64,000 bases of DNA from the NCBI RefSeq assembly GCF_964355755.1, contig NC_092676.1, positions 19,300,871 through 19,364,870 of the forward strand, read 5' to 3'. This DNA comes from Antedon mediterranea. Its lineage: Eukaryota; Animalia; Echinodermata. How positions within the stretch are numbered: the stretch's first letter is position 1; every line of letters begins with the position of its first letter. The notes below the pieces were generated by a model that was not told where the DNA came from, did no database searches, and saw only the letters and a list, made by a program, of their open reading frames with translations. Of the stretch, positions 1-64,000 are shown in pieces. A program made the position numbers and the translations under genes.

Positions 1-729
1 TCTACTTCCAGAATCTGAAATTTTAAATATTTTCACCTCGGAGTTTAGAATCTATGACTTTTTAAAAAAAGGCATAATTTTCAAAAATTTTTGAACTTTT
101 TCATCAAAAACGCGCGCAAATTGTTCAATTCTACGTGCTCGTATGACGTGATTTTAAGTCGAAATTGATTGAAAATTGGTAAATGTACTAGAAAAGGCTG
201 AAAAAACAAAAATCAAGCAAAAAAAAGACGTTTTTGCACTACGTGCGCACGCGCGCGTAAAAAATATGCGCACGCGTGGGAATTTTTGAAATGCTCAAAA
301 TGACCTGAAACGCGTAGAAAGTTGATTAGAAATGAATTTTTCGCAATTTGAAATTTTAAACGCGCGTGCGCGCGTAACTTTATGTCAAACATGCCATTTT
401 TAATCCATAGAAAGTTTTCCCTTGATATGACTTAAATGTTCACCAAGTGTCATTACAAAATGACTTTTGCTTTTTAGTCTATGTTAAATACGCGAAATTC
501 ATAAAATCGCGCGTAGCTTACGCTGCGCGACTCTAAAGTAAAAAAACGAGCTGTCCTGCACTTCTACACATAGAGGTAAATCTTCTGACAAAGTTATACG
601 ATGTAATGTTGATCAGAATTTGAGATACACGTGACACAAAATTTTGGGAAAGAAAGAAGAATAACATAGAAAAAAAAAAAAAAGATCCTGACAATAACAA
701 GAGGTTATCCGCCAAGAGCGGATAACCAA
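1..729 (-). mobile_element. Family A element, cut by window edge, head intact
   Basis: Body plus head GGTTATCCGC-caaga-GCGGATAACC-AA ending at 729. Confidence 0.8.
703..729 (-). other. Representative 5' head hairpin (10-bp stem, 5-nt loop) and terminal TT
   Basis: GGTTATCCGC-caaga-GCGGATAACC-AA on + strand. Confidence 0.85.
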
Positions 730-772
730 CTAGATTTGAACTCGTCACTACGGACGAGTTAGGTTATCCGCA
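730..772 (-). other. Representative 3' terminus: subTIR, 8-bp hairpin, 5 nt, CTAG
   Basis: CTAG-ATTTG-AACTCGTC-actacg-GACGAGTT-A-GGTTATCCGCA on + strand; Helitron-type CTRR end with a subterminal hairpin. Confidence 0.85.
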
Positions 773-1877
773 GTCCTAAAGCCACGTGCACGTCATACGT
801 TGGAATATTGCGCGCAGAAAAACGATTATGCCATTGAAAAAAATGTTAGTGAGCCCTCTATTTTGTGTCACGTCTAAGTATATACGGTATACGCTATATA
901 CTGTATACGTACTACATACAGTTCAGAATAGGTGAAAATAAGTGACCAAAGTTATTGACGCTTTTGCAAATGATGACATCATAACAATCTTAAAAATTGT
1001 TAACCATGCGAAAGATAATTGATTGACCTAGACAATATAACAAAATGGGGGGAAATGGAATGCGGATAAGTAGAGATGCGCTCTATTAAATGTGATGAGC
1101 TATGCGAAAGAGACAAAAATCCTATATTTTATATTCAAGTGGCCATACGATGACATCACAATGTCCGGTTAGCCATATTGATGCATGATTTGATATCTGC
1201 AACTCATCTGCTACCAGAATATGTAATTATAAAAAAGTTCACCACGTAGTTTAGAATCTATGATTGTTTAAAAAAAGGCATAATTTTGACAAATTTTTGA
1301 ACTTTTTCATCAAAAATGCGCGTAAATTGTTTAATTCTACGTGCTCGTATGACGTGATTTTAAGTCGAAATTGTTTGAAAGTTGGTAAATTTACTAAAAA
1401 AGACAGGAAAAACAAAAATCAAGCAAAAAAATTATGTTTTTGCGCTACGTGCGCACGCGCGCGTAAAAAAATTGCGCACGCGTGGGAATTTTTCAAATGC
1501 TCAAAATGACATAAAACGCGTAGAAAGTTGATTAGAAATTGATTTTTCGCATTTTGAAATTTTAAACGCGCGTGCACGCGTAACTTTTTGTAAAACATGC
1601 CATTTTTAATCCATAGAAAGTTTGCGCTTGATATGACTTAAATTTTCACCAAGTTTCATTACAAAATGACTTTTGATTTCTAAGCTATGATCAATCATTG
1701 AAATTCATAAAATCGCGCGTAACTTACGCTGCGCGACTCTAAAGTTAAAAAACGAAACGTCCTGCACATCTACAGCTAGAGGTCAACCTTATGACAAAGT
1801 TACACAATCTTATATTGGCCAGAATTAGAGATACGCTGCGAACAAAATTCCGGGAAAGAAAGAAGAATAAGATAGAA
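730..1877 (-). mobile_element. Family A element, headless (interrupted in A-tract)
   Basis: CTAG at 730; ends GATAGAA then next CTAG at 1878. Confidence 0.8.
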
Positions 1878-3024
1878 CTAGATTTGAACTCGTCACTACG
1901 GACGAGTTAGGTTATCCGCAGCGCAAAAGCCACGTGCACGTCATACATTAGAATATTGCGCGCAAAAAAACGATAAAAATGTTAGTGCGCTCTCGATTTT
2001 GCGTCACGTCTAAGTATATACGGTATAACACTATATACTGTATACGTACTACATACAGTGCAGAATAGGTGAAAATAAGTGACCAAAGTTATTGACGCAT
2101 TTGAACATGATGACGTCATCACAATTTTAAAAATGGTGAATCATGGGAAAGATAATTGATTGACCTAGACAATAATAAAAAAAATGATGGAATTGGAACA
2201 CGGATAAAGGAGATGCGCTCTATTAAATGTGACGAGCTATGACGAAAGAGAAAAAAATCCTATATTTCATATTCGAGTGACCAAACGATGACGTCACAAT
2301 GTCCGGTTAGCCATATCGATACATGATTCTACATCTACAACTCATCAACTTTCAGAATGTCTAATTTAAAAAAAGTTCACCTCGTAGTTTACAATCTATG
2401 ACTGTTTTAAAAAAGACATAATTTTGACGAATTTTTGAACTTTTTCTTCAAAAACGCGCGCAAATTGTTCAATTCTACGTGCTCGTATGACGTGATTTTA
2501 AGTCGAAATTGATTGAAAATTGGTAAATTTACTAGAAAAGGCTGTAAAAACAAAAATCAAGCAAAAAAAAGATGTTTTTGCGCTACGTGCGCACGCGCGC
2601 GTAAAAAAATGCGCACGCGTGGGAATTTTTGAAATTCTCAAAATGACCGGAAACGCGTAGAAAGTTGATTAGAAATTGATTTTACGCATTTTGAAATTTT
2701 AAACGCGCGTGCGAGCGTAACTTTCTGTAAAACATGCCATTTTTAATCCATACAAAGTTTTCAGTTGATATGACTTAAATTTTCACTAAGTTTCAAAACA
2801 AAATGAGTTCTAGTTTTTAATCTATGATCAATCATTGAAATTCATAAAATCGCACGTAACTTACGCTGCGCGACTCTAAAGTCAAAAAACGAAACGTCCT
2901 GCACATCTACAGCTACGGATCAATCTTATGACAAAGTTACACAATCTTATGTTCTCCAAAATTAGAGATACGCTGCGAACAAAATTCCGGGAAAGAAAGA
3001 AGAATAAGATAGAAAAAAAAAAAA
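1878..3024 (-). mobile_element. Family A element, headless
   Basis: CTAG at 1878; ends in A-run before CTAG 3025. Confidence 0.8.
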
Positions 3025-4176
3025 CTAGATTTGAACTCGTCACTACGGACGAGTTAGGTTATCCGCAGCGCAAAAGCCACGTGCACGTCGTACGTTAGAA
3101 TATTGCGGGCAAAAAAACGATTATGGCATTGAAAAAATGTTAGTGCGCTCTCTATTTTGTGTCAAGTCAAAGTGTATACGGTATACACTATATACTGTAT
3201 ACGTACTACGTACAGTGCAGAATAGGTGAAAATAAGTGACCAAAGTTATTGACGCTTTTGGACATGATGACGTCATCACAATTTTTAAAATGGTGAATCA
3301 TGCGAAAGATAATTGATTGACCTAGACAATATAAAAAAATGGAGGGCAATGGAATACGGATAAGTGGAGATGCGCTCTATTAAATGTGATGAGCTATACG
3401 AAAGAGAAAAAAATCCTATATTTTATATTCCAGTGGCCATACGATGACGTCACAATGTCCTGTTAGCCATATTGATACATGATTCGATATCTACAACTCA
3501 TCTACTACCAGAATATGTAATAATAAAAAAGTTTACCACGTAGTTTAGAATCTATGACTGTTTAAAAAAAGGCATAATTTTGACAAATTTTTGGACTTTT
3601 TCATCAAAATTGCGCGCAAATTGTTTAATTCTACGTGCTCGTATGACGAGATTTTAAGGCAAAATTGATTGAAAATTGGTAAATTTATTATAAAAGACAG
3701 AAAAAACAAAAATCAAGCAAAAAAAAGATGTTTTTGCTCTACGTGCGCACGCGCGCGTAAGAAAATTGCGCACGCGTGGGAATTTTTGAAATGCTCAAAA
3801 TGACATGAAACGCGTAGAAAGTTGATTAGATATTGATTTTTCGCATTTTGAAATTTTAAATACGCGTGCGCGCGTAAATTTTTATGAAACATGCCATTTT
3901 TAATCCATAGAAAGTTTGCGCATTATATGACTTAAATGTTCACCAAGTTTCAATACAAAACGACTTTTAGTTTTTATTCTATGATCAATCATTGAAATTC
4001 ACAAAATCGCGCGTAACTTACGCTGCGCGACTCGAAATTTGAAAAAAAAAGTTTCTTACACATCTACAGCTACAGGGCAATCTTTTGACAAAGTTATACA
4101 ATCATATGTTGGCCAGAATTAGAGATACGCTGCGCACAAAAAATGGGGGAGAAGGGTGGAAGGAAACAAATAAATA
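3025..4176 (-). mobile_element. Family A element with variant purine-rich end (AAATAAATA), no head hairpin
   Basis: Ends GGGGGAGAAGGGTGGAAGGAAACAAATAAATA|CTAG. Confidence 0.75.
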
Positions 4177-5382
4177 CTAGACTTGAACTCGTCACTTCGG
4201 ACGAGTTAGGTTATCCGCAGCGCAAAGGCCACGTGCACGTCATACGTTAGAATATTGCGCGCAGAAAAACGATTATGCCATTGAAAAAATGTTAGTGCGC
4301 TCTCTATTTTGTGTCACGTCAAAGTATATACGGTATACGCTATATTCTGTATACGTACTACATACAGTGCAGAATAGGTGAAAATAAGGGACCCAAGTTA
4401 TTGACGCTTTTGGACATAATGACGTCATCACAATTTAAAAAATTCTAGATCATGCGAAAGATAATTGATTGGCCTAGACAATATAACAAAATGGGAGGAA
4501 ATGGAATACGGATAAGTGGAGATGCGCTCTATTAAATGTGATGAGCTATGCGAAAGAGACAAAAATCCTATATTTTATATTCGAGTGGCCATACGATGAC
4601 GTCACAATGTCCGCTTAGCCATATGGATGCATGATTTGATATCTACAACTCATCTACTTCCAGAATCTGAAATTTTAAAAATGTTCACCACGGAGTTTAG
4701 AATATATGACTTTTTAAAGAAAGGCATAATTTTCACGAATTTTTGAACTTTTTCATCAAAAACACGCGCAAATTTTTCAATTCTACGTGCTCATATGACG
4801 TGATTTTAAATCGAAATTGATTGAAAATTGGTAAATTTACTAGAAAAGGGTGGAAAAACAAAAATCAAGCAAAAAAAAGATGTTTTTGCGCTACGTGCGC
4901 ACGCGCGCGTAAAAAAATTGCGCACGCACGGGAATTTTTGAAATGCTCAAAATGACCTGAAACGCGTAGAAAGTTGATTAGAAATAAATTTTACGCATTT
5001 TGAAATTTTAAACGCGCGTGCGCGCGTAATTTTCTGTAAAACATGCCATTTTTAATCCATACAAAGTTTGCAGTAGATATGACTTAAATTTTCACTAAGT
5101 TTCAAAACAAAATGACTTCTAGTTTTTAATCTATGATCAATCATTGAAATTCATAAAATCACACGTAACTTACGCTGCGCGACTCTAAAATCAAAAAACG
5201 AAACGTCCTGCACATCTACAGCTACGTGTCAATCTTATGACAAAGTTACACAATCTTATGTTCACCAGAATTAGAGATACGCTGCGAACAAAATTCCGGG
5301 AAAGAAAGAAGAATAAGATAGAAAAAAAAAAAAAAAGATCCTGACAATAACAAGGGGTTATCCGCCAAGTGCGGATAACCAA
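4177..5382 (-). mobile_element. Family A element, complete; followed by orphan head 5383-5431
   Basis: CTAG 4177 to GGATAACCAA 5382, then second AAAGATCC...GGATAACCAA. Confidence 0.82.
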
Positions 5383-5431
5383 AAAGATCCTGACAATAAC
5401 AAGGGGTTATCCGCCAAGTGCGGATAACCAA

Positions 5432-6637
5432 CTAGATTTGAACTCGTCACTTCGGACGAGTTAGGTTATCCGCAGCGCAAAAGCCACGTGCACGTCATAC
5501 GTTAGAATATTGCGCGCAGAAAAACGATTACGCCATTGAAAAAATGTTAGTGCGTTCTCTACTTTGCGTCACGTCTAAGTGTATACGGTATACACTATAT
5601 ACTGTATACGTACTACATACAGTGCAGAATAGGTGAAAAGAAGTTACCAAAGTTATTGACGCTTTTGAACATGATGACGTAATAACAATTAAAAAAATTA
5701 TAAATCATGCGAAAGATAATTGATTGACCTAGACAAAATAAAAAATTTGAGGGAAATGGAATACGCATAAGTGGAGATGCGCTCTATTAAATGTGACTAG
5801 CTATGACGAAAGAGACAAAAATCCTATATTTCATATTCGAGTGGCCATATGATGACGTCACAATGTCCGGTTAGCCATATTCATGCATGATTTGATATCT
5901 ACAATTCATTTACTTCCAGAATCTGAAATTTTAAAAAAGTTCACCACGGAGTTTAGAATCTATGACAGTTTAAAAAAAGGCATAATTTTGACAAATTTTT
6001 GAACTTTTTCATCAAAAATGCGCGCAAATTGTTTAATTCTACGTGCTCGTATGACGTGATTTTAAGTCGAAATTGATTTAAAATTGATAAATTTACTAGA
6101 AAAGGCTGAAAAAACAAAAATCAAGCAAAAAAAAGATGTTTTTGCGCTAGGTGCGCACGCGCGCGTAAAAAAATTGCGCACGCCTGCGAATTTTTGAAAT
6201 GCTCAAAATGACATGAAACGCATAGAAAGTTGATTAGAAATTAATTTTTTGCATTTTTAAATTTTAAACGCGCGTGCGCGCGTAACCTTTTGTGAAACAT
6301 GCCATTTTTAATCCATAGAAAGTTTGCGCATAATATGACTTAAATTTTCACCAACTTTCAATACAAAATGACTTTCAGTTTTTATTCTATGATGAATCAT
6401 TGAAATTCATAAAATCGCGCGTAACTTACGCTGCGCGACACGAAATTTGAAAAAAAAAGTTTCTTGCACATCTACAGCTACAGGGCAATCTTTAGACAAA
6501 GTTATACAATCATATGTTGCCCAGAATTAGAGATACGCTGCGAACAAAAATCGTGGAAAGAAAGAAGAAAATAGAAGAAAAAGAAAAAAAAGATCCTGAC
6601 AATAACAAGGGGTTATCCGCCAAGTGCGGATAACCAA
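5432..6637 (-). mobile_element. Family A element, complete
   Basis: Both termini; residual A-run 6638-6643. Confidence 0.82.
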
Positions 6638-6643
6638 AAAAAA

Positions 6644-7863
6644 CTAGATTTGAACTCGTCACTACGGACGAGTTAGGTTATCCGCAGCGCAAAAGCCACG
6701 TGCACGTCATACGTTAGAATAGTGCGCGCAAAAAAATAAAACGATTATGGCATGCATTGAAAAATGTTAGTGCGCTCTCTATGTTGCGTCGCGTCTAAGT
6801 ATATACGGTATAACACTATATACTGTATACGTACTACATACAGTGCAGAATAGGTGAAAATAAGTGACCAAAGTTATTGACGCATTTGAACATGATGACG
6901 TCATCACAATTTTTAAAATGGTGGATCATGCGAAAGGTAATTGATTGATCTAGACAATATAAAAAAATTGAGTGAAATGGAATAAGGATAAGTAGAGATG
7001 CGCTCTATTAAATTGACGAGCTATGACGAAAGAGAAAAAAATCCTATATTTTATATTCGGGTGGCCATACGATGACGTCACAATGTCTGGTTAGCCATAT
7101 CAATGCATGATTCGAGAAAAACAACTCATCTACTTCCAGAATCGGAAATTTTAAATATTTTCACCTCTGAGTTTAGAATCTATGACTTTTTAAAAAAAGG
7201 CATAATTTTCACAAATTTTTGAACTTTTTCATCAAAAACGCGCGCAAATTGTTCAATTCTACGTGCTCGTATGACGTGATTTTAAGTCGAAATTCATTGA
7301 AAATTGGTAAATGTACTAGAAAAGGCTGAAAAAACAAAAATCAAGCAAAAAAAAGATGTTTTTGCGCTACGTGCGCACGCGCGCCTAAAAAATATGCGCA
7401 CGCGTGGGAATTTTTGAAAAGCTCAAAATGACCTGAAACGCGTAGAAAGTTGATTAGAAATGAATTTTTCGCAACTTGAAATTTTAAACGCGCGTGCGCG
7501 CGTAACTTTATGTCCAACATGCCATTTTTAATCCATAGAAAGTTTGCCCTTGATATGACTTAAATGTTCACCAAGTGTCATTACAAAATGACTTTTGCTT
7601 TTTAGTCTATGTTAAATACGCGAAATTCATAAAATCGCGCGTAGCTTACGCTGCGCGACTCGAAATTCAAAAAAAAAAGTTTGTTGCACATCTACAGCTA
7701 CAGAGCAATCTTTTGACAAAGTTATACAATCATATGTTGGCCAAAATTAGAGATACGCTGCGAACAAAAATCGTGGAAAGAAAGAAGAACATAGAAAAAA
7801 AAAAAGAAAAAAAAAAAGATCCTGACAATAACAAGGGGTTATCCGCCAAGTGCGGATAACCAA
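6644..7863 (-). mobile_element. Family A element, complete
   Basis: Both termini; residual AAAGAAAAAA 7864-7873. Confidence 0.82.
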
Positions 7864-7873
7864 AAAGAAAAAA

Positions 7874-9092
7874 CTAGATTTGAACTCGTCACTACGGACG
7901 AGTTAGGTTATCCGCAGTCCTATAGCCACGTGCACGTCATACGTTGGAATATTGCGCGCAGAAAAACGATTAAGTAATTGAAACAATTTCAGCGTGCTCT
8001 TTATTTTTCGTCACGTCTGAGTATATACGGTATACACTATATACTGTATACGTACTACATACAGTGCAGAATAGGTGAAAATAAGTGACCAAAGTTATTG
8101 ACGCTTTTGAACATGATGACGTCATCACAATTTTTAAAATGGTGAATCGTGCGAAAGATAATTGATAGACCTAGACAACATAAAAAAAATGGGGGGAAAT
8201 GGAATACAAATAAGTGGAGATGCGCTATATTAAATGTGACGAGCTACGAGGAAAGAGACAAAAATCCTATATTTTATATTCGAGTGGCCATATGATGACG
8301 TCACAATGTCCGGTTAGCCATATTGATGCATGATTTGATATCTGCAACTCATCTACTACCAGAATATGTAATTATAAAAAAGTTCACCACGTAGTTTAGA
8401 ATTTATGACTGTTTAAAAAAAGGCATAATTTTGACTAATTTTTGAACTTTTTCATCAAAAATGCGCGTAAATTGTTTAATTCTACGTGCTCGTATGACGT
8501 GATTTTAAGTCGAAATTGTTTGAAAGTTGGTAAATTTTCTAAAAAAGATAGGAAAAACAAAAATCAAGCAAAAAAATGATGTTTTTGCGCTACGTGCGCA
8601 CGTGCGCGTAAAAAAATTGCGCACGCGTGGGAATTTTTGAAATGCTCAAAATGACATGAAACGCGTAGAAAGTTGATTAGATATTGATTTTTCGCATTTT
8701 GAAATTTTAAACGCGCGTGCGCGCGTAACATTTTGTAAAACATGCCATTTTTAATCCATAGAAAGTTTGCGCATTATATGACTTAAATGTTCACCAAGTT
8801 TCAATACAAAATGAATTTTAGTTTTTAATCTATGATCAATCATTGAAATTCATAAAATCGCGCGTAACTTACGCTGCGCGACTCGAAATTCATAAAAAAA
8901 AGTTTCTTGCACATCTACAGCTACAGGGCAATCTTATGACAAAGTTATACAATCATTTGTTAGCCAGAATTAGAGATATGCTTGCAACAAAATTCGTGGA
9001 AAGAAAGAAGAAAAAAGAAAAAAAAGAAAAAAAATAAAAAAAAAAAGATCCTGACAATAACAAGGGGTTATCCGCCAAGTGCGGATAACCAA
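7874..9092 (-). mobile_element. Family A element, complete; orphan head 9093-9141
   Basis: Both termini plus second head. Confidence 0.82.
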
Positions 9093-9141
9093 AAAGATCC
9101 TGACAATAACAAGAGGTTATCCGCCAAGTGCGGATAACCAA

Positions 9142-10284
9142 CTAGATTTGAACTCGTCACTTCGGACGAGTTAGGTTATCCGCAGCGCAAAGGCCACGTG
9201 CACGTCATACGTTAGAATATTGCACGCAGAAAAACGATTATGCCATTGAAATAATGTTAGTGCGCTCTCTATTTTGCGTCACGTCAAAGTATATACGGTA
9301 TACGCTATATTCTGTATACGTACTACATACAGTGCAGAATAGGTGAAAATAAGGGACCCAAGTTATTGACGCTTTTGCACATGATGACGTCATCACAATT
9401 TAAAAAATGGTAGATTATGTGAAAGATAATTGATTGGCCTAGACAATATAACAAAATGGGGGGAAATGGAATACGGATAAGTGGCGATGCGCTCTATTAA
9501 ATGTGATGAGCTATGCGAAAGAGACAAAAATCCTATATTTTATATTCGAGTGGCCATACGATGACGTCACAATGTCCGGTTAGCCATATCGATGCATGAT
9601 TTGATATTTACAACTTATCTACTTCCAGAATCTGATATTTTAAAAATTTTCACCTAGGAGTTTAGAATCTATGACTTTTTAAAAAAAGGCATAATTTTCA
9701 CGAATTTTTGAACTTTTTCATCAAAAACGCGCTCAAATTGTTCAATTCTACGTGCTCGTATGACGTGATTTTAAGTTGAAATTGTTTGAAAGTTGGTAAA
9801 ATTACTAGAAAAGGCTAAAAAAACAAAAATCAAGCCAAAAAAACATGTTTTTGCCTTATTTGCGCACGCGCGCGTAAAAAAATTGCGCACGCTTGGGAAT
9901 TTTTGAAATGCTCAAAATGACATGAAACGCGTAGAAAGTTGATTAGAAATGAATTTTGCGCATTTTGAAATTTTGAACGCGCGTGCGCGCGTAACTTTAT
10001 GTAAAACATGCCATTTTTAATCCATACAAAGTTTGCGCATGATATAACTTAAATTTTCACCAAGTTTCAATAGAAAATGACTTTTTGTTTTTAATCTATG
10101 ATCAATCATTGAAATTCATAAAATTGCGCGTAACTTACGCTGCGCGACTCAAAATTCATAAAAAAAAGTTTCTTGCACATCTACAGCTACAGGGCAATCT
10201 TTTGACAAAGTTATACAATCATATGTTGGCCAGAGCTAGAGATACGCTGCGAACAAAATTCGTGGAAAGAAAGAAGAACATAGA

Positions 10285-10315
<31 letters not shown>

Positions 10316-10361
10316 GATCCTGACAATAACAAGAGGTTATCCGCCAAGTGCGGATAACCAA
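9142..10361 (-). mobile_element. Family A element, complete; orphan head 10362-10410
   Basis: Both termini plus second head. Confidence 0.82.
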
Positions 10362-10410
10362 AAAGATCCTGACAATAACAAGGGGTTATCCGCCAAGTGC
10401 GGATAACCAA

Positions 10411-11565
10411 CTAGATTTGAACTCGTCACTACGGACGAGTTAGGTTATCCGCAGTGCAAAAGCCACGTGCACGTCATACGTTAGAATAGTGCGCGCAAAA
10501 AAATAAAACGATTATGGCATTGAAAAATGTTAGTGCGCTCTCTATGTTGCGTCGCGTCTAAGTATATACGGTATAACACTATATACTGTATACGTACCGT
10601 ACTACATACAGTGCAGAATAGGTGAAAATAAGTGACCACAGTTATTGACGCATTTGAACATGATGACGTCATCACAATTTTTAAAGTGGTGGATCATGCG
10701 AAAGGTAATTGATTGATCTAGACAATATAAAAAAATTGAGTGAAATGGAATAAGGATAAGTAGAGATGCGCTCTATTAAATTGACGAGCTATGACGAAAG
10801 AGAAAAAAATCCTATATTTTATATTCGGGTGGCCATACGATGACGTCACAATGTCTGGTTAGCCATATCAATGCATGATTCGAGAAAAACAACTCATCTA
10901 CTTCCAGAATCTGAAATTTTAAATATTTTCACCTCGGAGTTTAGAATCTATGACTTTTTAAAAAAAGGCATAATTTTCACAAATTTTTTAACTTTTTCAT
11001 CAAAAACGCGCGCAAATTGTTCAATTCTACGTGCTCGTATGACGTGATTTTAAGTCGAAATTGATTGAAAATTGGTAAATGTACTAGAAAAAACTGAAAA
11101 AACAAAAATCAAGCAAAAAAAAGATGTTTTTGCGCTACGTGCGCACGCGCGCGTAAAAAATATGCGCACGCGTGGGAATTTTTGAAATGCTCAAAATGAC
11201 CTGAAACGCGTAGAAAGTTGATTAGAAATGAATTTTTCGCAATTTGAAATTTTAAACGCGCGTGCGCGCGTAACTTTATGTCAAACATGCCATTTTTAAT
11301 CCATAGAAAGTTTGCCCTTGATATGACTTAAATGTTCACCAAGTGTCATTACAAAATGACTTTTGCTTTTTAGTCTATGTTAAATACGCGAAATTCATAA
11401 AATCGCGCGTAGCTTACGCTGCGCGACTCTAAAGTAAAAAAACGAGCTGTCCTGCACTTCTACACATAGAGGTAAATCTTCTGACAAAGTTATACGATGT
11501 AATGTTGATCAGAATTTGAGATACACGTGACACAAAATTTTGGGAAAGAAAGAAGAATAACATAG

Positions 11566-11596
<31 letters not shown>

Positions 11597-11640
11597 TCCT
11601 GACAATAACAAGAGGTTATCCGCCAAGTGCGGATAACCAA
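10411..11640 (-). mobile_element. Family A element, complete (dominant subtype)
   Basis: Both termini; residual A-run 11641-11655. Confidence 0.82.
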
Positions 11641-13185
11641 AAAAAAAAAAAAAAACTAGACATGAAACTCGTCACTTTGACGAGTTAGTTATCCGCACGA
11701 CAAACGCCACGTGCACGTCATACGTTGGAATATTGCACAGAGATAAAAATTATGGCATTATGACCTGAACTGAAGAATATCATACGTTTTTAGTGCTGAA
11801 TTCAGTCTATTTTGTGTCATATAGTATATACATGCAAACAGTATAATCTGTATACATTATTACATACAGTGTAGAATAGGTGAAATTACGGAACCCCCAA
11901 TTTATTCAAATTTTTAACATGGTTAAGGTATCAAAATGAAACACTAAGATAGAAATTTCGGGAGGAAATTATCTCAGTAACAACATATTAACGTGTAAAA
12001 GAAATTCGAATACGTGAAATATTGATGCGCGTTCTTTTAAATGTAATGAATGATGACGCAAAATATGAAAATACGACATTTTTTATTTAACTGGCCATAT
12101 GATGACGTCACAACATGCGATTGGCAAAATGTTGACAGGATTTCGTATCTACAATCCAATAGCTTCCAGAAAATGTTTAATCGTGATTATCACATTTTAT
12201 TCTTACGAGCTACAACAGATAAAAATTTACTGTAAAGATGAAATTAATGACCCACGTAATTAAAATTTTTAGGCATGATGACCTCATAAAAATTTAAATA
12301 TTTTTAACTTGTGCGAAAGATAGTTGATTTACCTAGACAATATCAAAATCGGCGTGAAAATGGAAAACTGATAAGTGGCGATGCGTTCTACTAAATGTGA
12401 TGAGCTATGACGAAAGATACAAAAATCCTAAATTTTATATTCACGTGGCCATACGATGACGTCACAATGTCCGGTTAGCCATAAAAATACATGATCCGAT
12501 ATCTACAACTCATCAACTTCCAGAATTTGTCATCCACAAAAAGTTGATCGTGTAGTTTAGAAATTATGACTATTTAAAAAAAGGCATAATTTTGACAAAT
12601 TTTTGAACTTTTTCATCAATAACGCGCGCAAATTGTCCAATTCGACGTGCTCGTATGACGTAACTTTAAGTCGAAATTGTTTAAAAGTTGGTAAAATTAC
12701 TAGAAAAGGCTGGACAAATATAAATCACGCGAAAAAAATATGTTTTTAATGCTACGTGCGCACCACACACGTAAAAATTTGCGCACGCGTGGGAATTTTT
12801 GACATGCTTAAAATGACATGAAACTCGTAGAAAATTGAATAGAAATTAATTTTGCGCATTTTAAAATTTTAAATGCGCGTGCACGCGTAACTTTGTTTAA
12901 AACACGCAATTTTTTTTAACAGGAAGTTAGCGCATGACACAAATTAAACTTTTGCAAAGTTTCAGTTTAAAATCTTTTATGGTTTTCGATCTATGTTAAA
13001 TACGCGAAATTCATAAAATCGCACGTAAGTCACGTTGCACAACTCTGACGTCATTAAAAAATAGGAGGTGCACAAGTTCACGTAAATGCCCACATGTTGT
13101 CAAAGGTATGAAATGTTATGTTTACACATTTTAGAGAAACGCTCTACACAAAAATAGCGAGAAAGAAAGAAGAATAATACAGAAA

Positions 13186-14776
13186 CTAGACATGTAACTC
13201 GTCACTTTGACGAGTTAGTTATCCGCACGACAAACGCCACGTGCACGTCATACGTTAGAATATTGCACACAGAAAAAATTATGGCATTATGACCTGATCT
13301 GAAGAATACGATATGTTGTTAGTGCTGAATTCTGTCAATTTTATGTCATATAGTATATACATGCAAACAGTATAATCTGTATACATGTTACATACAGTGT
13401 AGAATAGGTGAAATTACGGGACCCGCCATTTATTCAAATTTGTAAAAACATGGCGACGGTATCAAGATGAAACACTAAGATAGCAATTTCGGAAGCAAAT
13501 TATCTCAGCAACAACATATTAACGTGTAGAAGAAATTTGAATACGTTTAATATTGATGCGCGCTCTTTTAAATATAATGAACTATGATGCAAAAGATGAA
13601 AATACGACTTTTTTTATTTAACTGGCAATATGATGACGTCACAGCATCTGATTGGCAAAATGTTCACAGGATTTCATATCTACAATCCAAGAGCTTCCAG
13701 AAAATGTTTTAATCGTGATTATCACATTTTATTTTGACGAGCTATTACAGATTAAAATTTACTGTAAAGATGAAATTAATGACCCACGTAATTAAAATTT
13801 TTAGGCATGATGACGTCATAAAAATTAAAATATTTTTATCTCATGCGAAAGATAGTTGATTGACCTAGACAATATTAAAATCTCGGAGAAAAAGAAATAC
13901 GTATAAGCGTGATGCGCTCCATTGAATGTGATGAGCAATAACGAAAGACAAAAAAATCCTATATTTTACATTCGTGTGGCCATATGATGACGTCACAACA
14001 TCCGTGAGGTAAAAATTCTGCATGAATTCATATCTACAACATATCTGCTTACATATTAAGTTAAAAAAATTAGGGGTAATCGTTGATCTTGAGAAGCTAT
14101 AAAACATTCAAAATAGGCATAATTTTGACAACATTTTGTAACTTTTTCAACTAAAACGCGCGCAAATGGGCTAAATCAACGTGTTCGTATGACGTAATTT
14201 TAATTTGAAATGATGTCAATCTTTTTGAAAATGACTAGGAAAGGCTGGAAAATCACAATTCAAGAGAAAAAAACATGATTTTCATGCTCTATGCGCACCG
14301 TGCGCGTAATATTTTTCGCGCGCGCGGTAATTTTGTACATGCTTAAAATGACATGAAACGCGTAGAAAGTTGATTAGAAATTATTTTTGCGCATTTTGAA
14401 ATTTTAAATGCGCGTGCGCGCGTAACTTTGTGTAAAACACGCAATTTTTTTCAAACAGAAAGTTAGCGCATGATATAAATTAAACTTTCACAAAGTGTCA
14501 ATTAAAAATCACTTTTAGTTTTTAATCTATGATCAATCATAAAAAATCATAAAATCGCGCGTAAGTCACGTTACGCAACTCTGACGTAATTCAAAAATAG
14601 GAGGTGCAGAACTTCACGTAAATGCCCACATGTTGTCAAAGTTATAAAATGTTATGTTTACACATTTTAGAGAAACGCTCTACACAAAAATAGCGAGAAA
14701 GAAAGAAGAATAATACAGAAAAAAATATTGATCCCATACAATAACAAGGAGTTATCCGCCAAGTGCGGATAACTAA
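13186..14776 (-). mobile_element. Family B element, complete
   Basis: CTAGACATGTAACTCGTCACTTTGACGAGTTAGTTATCCGCAC ... AGTTATCCGC-caagt-GCGGATAACT-AA. Confidence 0.83.
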
Positions 14777-16299
14777 CTAGACATGTAACTCGTCACTTTG
14801 ACGAGTTTGGTTATCCGCCGCGCAAGTGGTGCAACATTAACATTAAGAGGATAGGTTGAGGACAAAAGGAAGTGTTCACGTTGGCATTATGACCTGAACT
14901 GAAGAATATGATATGTTGTTATTGCTGAATTTTATTATTTAAATTCATATATAGTATACACAGTATAATCTGTATCCATATCACATACAGTGTAGAATAG
15001 GTGAAATTACGGAACCCGCTATTTATTGCAATTTTTAACATGTTGACGGTTTTAAAATGAAACGCAAAGGTAGCAATTCCGAAAAGAAATTATCTCAGCA
15101 ACAACGTATTAGCGTGTAGAAGAAATTTGAAGACGTGAAATATTGATGCGCGCTCTTTTAAGTGTAATGAATTATGACGCAAAAGATGAAAATACGACCT
15201 TTTTTATTTAACTGGCCATATGATGACGTCACAACATCCGATTGGCAACATTTTACATAATTTCGTATCTACAATCCAATAGCTTCCAGAAAAAGTTTTA
15301 ATCGTGATTATCACATTTTATTCTTACGAGCTATAACAGATTAAAATTTACAGTAAATATGAAATTAATGCCACACGTGATTTAAATTTTTAGGCATGAT
15401 GACGTCAAAAAAATTAAAATATTTTTAACTCATGCGAAAGATAGTTGATTGACCTAGACAATATCAAAATTGGGGTGAAAATGGAAAACGGATAAGTGGA
15501 GATGCGCTCTATTCAATGTGATGAGCTATGACAAAAGATACAAAAATCCTAAATTTTATATTCGCGTGGCCATACGATGACGTCACAATGTTCGGTTAGC
15601 AATATTAATACCTGATCCGATATCTACAACTCATCTACTTCCAGAATATGTCATCCACAAAAAGTTGACCGTCTAGTTTAGAAATTACGACTGTTTAAAA
15701 AAAGGCATATTTTAAACAAATTTGTTAAGCTTTTCATAAAAAACGCGCGCAAATTGTCCAATTCGACGTGCTCGTATGACGTATCTTTAAAACGAAATTG
15801 TTTAAAATTTAGTAAAATTACTAGAAAAGGCTGGAAAAATATAAATCACGCGAAAAAAATATGTTTTCAATGCTACGTGCGCACCGCACACGTAAAAATG
15901 TGCGCACGCGTGGGAATTTTTGACATGCTTAAAACGACATGAAACGCGTAGAAAGTTGATTATAAATTAATTTTGCGCATTTTGAAATTTTTAATGCGCG
16001 TGCGCGCGTAACTTTGTGTAAAACACGCAATTTTTTTTCAACAGAAAGTTAGCGCATGATATAAATTAAACTTTTGCAAAGTTTCAAGTTGAAATGTTAT
16101 TTGGTTGTCGAGCTATGTTAAATACGACAAAATCGTTAAATCGCGCGTACGTCACGTTGCGCAATTGTAAACATCATGAAAAGCTTCGCTGCACATCTTC
16201 ATGTGCATGACAATATGTTGAAAAAGTTACAAAATGTTATGTTTGCAAGTTTTCGAGAAAAGCGTTCCACAAAAATCATACAGAAAGAAAGAAGAGAAA
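14777..16299 (-). mobile_element. Family C element, headless
   Basis: CTAG...GACGAGTTTGGTTATCCGCCGCGC start; ends GAAGAGAAA|CTAG. Confidence 0.8.
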
Positions 16300-16444
16300 C
16301 TAGACATGTAACTCGTCACTTTGACGAGTTTGGTTATCCGCCGCGCAAGTGGTGCAACATTAACATTAAGGGGATAGGTTGAGGACAAAAGGAAGTGTTC
16401 ACGTTGGCATTATGACCTGAACTGAAGAATATGATATGTTGTTA

Positions 16445-18042
16445 TTGGTTATCCGCAACGAAGTTGCAGGATAACCTCTTGTGATTGTACGAAATCATCA
16501 TCATCTTTTTCTTAATCTTCTTTCTTTCTGTATGATTTTTGTGTAACGCTTTTCTCTAAAACTTGCAAACATAACATTTTGTTAACTATGTTAACATTTA
16601 GACATTTATGTAACGTCGTCAAGCGAAGCTTTTCATGATGTTTACAATCGCGCAACGTGACGTACGCGCGATTTAACGATTTTCTCGTATTTAACATATG
16701 TCGAAAACCAAATAACATTTTAAAGTGAAACTTTGCAAAAGTTTAATTTATATTATGCGCTAACTTTCTGTTGAAAAAAATTGCGTGTTTTACACAAAGT
16801 TACGCGCGCACGCGCATTTAAAATTTCAAAATGCGCAAAATTAATTTATAATCAACTTTCTACGCGTTTCATGTCGTTTTAAGCATGTCAAAAATTCCCA
16901 CACGTGCGCACATTTTTACGTGTGCGGTGCGCACGTAGCATTGAAAACGTATTTTTTTCGCGTGATTTATGTTTTTCCAGCCTTTTCTAGTAATTTTACC
17001 AAATTTTAAACAATTTCGACTTAAAGATACGTCATACGAGCACGTCGAATTGGACAATTTGCGCGCGTTTTTTATGAAAAGGTTAAAAAATTCGTTTAAA
17101 AAATGCCTTTTTTTAAACAGTCGTAATTTCTAAACTAGACGGTCAACTTTTTGTGGATGGGATATTCTGGAAGTAGATGAGTTGTAGATATCGGATCAGG
17201 TATTAATATGGCTAACCGGACATTGTGACGTCATCGTATGGCCACGCGAATATAAAATTTAGGATTTTTGTATCTTTTGTCATAGCTCATCACATTGAAT
17301 AGAGCGCATATCCACTTATCCGTTTTCAATTTTCACCCCGATTTTGACATTGTCTAGGTCAATCAACTATCTTTCGCATGAGTTAAAAATATTTTAATTT
17401 TTTTGACGTCATCATGCCTAAAAATTAAAATCACGTGTGGCAGTAATTTCATCTTTACAGTAAATTTTAATCTGTTATAGCTCGTAAGAATAAAATGTGA
17501 TAATCACGATTAAAACTTTTTCTGGAAGCTATTGGATTGTAGATACGAAATTATGTAAAAATGTTGCCAATTGGATGTTGTGACGTCATCATATGGCCAG
17601 TTAAATGAAAAAGGTCGTATTTTCATCTTTTGCGTCATAATTCATTACATTTAAAAGAGCGCGCATCAATATTTCACGTATTCAAATTTCTTCTACACGC
17701 TAATACGTTGTTGCTGAGATAATTTCCTTTCGGAATTGCTACCTTCGCGTTTCATTTTAAAACCGTCAACATGTTAAAAATTGCAATAAATAGCGGGTCC
17801 CGTAATTTCACCTATTCTATGTATGTCACTGTATGTGATATGGATACAGATTATACTGTGTATACTATATATGAATATAAATAATAAAATTCAGCAATAA
17901 CAACATATCATATTCTTCAGTTCAGGTCATAATGCCAACGTGAACACTTCCTTTTGTCTTCAACCTATCCCCTTAATGTTAATGTTGCACCATTTGCGCG
18001 GCGGATAACCAAACTCGTCAAAGTGACGAGTTACATGTCTAG
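16445..18042 (+). mobile_element. Family C element, complete, inverted orientation
   Basis: TTGGTTATCCGCAACGAAGTTGCAGGATAACC ... GACGAGTTACATGTCTAG. Confidence 0.85.
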
Positions 18043-19563
18043 TTCTTCTTTCTTTCTGTATGATTTTTGTGTAACGCTTTTCTCTAAAACTCGCAAACAT
18101 AACATTTCGGTAACTATCTTAACATATTGACATTTACGTAACGTCGTCAAGCGAAGCTTTTCATGATGTTTGCAATTGCGCAACGTGACGTACGCGCGAT
18201 TTAACGTTTTTCTCGTATTTAACATATGTTGAAAACCAAATAACATTTCAACTTGAAACTTCGCAAAAGTTTAATTTATATCATGCGCTAACTTTATGTT
18301 GAAAAAAAATTGCGTGTTTTACACAAAGTTACGCGCGCACGCGCATTTAAAATTTCAAAATGCGCAAAATTAATTTATAATCAACTTTCTACGCGTTTCT
18401 GGTCGTTTTAAGCATGTCAAAAATTCCCACGCGTGCGCACATTTTTACGTGTGCGGTACGCACGTAGCATTGAAAACGTATTTTTTTCGCGATTTATGTT
18501 TTTCCAGCCTTTTCTAGTAATTTTACCAAATTTTAAACAATTTCGACTTAAAGATACGTCATACGAGTACGTCGAATTGGACAATTTGTGCGCGTTTTTT
18601 ATGAAAAGGTTAAAAAATTCGTTTAAAATATGCCTTTTTTTAAACAGTCGTAATTTCTAAACTAGACGGTCAATTTTTTGTGGATGACATATTCTGGAAG
18701 TAGATGAGTGGTAGATATCGGATCAGGTATTGATATGGCTAACCGGACATTGTGACGTCATCGTATGGCCACGCAAATATAAAATTTAGGATTTTTGTAT
18801 CTTTCGTCATAGCTCATCACATTGAATAGAGCGCATCTCCACTTATTCGTTTTCCATTTTCACCCCGATTTTGATATTGTCTAGGTCAATCAACTATCTT
18901 TCGCATGAGTTAAAAATATTTTAATTTTTTTGACGTCATCATGCCTAAAAATTTAAATCACGTGTGGCATTAATTTCATCTTTACAGTAAATTTTAATCT
19001 GTTATAGCTCGTAAGAATAAAATGTGATAATCAAGATTAAAACTTTTTCTGGAAGCTATTGAATTTTAGATACGAAATTATGTAAAAATGTTGCCAATCG
19101 GATGTTGTGACGTCATCATATGGCCAGTTATATAAAAAAGGTCGTATTTTCATCTTTTGCGTCATAATTCATTACATTTAAACGAGCGCGCATCAATATT
19201 TCACGTATTCAAATTTCTTCTACATGCTAATACGTTGTTGCTGAGATAATTTCCTTTCGGAATTGCTAACTTCGCGTTTCATTTTAAAACCGTCAACACG
19301 TTAAAAATTGCAATAAATAGCGGGTCCCGTAATTTCACCTATTCTATGTATGTCACTGTATGTGATATGGATACAGATTATACTATGTATACTATATATG
19401 AATTTAAATAATAAAATTCAGCAACATATCATATTCTTCAGTTCAGGTCATAATGCCAACGTGAACACTTCCTTTTGTCCTCAACCTATCCCCTTAATGT
19501 TAATGTTGCACCACTTGCGCGGCGGATAACCAAACTCGTCAAAGTGACGAGTTACATGTCTAG
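18043..19563 (+). mobile_element. Family C element, headless, inverted orientation
   Basis: Starts in TTCTTCTTTCTTTC tract; ends CATGTCTAG at 19563. Confidence 0.83.
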
Positions 19564-20942
19564 TTGCTGAATTTTATTATTTAAATTCATATATAGTATA
19601 CACAGTATAATCTGTATCCATATCACATACAGTGTAGAATAGGTGAAATTACGGGACCCGCTATTTATTGCAATTTTTAACATGTTGACGGTTTTAAAAT
19701 GAAACGCGAAGGTAGCAATTCCGAAAGGAAATTATCTCAGCAACAACGTATTAGCGTGTAGAAAAAATTTGAATACGTGAAATATTGATGCGCGCTCTTT
19801 TAAATGTAATGAATTATGACGCAAAAGATGAAAATACGACCTTTTTTATATAACTGGCCATATGATGACGTCACAACATCCGATTGGCAACATTTTTACA
19901 TAATTTCGTATCTACAATCCAATAGCTTCCAGAAAAAGTTTTAATCGTGATTATCACATTTTATTCTTATGAGCTATAACAGATTAAAATTTACTGTAAA
20001 GATGAAATTAATGCCACACGTGATTTAAATTTTTAGGCATGATGACGTCAAAAAAATTAAAATATTTTTAACTCCTGCGAAAGATACTTGATTGACCTAG
20101 ACAATATCAAAATCGGGGTGAAAATGGAAAACGGATAAGTGGAGATGCGCTCTATTCAATGTGATGAGCTATGACGAAAGGTACAAAAATCCTAAATTTT
20201 ATATTCGCGTGGCCATACGATGACGTCACAATGTCCGGTTAGCCATATTAATACCTGATCCGATATCTACAACTCATTTACTTCCAGAATATGCCATCCA
20301 CAAAAAGTTGACCGTCTAGTTTAGAAATTACGACTGTTTAAAAAAAGGCATATTTTAAACAAATTTTTTAACCTTTTCATAAAAAACGCGCGCAAATTGT
20401 CCAATTCGACGTGCTCGTATGACGTATCTTTAAGTCGAAATTGTTTAAAATTTGGTAAAATTACTAGAAAAGGCTGGAAAAATATAAATCACGCGAAAAA
20501 AATACGTTTTCAATGCTACGTGCGCACCGCACCCTAAAAAATGTGCGCACGCGTGGGAATTTTTGACATGCTTAAAACGACATGAATCGCGTAGAAAGTT
20601 GATTATAAATTAATTTTGCGCATTTTGAAATTTTAAATGCGCGTGCGCGCGTAACTTTGTGTAAAACACGCAATTTTTTTTCAACAGAAAGTTAGCGCAT
20701 GATATAAATTAAACTTTTGCAAAGTTTCAAGTTGAAATGTTATTTGGTTGTCGAGCTATGTTAAATACGACAAAATCGTTAAATCGCGCGTAAGTCACGT
20801 TGCGCAATTGTAAACATCATGAAAAGCTTCGTTGCACATCTTCATGTGCATGACGATATGTTGAGAAAGTTACAAAATGTTATGTTTGCAAGTTTTAGAG
20901 AAAAGCGATCCACAAAAATCATACAGAAAGAAAGAAGACAAA

Positions 20943-22533
20943 CTAGACATGTAACTCGTCACTTTGACGAGTTAGTTATCCGCACGACAAACGCCACGTG
21001 CACGTCATACGTTAGAATATTGCACACAGAAAAAAATTATGGCATTATGACCTGATCTGAAGAATATGATATGTTGTTAGTGCTGAATTCTGTCAATTTT
21101 GTGTCATATAGTATATACATGCAAACAGTATAATCTGTATACATGTTACATACAGTGTAGAATAGGTGAAATTACGGGACCCGCCATTTATTCAAATTTG
21201 TAACATGGCGACGGTATCAAGATGAAACACTAAGATATAGCAATTTCGGAAGCAAATTATCTCAGCAACAACATATTAACGTGTAGAAGAAATTTGAATA
21301 CGTTTAATATTGATGCGCGCTCTTTTAAATATAATGAACTATGATGCAAAAGATGAAAATACGACTTTTTTTATTTAACTTGCAATATGATGACGTCACA
21401 GCATCTGATTGGCAAAATGTTCACATGATTTAATATCTACAATCCAAGAGCTTCCAGAAAATGTTTTAATCATGATTATCACATTTTATTTTGACGGGCT
21501 ATTACAGATTAAAATTTACTGTAAAGATGAAATTAATGACCCACGTAATTAAAATTTTTAGGCATAATGACGTCATAAAAATTAAAATATTTTTATCTCA
21601 TGCGAAAGATAGTTGATTGACCTAGACAATATTAAAATCTCGGAGAAAAAGAAATACATATAAGCGTGATGCGCTCCATTGAATGTGATGAGCAATAACG
21701 AAAGACAAAAAAATCCTATATTTTACATTCGTGTGGCCATATGATGACGTCACAACATCCGTGAGGTAAAAATTCTGCATGAATTCATATCTACAACATA
21801 TCTGCTTACATATTAAGTTAAAAAAATTAGGGGTAATCGTTGATCCTGAGAAGCTATAAAACATTCAAAATAGGCATAATTTTGACAACATTTTGTAACT
21901 TTTTCAACTAAAACGCGCGCAAATGGGCTAAATCAACGTGTTCGTATGACGTAATTTTAATTTGAAATGATGTCAATCTTTTTGAAAATGACTAGGAAAG
22001 GCTGGAAAATCACAATTCAAGAGAAAAAAACATGATTTTCATGCTCTATGCGCACCGTGCGCGTAATATTTTTCGCGCGCGCGGTAATTTTGTACATGCT
22101 TAAAATTACATGAAACGCGTAGAAAGTTGATTAGAAATTATTTTTGCGCATTTTGAAATTTTAAATGCGCGTGCGCGCGTAACTTTGTGTAAAACACGCA
22201 ATTTTTTTCCAACAGAAAGTTAGCGCATGATATAAATTAAACTTTCACAAAGTGTCAATTAAAAATCACTTTTAGTTTTTAATCTATGATCAATCATAAA
22301 AAATCATAAAATCGCGCGTAAGTCACGTTGCGCAACTCTGACGTAATTCAAAAATAGGAGGTGCACAACTTCACGTAAATGCCCACAGGTTGTCAAAGTT
22401 ATAAAATGTTATGTTTACACATTTTAGAGAAACGCTCTACACAAAAATAGCGAGAAAGAAAGAAGAATAATACAGAAAAAAATATTGATCCCATACAATA
22501 ACAAGGAGTTATCCGCCAAGTGCGGATAACTAA
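20943..22533 (-). mobile_element. Family B element, complete
   Basis: Both B-type termini. Confidence 0.83.
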
Positions 22534-25500
22534 CTAGACATGTAACTCGTCACTTTGACGAGTTTGGTTATCCGCCGCGCAAGTGGTGCAACATTAACAC
22601 TAGACATGTAACTCGTCACTTTGACGAGTTTGGTTATCCGCCGCGCAAGTGGTGCAACATTAACATTAAGGGGATAGGTTGAGGACAAAAGGAAGTGTTC
22701 ACGTTGGCATTATGACCTGAACTGAAGAATATGATATGTTGTTATTGCTGAATTTTATTATTTAAATTCATATATAGTATACACAGTATAATCTGTATCC
22801 ATATCACATACAGTGTAGAATAGGTGAAATTACGGGACCCGCTATTTATTGCAATTTTTAACATGTTGACGGTTTTAAAATGAAACGCGAAGGTAGCAAT
22901 TCCGAAAGGAAATTATCTCAGCAACAACGTATTAGCGTGTAGGAGAAATTTGATTACGTGAAATATTGATGCGCGCTCTTTTAAATGTAATGAATTATGA
23001 CGCAAAAGATGAAAATACGACCTTTTTTATTTAACTGGCCATATGATGACGTCACAACATCCGATTGGCAACATTTTTACATAATTTCGTATCTACAATC
23101 CAATAGCTTCCAGAAAAAGTTTTAATCGTGATTATCACATTTTATTTTTACGAGCTATAACAGATTAAAATTTACTGTAAAGATGAAATTGATGCCACAC
23201 GTGATTTAAATTTTTAGGCATGATGACGTCAAAAAAATTAAAATATTTTTAACTCATGCGAAAGATAGTTGATTGACCTAGAAAATATCAAAATCGGGGT
23301 GAAAATGGAAAACGGATAAGTGGAGATGCGCTCTATTCAATGTGATGAGCTATGACGAAAGATACAAAAATCCTAAATTTTATATTCGCGTGGCCATACA
23401 ATGACGTCACAATGTCCGGTTAGCCATATTAATACCTGATCCGATATCTACAACTCATCTACTTCTAGAATATGTCATCCACAAAAATTTGACCGTCTAG
23501 TTTAGAAATTACGACTGTTTAAAAAAAGGCATATTTTAAACGAATTTTTTAACCTTTTCATAAAAAACGCGCGCAAATTGTCCAATTCGACGTGCTCGTA
23601 TGACGTATCTTTAAGTCGAAATTGTTTAAAATTTGGTAAAATTACTAGAAAAGGCTGGAAAAACATAAATCACGCGAAAAAAATACGTTTTCAATGCTAC
23701 GTGCACACCGCACACGTAAAAATGTGCGCACGCGTGGGAATTTTTGACATGCTTAAAACGACATGAAACGCGTAGAAAGTTGATTAGAAATTAATTTTGC
23801 GCATTTTGAAATTTTAAATGCGCATGCGCGCGTAACTTTGTGTAAAACACGGAATTTTTTTTCAACAGAAAGTTAGCGCATGATATAAATTAAGCTTTTG
23901 CAAAGTTTCAAGTTGAAATGTTATTTGGTTGTCGAGCTATGTTAAATACGACAAAATCGTTAAATCGCGCGTAAGTCACGTTGCGCAATTGTAAACGTCA
24001 TGAAAAGCTTCGCTTGACGACGTTACGTAAATGTCAATATGTTAAGATAGTTACCGAAATGTTATGTTTGCGAGTTTTAGAGAAAAGCGTTACACAAAAA
24101 TCATACAGGTTGATTTCGTACAATCACAAGAGGTTATCCTGCAACTTCGTTGCGGATAACCAATTAAGGGGATAGGTTGAGGACAAAAGGAAGTGTTCAC
24201 GTTGGCATTATGACCTGAACTGAAGAATATGATATGTTGTTATTGCTGAATTTTATTATTTAAATTATATATAGTATATACACAGTATAATCTGTATCCA
24301 TATCACATACAGTGTAGAATAGGTGAAATTACGGGACCCGCTATTTATTGCAATTTTTAACATGTTGACGGTTTTAAAATGAAACGCGAAGGTAGCAATT
24401 CCGAAAGGAAATTATCTCAGCAACAACGTATTAGCGTGTAGAAGAAATTTGAATACGTGAAATATTGATGCGCGCTCTTTTAAATGTAATGAATTATGAC
24501 GCAAAAGATGAAAATACGACCTTTTTTATTTAACTGGCCATATGATGACGTCACAACATCCGATGGGCAACATTTTTACATAATTTCGTATCTACAATCT
24601 AATAGCTTCCAGAAAAAGTTTTAATCGTGATTATCAAATTTTATTCTTACGAGCTATAACAGATTAAAATTTACTGTAAAGATGAAATTGATGCCACACG
24701 TGATTTAAATTTTTAGGCATGATGACGTCAAAAAAATTAAAATATTTTTAACTCATGCGAAAGATAGTTGATTGACCTAGACAATATCAAAATCGGGGTG
24801 AAAATAGAAAACGAATAAGTGGAGATGCGCTCTATTCAATGTGATGAGCTATGACGAAAGATACAAAAATCCTAAATTTTAAATTCGCGTGGCCATACAA
24901 TGACGTCACAATGTCCGGTTAGCCATATTAATACCTGATCCGATACCTACAACTCATCTACTTCCAGAATATGTCATCCACAAAAAGTTGACCGTCTAGT
25001 TTAGAAATTACGACTGTTTAAAAAAAGGCATATTTTAAACGAATTTTTTAACCTTTTCATAAAAAACGCGCGCAAATTGTCCAATTCGACGTGCTCGTAT
25101 GACGTATCTTTAAGTCGAAATTGTTTAAAATTTGGTAAAATTACTAGAAAAGGCTGGAAAAACATAAATCACGCAAAAAAAATACGTTTTCAATGCTACG
25201 TGCGCACCGCACACGTAAAAATGTGCGCACGCGTGGGAATTTTTGACATGCTTAAAACGACATGAAACGCATAGAAAGTTGATTATAAATTAATTTTGCG
25301 CATTTTGAAATTTTAAATGCGCGTGCGCGCGTAACTTTGTGTAAAACACGCAATTTTTTTTCAACAGAAAGTTAGCGCATGATATAAATTAAACTTTTGC
25401 AAAGTTTCACTTTAAAATGTTATTTGGTTTTCGACATATGTTAAATACGAGAAAATCGTTAAATCGCACGTACGTCACGTTGCGCAATTGTAAACATCAT

Positions 25501-25626
25501 GAAAAGCTTCGCTTGATGACGTTACATAAATGTCAAAATGTTAACATAGTTAACAAAATGTTATGTTTGCAAGTTTTAGAGAAAAGCGTTACACAAAAAT
25601 CATACAGAAAGAAAGAAGATTAAGAA
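22534..25626 (-). mobile_element. Family C element (22534-22599 + 24164-25626), headless, split by a nested C copy
   Basis: ACATTAACA | TTAAGGGG rejoins to consensus. Confidence 0.83.
22600..24163 (-). mobile_element. Family C element, complete, nested; microsatellite-deleted variant
   Basis: CTAG 22600 to GGATAACCAA 24163; CATACAG joined directly to GTTGATTTCG. Confidence 0.85.
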
Positions 25627-27227
25627 CTAGACATGTAACTCGTCACTTTGACGAGTTTGGTTATCCGCCGCGCAAGTGGTGCAACATTAACATTAAGGGG
25701 ATAGGTTGAGGACAAAAGGAAGTGTTCACGTTGGCATTATGACCTGAACTGAAGAATATGATCTGTTGTTATTGCTGAATTTTATTATTTAAATTCATAT
25801 ATAGTATACACAGTATAATCTGTATCCATATCACATACAGTGTAGAATAGGTGAAATTACGGGACCCGCTATTTATTGCAATTTTTAACATGTTGATGGT
25901 TTTAAAATGAAACGCGAAGTTAGCAATTCCGAAAGCAAATTATCTCAGCAACAACGTATTAGCGTGTAGAAGAAATTTGAATACGTTAAATATTGATGCG
26001 CGCTCTTTTAAATGTAATGAATTATGACGAAAAAGATGAAAATACGACCATTTTTATTTAACTGGCCATATGATGACGTCACAACATCCGATTGGCAACA
26101 TTTTTACATAATTTCATATCTACAATCCAATAGCTTCCAGAAAAAGTTTTAATCGTGATTATCACATTTTATTCTTACGAGCTATAACAGATTCAAATTT
26201 ACTGTAAAGATGAAATTGATGCCACACGTGATTTAAATTTTTAGGCATGATGACGTCAAAAAAATTAAAATATTTTTAACTCATGCGAAAGATAGTTGAT
26301 TGACCTAGACAATATCAAAATCGGGGTGAAAATGGAAAACGGATAAGTGGAGATGCGCTCTATTCAATGTGATGAGCTATGACGAAAGATACAAAAATAC
26401 TAAATTTTATATTCGCGTGGCCATACGATGACGTCACAATGTCCGGTTAGCCATATTAATACCTGATCCGATATCTACAACTCATCTACTTCCAGAATAT
26501 GTCATCCACAAAAATTTGACCGTCTAGTTTAGAAATTACGACTGTTTAAAAAAATGCATATTTTAAACGAATTTTTTAACCTTTTCATAAAAAACGCGCG
26601 CAAATTGTCCAATTCGACGTGCTCGTATGACGTATCTTTAAGTCGAAATTGTTTAAAATTTGGTAAAATTACTAGAAAAGGCTGGAAAAACATAAATCAC
26701 GCGAAAAAAATACGTTTTCTATGCTACGTGCGCACCGCACACGTAGAAATGTGCGCACGCGTGGGAATTTTTGACATGCTTAAAACGACATGAAACGCGT
26801 AGAAAGTTGATTATAAATTAATTTTGCGCATTTTGAAATTTTAAATGTGCGTGCGCGCGTAACTTTGTGTAAAACACGCAATTTTTTTTCAACAGAAATT
26901 TAGCGCATGATATAAATTAAACTTTTGCAAAGTTTCACTTTAAAATGTTATTTGGTTTTCGACATATGTTAAATACGATAAAATCGTTAAATCGCGCGTA
27001 CGTCACGTTGCGCAATTGTAAACATCATGAAAAGCTTCGCTTGACGACGTTACATAAATGTCAAAATGTTAACATAGTTAACAAAATGTTATGTTTGCGA
27101 GTTTTAGAGAAAAGCGTTACACAAAAATCATACAGAAAGAAAGAAGAAGAATAAAAAGTTGATGATGATGATGATGATTTCGTACAATCACAAGAGGTTA
27201 TCCTGCAACTTCGTTGCGGATAACCAA
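25627..27227 (-). mobile_element. Family C element, complete; orphan head 27228-27299 and head fragment 27300-27313
   Basis: Two C heads in tandem, then AAATAAAAAGATGA|CTAG. Confidence 0.8.
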
Positions 27228-27313
27228 AAATAAAAAGATGAGATGATGATTTCGTACAATCACAAGAGGTTATCCTGCAACTTCGTTGCGGATAACCAAA
27301 AATAAAAAGATGA

Positions 27314-30300
27314 CTAGACATGTAACTCGTCACTTTGACGAGTTTGGTTATCCGCCGCGCAAGTGGTGCAACATTAACATTAAGGGGATAGGTTGAGGAC
27401 AAAAGGAAGTGTTCACGTTGGCATTATGACCTGAACTGAAGAATATGATATGTTGTTATTGCTGAATTTTATTATTTAAATTCATATATAGTATACACAG
27501 TATAATCTGTATCCATATCACATACAGTGACATACAGTGTAGAATAGGTGAAATTACGGGACCCGCTATTTATTGCAATTTTTAACATGTTGACAGTTTT
27601 AAAATGAAACGCGAAGGTAGCAATTCCGAAAGGAAATTATCTCAGCAACAACGTATTAGCGTGTAGAAGAAATTTGAATACGTGAAATATTGATGCGCGC
27701 TCTTTTAAATGTAATGAATTATGACGCAAAAGATGAAAATACGACCTTTTTTATTTAACTGGCCATATGATGACGTCACAACATCCGATTGGCAAAATTT
27801 TTACATAATATCGTATCTACAATCCAATAGCTTCCAGAAAAAGTTTTAATCGTGATTATCACATTTTATTCTTACGAGCTATAACAGATTAAAATTTACT
27901 GTAAAGATGAAATTGATGCCACACGTGATTTAAATTTTTAGGCATGATGACGTCAAAAAAATTAAAATATTTTTAACTCATGCGAAAGATAGTTGATTGA
28001 CCTAGACAATATCAAAATCGGGGTGAAAATGGAAAACGAATAAGTGGAGATGCGCTCTATTCAATGTGATGAGCTATGACGAAAGATACAAAAATCCTAA
28101 ATTTTATATTCGCGTGGCCATACGATGACGTCACAATGTCCGGTTAGCCATATTAATACCTGATCCGATATCTACAACTCATCTACTTCCAGAATATGTC
28201 ATCCACAAAAAGTTGACCGTCTAGTTTAGAAATTACGACTGTTTCAAAAAAGGCATATTTTAAACGAATTTCTTAACCTTTTCATAAAAAACGCGCGCAA
28301 ATTGTCCAATTCGACGTGCTCGTATGACGTATCTTTAAGTCGAAATTGTTTAAAATTTGGTAAAATTACTAGAAAAGGCTGGAAAAACATAAATCACGCG
28401 AAAAAAATACGTTTACAATGCTACGTGCGCACCGCACACGTAAAAATGTGCGCACGCGTGGTAATTTTTTACATGCTTAAAACGAGATGAAACGCGTAGA
28501 AAGTTGATTATAAATTATTTTTGCGCATTTTGAAATTTTAAATGCGCGTGCGCGCGTAACTTTGTGTAAAACACGCAATTTTTTTTCAACAGAAATTTAG
28601 CGCATGATATAAATTAAACTTTTGCAAAGTTTCACTTTAAAATGTTATTTGGTTTTCGACATATGTTAAATACGAGAAAATCGTTAAATCGCGCGTACGT
28701 CACGTTGCGCAATTGTAAACATCATGAAAAGCTTCGCTTGACGACGTTACATAAATGTCAAAATGTTAACATAGTTAACAAAATGTTATGTTTGCAAGTT
28801 TTAGAGAAAAGCGTTACACAAAAATCATACAGAAAGAAAGAAGATTAAGAAAAAGACTAGACATGTAACTCGTCACTTTGACGAGTTTGGTTATCCGCCG
28901 CGCAAGTGGTGCAACATTAACATTAAGGGGATAGGTTGAGGACAAAAGGAAGTGTTCACGTTGGCATTATGACCTGAACTGAAGAATATGATATGTTGTT
29001 ATTGCTGAATTTTATTATTTAAATTAATATATAGTATACACCGTATAATCTGTATCCATATCACATACAGTGACATACATAGAATAGGTGAAATTACGGG
29101 ACCCGCTATTTATTGCAATTTTTAACATGTTGACGGTTTTAAAATGAAACGCGAAGGTAGCAATTCCGAAAGGAAATTATCTCAGCAACAACGTATTAGC
29201 GTGTAGAAGAAATTTGAATACGTGAAATATTGATGCGCGCTCGTTTAAATGTAATGAATTATGACGCAAAAGATGAAAATACGACCTTTTTTATTTAACT
29301 GGCCATATGATGACGTCACAACATCCGATTGGCAACATTTTTACATAATTTCGTATCTACAATCCAATAGCTTCCAGAAAAAGTTTTAATCGTGATTATC
29401 ACATTTTATTCTTACGAGCTATAACAGATTAAAATTTACTGTAAAGATGAAATTGATGCCACACGTGATTTAAATTTTTAGGCATGATGACGTCAAAAAA
29501 ATAAAAATATTTTTAACTCATGCGAAAGATAGTTGATTGACCTAGACAATATCAAAATCGGGGTGAAAATGGAAAACGAATAAGTGGAGATGCGCTCTAT
29601 TCAATGTGATGAGCTATAACGAAAGATACAAAAATCATAAATTTTATATTCGCATGGCCATACGATGACGTCACAATGTCCGGTTAGCCATCTTAATACC
29701 TGATCCGATATCTACAACTCATCTACTTCCAGAATATGTCATCCACAAAAAGTTGACCGTCTAGTTTAGAAATTACGACTGTTTAAAAAAATGCATATTT
29801 TAAACGAATTTTTTAACCTTTTCATAAAAAACGCGCGCAAATTGTCCAATTCGACGTGCTCGTATGACGTATCTTTAAGTCGAAATTGTTAAAAATTTGG
29901 TAAAATTACTAGAAAAGGCTGGAAAAACATAAATCACGCAAAAAAAATACGTTTTCAATGCTACGTGCGCACCGCACACGTAAAAATGTGCGCACGCGTG
30001 GGAATTTTTGACATGCATAAAACGACATGCAACGCGTAGAAAGTTGATTATACATTAATTTTGCGCATTTTGAAATTTTAAATGCGCGTGCGCGCGTAAC
30101 TTTGTGTAAAACACGCAATTTTTTTTCAACAGAAAGTTAGCGCATGATATAAATTAAACTTTTGCAAAGTTTCACTTTAAAATGTTGTTTGGTTTTCGAC
30201 ATATGTTAAATACGGGAAAATCGTTAAATCGCGCGTACGTCACGTTGCGCAATTGTAAACATCATGAAAAGCTTCGCTTGACGACGTTATATAAATGTCA

Positions 30301-30526
30301 AAATGTTAACATAGTTAACAAAATGTTATGTTTGCAAGTTTTAGAGAAAAGCGTTACACAAAAATCATACAGAAAGAAAGAAGATTAAGAAAAAGATGAT
30401 GATGATGATTTCGTACAATCACAAGAGGTTATCCTGCAACTTCGTTGCGGATAACCAATGATGATGATGATGATGATTTCGTACAATCACAAGAGGTTAT
30501 CCTGCAACTTCGTTGCGGATAACCAA
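27314..30526 (-). mobile_element. Family C element (27314-28856 + 30459-30526) split in its (GAT)n tract
   Basis: AAGAAAAAGA | TGATGATG rejoins to consensus. Confidence 0.75.
28857..30458 (-). mobile_element. Family C element, complete, nested
   Basis: Both termini. Confidence 0.83.
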
Positions 30527-32088
30527 CTAGACATGTAACTCGTCACTTTGACGAGTTTGGTTATCCGCCGCGCAAGTGGTGCAACATTAACATTAAGGGG
30601 ATAGGTTGAGGACAAAAGGAAGTGTTCACGTTGGCATTATGAACTGAACTGAAGAATATGATCTGTTGTTATTGCTGAATTTTATTATTTAAATTCATAT
30701 ATAGTATACACAGTATAATCTGTATCCATATCACATACAGTGTAGAATAGGTGAAATTACGGGACCCGCTATTTATTACAATTTTTAACATGTTGACGGT
30801 TTTAAAATGAAACGCGAAGTTAGCAATTCCGAAAGGAAATTATCTCAGCAACAACGTATTAGCGTGTAGAAGAAATTTGAATACCTGAAATATTGATGCG
30901 CGCTCTTTTAAATGTAATGAATTATGACGCAAAAGATGAAAATACGACCTTTTTTATTTAACTGGCCATATGATGACGTCACAACATCCGATTGGCAACA
31001 TTTTTACATAATTTCGTATCTACAATCCAATAGCTTCCAGAAAAAGTTTTAATCGTGATTATCAAGTTTTATTCTTACGAGCTATAACAGATTAAAATTT
31101 ACTGTAAAGATGAAATTGATGCCACACGTGATTAAAATTTTTAGGCATGATGACGTCAAAAAAATTAAAATATTTTTAACTCATGCGAAAGATACTTGAT
31201 TGACCTAGACAAAATCAAAATCGGGGTGAAAATGGAAAACGGATAAGTGGAGATGCGCTCTATTCAATGTGATGAGCTATGACGAAAGATACAAAAATCC
31301 TGAATTTTATATTCACGTGGCCATACGATGACGTCACAATGTCTGGTTAGCCATATTAATACCTGATCCGATATCTACAACTCATCTACTTCCAGAATAT
31401 GCCATCCACAAAAAGTTGACCGTCTAGTTTAGAAATTACGACTGTTTAAAAAAAGGCATATTTTAAACGAATTTTTTAACCTTTTCATAAAAAACGCGCG
31501 CAAATTGTCCAATTCGACGTGCTCGTATGACGTATCTTTAAGTCGAAATTGTTTAAAATTTGGTAAAATTACTAGAAAAGGCTGGAAAAATATAAATCAC
31601 GTGAAAAAAGTACGTTTTCAATACTACGTGCGCACCGCACACGTAAAAATGTGCGCACGCGTGGGAATTTTTGACATGCTTAAAACGACATGAAACGCGT
31701 AGAAAGTTGATTATAAATTAATTTTGCGCATTTTGAAATTTTAAATGCGCGTGCGCGCGTAACTTTGTGTAAAACACGCAAAAAAAAAAACAGAAAGTTA
31801 GCGCATGATATAAATTAAACTTTTGCAAAGTTTCAAGTTGAAATGTTATTTGGTTGTCGAGCTATGTTAAATACGACAAAATCGTTAAATCGCGCCTAAG
31901 TCACGTTGCGCAATTGTAAACGTCATGAAAAGCTTCGCTTGACGACGTTACGTAAATGTCAATATGTTAAGATAGTTACCGAAATGTTATGTTTGCGAGT
32001 TTTAGAGAAAAGCGTTACACAAAAATCATACAGGTTGATTTCGTACAATCACAAGAGGTTATCCTGCAACTTCGTTGCGGATAACCAA
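30527..32088 (-). mobile_element. Family C element, complete; microsatellite-deleted variant
   Basis: Both termini; CATACAG-GTTGATTTCG join as in 22600-24163. Confidence 0.83.
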
Positions 32089-33621
32089 CTAGACATGTAA
32101 CTCGTCACTTTGACGAGTTAGTTATCCGCACGACAAACGCCACGTGCACGTCATACGTTGGTATATGGCGCACAGAAAAAGATTATGGCATTATGACCTG
32201 AACTGAAGAATATGATATGTTGTTGGTGCTGAATTCTGTCAATTTTGTGTCATATAGTATATACATGCAAACAGTATAATCTGTATACATGTTACATACA
32301 GTGTAGAATAGGTGAAATTACGGGACCCGCCATTTATTCAAATTTGTAACATGGCGACGGTATCAAGATGAAACACTAAGATAGCAATTTCGGAAGCAAA
32401 TTATCTCAGCAACAACATATTAACGTGTAGAAGAAATTTGAATACGTTTAATATTGATGCGCGCTCTTTTAAATATAATGAACTATGATGCAAAAGATGA
32501 AAATACGACTTTTTTTATTTAACTGGCAATATGATGACGTCACAGCATCTGATTGGCAAAATGTTCACATGATTTCATATCTAAAATCCAAGAGCTTCCA
32601 GAAAATGTTTTAATCGTGATTATCACATTTTATTCGTACGAGCTATTACAGATTAAAATTTACTGTAAAGATGAAATTAATGACCCACGTAATTAAAATT
32701 TTTAGGCATGATGACGTCATAAAAATTAAAATATTTTTATCTCATGCGAAAGAAAGTTGATTGACCTAGACAATATTAAAATCTCGGAGAAAAAGAAATA
32801 CGTATAAGCGTGATGCGCTCCATTGAATGTGATGAGCAATAACGAAAGACAAAAAAATCCTATATTTTACATTCGTGTGGCCATATGATGACGTCACAAC
32901 ATCCGTGAGGTAAAAATTCTGCATGAATTCATATCTACAACATATCTGCTTACATATTAAGTTAAAAAAATTAGGGGTAATCGTTGATCCTGAGAAGCTA
33001 TAAAACATTCAAAATAGGCATAATTTTGACAACATTTTGTAACTTTTTCAACTAAAACGCGCGCAAATGGGCTAAATCAACGTGTTCGTATGACGTAATT
33101 TTTATTTGAAATGATGTCAATCTTTTTGAAAATGACTAGGAAAGGCTGAAAAATCACAATTCAAGAGAAAAAAACATGATTTTCATGCTCTATGCGCACC
33201 GTGCGCGTAATATTTTTCGCGCGCGCGGTAATTTTGTACATGCTTAAAATGACATGAAACGCGTAGAAAGCTGATTAGAAATTATTTTTGCGCATTTTGA
33301 AATTTTAAATGCGCGTGCGCGCGTAACTTTGTGTAAAACACGCAATTTTTTTCAAACAGAAAGTTAGCGCATGATATAAATTAAACTTTCACAAAGTGTC
33401 AATTAAAAATCACTTTTAGTTTTTAATCTATGATCAATCATAAAAAATCATAAAATCGCGCGTAAGTCACGTTGCGCAACTCTGACGTAATAAAAGAATA
33501 GGAGGTGCACAACTTCACGTAAATGCCCACATGTTGTCAAAGTTATAAAATGTTATGTTTACACATTTTAGAGAAACGCTCTACACAAAAATAGCGAGAA
33601 AGAAAGAAGAATAATACAGAA

Positions 33622-35214
33622 CTAGACATGTAACTCGTCACTTTGACGAGTTTGGTTATCCGCCGCGCAAGTGGTGCAACATTAACATTAAGGGGATAGG
33701 TTGAGGACAAAAGGAAGTGTTCACGTTGGCATTATGACCTGAACTGAAGAATATGATATGTTGTTATTGCTGAATTTTATTATTTAAATTCATATATAGT
33801 ATACACAGTATAATCTGTATCCATATCACATACAGTGTAGAATAGGTGAAATTACGGGACCCGCTATTTATTGCAATTTTTTAACATGTTGACGGTTTTA
33901 AAATGAAACGCGAAGGTAGCAATTCCGAAAGGAAATTATCTCAGCAACAACGTATTAGCGTGTAGAAGAAATTTGAATACGTGAAATATTGATGCGCGCT
34001 CTTTTAAATGTAATGAATTATGACGCAAAAGATGAAAATACGACCTTTTTTATTTAACTGGTCATATGATGACGTCACAACATCCGATTGGCAACATTTT
34101 TACATAATTTCGTATCTACAATCCAATAGCTTCCAGAAAAAGTTTTAATCGTGATTATCACATTTTATTCTTACGAGCTATAACAGATTAAAATTTACTG
34201 TAAAGATGAAATTAATGCCACACGTGATTTAAATTTTTAGGCATGATGACGTCAAAAAAATTAAAATATTTTTAACTCATGCGAAAGACAGTTGATTGAC
34301 CTAGACAATATCAAAATCAGGGTTAAAATGGAAAACGGATAAGTGGAGATGCGCTCTATTCCATGTGATGAGCTATGACGAAAGATACAAAAATCCTAAA
34401 TTTTATGTTCGCGTGGCCATACGATGACGTCACAATATCCGGTTAGCCATATTAATATCTGATTCGATATCTAAAACTCATCTACTTCCAGAATATGTCA
34501 TCCACAAAAATTTGACCGTCTAGTTTAGAAATTACGACTGTTTAAAAAAAGGCATATTTTAAACGAATTTTTTAACCTTTTCATAAAAAACGCGCGCAAA
34601 TTGTCCAATTTGACGTGCTCGTATGATGTATCTTTAAGTCGAAATTGTTTAAAATTTGGTAAAATTACTAGAAAAGGCTGGAAAAACATAAATCACGCGA
34701 AAAAAATACGTTTTCAATGCTACGTGCGCACCGCACACGTAAAAATGTGCACACGCGTGGGAATTTTGTACATGCATAAAACGACATGAAACGCGTAGAA
34801 AGTTGATTAGAAATTAATTTTGCGCATTTTGAAATTTTAAATGCGCGTGCGCGCGTAACTTTGTGTAAAACACGCAATTTTTTTTCAACAGACAGTTAGC
34901 GCATGATATAAATTAAACTTTTGCAAAGTTTCATTTTAAAATGTTATTTGGTTTTCGACATATGTTAAATACGAGAAAATCGTTAAATCGCGCGTACGTC
35001 GCGTTGCGCAATTGTAAACATCATGAAAAGCTTCGCTTGACGACGTTACGTAAATGTCAAAATGTTAACATAGTTAACAAAATGTTATGTTTGCAAGTTT
35101 TAGAGAAAAGCGTTACACAAAAATCATACAGAAAGAAAGAAGATGACAAAAAAGATGATGATGATTTCGTACAATCACAAGAGGTTATCCTGCAACTTCG
35201 TTGCGGATAACCAA
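33622..35214 (-). mobile_element. Family C element, complete
   Basis: Both termini. Confidence 0.83.
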
Positions 35215-36743
35215 CTAGACATGTAACTCGTCACTTTGACGAGTTTGGTTATCCGCCGCGCAAGTGGTGAAACATTAACATTAAGGGGATAGGTTGAGGA
35301 CAAAAGGAAGTGTTCACGTTGGCATTATGACCTGAACTGAAGAATATGATATGTTGTTATTGCTGAATTTTATTATTTAAATCCATATAATTATAGTATA
35401 CACAGTATAATCTGTATCCATATCACATACAGTGTAGAATAGGTGAAATTACGGGACCCGCTATTTATTGCAATTTTTAACATGTTGACGGTTTTAAAAT
35501 GAAACGCGAAGGTAGTAATTCCGAAAGCAAATTATCTCAGCAACAACGTATTAACGTGTAGAAGAAATTTGAATACGTGAAATATTGATGCGCGCTCTTT
35601 TAAATGTAATGAATTATGACGCAAAAGATGAAAATACGACCTTTTTTATTTAACTGGCCATATGATGACGTCACAACATCCGATTGGCAACATTTTTACA
35701 TAATTTCGTATCTACAATCCAGTAGCTTCCAGAAAAAGTTTTAATCGTGATTATCACATTTTATTCTTACGAGCTATAACAGATTAAAATTTACTGTAAA
35801 GATGAAATTACTGCCACACGTGATTTTAATTTTTAGGCATGATGACGTCAAAAAAATTAAAATATTTTTAACTCATGCGAAAGATAGTTGATTGACCTAG
35901 ACAATGTCAAAATCGGGGTGAAAATGGAAAACGGATAAGTGGAGATGCGCTCTATTCAATGTGATGAGCTATGACGAAAGATACAAAAATCCTAAATTTT
36001 ATATTCGAGTGGCCATACGATGACGTCAAAATGTCCGGTTAGCCGTATTAATACCTGATCCGATATCTACAACTCATCTACTTCCAGAATATCCCATCCA
36101 CAAAAAGTTGACCTTCTAGTTTAGAAATTACGACTGTTTAAAAAAAGGCATATTTTAAACGAATTTTTTAACATTTTCATAAAAAACGCGCGCAAATTGT
36201 CCAATTCGACGTGCTCGTATGACGTATCTTTAAGTCGAAATTGTTTAAAATTTGGTAAAATTACTAGAAAAAGCTGGAAAAACATAAATCACGCGAAAAA
36301 AAATCGTTTTCCATGCTACGTGCGCACCGCACACGTAAAAATGTGCGCACGCGTGGGAATTTTTGACATGCTTAAAACGACATGAAACGCGTAGAAAGTT
36401 GATTATAAATTAATTTTGCGCATTTTGAAACTTTAAATGCGCGTGCGCGCGTAACTTTGTGTAAAACACGCAATTTTTTTTCAACAGAAAGTTAGCGCAT
36501 GATATAAATTAAACTTTTGCAAAGTTTCACTTTAAAATGTTATTTGGTTTTCGACATATGTTAAATACGAGAAAATCGTTAAATCGCGCGTACGTCACGT
36601 TGCGCAATTGTAAACATCATGAAAAGCTTCGCTTGACGACGTTACATAAATGTCAAAATGTTAACATAGGTAACAAAATGTTATGTTTGCAAGTTTTAGA
36701 GAAAAGCGTTACACAAAAATCATACAGAAAGAAAGAAGAAAAA
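35215..36743 (-). mobile_element. Family C element, headless
   Basis: Ends GAAGAAAAA|CTAG. Confidence 0.8.
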
Positions 36744-38334
36744 CTAGACATGTAACTCGTCACTTTGACGAGTTTGGTTATCCGCCGCGCAAGTGGTGCA
36801 ACATTAACATTAAGGGGATAGGTTGAGGACAAAAGGAAGTGTTCACGTTGGCATTATGACCTGAACTGAAGAATATGATATGTTGTTATTGCTGAATTTT
36901 ATTATTTAAATTCATATATAGTATACACAGTATAATCTGTATCCATATCACATACAGTGTAGAATAGGTGAAATTACGGGACCCGCTATTTATTGCAATT
37001 TTTAACATGTTGACGGTTTTAAAATGAAACGCGAAGTTAGCAATTCCGAAAGGAAATTATCTCAGCAACAACGTATTAGCGTGTAGAAGAAATTTGAATA
37101 CGTGAAATATTGATGCGCGCTCTTTTAAATGTAATGAATTATGACGCAAAAGATGAAAATACGACCTTTTTTATTTAACTGGCCATATGATGACGTCACA
37201 ACATCCGATTGGCAAAATTTTTACATAATTTCGTATCTACAATCCAATAGCTTCCAGACAAAGTTTTAATTGTGATTATCACATTTTATTCTTACGAGCT
37301 ATAACAGATTAAAATTTACTGTAAAGATGAAATTAATGCCACACGTGATTTAAATTTTTAGGCATGATGACGTCAAAAAAATTAAAATATTTTTAACTCA
37401 TGCGAAAGATACTTGATTGACCTAGACAATATCAAAATCGGGGTGAAAATGGAAAACGAATAAGTGGAGATGCGCTCTATTCAATGTGATGAGCTATGAC
37501 GAAAGATACAAAAATCCTAAATTTTATATTCACGTGGCCATACGATGACGTCACAATGTCCGGTTAGCCATATTAATACCTGATCCGATACCTACAACTC
37601 ATCTACTTCCAGAATATGTCATCCACAAAAAGTTGACCGTCTAGTTTAGAAATTACAACTGTTTAAAAAAAGGCATATTTTAAACGAATTTTTTAACCTT
37701 TTCATAAAAAACGCGCGCAAATTGTCCAATTCGACGTGCTCGTATGACGTATCTTTAAGTCGAAATTGTTTAAAATTTGGTAAAATTACTAGAAAAGGCT
37801 GGAAAAACATAAATCACGCGAAAAAAATACGTTTTCAATGCTACGTGCGCACCGCACACGTAAAAATGTGCGCACGCGTGGGAATTTTTGACATGCTTAA
37901 AACGACATGAAACGCGTAGAAAGTTGATTATAAATTAATTTTGCGCATTTTGAAATTTTAAATGCGCGTGCGCGCGTAACTTTGTGTAAAACACGCAATT
38001 TTTTTCAACAGAAAGTTAGCGCATGATATAAATTAAACTTTTGCAAAGTTTCACTTTAAAATGTTATTTGGTTTTCGACATATGTTAAATACGAGAAAAT
38101 CGTTAAATCGCGCGTACGTCACGTTGCGCAATTGTAAACATCATGAAAAGCTTCGCTTGACGACGTTACATAAATGTCAAAATGTTAACATAGTTAACAA
38201 AATGTTATGTTTGCAAGTTTTAGAGAAAAGCGTTACACAAAAATCATACAGAAAGAAAGAAGATTAAGAAAAAGATGTTGATGATTTCGTACAATCACAA
38301 GAGGTTATCCTGCAACTTCGTTGCGGATAACCAA
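36744..38334 (-). mobile_element. Family C element, complete
   Basis: Both termini. Confidence 0.83.
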
Positions 38335-38393
38335 AAAAATATTGATCCCATACAATAACAAGGAGTTATCCGCCAAGTGCGGATAACTAATAA

Positions 38394-39981
38394 CTAGACA
38401 TGTAACTCGTCACTTTGACGAGTTAGTTATCCGCACGACAAACGCCACGTGCACGTCATACGTTAGAATATTGCACACAGAAAAAATTATGGCATTATGA
38501 CCTGATCTGAAGAATATGATATGTTGTTAGTGCTGAATTCTGTCAATTTTGTGTCATATAGTATATACATGCAAACAGTATAATCTGTATACATGTTACA
38601 TACAGTGTAGAATAGGTGAAATTACGGGACCCGCCATTTATTCAAATTTGTAACATGGCGACGGTATCAAGATGAAACACTAAGATAGCAATTTCGGAAG
38701 CAAATTATCTCAGCAACAACATATTAACGTGTAGAAGAAATTTGAATACGTTTAATATTGATGCGCGCTCTTTTAAATATAATGAACTATGATGCAAAAG
38801 ATGAAAATACGATTTTTTTTATTTAACTGGCAATATGATGACGTCACAGCATCTGATTGGCAAAATGTTCACATGATTTCATATCTACAATCCAAGAGCT
38901 TCCAGAAAATGTTTTAATCGTGATTATCACATTTTATTTTGACGGGCTATTACAGATTAAAATTTACTGTAAAGATGAAATTAATGACCCACGTAATTAA
39001 AATTTTTAGGCATGATGACGTCATAAAAATTAAAATATTTTTATCTCATGCGAAAGATAGTTGATTGACCTAGACAATATTAAAATATCGGAGAAAAAGA
39101 AATACGTATAAGCGTGATGCGCTCCATTGAATGTGATGAGCAATAACGAAAGACAAAAAAATCCTATATTTTACATTCGTGTGGCCATATGATGACGTCA
39201 CAACATCCGTGAGGTAAAAATTCTGCATGAATTCATATCTACAACATATCTGCTTACATATTAGGTTAAAAAAATTAGGGATAATCGTTGATCCTGAGAA
39301 GCTAAAAAACATTCAAAATAGGCATAATTTTGACAACATTTTGTAACTTTTTCAACTAAAACGCGCGCAAATGGGCTAAATCAACGTGTTCGTATGACGT
39401 AATTTTAATTTGAAATGATGTCAATCTTTTTGAAAATGACTAAGAAAGGCTGGAAAATCACAATTCAAGAGAAAAAAACATGATTTTCATGCTCTATGCG
39501 CACCGTGCGCGTAATATTTTTCGCGCGCGCGGTAATTTTGTACATGCTTAAAAAGACTTGAAACGCGTAGAAAGTTGATTAGAAATTATTTTTGCGCATT
39601 TTGAAATTTTAAATGCGCGTGCGCGCGTAACTTTGTCTAAAACACGCAATTTTTTTCAAACAGAAAGTTAGCGCATGATATAAATTAAACTTTCACAAAG
39701 TGTCAATTAAAAATCACTTTTAGTTTTTAATCTATGATCAATCATAAAAAATCATAAAATCGCGCGTAAGTCACGTTGCGCAACTCTGACGTAATTCAAA
39801 AATAGGAGGTGCACAACTTCACGTAAATGCCCACATGTTGTCAAAGTTATAAAATGTTATGTTTACACATTTTAGAGAAACGCTCTACACAAAAATAGCG
39901 AGAAAGAAAGAAGAATAATACAGAAAAAAATATTGATCCCATACAATAACAAGGAGTTATCCGCCAAGTGCGGATAACTAA
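38394..39981 (-). mobile_element. Family B element, complete, inserted in an orphan C head (38391-38393 + 39982-40051)
   Basis: TAA | AAAGTTGATG restores TAAAAAGTTGATG seen at 27152. Confidence 0.8.
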
Positions 39982-40106
39982 AAAGTTGATGTTGATGATG
40001 ATTTCGTACAATCACAAGAGGTTATCCTGCAACTTCGTTGCGGATAACCAAAAAATATTGATCCCATACAATAACAAGGAGTTATCCGCCAAGTGCGGAT
40101 AACTAA

Positions 40107-41253
40107 CTAGATTTGAACTCGTCACTACGGACGAGTTAGGTTATCCGCAGAGCAAAAGCCACGTGCACGTCACACGTTAGAATATTGCGCGCAGAAAAAC
40201 GATTATGCCATTGAAAAAAATGTTAGTGCGCCCTCTATTTTGTGTCGCCTCTAAGTATACGGTATAACACTATGTACTGAATACGTACTACATACAGTGC
40301 AGAATAGGTGAAAATAAGTGACCAAAGTTATTGACGCTTTTGAACATGATGACGTCATCACAATTTTAAAAATGGTGAATCGTGCGAAAGATAATTGATT
40401 GACCTAGACAAAATAAACAAATTGAGGGAAATGGAATACGGATAAGTGGAGATGCGCTCTATTAAATGTGACGAGCTATGACGAAAGAGACAAAAATCCT
40501 ATATTTCATATTCGAGTGGCCAAACGATGACGTCACAATGTCCGGTTAGCCATATCGATGCATGATTCGATATCTACAACTCATTATCTTCCAGAATGTG
40601 TAATTTAAAAAAAGTTCTCCTCGTAGTTTACAATCTATGACAGTTTTAAAAAAGGCATAATTTTGACGAATTTTTGAACTTTTTCTTCAAAAACGCGCGC
40701 AAATTGTTAAATTCTACGTGCTCGTATGACGTGATTTTAAGTCAAAATTGATTGAAAATTGGTAAATTTACTAGAAAAGGCTGAAAAAACAAAAATCGAG
40801 CAAAAAAAAGATGTTTTTGCGCTACGTGCGCACGCGCGCGTAAAAAATATGCGCACGCATTGGAATTTTTGAAATGCTCAAAATGGCCTGAAACGCGTAG
40901 AAAGTTGATTAGAAATGGATTTTTCGCAATTTGAAATTTTAAACGCGCCTGCGCGTGTAACTTTATGTCAAACATGCCATTTTTAATCCATAGAAAGTTT
41001 GCCCTTGATATGACTTAAATGTTCACCAAGTGTCATTACAAAATGACTTTTGCTTTTTAGTCTATGTTAAATACGCGAAATTCATAAAATCGCGCGTAGC
41101 TGACGCTGCGCGACTCTAAAGTAAAAAAACGAGCTGTCCTGCACTTCTACACATAGAGGTAAATCTTCTGACAAAGTTATACGATGTAATGTTGATCAGA
41201 ATTTGAGATACACGTGACACAAAATTTTGGGAAAGAAAGAAGAATAACATAGA
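40107..41253 (-). mobile_element. Family A element, headless
   Basis: Ends CATAGA|CTAG. Confidence 0.8.
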
Positions 41254-43625
41254 CTAGATTTGAACTCGTCACTACGGACGAGTTAGGTTATCCGCAGTGC
41301 AAAAGCCACGTGCACGTCATACGTTAGAATAGTGCGCGCAAAAAAATAAAACGATTATGGCATTGAAAAATGTTAGTGCGCTCTCTATGTTGCGTCGCGT
41401 CTAAGTATATACGGTATAACACTATATACTGTATACGTACTACATACAGTGCAGAATAGGTGAAAATAAGTGACCAAAGTTATTGACGCATTTGAACATG
41501 ATGACGTCATCACAATTTTTAAAATGGTGGATCATGCGAAAGGTAATTGATTGATCTAGACAATATAAAAAAATTGAGTGAAATGGAATAAGGATAAGTA
41601 GAGATGCGCTCTATTAAATTGACGAGCTATGACGAAAGAGAAAAAAATCCTATATTTTATATTCGGGTGGCCATACGATGACGTCACAATGTCTGGTTAG
41701 CCATATCAATGCATGATTCGAGAAAAACAACTCATCTACTTCCAGAATCTTAAATTTTAAATATTTTCACCTCGGAGTTTAGAATCTATGACTGTTTTAA
41801 AAAAGGCATAATTTTGACGAATTTTTGAACTTTTTCTTCAAAAACGCGCGCAAATTGTTCAATTCTACGTGCTCGTATGACGTGATTTTAAGTCGAAATT
41901 GATTGAAAATTGCTAAATGTACTAGAAAAGGCTGAAAAAAACAAAAATCAAGCAAAAAAAAGATGTTTTTGCGCTACGTGCGCACGCGCGCGTAAAAAAT
42001 ATGCGCACGCGTGGGAATTTTTGAAATGCTCAAAATGACCTGAAACGCGTAGAAAGTTGATTAGAAATGAATTTTTCGCAATTTGAAATTTTAAACGCGC
42101 GTGCGCTCGTAACTTTATGTCAAACATGCCATTTTTAATCCATAGAAAGTTTGCCCTTGATATGACTTAAATGTTCACTAAGTGTCATTACAAAATGACT
42201 TTTGCTTTTTAGTCTATGTTAAATACGCGAAATTCATAAAATCGCGCGTAGCTTACGCTGCGCGACTCTAAAGTAAACTAGATTTGAACTCGTCACTACG
42301 GACGAGTTAGGTTATCCGCAGTGCAAAAGCCACGTGCACGTCATACGTTAGAATAGTGCGCGCAAAAAAATAAAACGATTATGGCATTCAAAAATGTTAG
42401 TGCGCTCTCTATGTTGCGTCGCGTCTAAGTATATACGGTATAACACTATATACTGTATACGTACTACATACAGTGCAGAATAGGTGAAAATAAGTGACCA
42501 AAGTTATTGACGCATTTGAACATGATGACGTCATCACAATTTTTAAAATGGTGGATCATGCGAAAGGTAATTGATTGATCTAGACAATATAAAAAAATTG
42601 AGTTAAATGGAATAAGGATAAGTAGAGATGCGCTCTATTAAATTGACGAGCTATGACGAAAGAGAAAAAAATCCTATATTTTATATTCGGGTGGCCATAC
42701 GATGACGTCACAATGTCTGGTTAGCCATATCAATGCATGATTCGAGAAAAACAACTCATCTACTTCTAGAATCTGAAATTTTAAATATTTTCACCTCGGA
42801 GTTTAGAATCTATGACTTTTTAAAAAAAGGCATAATTTTCACAAATTTTTGAACTTTTTCATCAAAAACGCGCGCAAATTGTTCAATTCTACGTGCTCGT
42901 ATGACGTGATTTTAAGTCGAAATTGATTGAAAATTGGTAAATGTACTAGAAAAGGCTGAAAAAACAAAAATCAAGCAAAAAAAAAGATGTTTTTGCGCTA
43001 CGTGCGCACGCGCGCGTAAAAAATATGCGCACGCGTGGGAATTTTTGAAATGCTCAAAATGACCTGAAACGCGTAGAAAGTTGATTAGAAATGAATTTTT
43101 CGCAATTTAAAATTTTAAACGCGCGTGCGCGCGTAACTTTATGTCAAACATGCCATTTTTAATCCATAGAAAGTTTGCCCTTGATATGACTTAAATGTTC
43201 ACCAAGTGTCATTACAAAATGACTTTTGCTTTTTAGTCTATGTTAAATACGCCAAATTCATAAAATCGCGCGTAGCTTACGCTGCGCGACTCTAAAGTAA
43301 AAAAACGAGCTGTCCTGCACTTCTACACATAGAGGTAAATCTTCTGACAAAGTTATACGATGTAATGTTGATCAGAATTTGAGATACACGTGACACAAAA
43401 TTTTGGGAAAGAAAGAAGAATAACATAGAAAAAAAAAAAAAAAAAAAAGATCCTGACAATAACAAGAGGTTATCCGCCAAGAGCGGATAACCAAAAAACG
43501 AGCTGTCCTGCACTTCTACACATAGAGGTAAATCTTCTGACAAAGTTATACGATGTAATGTTGATCAGAATTTGAGATACACGTGACACAAAATTTTGGG
43601 AAAGAAAGAAGAATAACATAGAAAA
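41254..43625 (-). mobile_element. Family A element (41254-42277 + 43495-43625), headless, split by nested copy
   Basis: AAAGT-AAA | AAAA-CGAGCTG restores GT-A7-CG. Confidence 0.83.
42278..43494 (-). mobile_element. Family A element, complete, nested
   Basis: Both termini, 1217 bp. Confidence 0.85.
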
Positions 43626-44776
43626 CTAGATTTGAACTCGTCACTACGGACGAGTTAGGTTATCCGCAGTGCAAAAGCCACGTGCACGTCATACGTTAGA
43701 ATAGTGCGCGCAAAAAAATAAAACGATTATGGCATTGAAAAATGTTAGTGCGCTCTCTATGTTGCGTCGCGTCTAAGTATATACGGTATAACACTATATA
43801 CTGTATACGTACTACATACAGTGCAGAATAGGTGAAAATAAGTGACCAAAGTTATTGACGCATTTGAACATGATGACGTCATCACAATTTTTAAAATGGT
43901 GGATCATGCGAAAGGTAATTGATTGATCTAGACAATATAAAAAAATTGAGTGAAATGGAATAAGGATAAGTAGAGATGCGCTCTATTAAATTAACGAGCT
44001 ATGACGAAAGAGAAAAAAATCCTATATTTTATATTCGGGTGGCCATACGATGACGTCACAATGTCTGGTTAGCCATATCAATGCATGATTCGAGAAAATC
44101 AACTCATCTACTTCCAGAATCTGAAATTTTAAATATTTTCACCTCGGAGTTTAGAATCTATGACTTTTTAAAAAAAGGCATAATTTTCACAAATTTTTGA
44201 ACTTTTTCATCAAAAACGCGCACAAATTGTTCAATTCTACGTGCTCGTATGACGTGATTTTAAGTCGAAATTGATTGAAAATTGGTAAATGTACTAGAAA
44301 AGGCTGAAAAAACAAAAATCAAGCAAAAAAAAGATGTTTTTGCGCTACGTGCGCACGCGCGCGTAAAAAATATGCGCACGCGTGGGAATTTCTGAAATGC
44401 TCAAAATGACCTGAAACGCGTAGAAAGTTGATTAGAAATGAATTTTTCGCAATTTGAAATTTTAAACGCGCGTGCGCGCGTAACTTTATGTCAAACATGC
44501 CATTTTTAATCCATAGAAAGTTTGCCCTTGATATGACTTAAATGTTCACCAAGTGTCATTACAAAATGACTTTTGCTTTTTAGTCTATGTTAAATACGCG
44601 AAATTCATAAAATCGCGCGTAGCTTACGCTGCGCGACTCTAAAGTAAAAAAACGAGCTGTCCTGCACTTCTACACATAGAGGTAAATCTTCTGACAAAGT
44701 TATACGATGTAATGTTGATCAGAATTTGAGATACACGTGACACAAAATTTTGGGAAAGAAAGAAGAATAACATAGA
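43626..44776 (-). mobile_element. Family A element, headless
   Basis: Ends CATAGA|CTAG. Confidence 0.8.
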
Positions 44777-45986
44777 CTAGATTTGAACTCGTCACTACGG
44801 ACGAGTTAGGTTATCCGCAGCGCAAAAGCCACGTGCACGTCATACGTTAGAATAGTGCGCGCAAAAAAATAAAACGATTATGGCATTGAAAAATGTTAGT
44901 GCGCTCTCTATGTTGCGTCGCGTCTAAGTATATACGGTATAACACTATATACTGTATACGTACTACATACAGTGCAGAATAGGTGAAAATAAGAGACCAA
45001 AGTTATTGACGCATTTGAACATGATGACGTCATCACAATTTTTAAAATGGTGGATCATGCGAAAGGTAATTGATTGATCTAGACAATATAAAAAAATTGA
45101 GTGAAATGGAATAAGGATAAGTAGAGATGCGCTCTATTAAATTGACGAGCTATGACGAAAGAGAAAAAAATCCTATATTTTATATTCGGGTGGCCATACG
45201 ATGACGTCACAATGTCTGGTTAGCCATATCAATGCATGATTCGAGAAAAACAACTCATCTACTTCCAGAATCTGAAATTTTAAATATTTTCACCTCGGAG
45301 TTTAGAATCTATGACTTTTTAAAAAAAGGCATAATTTTCACAAATTTTTGAACTTTTTCATCAAAAACGCGCGCAAATTGTTCAATTCTACGTGCTCGTA
45401 TGACGTGATTTTAAGTCGAAATTGATTGAAAATTGGTAAATGTACTAGAAAAGGCTGAAAAAACAAAAATCAAGCAAAAAAAAGACGTTTTTGCACTACG
45501 TGCGCACGCGCGCGTAAAAAATATGCGCACGCCTTGGAATTTTTGAAATGCTCAAAATGACCTGAAACGCGTAGAAAGTTGATTAGAAATGAATTTTTCG
45601 CAATTTGAAATTTTAAACGCGCGTGCGCGCGTAACTTTATGTCAAACATGCCATTTTTAATCCATAGAAAGTTTGCCCTTGATATGACTTAAATGTTCAC
45701 CAAGTGTCATTACAAAATGACTTTTGCTTTTTAGTCTATGTTAAATACGCGAAATTCATAAAATCGCGCGTAGCTTACGCTGCGCGACTCTAAAGTAAAA
45801 AAACGAGCTGTCCTGCACTTCTACACATAGAGGTTAATCTTCTGACAAAGTTATACGATGTAATGTTGATCAGAATTTGAGATACACGTGACACAAAATT
45901 TTGGGAAAGAAAGAAGAATAACATAGAAAAAAAAAAAAAAGATCCTGACAATAACAAGAGGTTATCCGCCAAGAGCGGATAACCAA
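44777..45986 (-). mobile_element. Family A element, complete
   Basis: Both termini; residual AAAA. Confidence 0.82.
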
Positions 45987-45990
45987 AAAA

Positions 45991-47199
45991 CTAGATTTGA
46001 ACTCGTCACTACGGACGAGTTAGGTTATCCGCAGAGCAAAAGCCACGTGCACGTCACACGTTAGAATATTGCGCGCAGAAAAACATTATGCCATTGAAAA
46101 AATGTTAGTGCGCTCTCTATTTTACGTCACGTCTAAGTACGTATACACGGTATACACTATATATTGTATACGTACTACATACAGTCAAGAATATGTGAAA
46201 ATAAGTGGCCCAAGTTATTGACGCTTTTGGACATGATGAAGTCATCACAATTTTAGAAACGGTATATCATGCGAAAGATAATTGATTGATCTAGACAATA
46301 TAAAAAAATGGGGGGAAATGGAATTCGGATAAGTGGAGATGCGCTCTATTAAATGTGATGAGCTATGACGAAAGAGACAAAAATCCTATATTTTATATTT
46401 GGGTGGCCATACGATGACGTCACAATGACCGGTTAGCCATATCAATGAATGATTCGAGAAATACAACTCATCTACTTCCAGAATATGTAATTTGAAAAAA
46501 GTTCACAACGTAGTTTAGAATTTATGACTGTTTAAAAAAAGGTCTAATTTTGACGATTTTTTGAAGTTTTTCATCAAAAACACGCGCAAATTATCCAATT
46601 CTACGTGCTCGTGTGACGTGATTTTAAGTCGAAATTGATTGAAAATTTATAAATTTACTAGAAAAGGCTGAAAAAACAAAAATCAAGCAAAAAAAAGATG
46701 TTTTTGCGCTACGTGCGCACGCGCGAGTACAAAATTTGCGCACGCGTGGGAATTTTTGAAATGCTCAAAATGACATGAAACGCATAGAAAGTTGATTAGA
46801 AATTGATTTTTCGCATTTTGAAATTTTAAACGCGCGTGCGCGCGTAACTTTCTATGAAATATGCCATTTTTCATCCATAGAAAGTTTGCGCTTGATATGA
46901 CTTAAATGTTCACCAAGTGTCATTCCAAAATGACTTTTGGTTTTTAGTCTATGTTAAATACGCGAAATTCATAAAATTGCGCGTAACTTACGCTGCGCGA
47001 CTCTAAAGTAAAAAAACGAGCTGTCCTGCACTTCTACAGATAGAGGTAAATCTTCTGACAAAGTTATACGATGTAATGTTGATCAGAATTTGAGATACAC
47101 GTGACACAAAATTCTGGGAAAGAAAGAAGAATAACATAGAAAAAAAAAAAAAAGATCCTGACAATAACAAGAGGTTATCCGCCAAGTGCGGATAACCAA
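45991..47199 (-). mobile_element. Family A element, complete; orphan head 47200-47254
   Basis: Two heads in tandem. Confidence 0.82.
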
Positions 47200-47254
47200 A
47201 AAAAAAAAGATCCTGACAATAACAAGAGGTTATCCGCCAAGTGCGGATAACCAA

Positions 47255-48422
47255 CTAGATTTGAACTCGTCACTACGGACGAGTTAGGTTATCCGCAGCC
47301 CAAAAGCCACGTGCACGTCATACGTTCGAATAGTGCGCGCAAAAAAATAAAACGATTATGGCATTGAAAAATGTTAGTGCGCTCTCTATGTTGCGTCGCG
47401 TCTAAGTATATACGGTATAACACTATATACTGTATACGTACTACATACAGTGCAGAATAGGTAAAAATAAGTGACCAAAGTTATTGACGCATTTGAACAT
47501 GATGACGTTATCACAATTTTTAAAATGGTGGATCATGCGAAAGGTAATTGATTGATCTAGACAATATAAAAAAATTGAGTGAAATGGAATAAGGATAAGT
47601 AGAGATGCGCTCTATTAAATTGACGAGCTATGACGAAAGAGAAAAAAATCCTATATTTTATATTCGGGTGGCCATACGATGACGTCACAATGTCTGGTTA
47701 GCCATATCAATGCATGATTCGAGAAAAACAACTCATCTACTTCCAGAATCTGAAATTTTAAATATTTTCACCTCGGAGTTTAGAATCTATGACTTTTTAA
47801 AAAAAGGCATAATTTTCACAAATTTTTGAACTTTTTCATCAAAAACGCGCGCAAATTGTTCAATTCTACGTGCTCGTATGACGTGATTTTAAGTCGAAAT
47901 TGATTGAAAATTGGTAAATTTACTAGAAAAGGCTGAAAAAACAAAAATCAAGCAAAAAAAAGATGTTTTTGCGCTACGTGCGCACGCGCGCGTAAAAAAT
48001 ATGCGCACGCGTGGGAATTTTTGAAATGCTCAAAATGACCTGAAACGCGTAAAAAGTTGATTAGAAATGGATTTTTCGCAATTTAAAATTTTAAACGCGC
48101 GTGCGCGCGTAACTTTATGTCAAACATGCCATTTTTAATCCATAGAAAGTTTGCCCTTGATATGACTTAAATGTTCACCAAGTGTCATTACAAAATGACT
48201 TTTGCTTTTTAGTGTATGTTAAATACGCGAAATTCATAAAATCGCGCGTAGCTTACGCTGCGCGACTCTAAAGTAAAAAAACGAGCTGTCCTGCACTTCT
48301 ACAGATAGAGGTAAATCTTCTGACAAACTTATACGATGTAATGTTGATCAAAATTTGAGATACACGTGACACAAAATTTTGGGAAAGAAAGAAGAATAAC
48401 ATAGAAAAAAAAAAAAAAAAAA
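47255..48422 (-). mobile_element. Family A element, headless
   Basis: Ends in A-run before CTAG 48423. Confidence 0.8.
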
Positions 48423-49577
48423 CTAGATTTGAACTCGTCACTACGGACGAGTTAGGTTATCCGCAGCGCAAAAGCCACGTGCACGTCATACGTTAGAATA
48501 GTGCGCGCAAAAAAATAAAACGATTATGGCATTGAAAAATGTTAGTGCGCTCTCTATGTTGCGTCGCGTCTAAGTATATACGGTATAACACTATATACTG
48601 TATACGTACTACATACAGTGCAGAATAGGTGAAAATAAGTGACCAAAGTTATTGACGCATTTGAACATGATGACGTCATCACAATTTTTAAAATGGTGGA
48701 TCATGCGAAAGGTAATTGATTGATCTAGACAATATAAAAAAATTGAGTGAAATGGAATAAGGATAAGTAGAGATGCGCTCTATTAAATTGACGAGCTATG
48801 ACGAAAGAGAAAAAAATCCTATATTTTATATTCGGGTGGCCATACGATGACGTCACAATGTCTGGTTAGCCATATCAATGCATGATTCGAGAAAAACAAC
48901 TCATCTACTTCCAGAATCTGAAATTTTAAATATTTTCACCTCGGAGTTTAGAATCTATGACTTTTTAAAAAAAGGCATAATTTTCAAAAATTTTTGAACT
49001 TTTTCATCAAAAACGCGCGCAAATTGTTCAATTCTACGTGCTCGTATGACGTGATTTTAAGTCGAAATTGATTGAAAATTGGTAAATGTACTAGAAAAGG
49101 CTGAAAAAACAAAAATCAAGCAAAAAAAAGACGTTTTTGCACTACGTGCGCACGCGCGCGTAAAAAATATGCGCACGCGTGGGAATTTTTGAAATGCTCA
49201 AAATGACCTGAAACGCGTAGAAAGTTGATTAGAAATGAATTTTTCGCAATTTGAAATTTTAAACGCGCGTGCGCGCGTAACTTTATGTCAAACATGCCAT
49301 TTTTAATCCATAGAAAGTTTTCCCTTGATATGACTTAAATGTTCACCAAGTGTCATTACAAAATGACTTTTGCTTTTTAGTCTATGTTAAATACGCGAAA
49401 TTCATAAAATCGCGCGTAGCTTACGCTGCGCGACTCTAAAGTAAAAAAACGAGCTGTCCTGCACTTCTACACATAGAGGTAAATCTTCTGACAAAGTTAT
49501 ACGATGTAATGTTGATCAGAATTTGAGATACACGTGACACAAAATTTTGGGAAAGAAAGAAGAATAACATAGAAAAA
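48423..49577 (-). mobile_element. Family A element, headless
   Basis: Ends CATAGAAAAA|CTAG. Confidence 0.8.
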
Positions 49578-50729
49578 CTAGATTTGAACTCGTCACTACG
49601 GACGAGTTAGGTTATCCGCAGCGCAAAGGCCACGTGCACGTCATACATTAAAATATTGCGCGCAGAAAAACCATTAAGTCATTGAAACAATTTCAGTGTG
49701 CTCTCTATTTTTCGTCACGTCTGAATATATACGGTATACGCTATATACTGTATACGTACTACATACAGTGCAGAATAGGTGAAAATAAGTGACCAAAGTT
49801 ATTGACGCTTTTGGACATGATGACGTCATCACAATTTCTAAAATGGTTAATCATGCGAAAGATAATTGATTGACCTAGACAATATAAAGAAATGGAGGGC
49901 AATGGAATACGGATAACCGGAGATGCGCTCTATTAAATGTGATGAGCTATACGAAAGAGAAAAAAATCCTATATTCTATATTCGAGTAGCCATACGATGA
50001 CGTCACAATGTCCTGTTAGCCATATTGATACATGATTCGATATCTACAACTCATCTACTACCAGAATATGTATTTACAAAAAAGTTCACCACGTAGTTTA
50101 GAATCTATGACTGTTTAAAAAAAGGCATAATTTTGACAAATTTTTAGACTTTTTCATCAAAATTGCGCGCAAATTGTTTAATTCTACGTGCTCGTATGAC
50201 GAGATTTTAAGGCAAAATTGATTGAAAGTTGATAAATTTATTATAAAAGACAGAAAAAACAAAAATCAAGCAAAAAAAAGATGTTTTTGCGCTACGTGCG
50301 CACGTGCGCGTAAAAAAAGTGCGCAAGCGTGGGAATTTTTGAAATGCTCAAAATGACATGAAACGCGTAGAAAGTTGATTAGAAATTGATTTTTCGCACT
50401 TTGAAATTTTAAACGCGCGTGCGCGCGTAACTTTTTGCGCAACCTGCCATATTTAATCTACAGAAAGTTTGCGCTTTATATGACTTAAATTTTCACCAAG
50501 TTTTAATACAAAATGACTTTTGGTTTTTAATCTATGATCAATAATTGAAATTCATAAAATCACGCGTAACTTACGCTGCGCGACTCGAAATTTGAAAAAA
50601 AAAGTTTCTTGCACATCTACAGATATAGGGCAATCTTTTGACAAAGTTATACAATCTTCTGTTGGCTAGAATTAGAGATACGCTGCCCACAAAAAATGGG
50701 AGAGAAGTGTGGAAAGAAAGAAATAAATA
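49578..50729 (-). mobile_element. Family A element, variant AAATAAATA end
   Basis: GGGAGAGAAGTGTGGAAAGAAAGAAATAAATA|CTAG. Confidence 0.75.
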
Positions 50730-51939
50730 CTAGATTTGAACTCGTCACTACGGACGAGTTAGGTTATCCGCATCGCAAAACCCACGCGCATGACACCTAA
50801 GTTAGAATATTGCGCGCAGAAAAACGATTATGCCATTGAAAAAATGTTAGTGAGCCCTCTATTTTGTGTCGCATCTAAGTGTGTACGGTATACACTATAT
50901 ACTGTATACGTACTACATACAGTGCAGAATAGGTGAAAATAAGTGACCAAAGTTATTGACGCATTTGAACATGAAGACGTCATCACAACTTTAAAAATGG
51001 TGAATCATGCGAAAGATAATTGATTGATCTAGACAATATAAAAAAATTGAGTGAAATGGAATAAAGATAAGTAGAGATGCGCTCTATTAAATTGACGAGC
51101 TATGACGAAAGAGAAAAAAATCCTATATTTTATATTCGGGTGGCCATACGATGACGTCACAATGTCCGGTTAGCCATATCAATGCATGATTCGAGAAAAA
51201 CAACTCATCTACTTCCAGAATATGTAATTTTAAAAAAGTTCACCACGTAGTTTAGAATTTATGACTGTTTAAAAAAAGGTCTAATTTTGACGATTTTTTG
51301 AAGTTTTTCATCAAAAACACGCGCAAATTATCCAATTCTACGTGCTCGTGTGACGTGATTTTAAGTCGAAATTGATTGAAAATTTATAAATTTACTAGAA
51401 AAGGCTGAAAAAACAAAAATCAAGCAAAAAAAAGATGTTTTTGCGCTACGTGCGCATGCGCGCGTAAAAAATTTGCGCACGCGTGGGAATTTTTGAAATG
51501 CTCAAAATGACATGAAACGCATAGAAAATTGATTAGAAATTGATTTTTCGCATTTTGAAATTTTAAACGCGCGTGCGCGCGTAACTTTTTGTGAAACATG
51601 CCATTTTTAATCCATAGAAAGTTTGCGCATGATATGACTTAAATTTTCACCAAGTTTCAATGCAAAATGATTCTTAGTTTTTATTCTATGATCAATCATT
51701 GAAATTTATAAAATCGCGCGTAACTTACGCTGCGCGACACGAAATTCAAAAAAAAAAGTTTCTTGCACATCTACAGCTACAGGGCAAACTTTTGACAAAG
51801 TTATACAATCATATGTTGGCCAGAATTAGAGATACGCTGCGAACAAAAAACGTGGAAAGAAAGAAGAAAATAGAAGAAAAAAGAGAAAAAAAAGATCGTG
51901 ACAATAACAAGGGGTTATCCGCCAAGTGCGGATAACCAA
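50730..51939 (-). mobile_element. Family A element, complete
   Basis: Both termini. Confidence 0.82.
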
Positions 51940-53154
51940 CTAGATTTGAACTCGTCACTACGGACGAGTTAGGTTATCCGCAGCGCAAAGGCCACGTGCA
52001 CGTCATACGTTAAAATATTGCGCGCAGAAAAACGATTAAGTAATTGAAACAATTTCAGCGTGCTCTTTATTTTTCGTCACGTCTGAGTATATACGGTATA
52101 CACTATATACTGTATACGTACTACATACAGTGCAGAATAGGTGAAAATAAGTGAACAAAGTTATTGACGCTTTTGAACATGATGACGTCATCACAATTTT
52201 TAAAATGGTGAATCGTGCGAAAGATAATTAATAGACCTAGACAACATAAAAAAAATGGGGAGAAATGGAATACATATAAGTGGAGATGCGCTATATTAAA
52301 TGTGACGAGCTACGAGGAAAGAGACAAAAATCCTATATTTTATATTCGAATGGCCATACGATGACGTCACAATGTCTGGTTAGCCATATTGATGCATGAT
52401 TTGATATCTGCAACTCATCTACTACCAGAATATGTAATTATAAAAAAGTTCACCACGTAGTTTAGAATTTATGACTGTTTAAAAAAAGGCATAATTTTGA
52501 CTAATTTTTGAACTTTTTCATCAAAAATGCGCGTAAATTGTTTAATTATACGTGCTCGTATGACGTGATTTTGAGTCGAAATTGTTTGAAAGTCGGTAAA
52601 TTTTCTAAAAAAGACAGGAAAAACAAAAATCAAGCAAAAAAATGATGTTTTTGCGCTACATGCGCACGTGCGCGTAAAAAAATTGCGCACGCGTGGGAAT
52701 TTTCGAAATGCTCAAAATGACATGAAACGCGTAGAAAGTTGATTAGATATTGATTTTTCGCAATTTAAAATTTTAAACGCGCGTGCGCGCGTAACTTTTT
52801 GTGAAAAATGCCATTTTTAATCCATAGGAAGTTTGCGCATTATATGACTTAAATGTTCACCAAGTTTCAATACAAAACGACTTTTAGTTTTTATTCTATG
52901 ATCAATCATTGAAATTCACAAAATCGCGCGTAACTTACGCTGCGCAACTCCAAAATCGTCCAAAAGCTTGGCTGCACATCTACAGCTATAGGTCAATCTT
53001 ATGACAAAGTTATACAATCTTATGTTGGCCAGAATTAGAGATATGCGACCAACAAAATTCGTGGAAAGAAAGAAGAACATAGAAAAAAAAAAAAAAAAAA
53101 AAAAAAAAGATCCTGACAATAACAAGGGGTTATCCGCCAAGTGCGGATAACCAA
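51940..53154 (-). mobile_element. Family A element, complete
   Basis: Both termini. Confidence 0.82.
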
Positions 53155-54364
53155 CTAGATTTGAACTCGTCACTACGGACGAGTTAGGTTATCCGCAGTG
53201 CAAAAGCCACGTGCACGTCATACGTTAGAATAGTGCGCGCAAAAAAATAAAACAATTATGGCATTGAAAAATGTTAGTGCGCTCTCTATGTTGCGTCGCG
53301 TCTAAGTATATACGGTATAACACTATATACTGTATACGTACTACATACAGTGCAGAATAGGTGAAAATAAGTGACCAAAGTTATTGACGCATTTGAACAT
53401 GATGACGTCATCACAATTTTTAAAATGGTGGATCATGCGAAAGGTAATTGATTGATCTAGACAATATAAAAAAATTGAGTGAAATGGAATAAGGATAAGT
53501 AGAGATGCGCTCTATTAAATTGACGAGCTATGACGAAAGAGAAAAAAATCCTATATTTTATATTCGGGTGGCCATACGATGACGTCACAATGTCTGGTTA
53601 GCCATATCAATGCATGATTCGAGAAAAACAACTCATCTACTTCCAGAATCTGAAATTTTAAATATTTTCACCTCGGAGTTTAGAATCTATGACTTTTTAA
53701 AAAAAGGCATAATTTTCACAAATTTTTGAACTTTTTCATCAAAAACGCGCGCAAATTGTTCAATTCTACGTGCTCGTATGACGTGATTTAAAGTCGAAAT
53801 TGATTGAAAATTGGTAAATGTACTAGAAAAGGCTGAAAAAACAAAAATCAAGCAAAAAAAAGATGTTTTTGCACTACGTGCGCACGCGCGCGTAAAAAAT
53901 ATGCGCACGCCTGGGAATTTTTGAAATGCTCAAAATGACCTGAAACGCGTAGAAAGTTGATTAGAAATGAATTTTTCGCAATTTGAAATTTTAAACATGC
54001 GTGCGCGCGTAACTTTATGTCAAACATGCCATTTTTAATCCATAGAAAGTTTGCCCTTGATATGACTTAAATGTTCACCAAGTGTCATTACAAAATGACT
54101 TTTGCTTTTTAGTCTATGTTAAATACGCGAAATTCATAAAATCGCGCGTAGCTTACGCTGCGCGACTCTAAAGTAAAAAAACGAGCTGTCCTGCACTTCT
54201 ACACATAGAGGTAAATCTTCTGACAAAGTTATACGATGTAATGTTGATCAGAATTTGAGATACACGTGACACAAAATTTTGGGAAAGAAAGAAGAATAAC
54301 ATAGAAAAAAAAAAAAAAGATCCTGACAATAACAAGAGGTTATCCGCCAAGAGCGGATAACCAA
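53155..54364 (-). mobile_element. Family A element, complete; two orphan heads 54365-54419 and 54420-54470
   Basis: Three heads in tandem. Confidence 0.82.
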
Positions 54365-54470
54365 AAAAAAAAAGATCCTGACAATAACAAGAGGTTATCC
54401 GCCAAGAGCGGATAACCAAAAAAAGATCCTGACAATAACAAGAGGTTATCCGCCAAGAGCGGATAACCAA

Positions 54471-55682
54471 CTAGATTTGAACTCGTCACTACGGACGAGT
54501 TAGGTTATCCGCAGCGCAAAAGCCACGCGCATGAGTTAGAATATTGCGCGCAGAAAAACGATTATGCCATTGAAAAAAATGTTAGTGAGCCCTCTATTTT
54601 GTGTCACGTCTAAGTATATACGGTATACACTATAATTATATTGTATACGTACTACATACAGTGAAGAATATGTGAAAATATGTGGCCCAAGCTATTGACG
54701 CTTTTGGACATGATGAAGTCATCAACATTTTAAAAACGGTATATCATGCGAAAGATAATTGATTGGCATAGACAATATAAAAAAATGGAGGGAAATGGAA
54801 TTTGGATAAGTGGAAATGCGCTCTATTAAATGTGATGAGCTATGACGAAAGAGACAAAAATCCTATATTTTATATTCGAGTGGCCATACGATGACGTCAC
54901 TATGTCCTGTTAGCCATATCGATGCATGATTCGATATCTACAACTCATCAACTTCCAGAATGTGTAATTTAAAAGAAGTTCACCTCGTAGTTTACAATCT
55001 ATGACTGTTTTAAAAAAGGCATAATTTTGACAGATTTTTCAACTTTTTCTTCAAAAACGCGCGCAAATTGTTCAATTCTACGTGCTCGTATGACGTGAAT
55101 TTAAGTCGAAATTGATTGAAAATTGGTAAATTTACTAGAAAAGGCTGAAAAAACAAAAATCAAGCAAAAAAAACATGTTTTTGAGCTACGTGCGCACATG
55201 CGCGTAAAAAATATGCGCACGCGTGGGAATTTTTGAAATGCTCAAAATGACCTGAAACGCGTAGAAAGTTGATTAGAAATGGATTTTTCGCAATTTGAAA
55301 TTTTAAACGCGCGTGCGCGCGTAACTTTATGTCAAACATGCCATTTTTAATCCATAGAAAGTTTGCCCTTGATATGACTTAAATGTTCACCAAGTGTCAT
55401 TACAAAATGACTTTTGCTTTTTAGTCTATGTTAAATACGCGAAATTCATAAAATCGCGCGTAGCTTACGCTGCGCGACTCTAAAGAAAAAAAACGAGCTG
55501 TCCTGCACTTCTACAGATAGAGGTAAATCTTCTGACAAAGTTATACGATGTAATGTTGATCAGAATTTGAGATACACGTGACACAAAATTTTGGGAAAGA
55601 AAGAAGAATAACATAGAAAAAAAAAAAAAAAAAAAAGATCCTGACAATAACAAGAGGTTATCCGCCAAGTGCGGATAACCAA
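54471..55682 (-). mobile_element. Family A element, complete
   Basis: Both termini. Confidence 0.82.
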
Positions 55683-56834
55683 CTAGATTTGAACTCGTCA
55701 CTACGGACGAGTTAGGTTATCCGCAGCGCAAAAGCCACGTGCTAGTCATACGTTGGAATATTGCGCGCAGAAAAACGATTATGCCATTGAAAAAAATATT
55801 AGTGCGCCCTCTATTTTGCGTCACGTCTGAGTATATACGGTATACACTATATACTGTATACGTACTACATACAGTGCAGAATAGGTGAAAAGAAGTGACC
55901 AAAGTTATTGACGCTTTTGAACATGATGACGTCATAACAATTTTAAAAATGGTAAATCATGCGAAAGATAATTGATTGACCTAGACAAAATAAAAAAATT
56001 GAGGGAAATGGAATACGGATAAGTGGAGATGCGCTCTATTAAATGTGACGAGCTATGACGAAAGAGACAAAAATCCTATATTTCATATTCGAGTGGCCAA
56101 ACGATGACGTCACAATGTCCGGTTAGCCATATCGATGCATGATTCGATATCTACAACTCATTATCTTCCAGAATGTGTAATTTAAAAAAAGTTCTCCTCG
56201 TAGTTTACAATCTATGACTGTTTTAAAAAAGGCATAATTTTGACGAATTTTTGAACTTTTTCTTAAAAAATGCGCGCAAATTGTTTAATTCTACGTGCTC
56301 GTATGACGTGATTTTAAGTCAAAATTGATTGAAAATTGGTAAATTTACTAGAAAAGGCTGAAAAAACAAAAATCAAGCAAAAAAAAGATGTTTTTGCGTT
56401 ACGTGCGCACGCGCGCGTAAAAAAAATGCGCACGCGTGGGAATTTTTGAAATGCTCAAAATGACCTGAAACGCGTAGAAAGTTGATTAGAAATGGATTTT
56501 TCGCAATTTGAAATTTTAAACGCGCGTGCGCGCGTAACTTTATGTCAAACATGCAATTTTTAATCCATAGAAAGTTTGCCCTTGATATGACTTAAATGTT
56601 CACCAAGTGTCATTACAAAATGACTTTTGCTTTTTAGTATATGTTAAATACGCGAAATTCATAAAATCGCGCGTAGCTTACGCTGCGCGACTCTAAAGTA
56701 AAAAAACGAGCTGTCCTGCACTTCTACAGATAGAGGTAAATCTTCTGACAAAGTTATACGATGTAATGTTGATCAGAATTTGAGATACACGTGACACAAA
56801 ATTTTGGGAAAGAAAGAAGAATAACATAGAAAAA
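55683..56834 (-). mobile_element. Family A element, headless
   Basis: Ends CATAGAAAAA|CTAG. Confidence 0.8.
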
Positions 56835-59800
56835 CTAGACTTGAACTCGTCACTACGGACGAGTTAGGTTATCCGCAGCGCAAAAGCCACGTGCACGTCG
56901 TACGTTAGAATATTGCGGGCAAAAAAACGATTATGGCATTGAAAAAATGTTAGTGCGCTCTCTATTTTGTGTCAAGTCAAAGTGTATACGGTATACACTA
57001 TATACTGTATACGTACTACGTACAGTGCAGAATAGGTGAAAATAAGTGACCAAAGTTATTGACGCTTTTGGACATGATGACGTCATCAAAATTTTTAAAA
57101 TGGTGAATCGTGCGAAAGATAATTGATTGACCTAGACAATATAAAGAAATGGAGGGCAATGGAATACGGATAAGTGGAGATGCGCTCTATTAAATGTGAT
57201 GAGCTATACGAAAGAGAAAAAAATCCTATATTTTATATTCCAGTGGCCATACGATGACGTCACAATGTCCTGTTAGCCATATTGATACATGATTCGATAT
57301 CTACAACTCATCTACTACCAGAATATGTAATAATAAAAAAGTTTACCACGTAGTTTAGAATCTATGACTGTTTAAAAAAAGGCATAATTTTGACAATTTT
57401 TTGGACTTTTTCATCAAAATTGCGCGCAAATTGTTTAATTCAACGTGCTCGTATGACGAGATTTTAAGGCAAAATTGATTGAAAATTGGTAAATTTATTA
57501 TAAAAGACAGAAAAAACAAAAATCAAGCAAAAAAAAGATGTTTTTGCGCTACGTGCGCACGCGCGCGTAAGAAAATTGCGCACGCGTGGGAATTTTTGAA
57601 ATGCTCAAAATGACATGAAACGCGTAGAAAGTTGATTAGATATTGATTTTTCGCATTTTGAAATTTTAAATACGCGTGCGCGCGTAAATTTTTATGAAAC
57701 ATGCCATTTTTAATCCATAGAAAGTTTGCGCATTATATGACTTAAATGTTCACCAAGTTTCAATACAAAACGACTTTTAGTTTTTATTCTATGATCAATC
57801 ATTGAAATTCACAAAATCGCGCGTAACTTACGCTGCGCGACTCGAAATTTGAAAAAAAAAGTTTCTTGCACATCTACAGCTACAGGGCAATCTTTTGACA
57901 AAGTTATACAATCATATGTTGGCCAGAATTAGAGATACGCTGCGCACAAAAAATGGGGGAGAAGGGTGGAAGGAAACAAATAAATACTAGATTTGAACTC
58001 GTCACTACGGACGAGTTAGGTTATCCGCAGCGCAAAAGCCACGTGCACGTCGTACGTTAGAATATTGCGCGCAAAAAAACGATTATGGCATTGAAAAAAT
58101 GTTAGTGCGCTCTCTATTTTGTGTCACGTCAAAGTGTATACGGTATACACTATACTGTATACGTACTACATACAGTGCAGAATAGGTGAAAATAAGTGAC
58201 CAAAGTTATTGACGCTTTTGGACATGATGACGTCATCACAATTTCTAAAATGGTGAATCATGCGAAAGATAATTGATTGACCTAGACAATATAAAGAAAT
58301 GGAGGGCAATGGAATACGGATAAGTGGAGATGCGCTCTATTAAATGTGATGAGCTATACGAAAGAGAAAAAAATCCTATATTTTATATTCTAGTGGCCAT
58401 ACGATGACGTCACAATGTCCTGTTCGCCATATTGATACATGATTCGATATCTACAACTCATCTACTACCAGAATATGTAATTATAAAAATGTTTACCACG
58501 TAGTTAAGAATCTATGACTGTTTAAAAAAAGGCATAATTTTGACAAATTTTTGGACTTTTTCATCAAAATTGCGCGCAAATTGTTTAATTCTACGTGCTC
58601 GTATGACGAGATTTTAATGCAAAATTGATTGAAAATTGGTAAATTTATTATAAAAGACAGAAAAAACAAAAATCAAGCAAAAAAAAGATGTTTTTGCGCT
58701 ACGTGCGCACGCGCGCGTAAGAAAAGTGCGCACGCCTGGGAATTTTTGAAATGCTCAAAATGACATGAAACGCGTAGAAAATTGATTAGAAATTGATTTT
58801 TCGCATTTTGAAATTTTAAACGCGCGTGCGCGCGTAACTTTCTGTAGAACATGCCATTTTCTCTCCATAAAAAGTTAGCGCATGATATGACTTAAATTTT
58901 CACGAAGTTTCTATACAAAATGACATTTAGTTTTTATTCTATGATCAATCATTGAAATTCATAAAATCGCGCGTAACTTACGCTGCGCGATTCAAAATTT
59001 ATAAAAAAAAGTTTCTTGCACATCTACATCTACAGGGCAATCTTTTGACAAAGTTATACAATCATATGTTGGACAGAATTAGAGATACGCTGCGAACAAA
59101 AAATGGGGGAGAAGGGTGTAAAGAAAGAAATAAATACTAGATTTGAACTCGTCACTACGGACGAGTTAGGTTATCCGCAGCGCAAAGGCCACGGGCACGT
59201 CATACGTTAGAATATTGCGCGCAGAAAAACCATTAAGTCATTGAAACAATTTCAGTGTGCTCTCTATTTTTCGTCACGTCTGAATATATACGGTATACGC
59301 TATATACTGTATACGTACTACATACAGTGCAGAATAGGTGAAAATAAGTGACCAAAGTTATTGACGCTTTTGGACATGATGACGTCATCACAATTTCTAA
59401 AATGGTTAATCATGCGAAAGATAATTGATTTACCTAGACAATATAAAGAAATGGAGGGCAATGGAATACGGATAACCGGAGATGCGCTCTATTAAATGTG
59501 ATGAGCTATACGAAAGAGAAAAAAATCCTATATTTTATATTCGAGTAGCCATACGATGACGTCACAATGTCCTGTTAGCCATATTGATACATGATTCGAT
59601 ATCTACAACTCATCTACTACCAGAATATGTAATTACAAAAAAGTTCACCACGTAGTTTAGAATCTATGACTGTTTAAAAAAAAGCATAATTTTGACAAAT
59701 TTTTAGACTTTTTCATCAAAATTGCGCGCAAATTGTTTAATTCTACGTGCTCGTATGACGAGATTTTAAGGCAAAATTGATTGAAAGTTGATAAATTTAT

Positions 59801-60288
59801 TATAAAAGACAGAAAAAACAAAAATCAAGCAAAAAAAAGATGTTTTTGCGCTACGTGCGCACGTGCGCGTAAGAAAAGTGCGCAAGCGTGGGAATTTTTG
59901 AAATGCTCAAAATGACATGAAACGCGTAGAAAGTTGATTAGAAATTGATTTTTCGCATTTTGAAATTTTAAACGCGCGTGCGCGCGTAACTTTTTGCGAA
60001 ACCTGCCATATTTAATCTACAGAAAGTTTGCGCTTTATATGACTTAAATTTTCACCAAGTTTCAATACAAAATGACTTTTGGTTTTTAATCTATGATCAA
60101 TAATTGAAATTCATAAAATCGCGCGTAACTTACGCTGCGCGACTCGAAATTTGAAAAAAAAAGTTTCTTGCACATCTACAGATATAGTGCAATCTTTTGA
60201 CAAAGTTATACAATCTTCTGTTGGCTAGAATTAGAGATACGCTGCCCACAAAAAATGGGAGAGAAGTGTGGAAAGAAAGAAATAAATA
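56835..60288 (-). mobile_element. Three consecutive family A elements with variant AAATAAATA end (56835-57986, 57987-59136, 59137-60288)
   Basis: Each ends AAATAAATA|CTAG. Confidence 0.78.
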
Positions 60289-61501
60289 CTAGATTTGAAC
60301 TCGTCACTACGGACGAGTTAGGTTATCCGCAGAGCAAACGCCACGTGCACGTCATACGTTAGAGTATTGCGCAGAGAAAACCATTATGCCATTGAAAAAA
60401 ATGTTAGTGAGCCCTCTATTTTGTGTCACGTCTAAGTATATACGGTATACGCTATACTGTATACGTACTACATACAGTTCAGAATAGGTGAAAATAAGTG
60501 ACCAAAGTTATTGACGCTTTTGCAAATGATGACGTCATAACAATCTTAAAAATTGTTAACCATGCAAAAGATAATTGATTGACCTAGAAAATATAACAAA
60601 ATGGGGGGAAATGGAATACGGATAAGTGGAGATGCGCTCTATTAAATGTGATGAGCTATGCGAAAGAGACAAAAATCCTATATTTTATATTCCAGTGGCC
60701 ATACGATGACGTCACAATGTCCGGTTAGCCATATGGATGCATGATTTGATATCTACAACTCATCTACATTCAGAATATGTAATTTTAAAAAAGTTCACCA
60801 CGTAGTTTAGAATCTATGACTGTTTAAAAAAAGGCATAATTTTGACAAATTTTTGAACTTTTTCATCAAAAATGCGCGTAAATTGTTTAATTCTACGTGC
60901 TCGTATGACGTGATTTTAAGTTGAAATTGTTTGAAAGTTGGTAAATTTACTAAAAAAGACAGGAAAAACAAAAATCAAGCAAAAAAATGATGTTTTTGCG
61001 CTACGTGCGCACGCGCGCGTAAAAAAATTGCGCACGCGTGGGAATTTTTCAAATGCTCAAAATGACATGAAACGCGTAGAAAGTTGATTAGAAATTGATT
61101 TTTCGCATTTTGAAATTTTAAACGCGCGTGCACGCGTAACTTTTTGTAAAACATGCCATTTTTAATCCATAGAAAGTTTGCGCTTGATATGACTTAAATT
61201 TTCACCAAGTTTCAATACAAAATGACTTTTGATTTTTAATCTATGATCAATCATTGAAATTCCTAAAATTGCGCGTAACTTACGCTGCGCGACTCTAAAG
61301 TTAAAAAACGAAACGTCCTGCACATCTACAGCTAGAGGTCAATCTTATGACAAAGTTACACAATCTTATATTGGCCAGAATTAGAGATACGCTGCGAACA
61401 AAATTCCGGGAAAGAAAGAAGAATAAGATAGAAAAAAAAAAAAAAGAAAAAAAAAGATCCTGACAATAACAAGGGGTTATCCGCCAAGTGCGGATAACCA
61501 A
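60289..61501 (-). mobile_element. Family A element, complete
   Basis: Both termini. Confidence 0.82.
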
Positions 61502-62719
61502 CTAGATTTGAACTCGTCACTACGGACGAGTTAGGTTATCCGCATCGCAAAACCCATGCGCATGACACCTAAGTTAGAATATTGCGCGCAGAAAAACGAT
61601 TATGCCATTGAAAAAATGTTAGTGAGCCCTCTATTTTGTGTCGCGTCTAAGTGTGTACGGTATACACTATATACTGTATACGTACTACATACAGTGCAGA
61701 ATAGGTGAAAATAAGTGACCAAAGTTATTGACGCATTTGAACATGATGACGTCATCACAATTTTAAAAATGGTGAATCATGCGAAAGATAATTGATTGAT
61801 CTAGACAATATAAAAAAATTGAGTGAAATGGAATACGGATAAGTGGAGATGCGCTCTATTAAATTTGACGAGCTATGACGAAAGAGAAAAAATCCTATAT
61901 TTTATATTCGGGTGGCCATACGATGATGTCACAATGTCCGGTTAGCCATACCAATGCATGATTCGAGAAAAACAACTCATCTACTTCCAGAATATGTAAT
62001 TTTAAAAAAGTTCACCACGTAGTTTAGAATTTATGACTGTTTAAAAAAAGGTCTAATTTTGACGATTTTTTGAAGTTTTTCATCAAAAACACGCGCAAAT
62101 TATCCAATTCTACGTGCTCGTGTGACGTGATTTTAAGTCGAAATTGATTGAAAATTCCTAAATTTACTAGAAAAGGCTGAAAAAACAAAAATCAAATTTA
62201 AAAAAAGATGTTTTTGCGCTACGTGCGCATGCGCGCGTAAAAAAATTGCGCACGCGTGGGAATTTTTGAAATGCTCAAAATGACATGAAACGCATAGAAA
62301 GTTGATTAGAAATTGATTTTTCGCATTTTGAAATTTCAAACGCGCGTGCGCGCGTAACTTTTTGTGAAACATGCCATTTTTAATCCATAGAAAGTTTGCG
62401 CATGATCTCACTTAAATTTTCACAAAGTTTCAATACAAAACAACTTTTAGTTTTTATTCTATGATCAATCATTGAAATTCATGAAATCGCGCGTAACTTA
62501 CGCTGCGCAACTCCAAAATCGTCCAAAAGCTTGGCTGCACATCTACAGCTATAGGTCAACCTTATGACAAAGTTATACAATCTTATGTTGGCCACAAGAT
62601 AGAGATGTGCTGCGAACAAAATTCGGGGAAAGAAAGAAGAATAACATAGAAAAAAAAAAAAAAAAAAAAAAAAGATCCTGACAATAACAAGGGGTTATCC
62701 GCCAAGTGCGGATAACCAA
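61502..62719 (-). mobile_element. Family A element, complete
   Basis: Both termini. Confidence 0.82.
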
Positions 62720-63927
62720 CTAGATTTGAACTCGTCACTACGGACGAGTTAGGTTATCCGCAGCGCAAAAGCCACGTGCACGTCATACGTTGGAATATTG
62801 CGCGCAGAAAAACGATTATGCCATTGAAAAAAATGTTAGTGCGCCCTCTATTTTGCGTCACGTCTGAGTATATACGGTATACACTATATACTGTATACGT
62901 ACTACATACAGTGCAGAATAGGTGAAAAGAAGTGACCAAAGTTATTGACGCTTTTGAACATGATGACGTCATAACAATTTTAAAAATGGTAAATCATGCG
63001 AAAGATAATTGATTGACCTAGACAAAATAAAAAAATTGAGGGAAATGGAATACGGATAAGTGGAGATGCGCTCTATTAAATGTGACGAGCTATGACGAAA
63101 GAGAAAAAAATCCTATATTTTATATTCGGGTGGCCATACGATGACGTCACAATGTCTGGTTAGCCATATCAATGCATGATTCGAGAAAAACAACTCATCT
63201 ATTTCCAGAATCTGAAATTTTAAATATTTTCACCTCGGAGTTTAGAATCTATGACTGTTTTAAAAAAGGCATAATTTTGACGAATTTTTGAACTTTTTCT
63301 TCAAAAACGCGCGCAAATTGTTCAATTCTACGTGCTCGTATGACGTGATTTTAAGTCGAAATTGATTGAAAATTGGTAAATGTACTAGAAAAGGCTGAAA
63401 AAACAAAAATCAAGCAAAAAAAAGATGTTTTTGCGCTACATGCGCACGCGCGCGTAAAAAATATGCGCACGCGTGGGAATTTTTGAAATGCTCAAAATGA
63501 CCTGAAACGCGTAGAAAGTTGATTAGAAATGAATTTTTCGCAATTTGAAATTTTAAACGCGCGTGCGCGCGTAACTTTATGTCAAACATGCCATTTTTAA
63601 TCCATAGAAAGTTTGCCCTTGATATGACTTAAATGTTCACCAAGTGTCATTACAAAATGACTTTTGCTTTTTAGTCTATGTTAAATACGCGAAATTCATA
63701 AAATCGCGCGTAGCTTACGCTGCGTTACTCTAAAGTAAAAAAACGAGCTGTCCTGCACTTCTACACATAGAGGTAAATCTTCTGACAAAGTTATACGATG
63801 TAATGTTGATCAGAATTTGAGATACACGTGACACAAAATTTTGGGAAAGAAAGAAGAATAACATAGAAAAAAAAAAAAAAAGATCCTGACAATAACAAGA
63901 GGTTATCCGCCAAGTGCGGATAACCAA
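62720..63927 (-). mobile_element. Family A element, complete
   Basis: Both termini; residual A-run to 63937. Confidence 0.82.
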
Positions 63928-63937
63928 AAAAAAAAAA

Positions 63938-64000
63938 CTAGATTTGAACTCGTCACTACGGACGAGTTAGGTTATCCGCAGTGCAAAAGCCACGTGCACG
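63938..64000 (-). mobile_element. Family A element 3' terminus, cut by window edge
   Basis: CTAG, hairpin and subTIR present. Confidence 0.78.

Follow-up and report, generated by a model that had tools for sequence, protein, structure and literature searches.

The window analysed here (64,000 nt of Antedon mediterranea NC_092676.1, 19,300,871-19,364,870 of the forward strand) is filled entirely by 48 copies of non-coding, rolling-circle-type transposons that, judged from their sequence, are non-autonomous HINE/HLE2-type elements. Most split copies re-form once the elements inside them are excised, and the array therefore likely grew by landings at the ends of older copies and not by tandem duplication. 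The stack was probably built through repeated independent insertions, in which inner elements split outer ones without target duplication.

The Helentron-like array (1..64000, minus strand) exceeds the window on both sides and displayed 48 tails and 38 heads from three families (B1, B2 and B3), each about 1.15-1.55 kb long with the ends 5'-TT...CTAG-3'. Tails consisting of CTAG and a stem-loop read on the plus strand in 46 cases and on the minus strand in two (18042, 19563), so the first-pass annotation, in which every unit opened on the plus strand with CTAG and a hairpin, held for all but these two. Heads reading on the plus strand numbered 37 (23 H1, 5 H2, 9 H3) and one was inverted (16447). 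The tail motifs gave 18 and 30 matches compared to none in 100 shuffles, and 29 of the 30 B1 tails had complete bodies. That many units lack a head was borne out, with 21 bodies ending headless (20 on the plus strand plus 19563), and all nine sites previously named as carrying stacked heads were present, yielding 11 orphan heads (ends 5429, 9139, 10408, 27297, 30524, 38388, 40049, 40104, 47252, 54417, 54468). On the plus strand AA ended all 37 heads and an A preceded all 46 CTAG motifs; the mobile unit is 5'-TT...CTAG-3', placed before T. Only four stop-to-stop frames of at least 100 aa (100-120 aa) were detected across the window and no transposase gene was found within its 64 kb. An Rfam search of positions 1-20000 (20 of the 64 kb) returned no match, and motif scans of metagenome contigs and viral contigs gave 0 matches, including none to an autonomous RepHel(-endonuclease) partner sharing these termini.

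One intact element represents each family, all on the minus strand. The B1 element (53155..54364; 1210 bp) belongs to a young subfamily diverged by approximately 1%. Its 5' head (54319..54364) consists of TT and a 10-bp subTIR that forms a 10-bp stem with its inverted repeat (z -7.9), and its 3' tail (53155..53204) consists of a subTIR, a stem-loop, 7-8 nt and CTAG. The B2 element (20943..22533; 1591 bp) has a family-specific subTIR base change that is matched between head and tail, and the B3 element (28857..30458; 1602 bp) has a GAT-repeat tract behind its head. The subTIR pair was a perfect 10 bp in all three families, the B2 change included. Head hairpins, formed by the inverted repeat beside the 5' subTIR, had z scores of -5.0 to -7.9, and the stem-loops after the 3' subTIR had stems of 8-10 bp (z -1.9 to -2.9) at a distance of 9-10 nt from the end. 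The copies thus share with HINE/HLE2 elements the subTIRs, 5' inverted repeat, 3' stem-loop, T-rich site without duplication and lack of coding capacity. The earlier assignment to Helitron-type elements stands for the 3' ends, where CTAG follows the hairpin in 48/48 tails as in the canonical hairpin and CTRR, but not for the 5' ends, which start with TT and a subTIR instead of the 5'-TC without terminal inverted repeats of canonical Helitrons (HLE1).

Nested self-insertion without target duplication, as first proposed, is supported by three insertions into bodies, all of which excised in silico to the exact sister sequence when the element was taken as TT...CTAG. The body of B3 16300 is interrupted at an A|T site by an inverted composite with one head, two bodies and two CTAG tails (16445..19563, plus strand). 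B3 22534 carries a B3 element (22600..24163, minus strand) 66 bp inside its 3' end, likewise at an A|T site, and a B1 element (42278..43494, minus strand) lies at a T|T site within the body of B1 41254. A duplication of a TT target was considered and is excluded since site 22600 has a single T. The composite, with its one head and two tails, moved as a unit.

Larger split hosts were rebuilt by a last-in-first-out parse. With the B1 variant B1g always taken as headless, a rule adopted post hoc with the data already seen, five of ten split hosts re-formed exactly and eight of ten with run lengths collapsed (P 0.002-0.009 and 0.0002-0.003, respectively, against same-family shuffles). A naive parse that omitted this rule re-formed 3/11 hosts exactly and 6/11 collapsed, which was not significant against the same-family null (P 0.06-0.33). 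The reading of the locus as nested brackets is thus upheld under the B1g rule but is not balanced, because at least seven bodies are headless. The rebuilt tracts of the remaining two hosts of the ten (B3 16300 and 22534) matched no intact copy. Headed hosts were nested to a depth of up to five levels. Orphan heads fitted the family of the open host in last-in-first-out order, in agreement with the original expectation, and a neck tree foretold the orphan head type for 4/5 B1 hosts.

The left and right pieces of split tracts summed to the intact length over distances of up to 27 kb. A B2-ended host (11656..40106, minus strand) encloses all 17 other B2/B3 copies in a 28.5-kb nest and its 7-A tract re-forms as 3+4. 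Inside this nest a second B2 host (32089..38390, minus strand), containing B3 33622 and 36744 and the headless 35215, re-forms its 7-A tract as 2+5. Pairing the pieces in stack order yields 7+7 A for the two hosts, and crossing them would yield 8+6. B1 host 730 (730..9141, minus strand) was cut three times and encloses split host 1878. Its rebuilt tract is A11-G-A9 compared to A14-G-A9 in its nearest relative 60289, and it received a head one base off that of its sister, while the tract of host 1878 re-forms as 12+3 = 15 A, equal to sister 4177. The B1 host at 43626..47254 (minus strand) re-forms a tract of 1+4+9 = 14 A, the modal length, and its orphan head is of the same type as that of 10411, with which it shares an identical neck sequence. 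Finally, two nested B1 hosts (47255 and 48423; 47255..54470, minus strand) are closed by a triple head stack (54319-54470), and the tract of 48423 re-forms as 5+9 = 14 A. One stacked head is probably not a product of nesting: head 27297 belongs to a perfect 72-bp tandem duplication (27170..27313), which contains a B3 head and extends exactly to the CTAG of 27314. Private changes were more numerous in the host than in the guest in only 5/9 pairs, with one tie, and a host can therefore not be taken as reliably the older of a pair; the insertion order that the locus was proposed to record is structural rather than dated.

Head-to-CTAG joins had no spacer (CTAG|TT) in 17/24 cases, where a null of 2/15 is a rough assumption, and none fell between the two terminal Ts. 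Orphan heads followed by CTAG were flush in 7/9 cases and three orphan heads displayed an identical 3-A spacer. The 18 listed cut sites comprised 14 T|T and four A|T. The tract adjacent to the head took 15/18 cuts, above the availability of T-runs within elements (by the strictest T-richness rule 11-32% of sites lie in the tract; with 32%, P = 1e-5), and in B2/B3 hosts it took 6/8 (P = 2e-4). Landing in the T-rich tract, as claimed at first reading, is therefore supported for cuts within elements, but the commonest join is the flush one. Passive nesting, in which elements enter an accessible or tolerated region at its longest T-runs and do not recognise resident ends, agrees with the described preference of HINEs for T-rich sites (PMC4067079; PMC7492417) and with the longest T-run (14-29) sitting in the B1 tract. 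It is nonetheless unlikely: the cuts in B2 hosts fall in a 7-T tract despite 48 similarly T-rich body sites, B2/B3 arrivals bypassed longer B1 tracts nearby (3e-4 to 4e-9 in a toy urn model), and most joins are flush, with none placed between the terminal Ts.

Truncation points had been described as falling at different offsets in the A-rich tract, and they do vary, except that five B1g bodies stop at a single offset. These headless passengers comprise one body with a fixed junction to the CTAG of the next copy (3025..4176), a second (49578..50729) and three consecutive bodies (56835, 57987, 59137; 56835..60288), all on the minus strand; the trio is followed by three headed B1 copies with two zero-spacer joins. 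Inheritance of the junction as one composite family was rejected, as the partners of near-identical B1g bodies differ by 10-11% and do so already within their terminal 60 bases. B1g as a headed hot spot was also rejected for this locus, where it gave worse rebuilds. Passengers and flush joins would both result if different excised circles or strands joined into mixed multimers before integration, leaving only the in-tract and in-body events as sequential. The flush join is identical to the circle junction described for Helraiser (PMC4778049), the composite 16445-19563 shows that multi-body units move, and neighbours from different subfamilies are compatible with such joining. Multimers are, however, quite improbable as the main source, given that nested positions, too, contain flush joins between families (orphan head 40104 with B1 40107), that the flush orphan heads come from hosts already chromosomal, and that the B1g junction is constant while its partner varies within the first 60 bases.

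Concatemers or unequal crossover, the processes normally invoked for Helitron arrays (PMC12628747; bioRxiv 2024.11.21.624632), would have made a head-to-tail satellite whose heads were later lost or locally duplicated. The perfect local duplication, the shared 3-A spacer and the mosaic make-up of the B1 units are points in its favour, and the mosaics indicate that recombination also acted. Adjacent B1 units in 730-10411 were no more alike than random pairs, with differences of 9.2-11.5%, and near-identical pairs were 9.6 and 54 kb apart. Neighbour likeness was not significant in the left B1 block (P = 0.79) or in B3 (P = 0.21); in the right B1 block (40107-62720) neighbours resembled one another somewhat more than expected at random (P = 0.01), owing to the clustering of the young subfamily in that block, and no higher-order repeats were found outside that subfamily. 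Neighbours are thus not mutual closest relatives, which argues against both processes. Mixed head stacks (H3-H2, H2-H3-H2) are beyond the reach of local duplication, and neither process accounts for tract pieces up to 27 kb apart that sum to the intact length. As the main process this explanation is largely refuted and very improbable. Misassembly of a high-copy repeat is scarcely credible, since all bodies differ (by 0.5% at minimum), base-exact complementarity of distant pieces is unexpected from mis-joins, and short-read contigs from one sample show tract-to-CTAG joints (3/3 runs) and a head-to-head joint (one run), with a short side of only 21-28 letters. Among the runs with small word shares (X2-X6), X2 showed none of the listed joints.

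Growth by repeated insertion into resident copies would have involved targeting of resident 5' regions and junctions by a transposase, the HUH enzyme of an unseen autonomous partner. For most nested landings the site would be the T-rich tract immediately following a resident head, which is thereby displaced outward, and the commonest landing would be flush at the resident terminus, giving a CTAG|TT join identical to that of a transposon circle. As HUH enzymes cut single strands, a transposase loaded onto the head of a resident copy would leave the T-rich strand exposed, which would account for the landing site as well as for the bias towards one orientation. A nested donor copy may read past its own 3' end and take the host body as a headless passenger. 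Helraiser has been shown to bypass its 3' end, form precise head-to-tail circles and cleave only single strands (PMC4778049). We tentatively suggest, as a possibility short of an even chance, that an HLE2 transposase preferentially targets copies of its own family already in place, with single-nucleotide precision, at the CTAG|T junction and in the tract that follows the head. Large family-sorted nests would then be built solely by insertion, headless passenger lineages that swap carriers at the junction would be sustained, and some Helitron arrays credited to concatemers would have formed likewise.

Tandem arrays of Helitrons are commonly attributed to rolling-circle concatemers or unequal exchange. 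The present locus adds a third route, namely serial self-insertion through precise joins, which is open to base-by-base verification. The target choice of an HLE2 transposase thereby becomes testable from genome sequence, and the stack parse is applicable to megabase Helitron arrays at centromeres and subtelomeres; repeat annotators will label such loci satellites or broken elements. The elements resemble HINE, DINE-1 and Cg_HINE (HLE2) as described in a 5' subTIR with a nearby inverted repeat and a simple-sequence tract behind it, a 3' subTIR with a stem-loop, a T-rich target without duplication and the absence of coding sequence (PMC4067079, PMC7492417, PMC11417382). They differ in the fixed 5'-TT and 3'-CTAG, which are proto-Helentron-like, in some A|T sites, in the absence of a central satellite array, in a 10-bp subTIR that is 1 bp below the published HINE range of 11-15 bp, and in forming whole-element stacks where the copies in those descriptions are dispersed.

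The ingredients are already published. In Fusarium, FoHeli elements have Helitron2-type ends, and self-insertion was proposed for their duplicated short 5' termini and composite elements (PMC5148889); the account describes dispersed copies bearing two 5' ends, with a single nested example, compared to a continuous run of at least 64 kb with rebuildable hosts here. Bat Helibat/Helraiser (HLE1) shares 3'-end bypass, precise head-to-tail junctions and natural 5'-to-3' abutment, but has TC...CTAG ends without subTIRs, displayed no local hopping in the 701 retranspositions reported, and abuts occasionally where abutment is the dominant join here (PMC4778049). Our literature search returned no array of comparable scale parsed as a stack. 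Helitron arrays at plant centromeres (Xiong 2016, cited in PMC12628747) and cnidarian subtelomeres (bioRxiv 2024.11.21.624632) likewise form long tandem-like runs of variable unit length and are attributed in these sources to concatemers or local propagation; the plant arrays are described with many 5' ends and one 3' end (PMC12628747), whereas the present array has more tails than heads and its neighbours are unrelated. Finally, transposable element dimers formed by double insertion also seed satellite-like arrays by repeated insertion at the same site, but that model as presented requires a target-site duplication and later expansion by unequal exchange (PMC5932611), in contrast to the present array, which displays no duplication and no indication that such expansion prevailed.

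The whole window consisted of related elements, predominantly on the - strand, in AT-rich sequence (GC 0.33-0.36) without coding content. A motif scan located 48 3' ends (46 on the + strand and 2 inverted) and 38 5' heads (37 on + and 1 inverted). On its own strand, each element ran TT, 10-bp subTIR, inverted repeat, simple-sequence T-rich tract, body, subTIR, stem-loop and CTAG. This is the layout described for HINE/DINE-1 elements in the available text of PMC4067079 and PMC7492417, and termed HLE2 in that of PMC11417382; canonical Helitrons (TC...CTRR) differ from it. As no autonomous partner lies within the window, the putative assignment to HINE/HLE2 was drawn only from termini and target site. 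Three body families were present: B1 (29 complete bodies of about 1.15 kb, pairwise divergence 0.5-14%), B2 (5 bodies of about 1.54 kb) and B3 (13 bodies of 1.51-1.55 kb, divergence 1.2-4.6%), with between-family identity of 73-80% across most of their length. B2 and B3 bodies also contained an old repeat within their own length, roughly 140-170 bp at 68-72% identity (20943-22533, 36744-38334).

AA terminated all 37 + strand heads and A preceded CTAG at all 46 + strand ends. Excising TT...CTAG regenerated the exact sister sequence at 3/3 body insertions (16445-19563, inverted; 22600-24163; 42278-43494). Among cut sites with both sides assigned (n = 18; four more tract cuts were omitted, their hosts extending beyond the window), 14 were T|T and four A|T. 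Fifteen of these 18 cuts fell inside the head-adjacent tract of 30-40 nt; by the strictest T-richness rule tried, that tract accounts for 11-32% of sites (P = 1e-5 for the excess). A spacer was absent in 17 of 24 head-to-CTAG joins, and the terminal TT was never split in any of the 24. The tract was entirely missing behind the head in the sister B3 copies 22600 and 30527 (24100-24161, 32030-32086, respectively), and both hosted no insertion.

The first-pass annotation had proposed that each new copy lands in the tract of an older copy and pushes that copy's head outward, so that the locus reads as nested brackets. All nine stacked-head sites it named were present, yielding 11 orphan heads. The parse was last-in-first-out by family, with a host's left piece joined to pieces at its depth; 10 of the 11 orphan heads closed on hosts within the window and the other (10408) was assigned to a host left of it. 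The expectation that in-silico excision re-forms hosts held in large part when B1g, a headless B1 variant, was skipped: 8/10 tracts matched an intact copy with run lengths collapsed and 5/10 were identical (same-family shuffles, P = 0.0002-0.003 and P = 0.002-0.009, respectively). It failed for two B3 hosts (16300, 22534), whose rebuilt tracts matched no intact copy. The B1g rule was post hoc, and the parse without it gave 3/11 identical and 6/11 collapsed tracts, not significant within families. The rule is independently supported, since 0/5 B1g bodies carried a head and two B1 hosts rebuilt sister tracts under it (1878, a 15-A tract as in 4177; 730, a G-interrupted tract as in 60289). Both B2 hosts regained the invariant 7-A tract (3+4 and 2+5), one spanning 27 kb, and the neck tree predicted the orphan head type for 4/5 B1 hosts, host 730 being one base off. 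Orphan head 27297 sits within a perfect 72-bp duplication, and one of the two unmatched B3 hosts is therefore probably headless. The end of this duplication (27170-27313) coincides precisely with the site where element 27314 inserted, and the duplication may stem from that insertion or from slippage on a GAT repeat. Orphan B1 heads 5383, 9093 and 10362 shared a 3-A remnant but had different head variants; cutting may favor one position, or a double head may have been copied.

All 18 B2/B3 copies formed a single nest within host 11656, with no B1 inside; a toy urn model put this sorting at 3e-4 to 4e-9, varying with assumed host numbers. At least seven bodies were headless: five B1g, 35215 (enclosed by a closed bracket) and 19563 (the second half of an inverted one-head composite). 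Body 14777 was likewise skipped in the parse. The B1g junction remained constant while its partner changed, which points to the CTAG|T junction as a putative site of exchange. Headless B3 bodies 14777, 16300 and 35215 all ended 17 nt from the tract anchor (window 16300, 20943 and 36744), and 14777 and 16300 are sisters; a B3 passenger lineage resembling B1g may therefore exist. A joint matching this 17-nt stop was present in short-read contigs.

The array is real and largely as first described, with flush joins and headless passengers in addition. For Helraiser, bypass of the 3' end, exact head-to-tail circles and cleavage confined to single strands have been shown (PMC4778049). By analogy, transposase engaging resident heads and tails could make them reactive targets in HLE2 elements; such ends would favor in-tract nesting, flush joins and same-strand bias, and read-through from nested donors would yield passengers. 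Passive use of T-runs and multimers formed before integration are less likely alternatives. Private changes did not order hosts and guests by age, being more numerous in the host in 5/9 pairs, although B2 host 32089 carried 18 compared to 6-9 in the three intact B2 copies.

A concatemer origin is ruled against by unrelated neighbors among left-block B1 units (adjacent units 9.2-11.5% apart; P = 0.79 against shuffles) and B3 copies (no closer than random; P = 0.21). The nearest pairs outside the young subfamily lay far apart (3025/56835, 0.7%; 49578/59137, 1.1%). Right-block neighbors were more similar than random (P = 0.01) because 7/8 young copies cluster there. Many B1 units were mosaics and host 11656 was B3-like between its B2 ends, which implies that the history of the family also involved recombination or template switching. 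In this outermost B2 host (11656-13185), the first 300 and last 100 bases were B2-like and the middle (alignment columns 700-1200) was 4-13% from B3 compared to 20-36% from B2.

The elements were deeply covered by short-read contigs from runs of one sample (25,814 contigs of X7 over 3.2 kb). Among the joints listed (15 of 158), a B3 tract directly joined to a CTAG end occurred in 3/3 runs of that sample, a B2 tract-to-CTAG joint in X7 and a head-to-head joint in X8. The short side of these joints had 21-28 letters. They are evidence for such kinds of junction but not for the order in which the assembly places them. Of ten runs listed, the four of this sample contained 0.55-0.68 of 441 sampled words; their source may be related to that of the window, and they are thus not independent. 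Motif scans of metagenome and viral contigs gave no matches.

Our literature search, mostly outside subscription papers, found no large array that consists of whole HLE2 elements and is both built and readable as nested brackets; similar cases may exist in the supplements of PMC5148889 and PMC4778049. In the available text of these sources, Helitron2-type elements with more than one 5' terminus were proposed to arise by self-insertion (PMC5148889), bat Helitrons abutting others were noted (PMC4778049), and clustering adjoining other Helitrons was cited (PMC4067079, PMC12477314). Composite transposition (PMC4224331), a double-insertion path to satellites (PMC5932611) and complex nested Helitron loci in oyster (PMC12628747, PMC11136912) have also been reported. 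Subtelomeric Helitron tandem arrays are described in bioRxiv 2024.11.21.624632, with no junction-level parse in its accessible text. Telomeres or centromeres rich in Helitrons and centromeres of nested LTR elements (PMC13085455, PMC6581046, PMC13404089, bioRxiv 10.64898/2026.09.17.752431) differ, as far as their available text describes them, from the present array in architecture.
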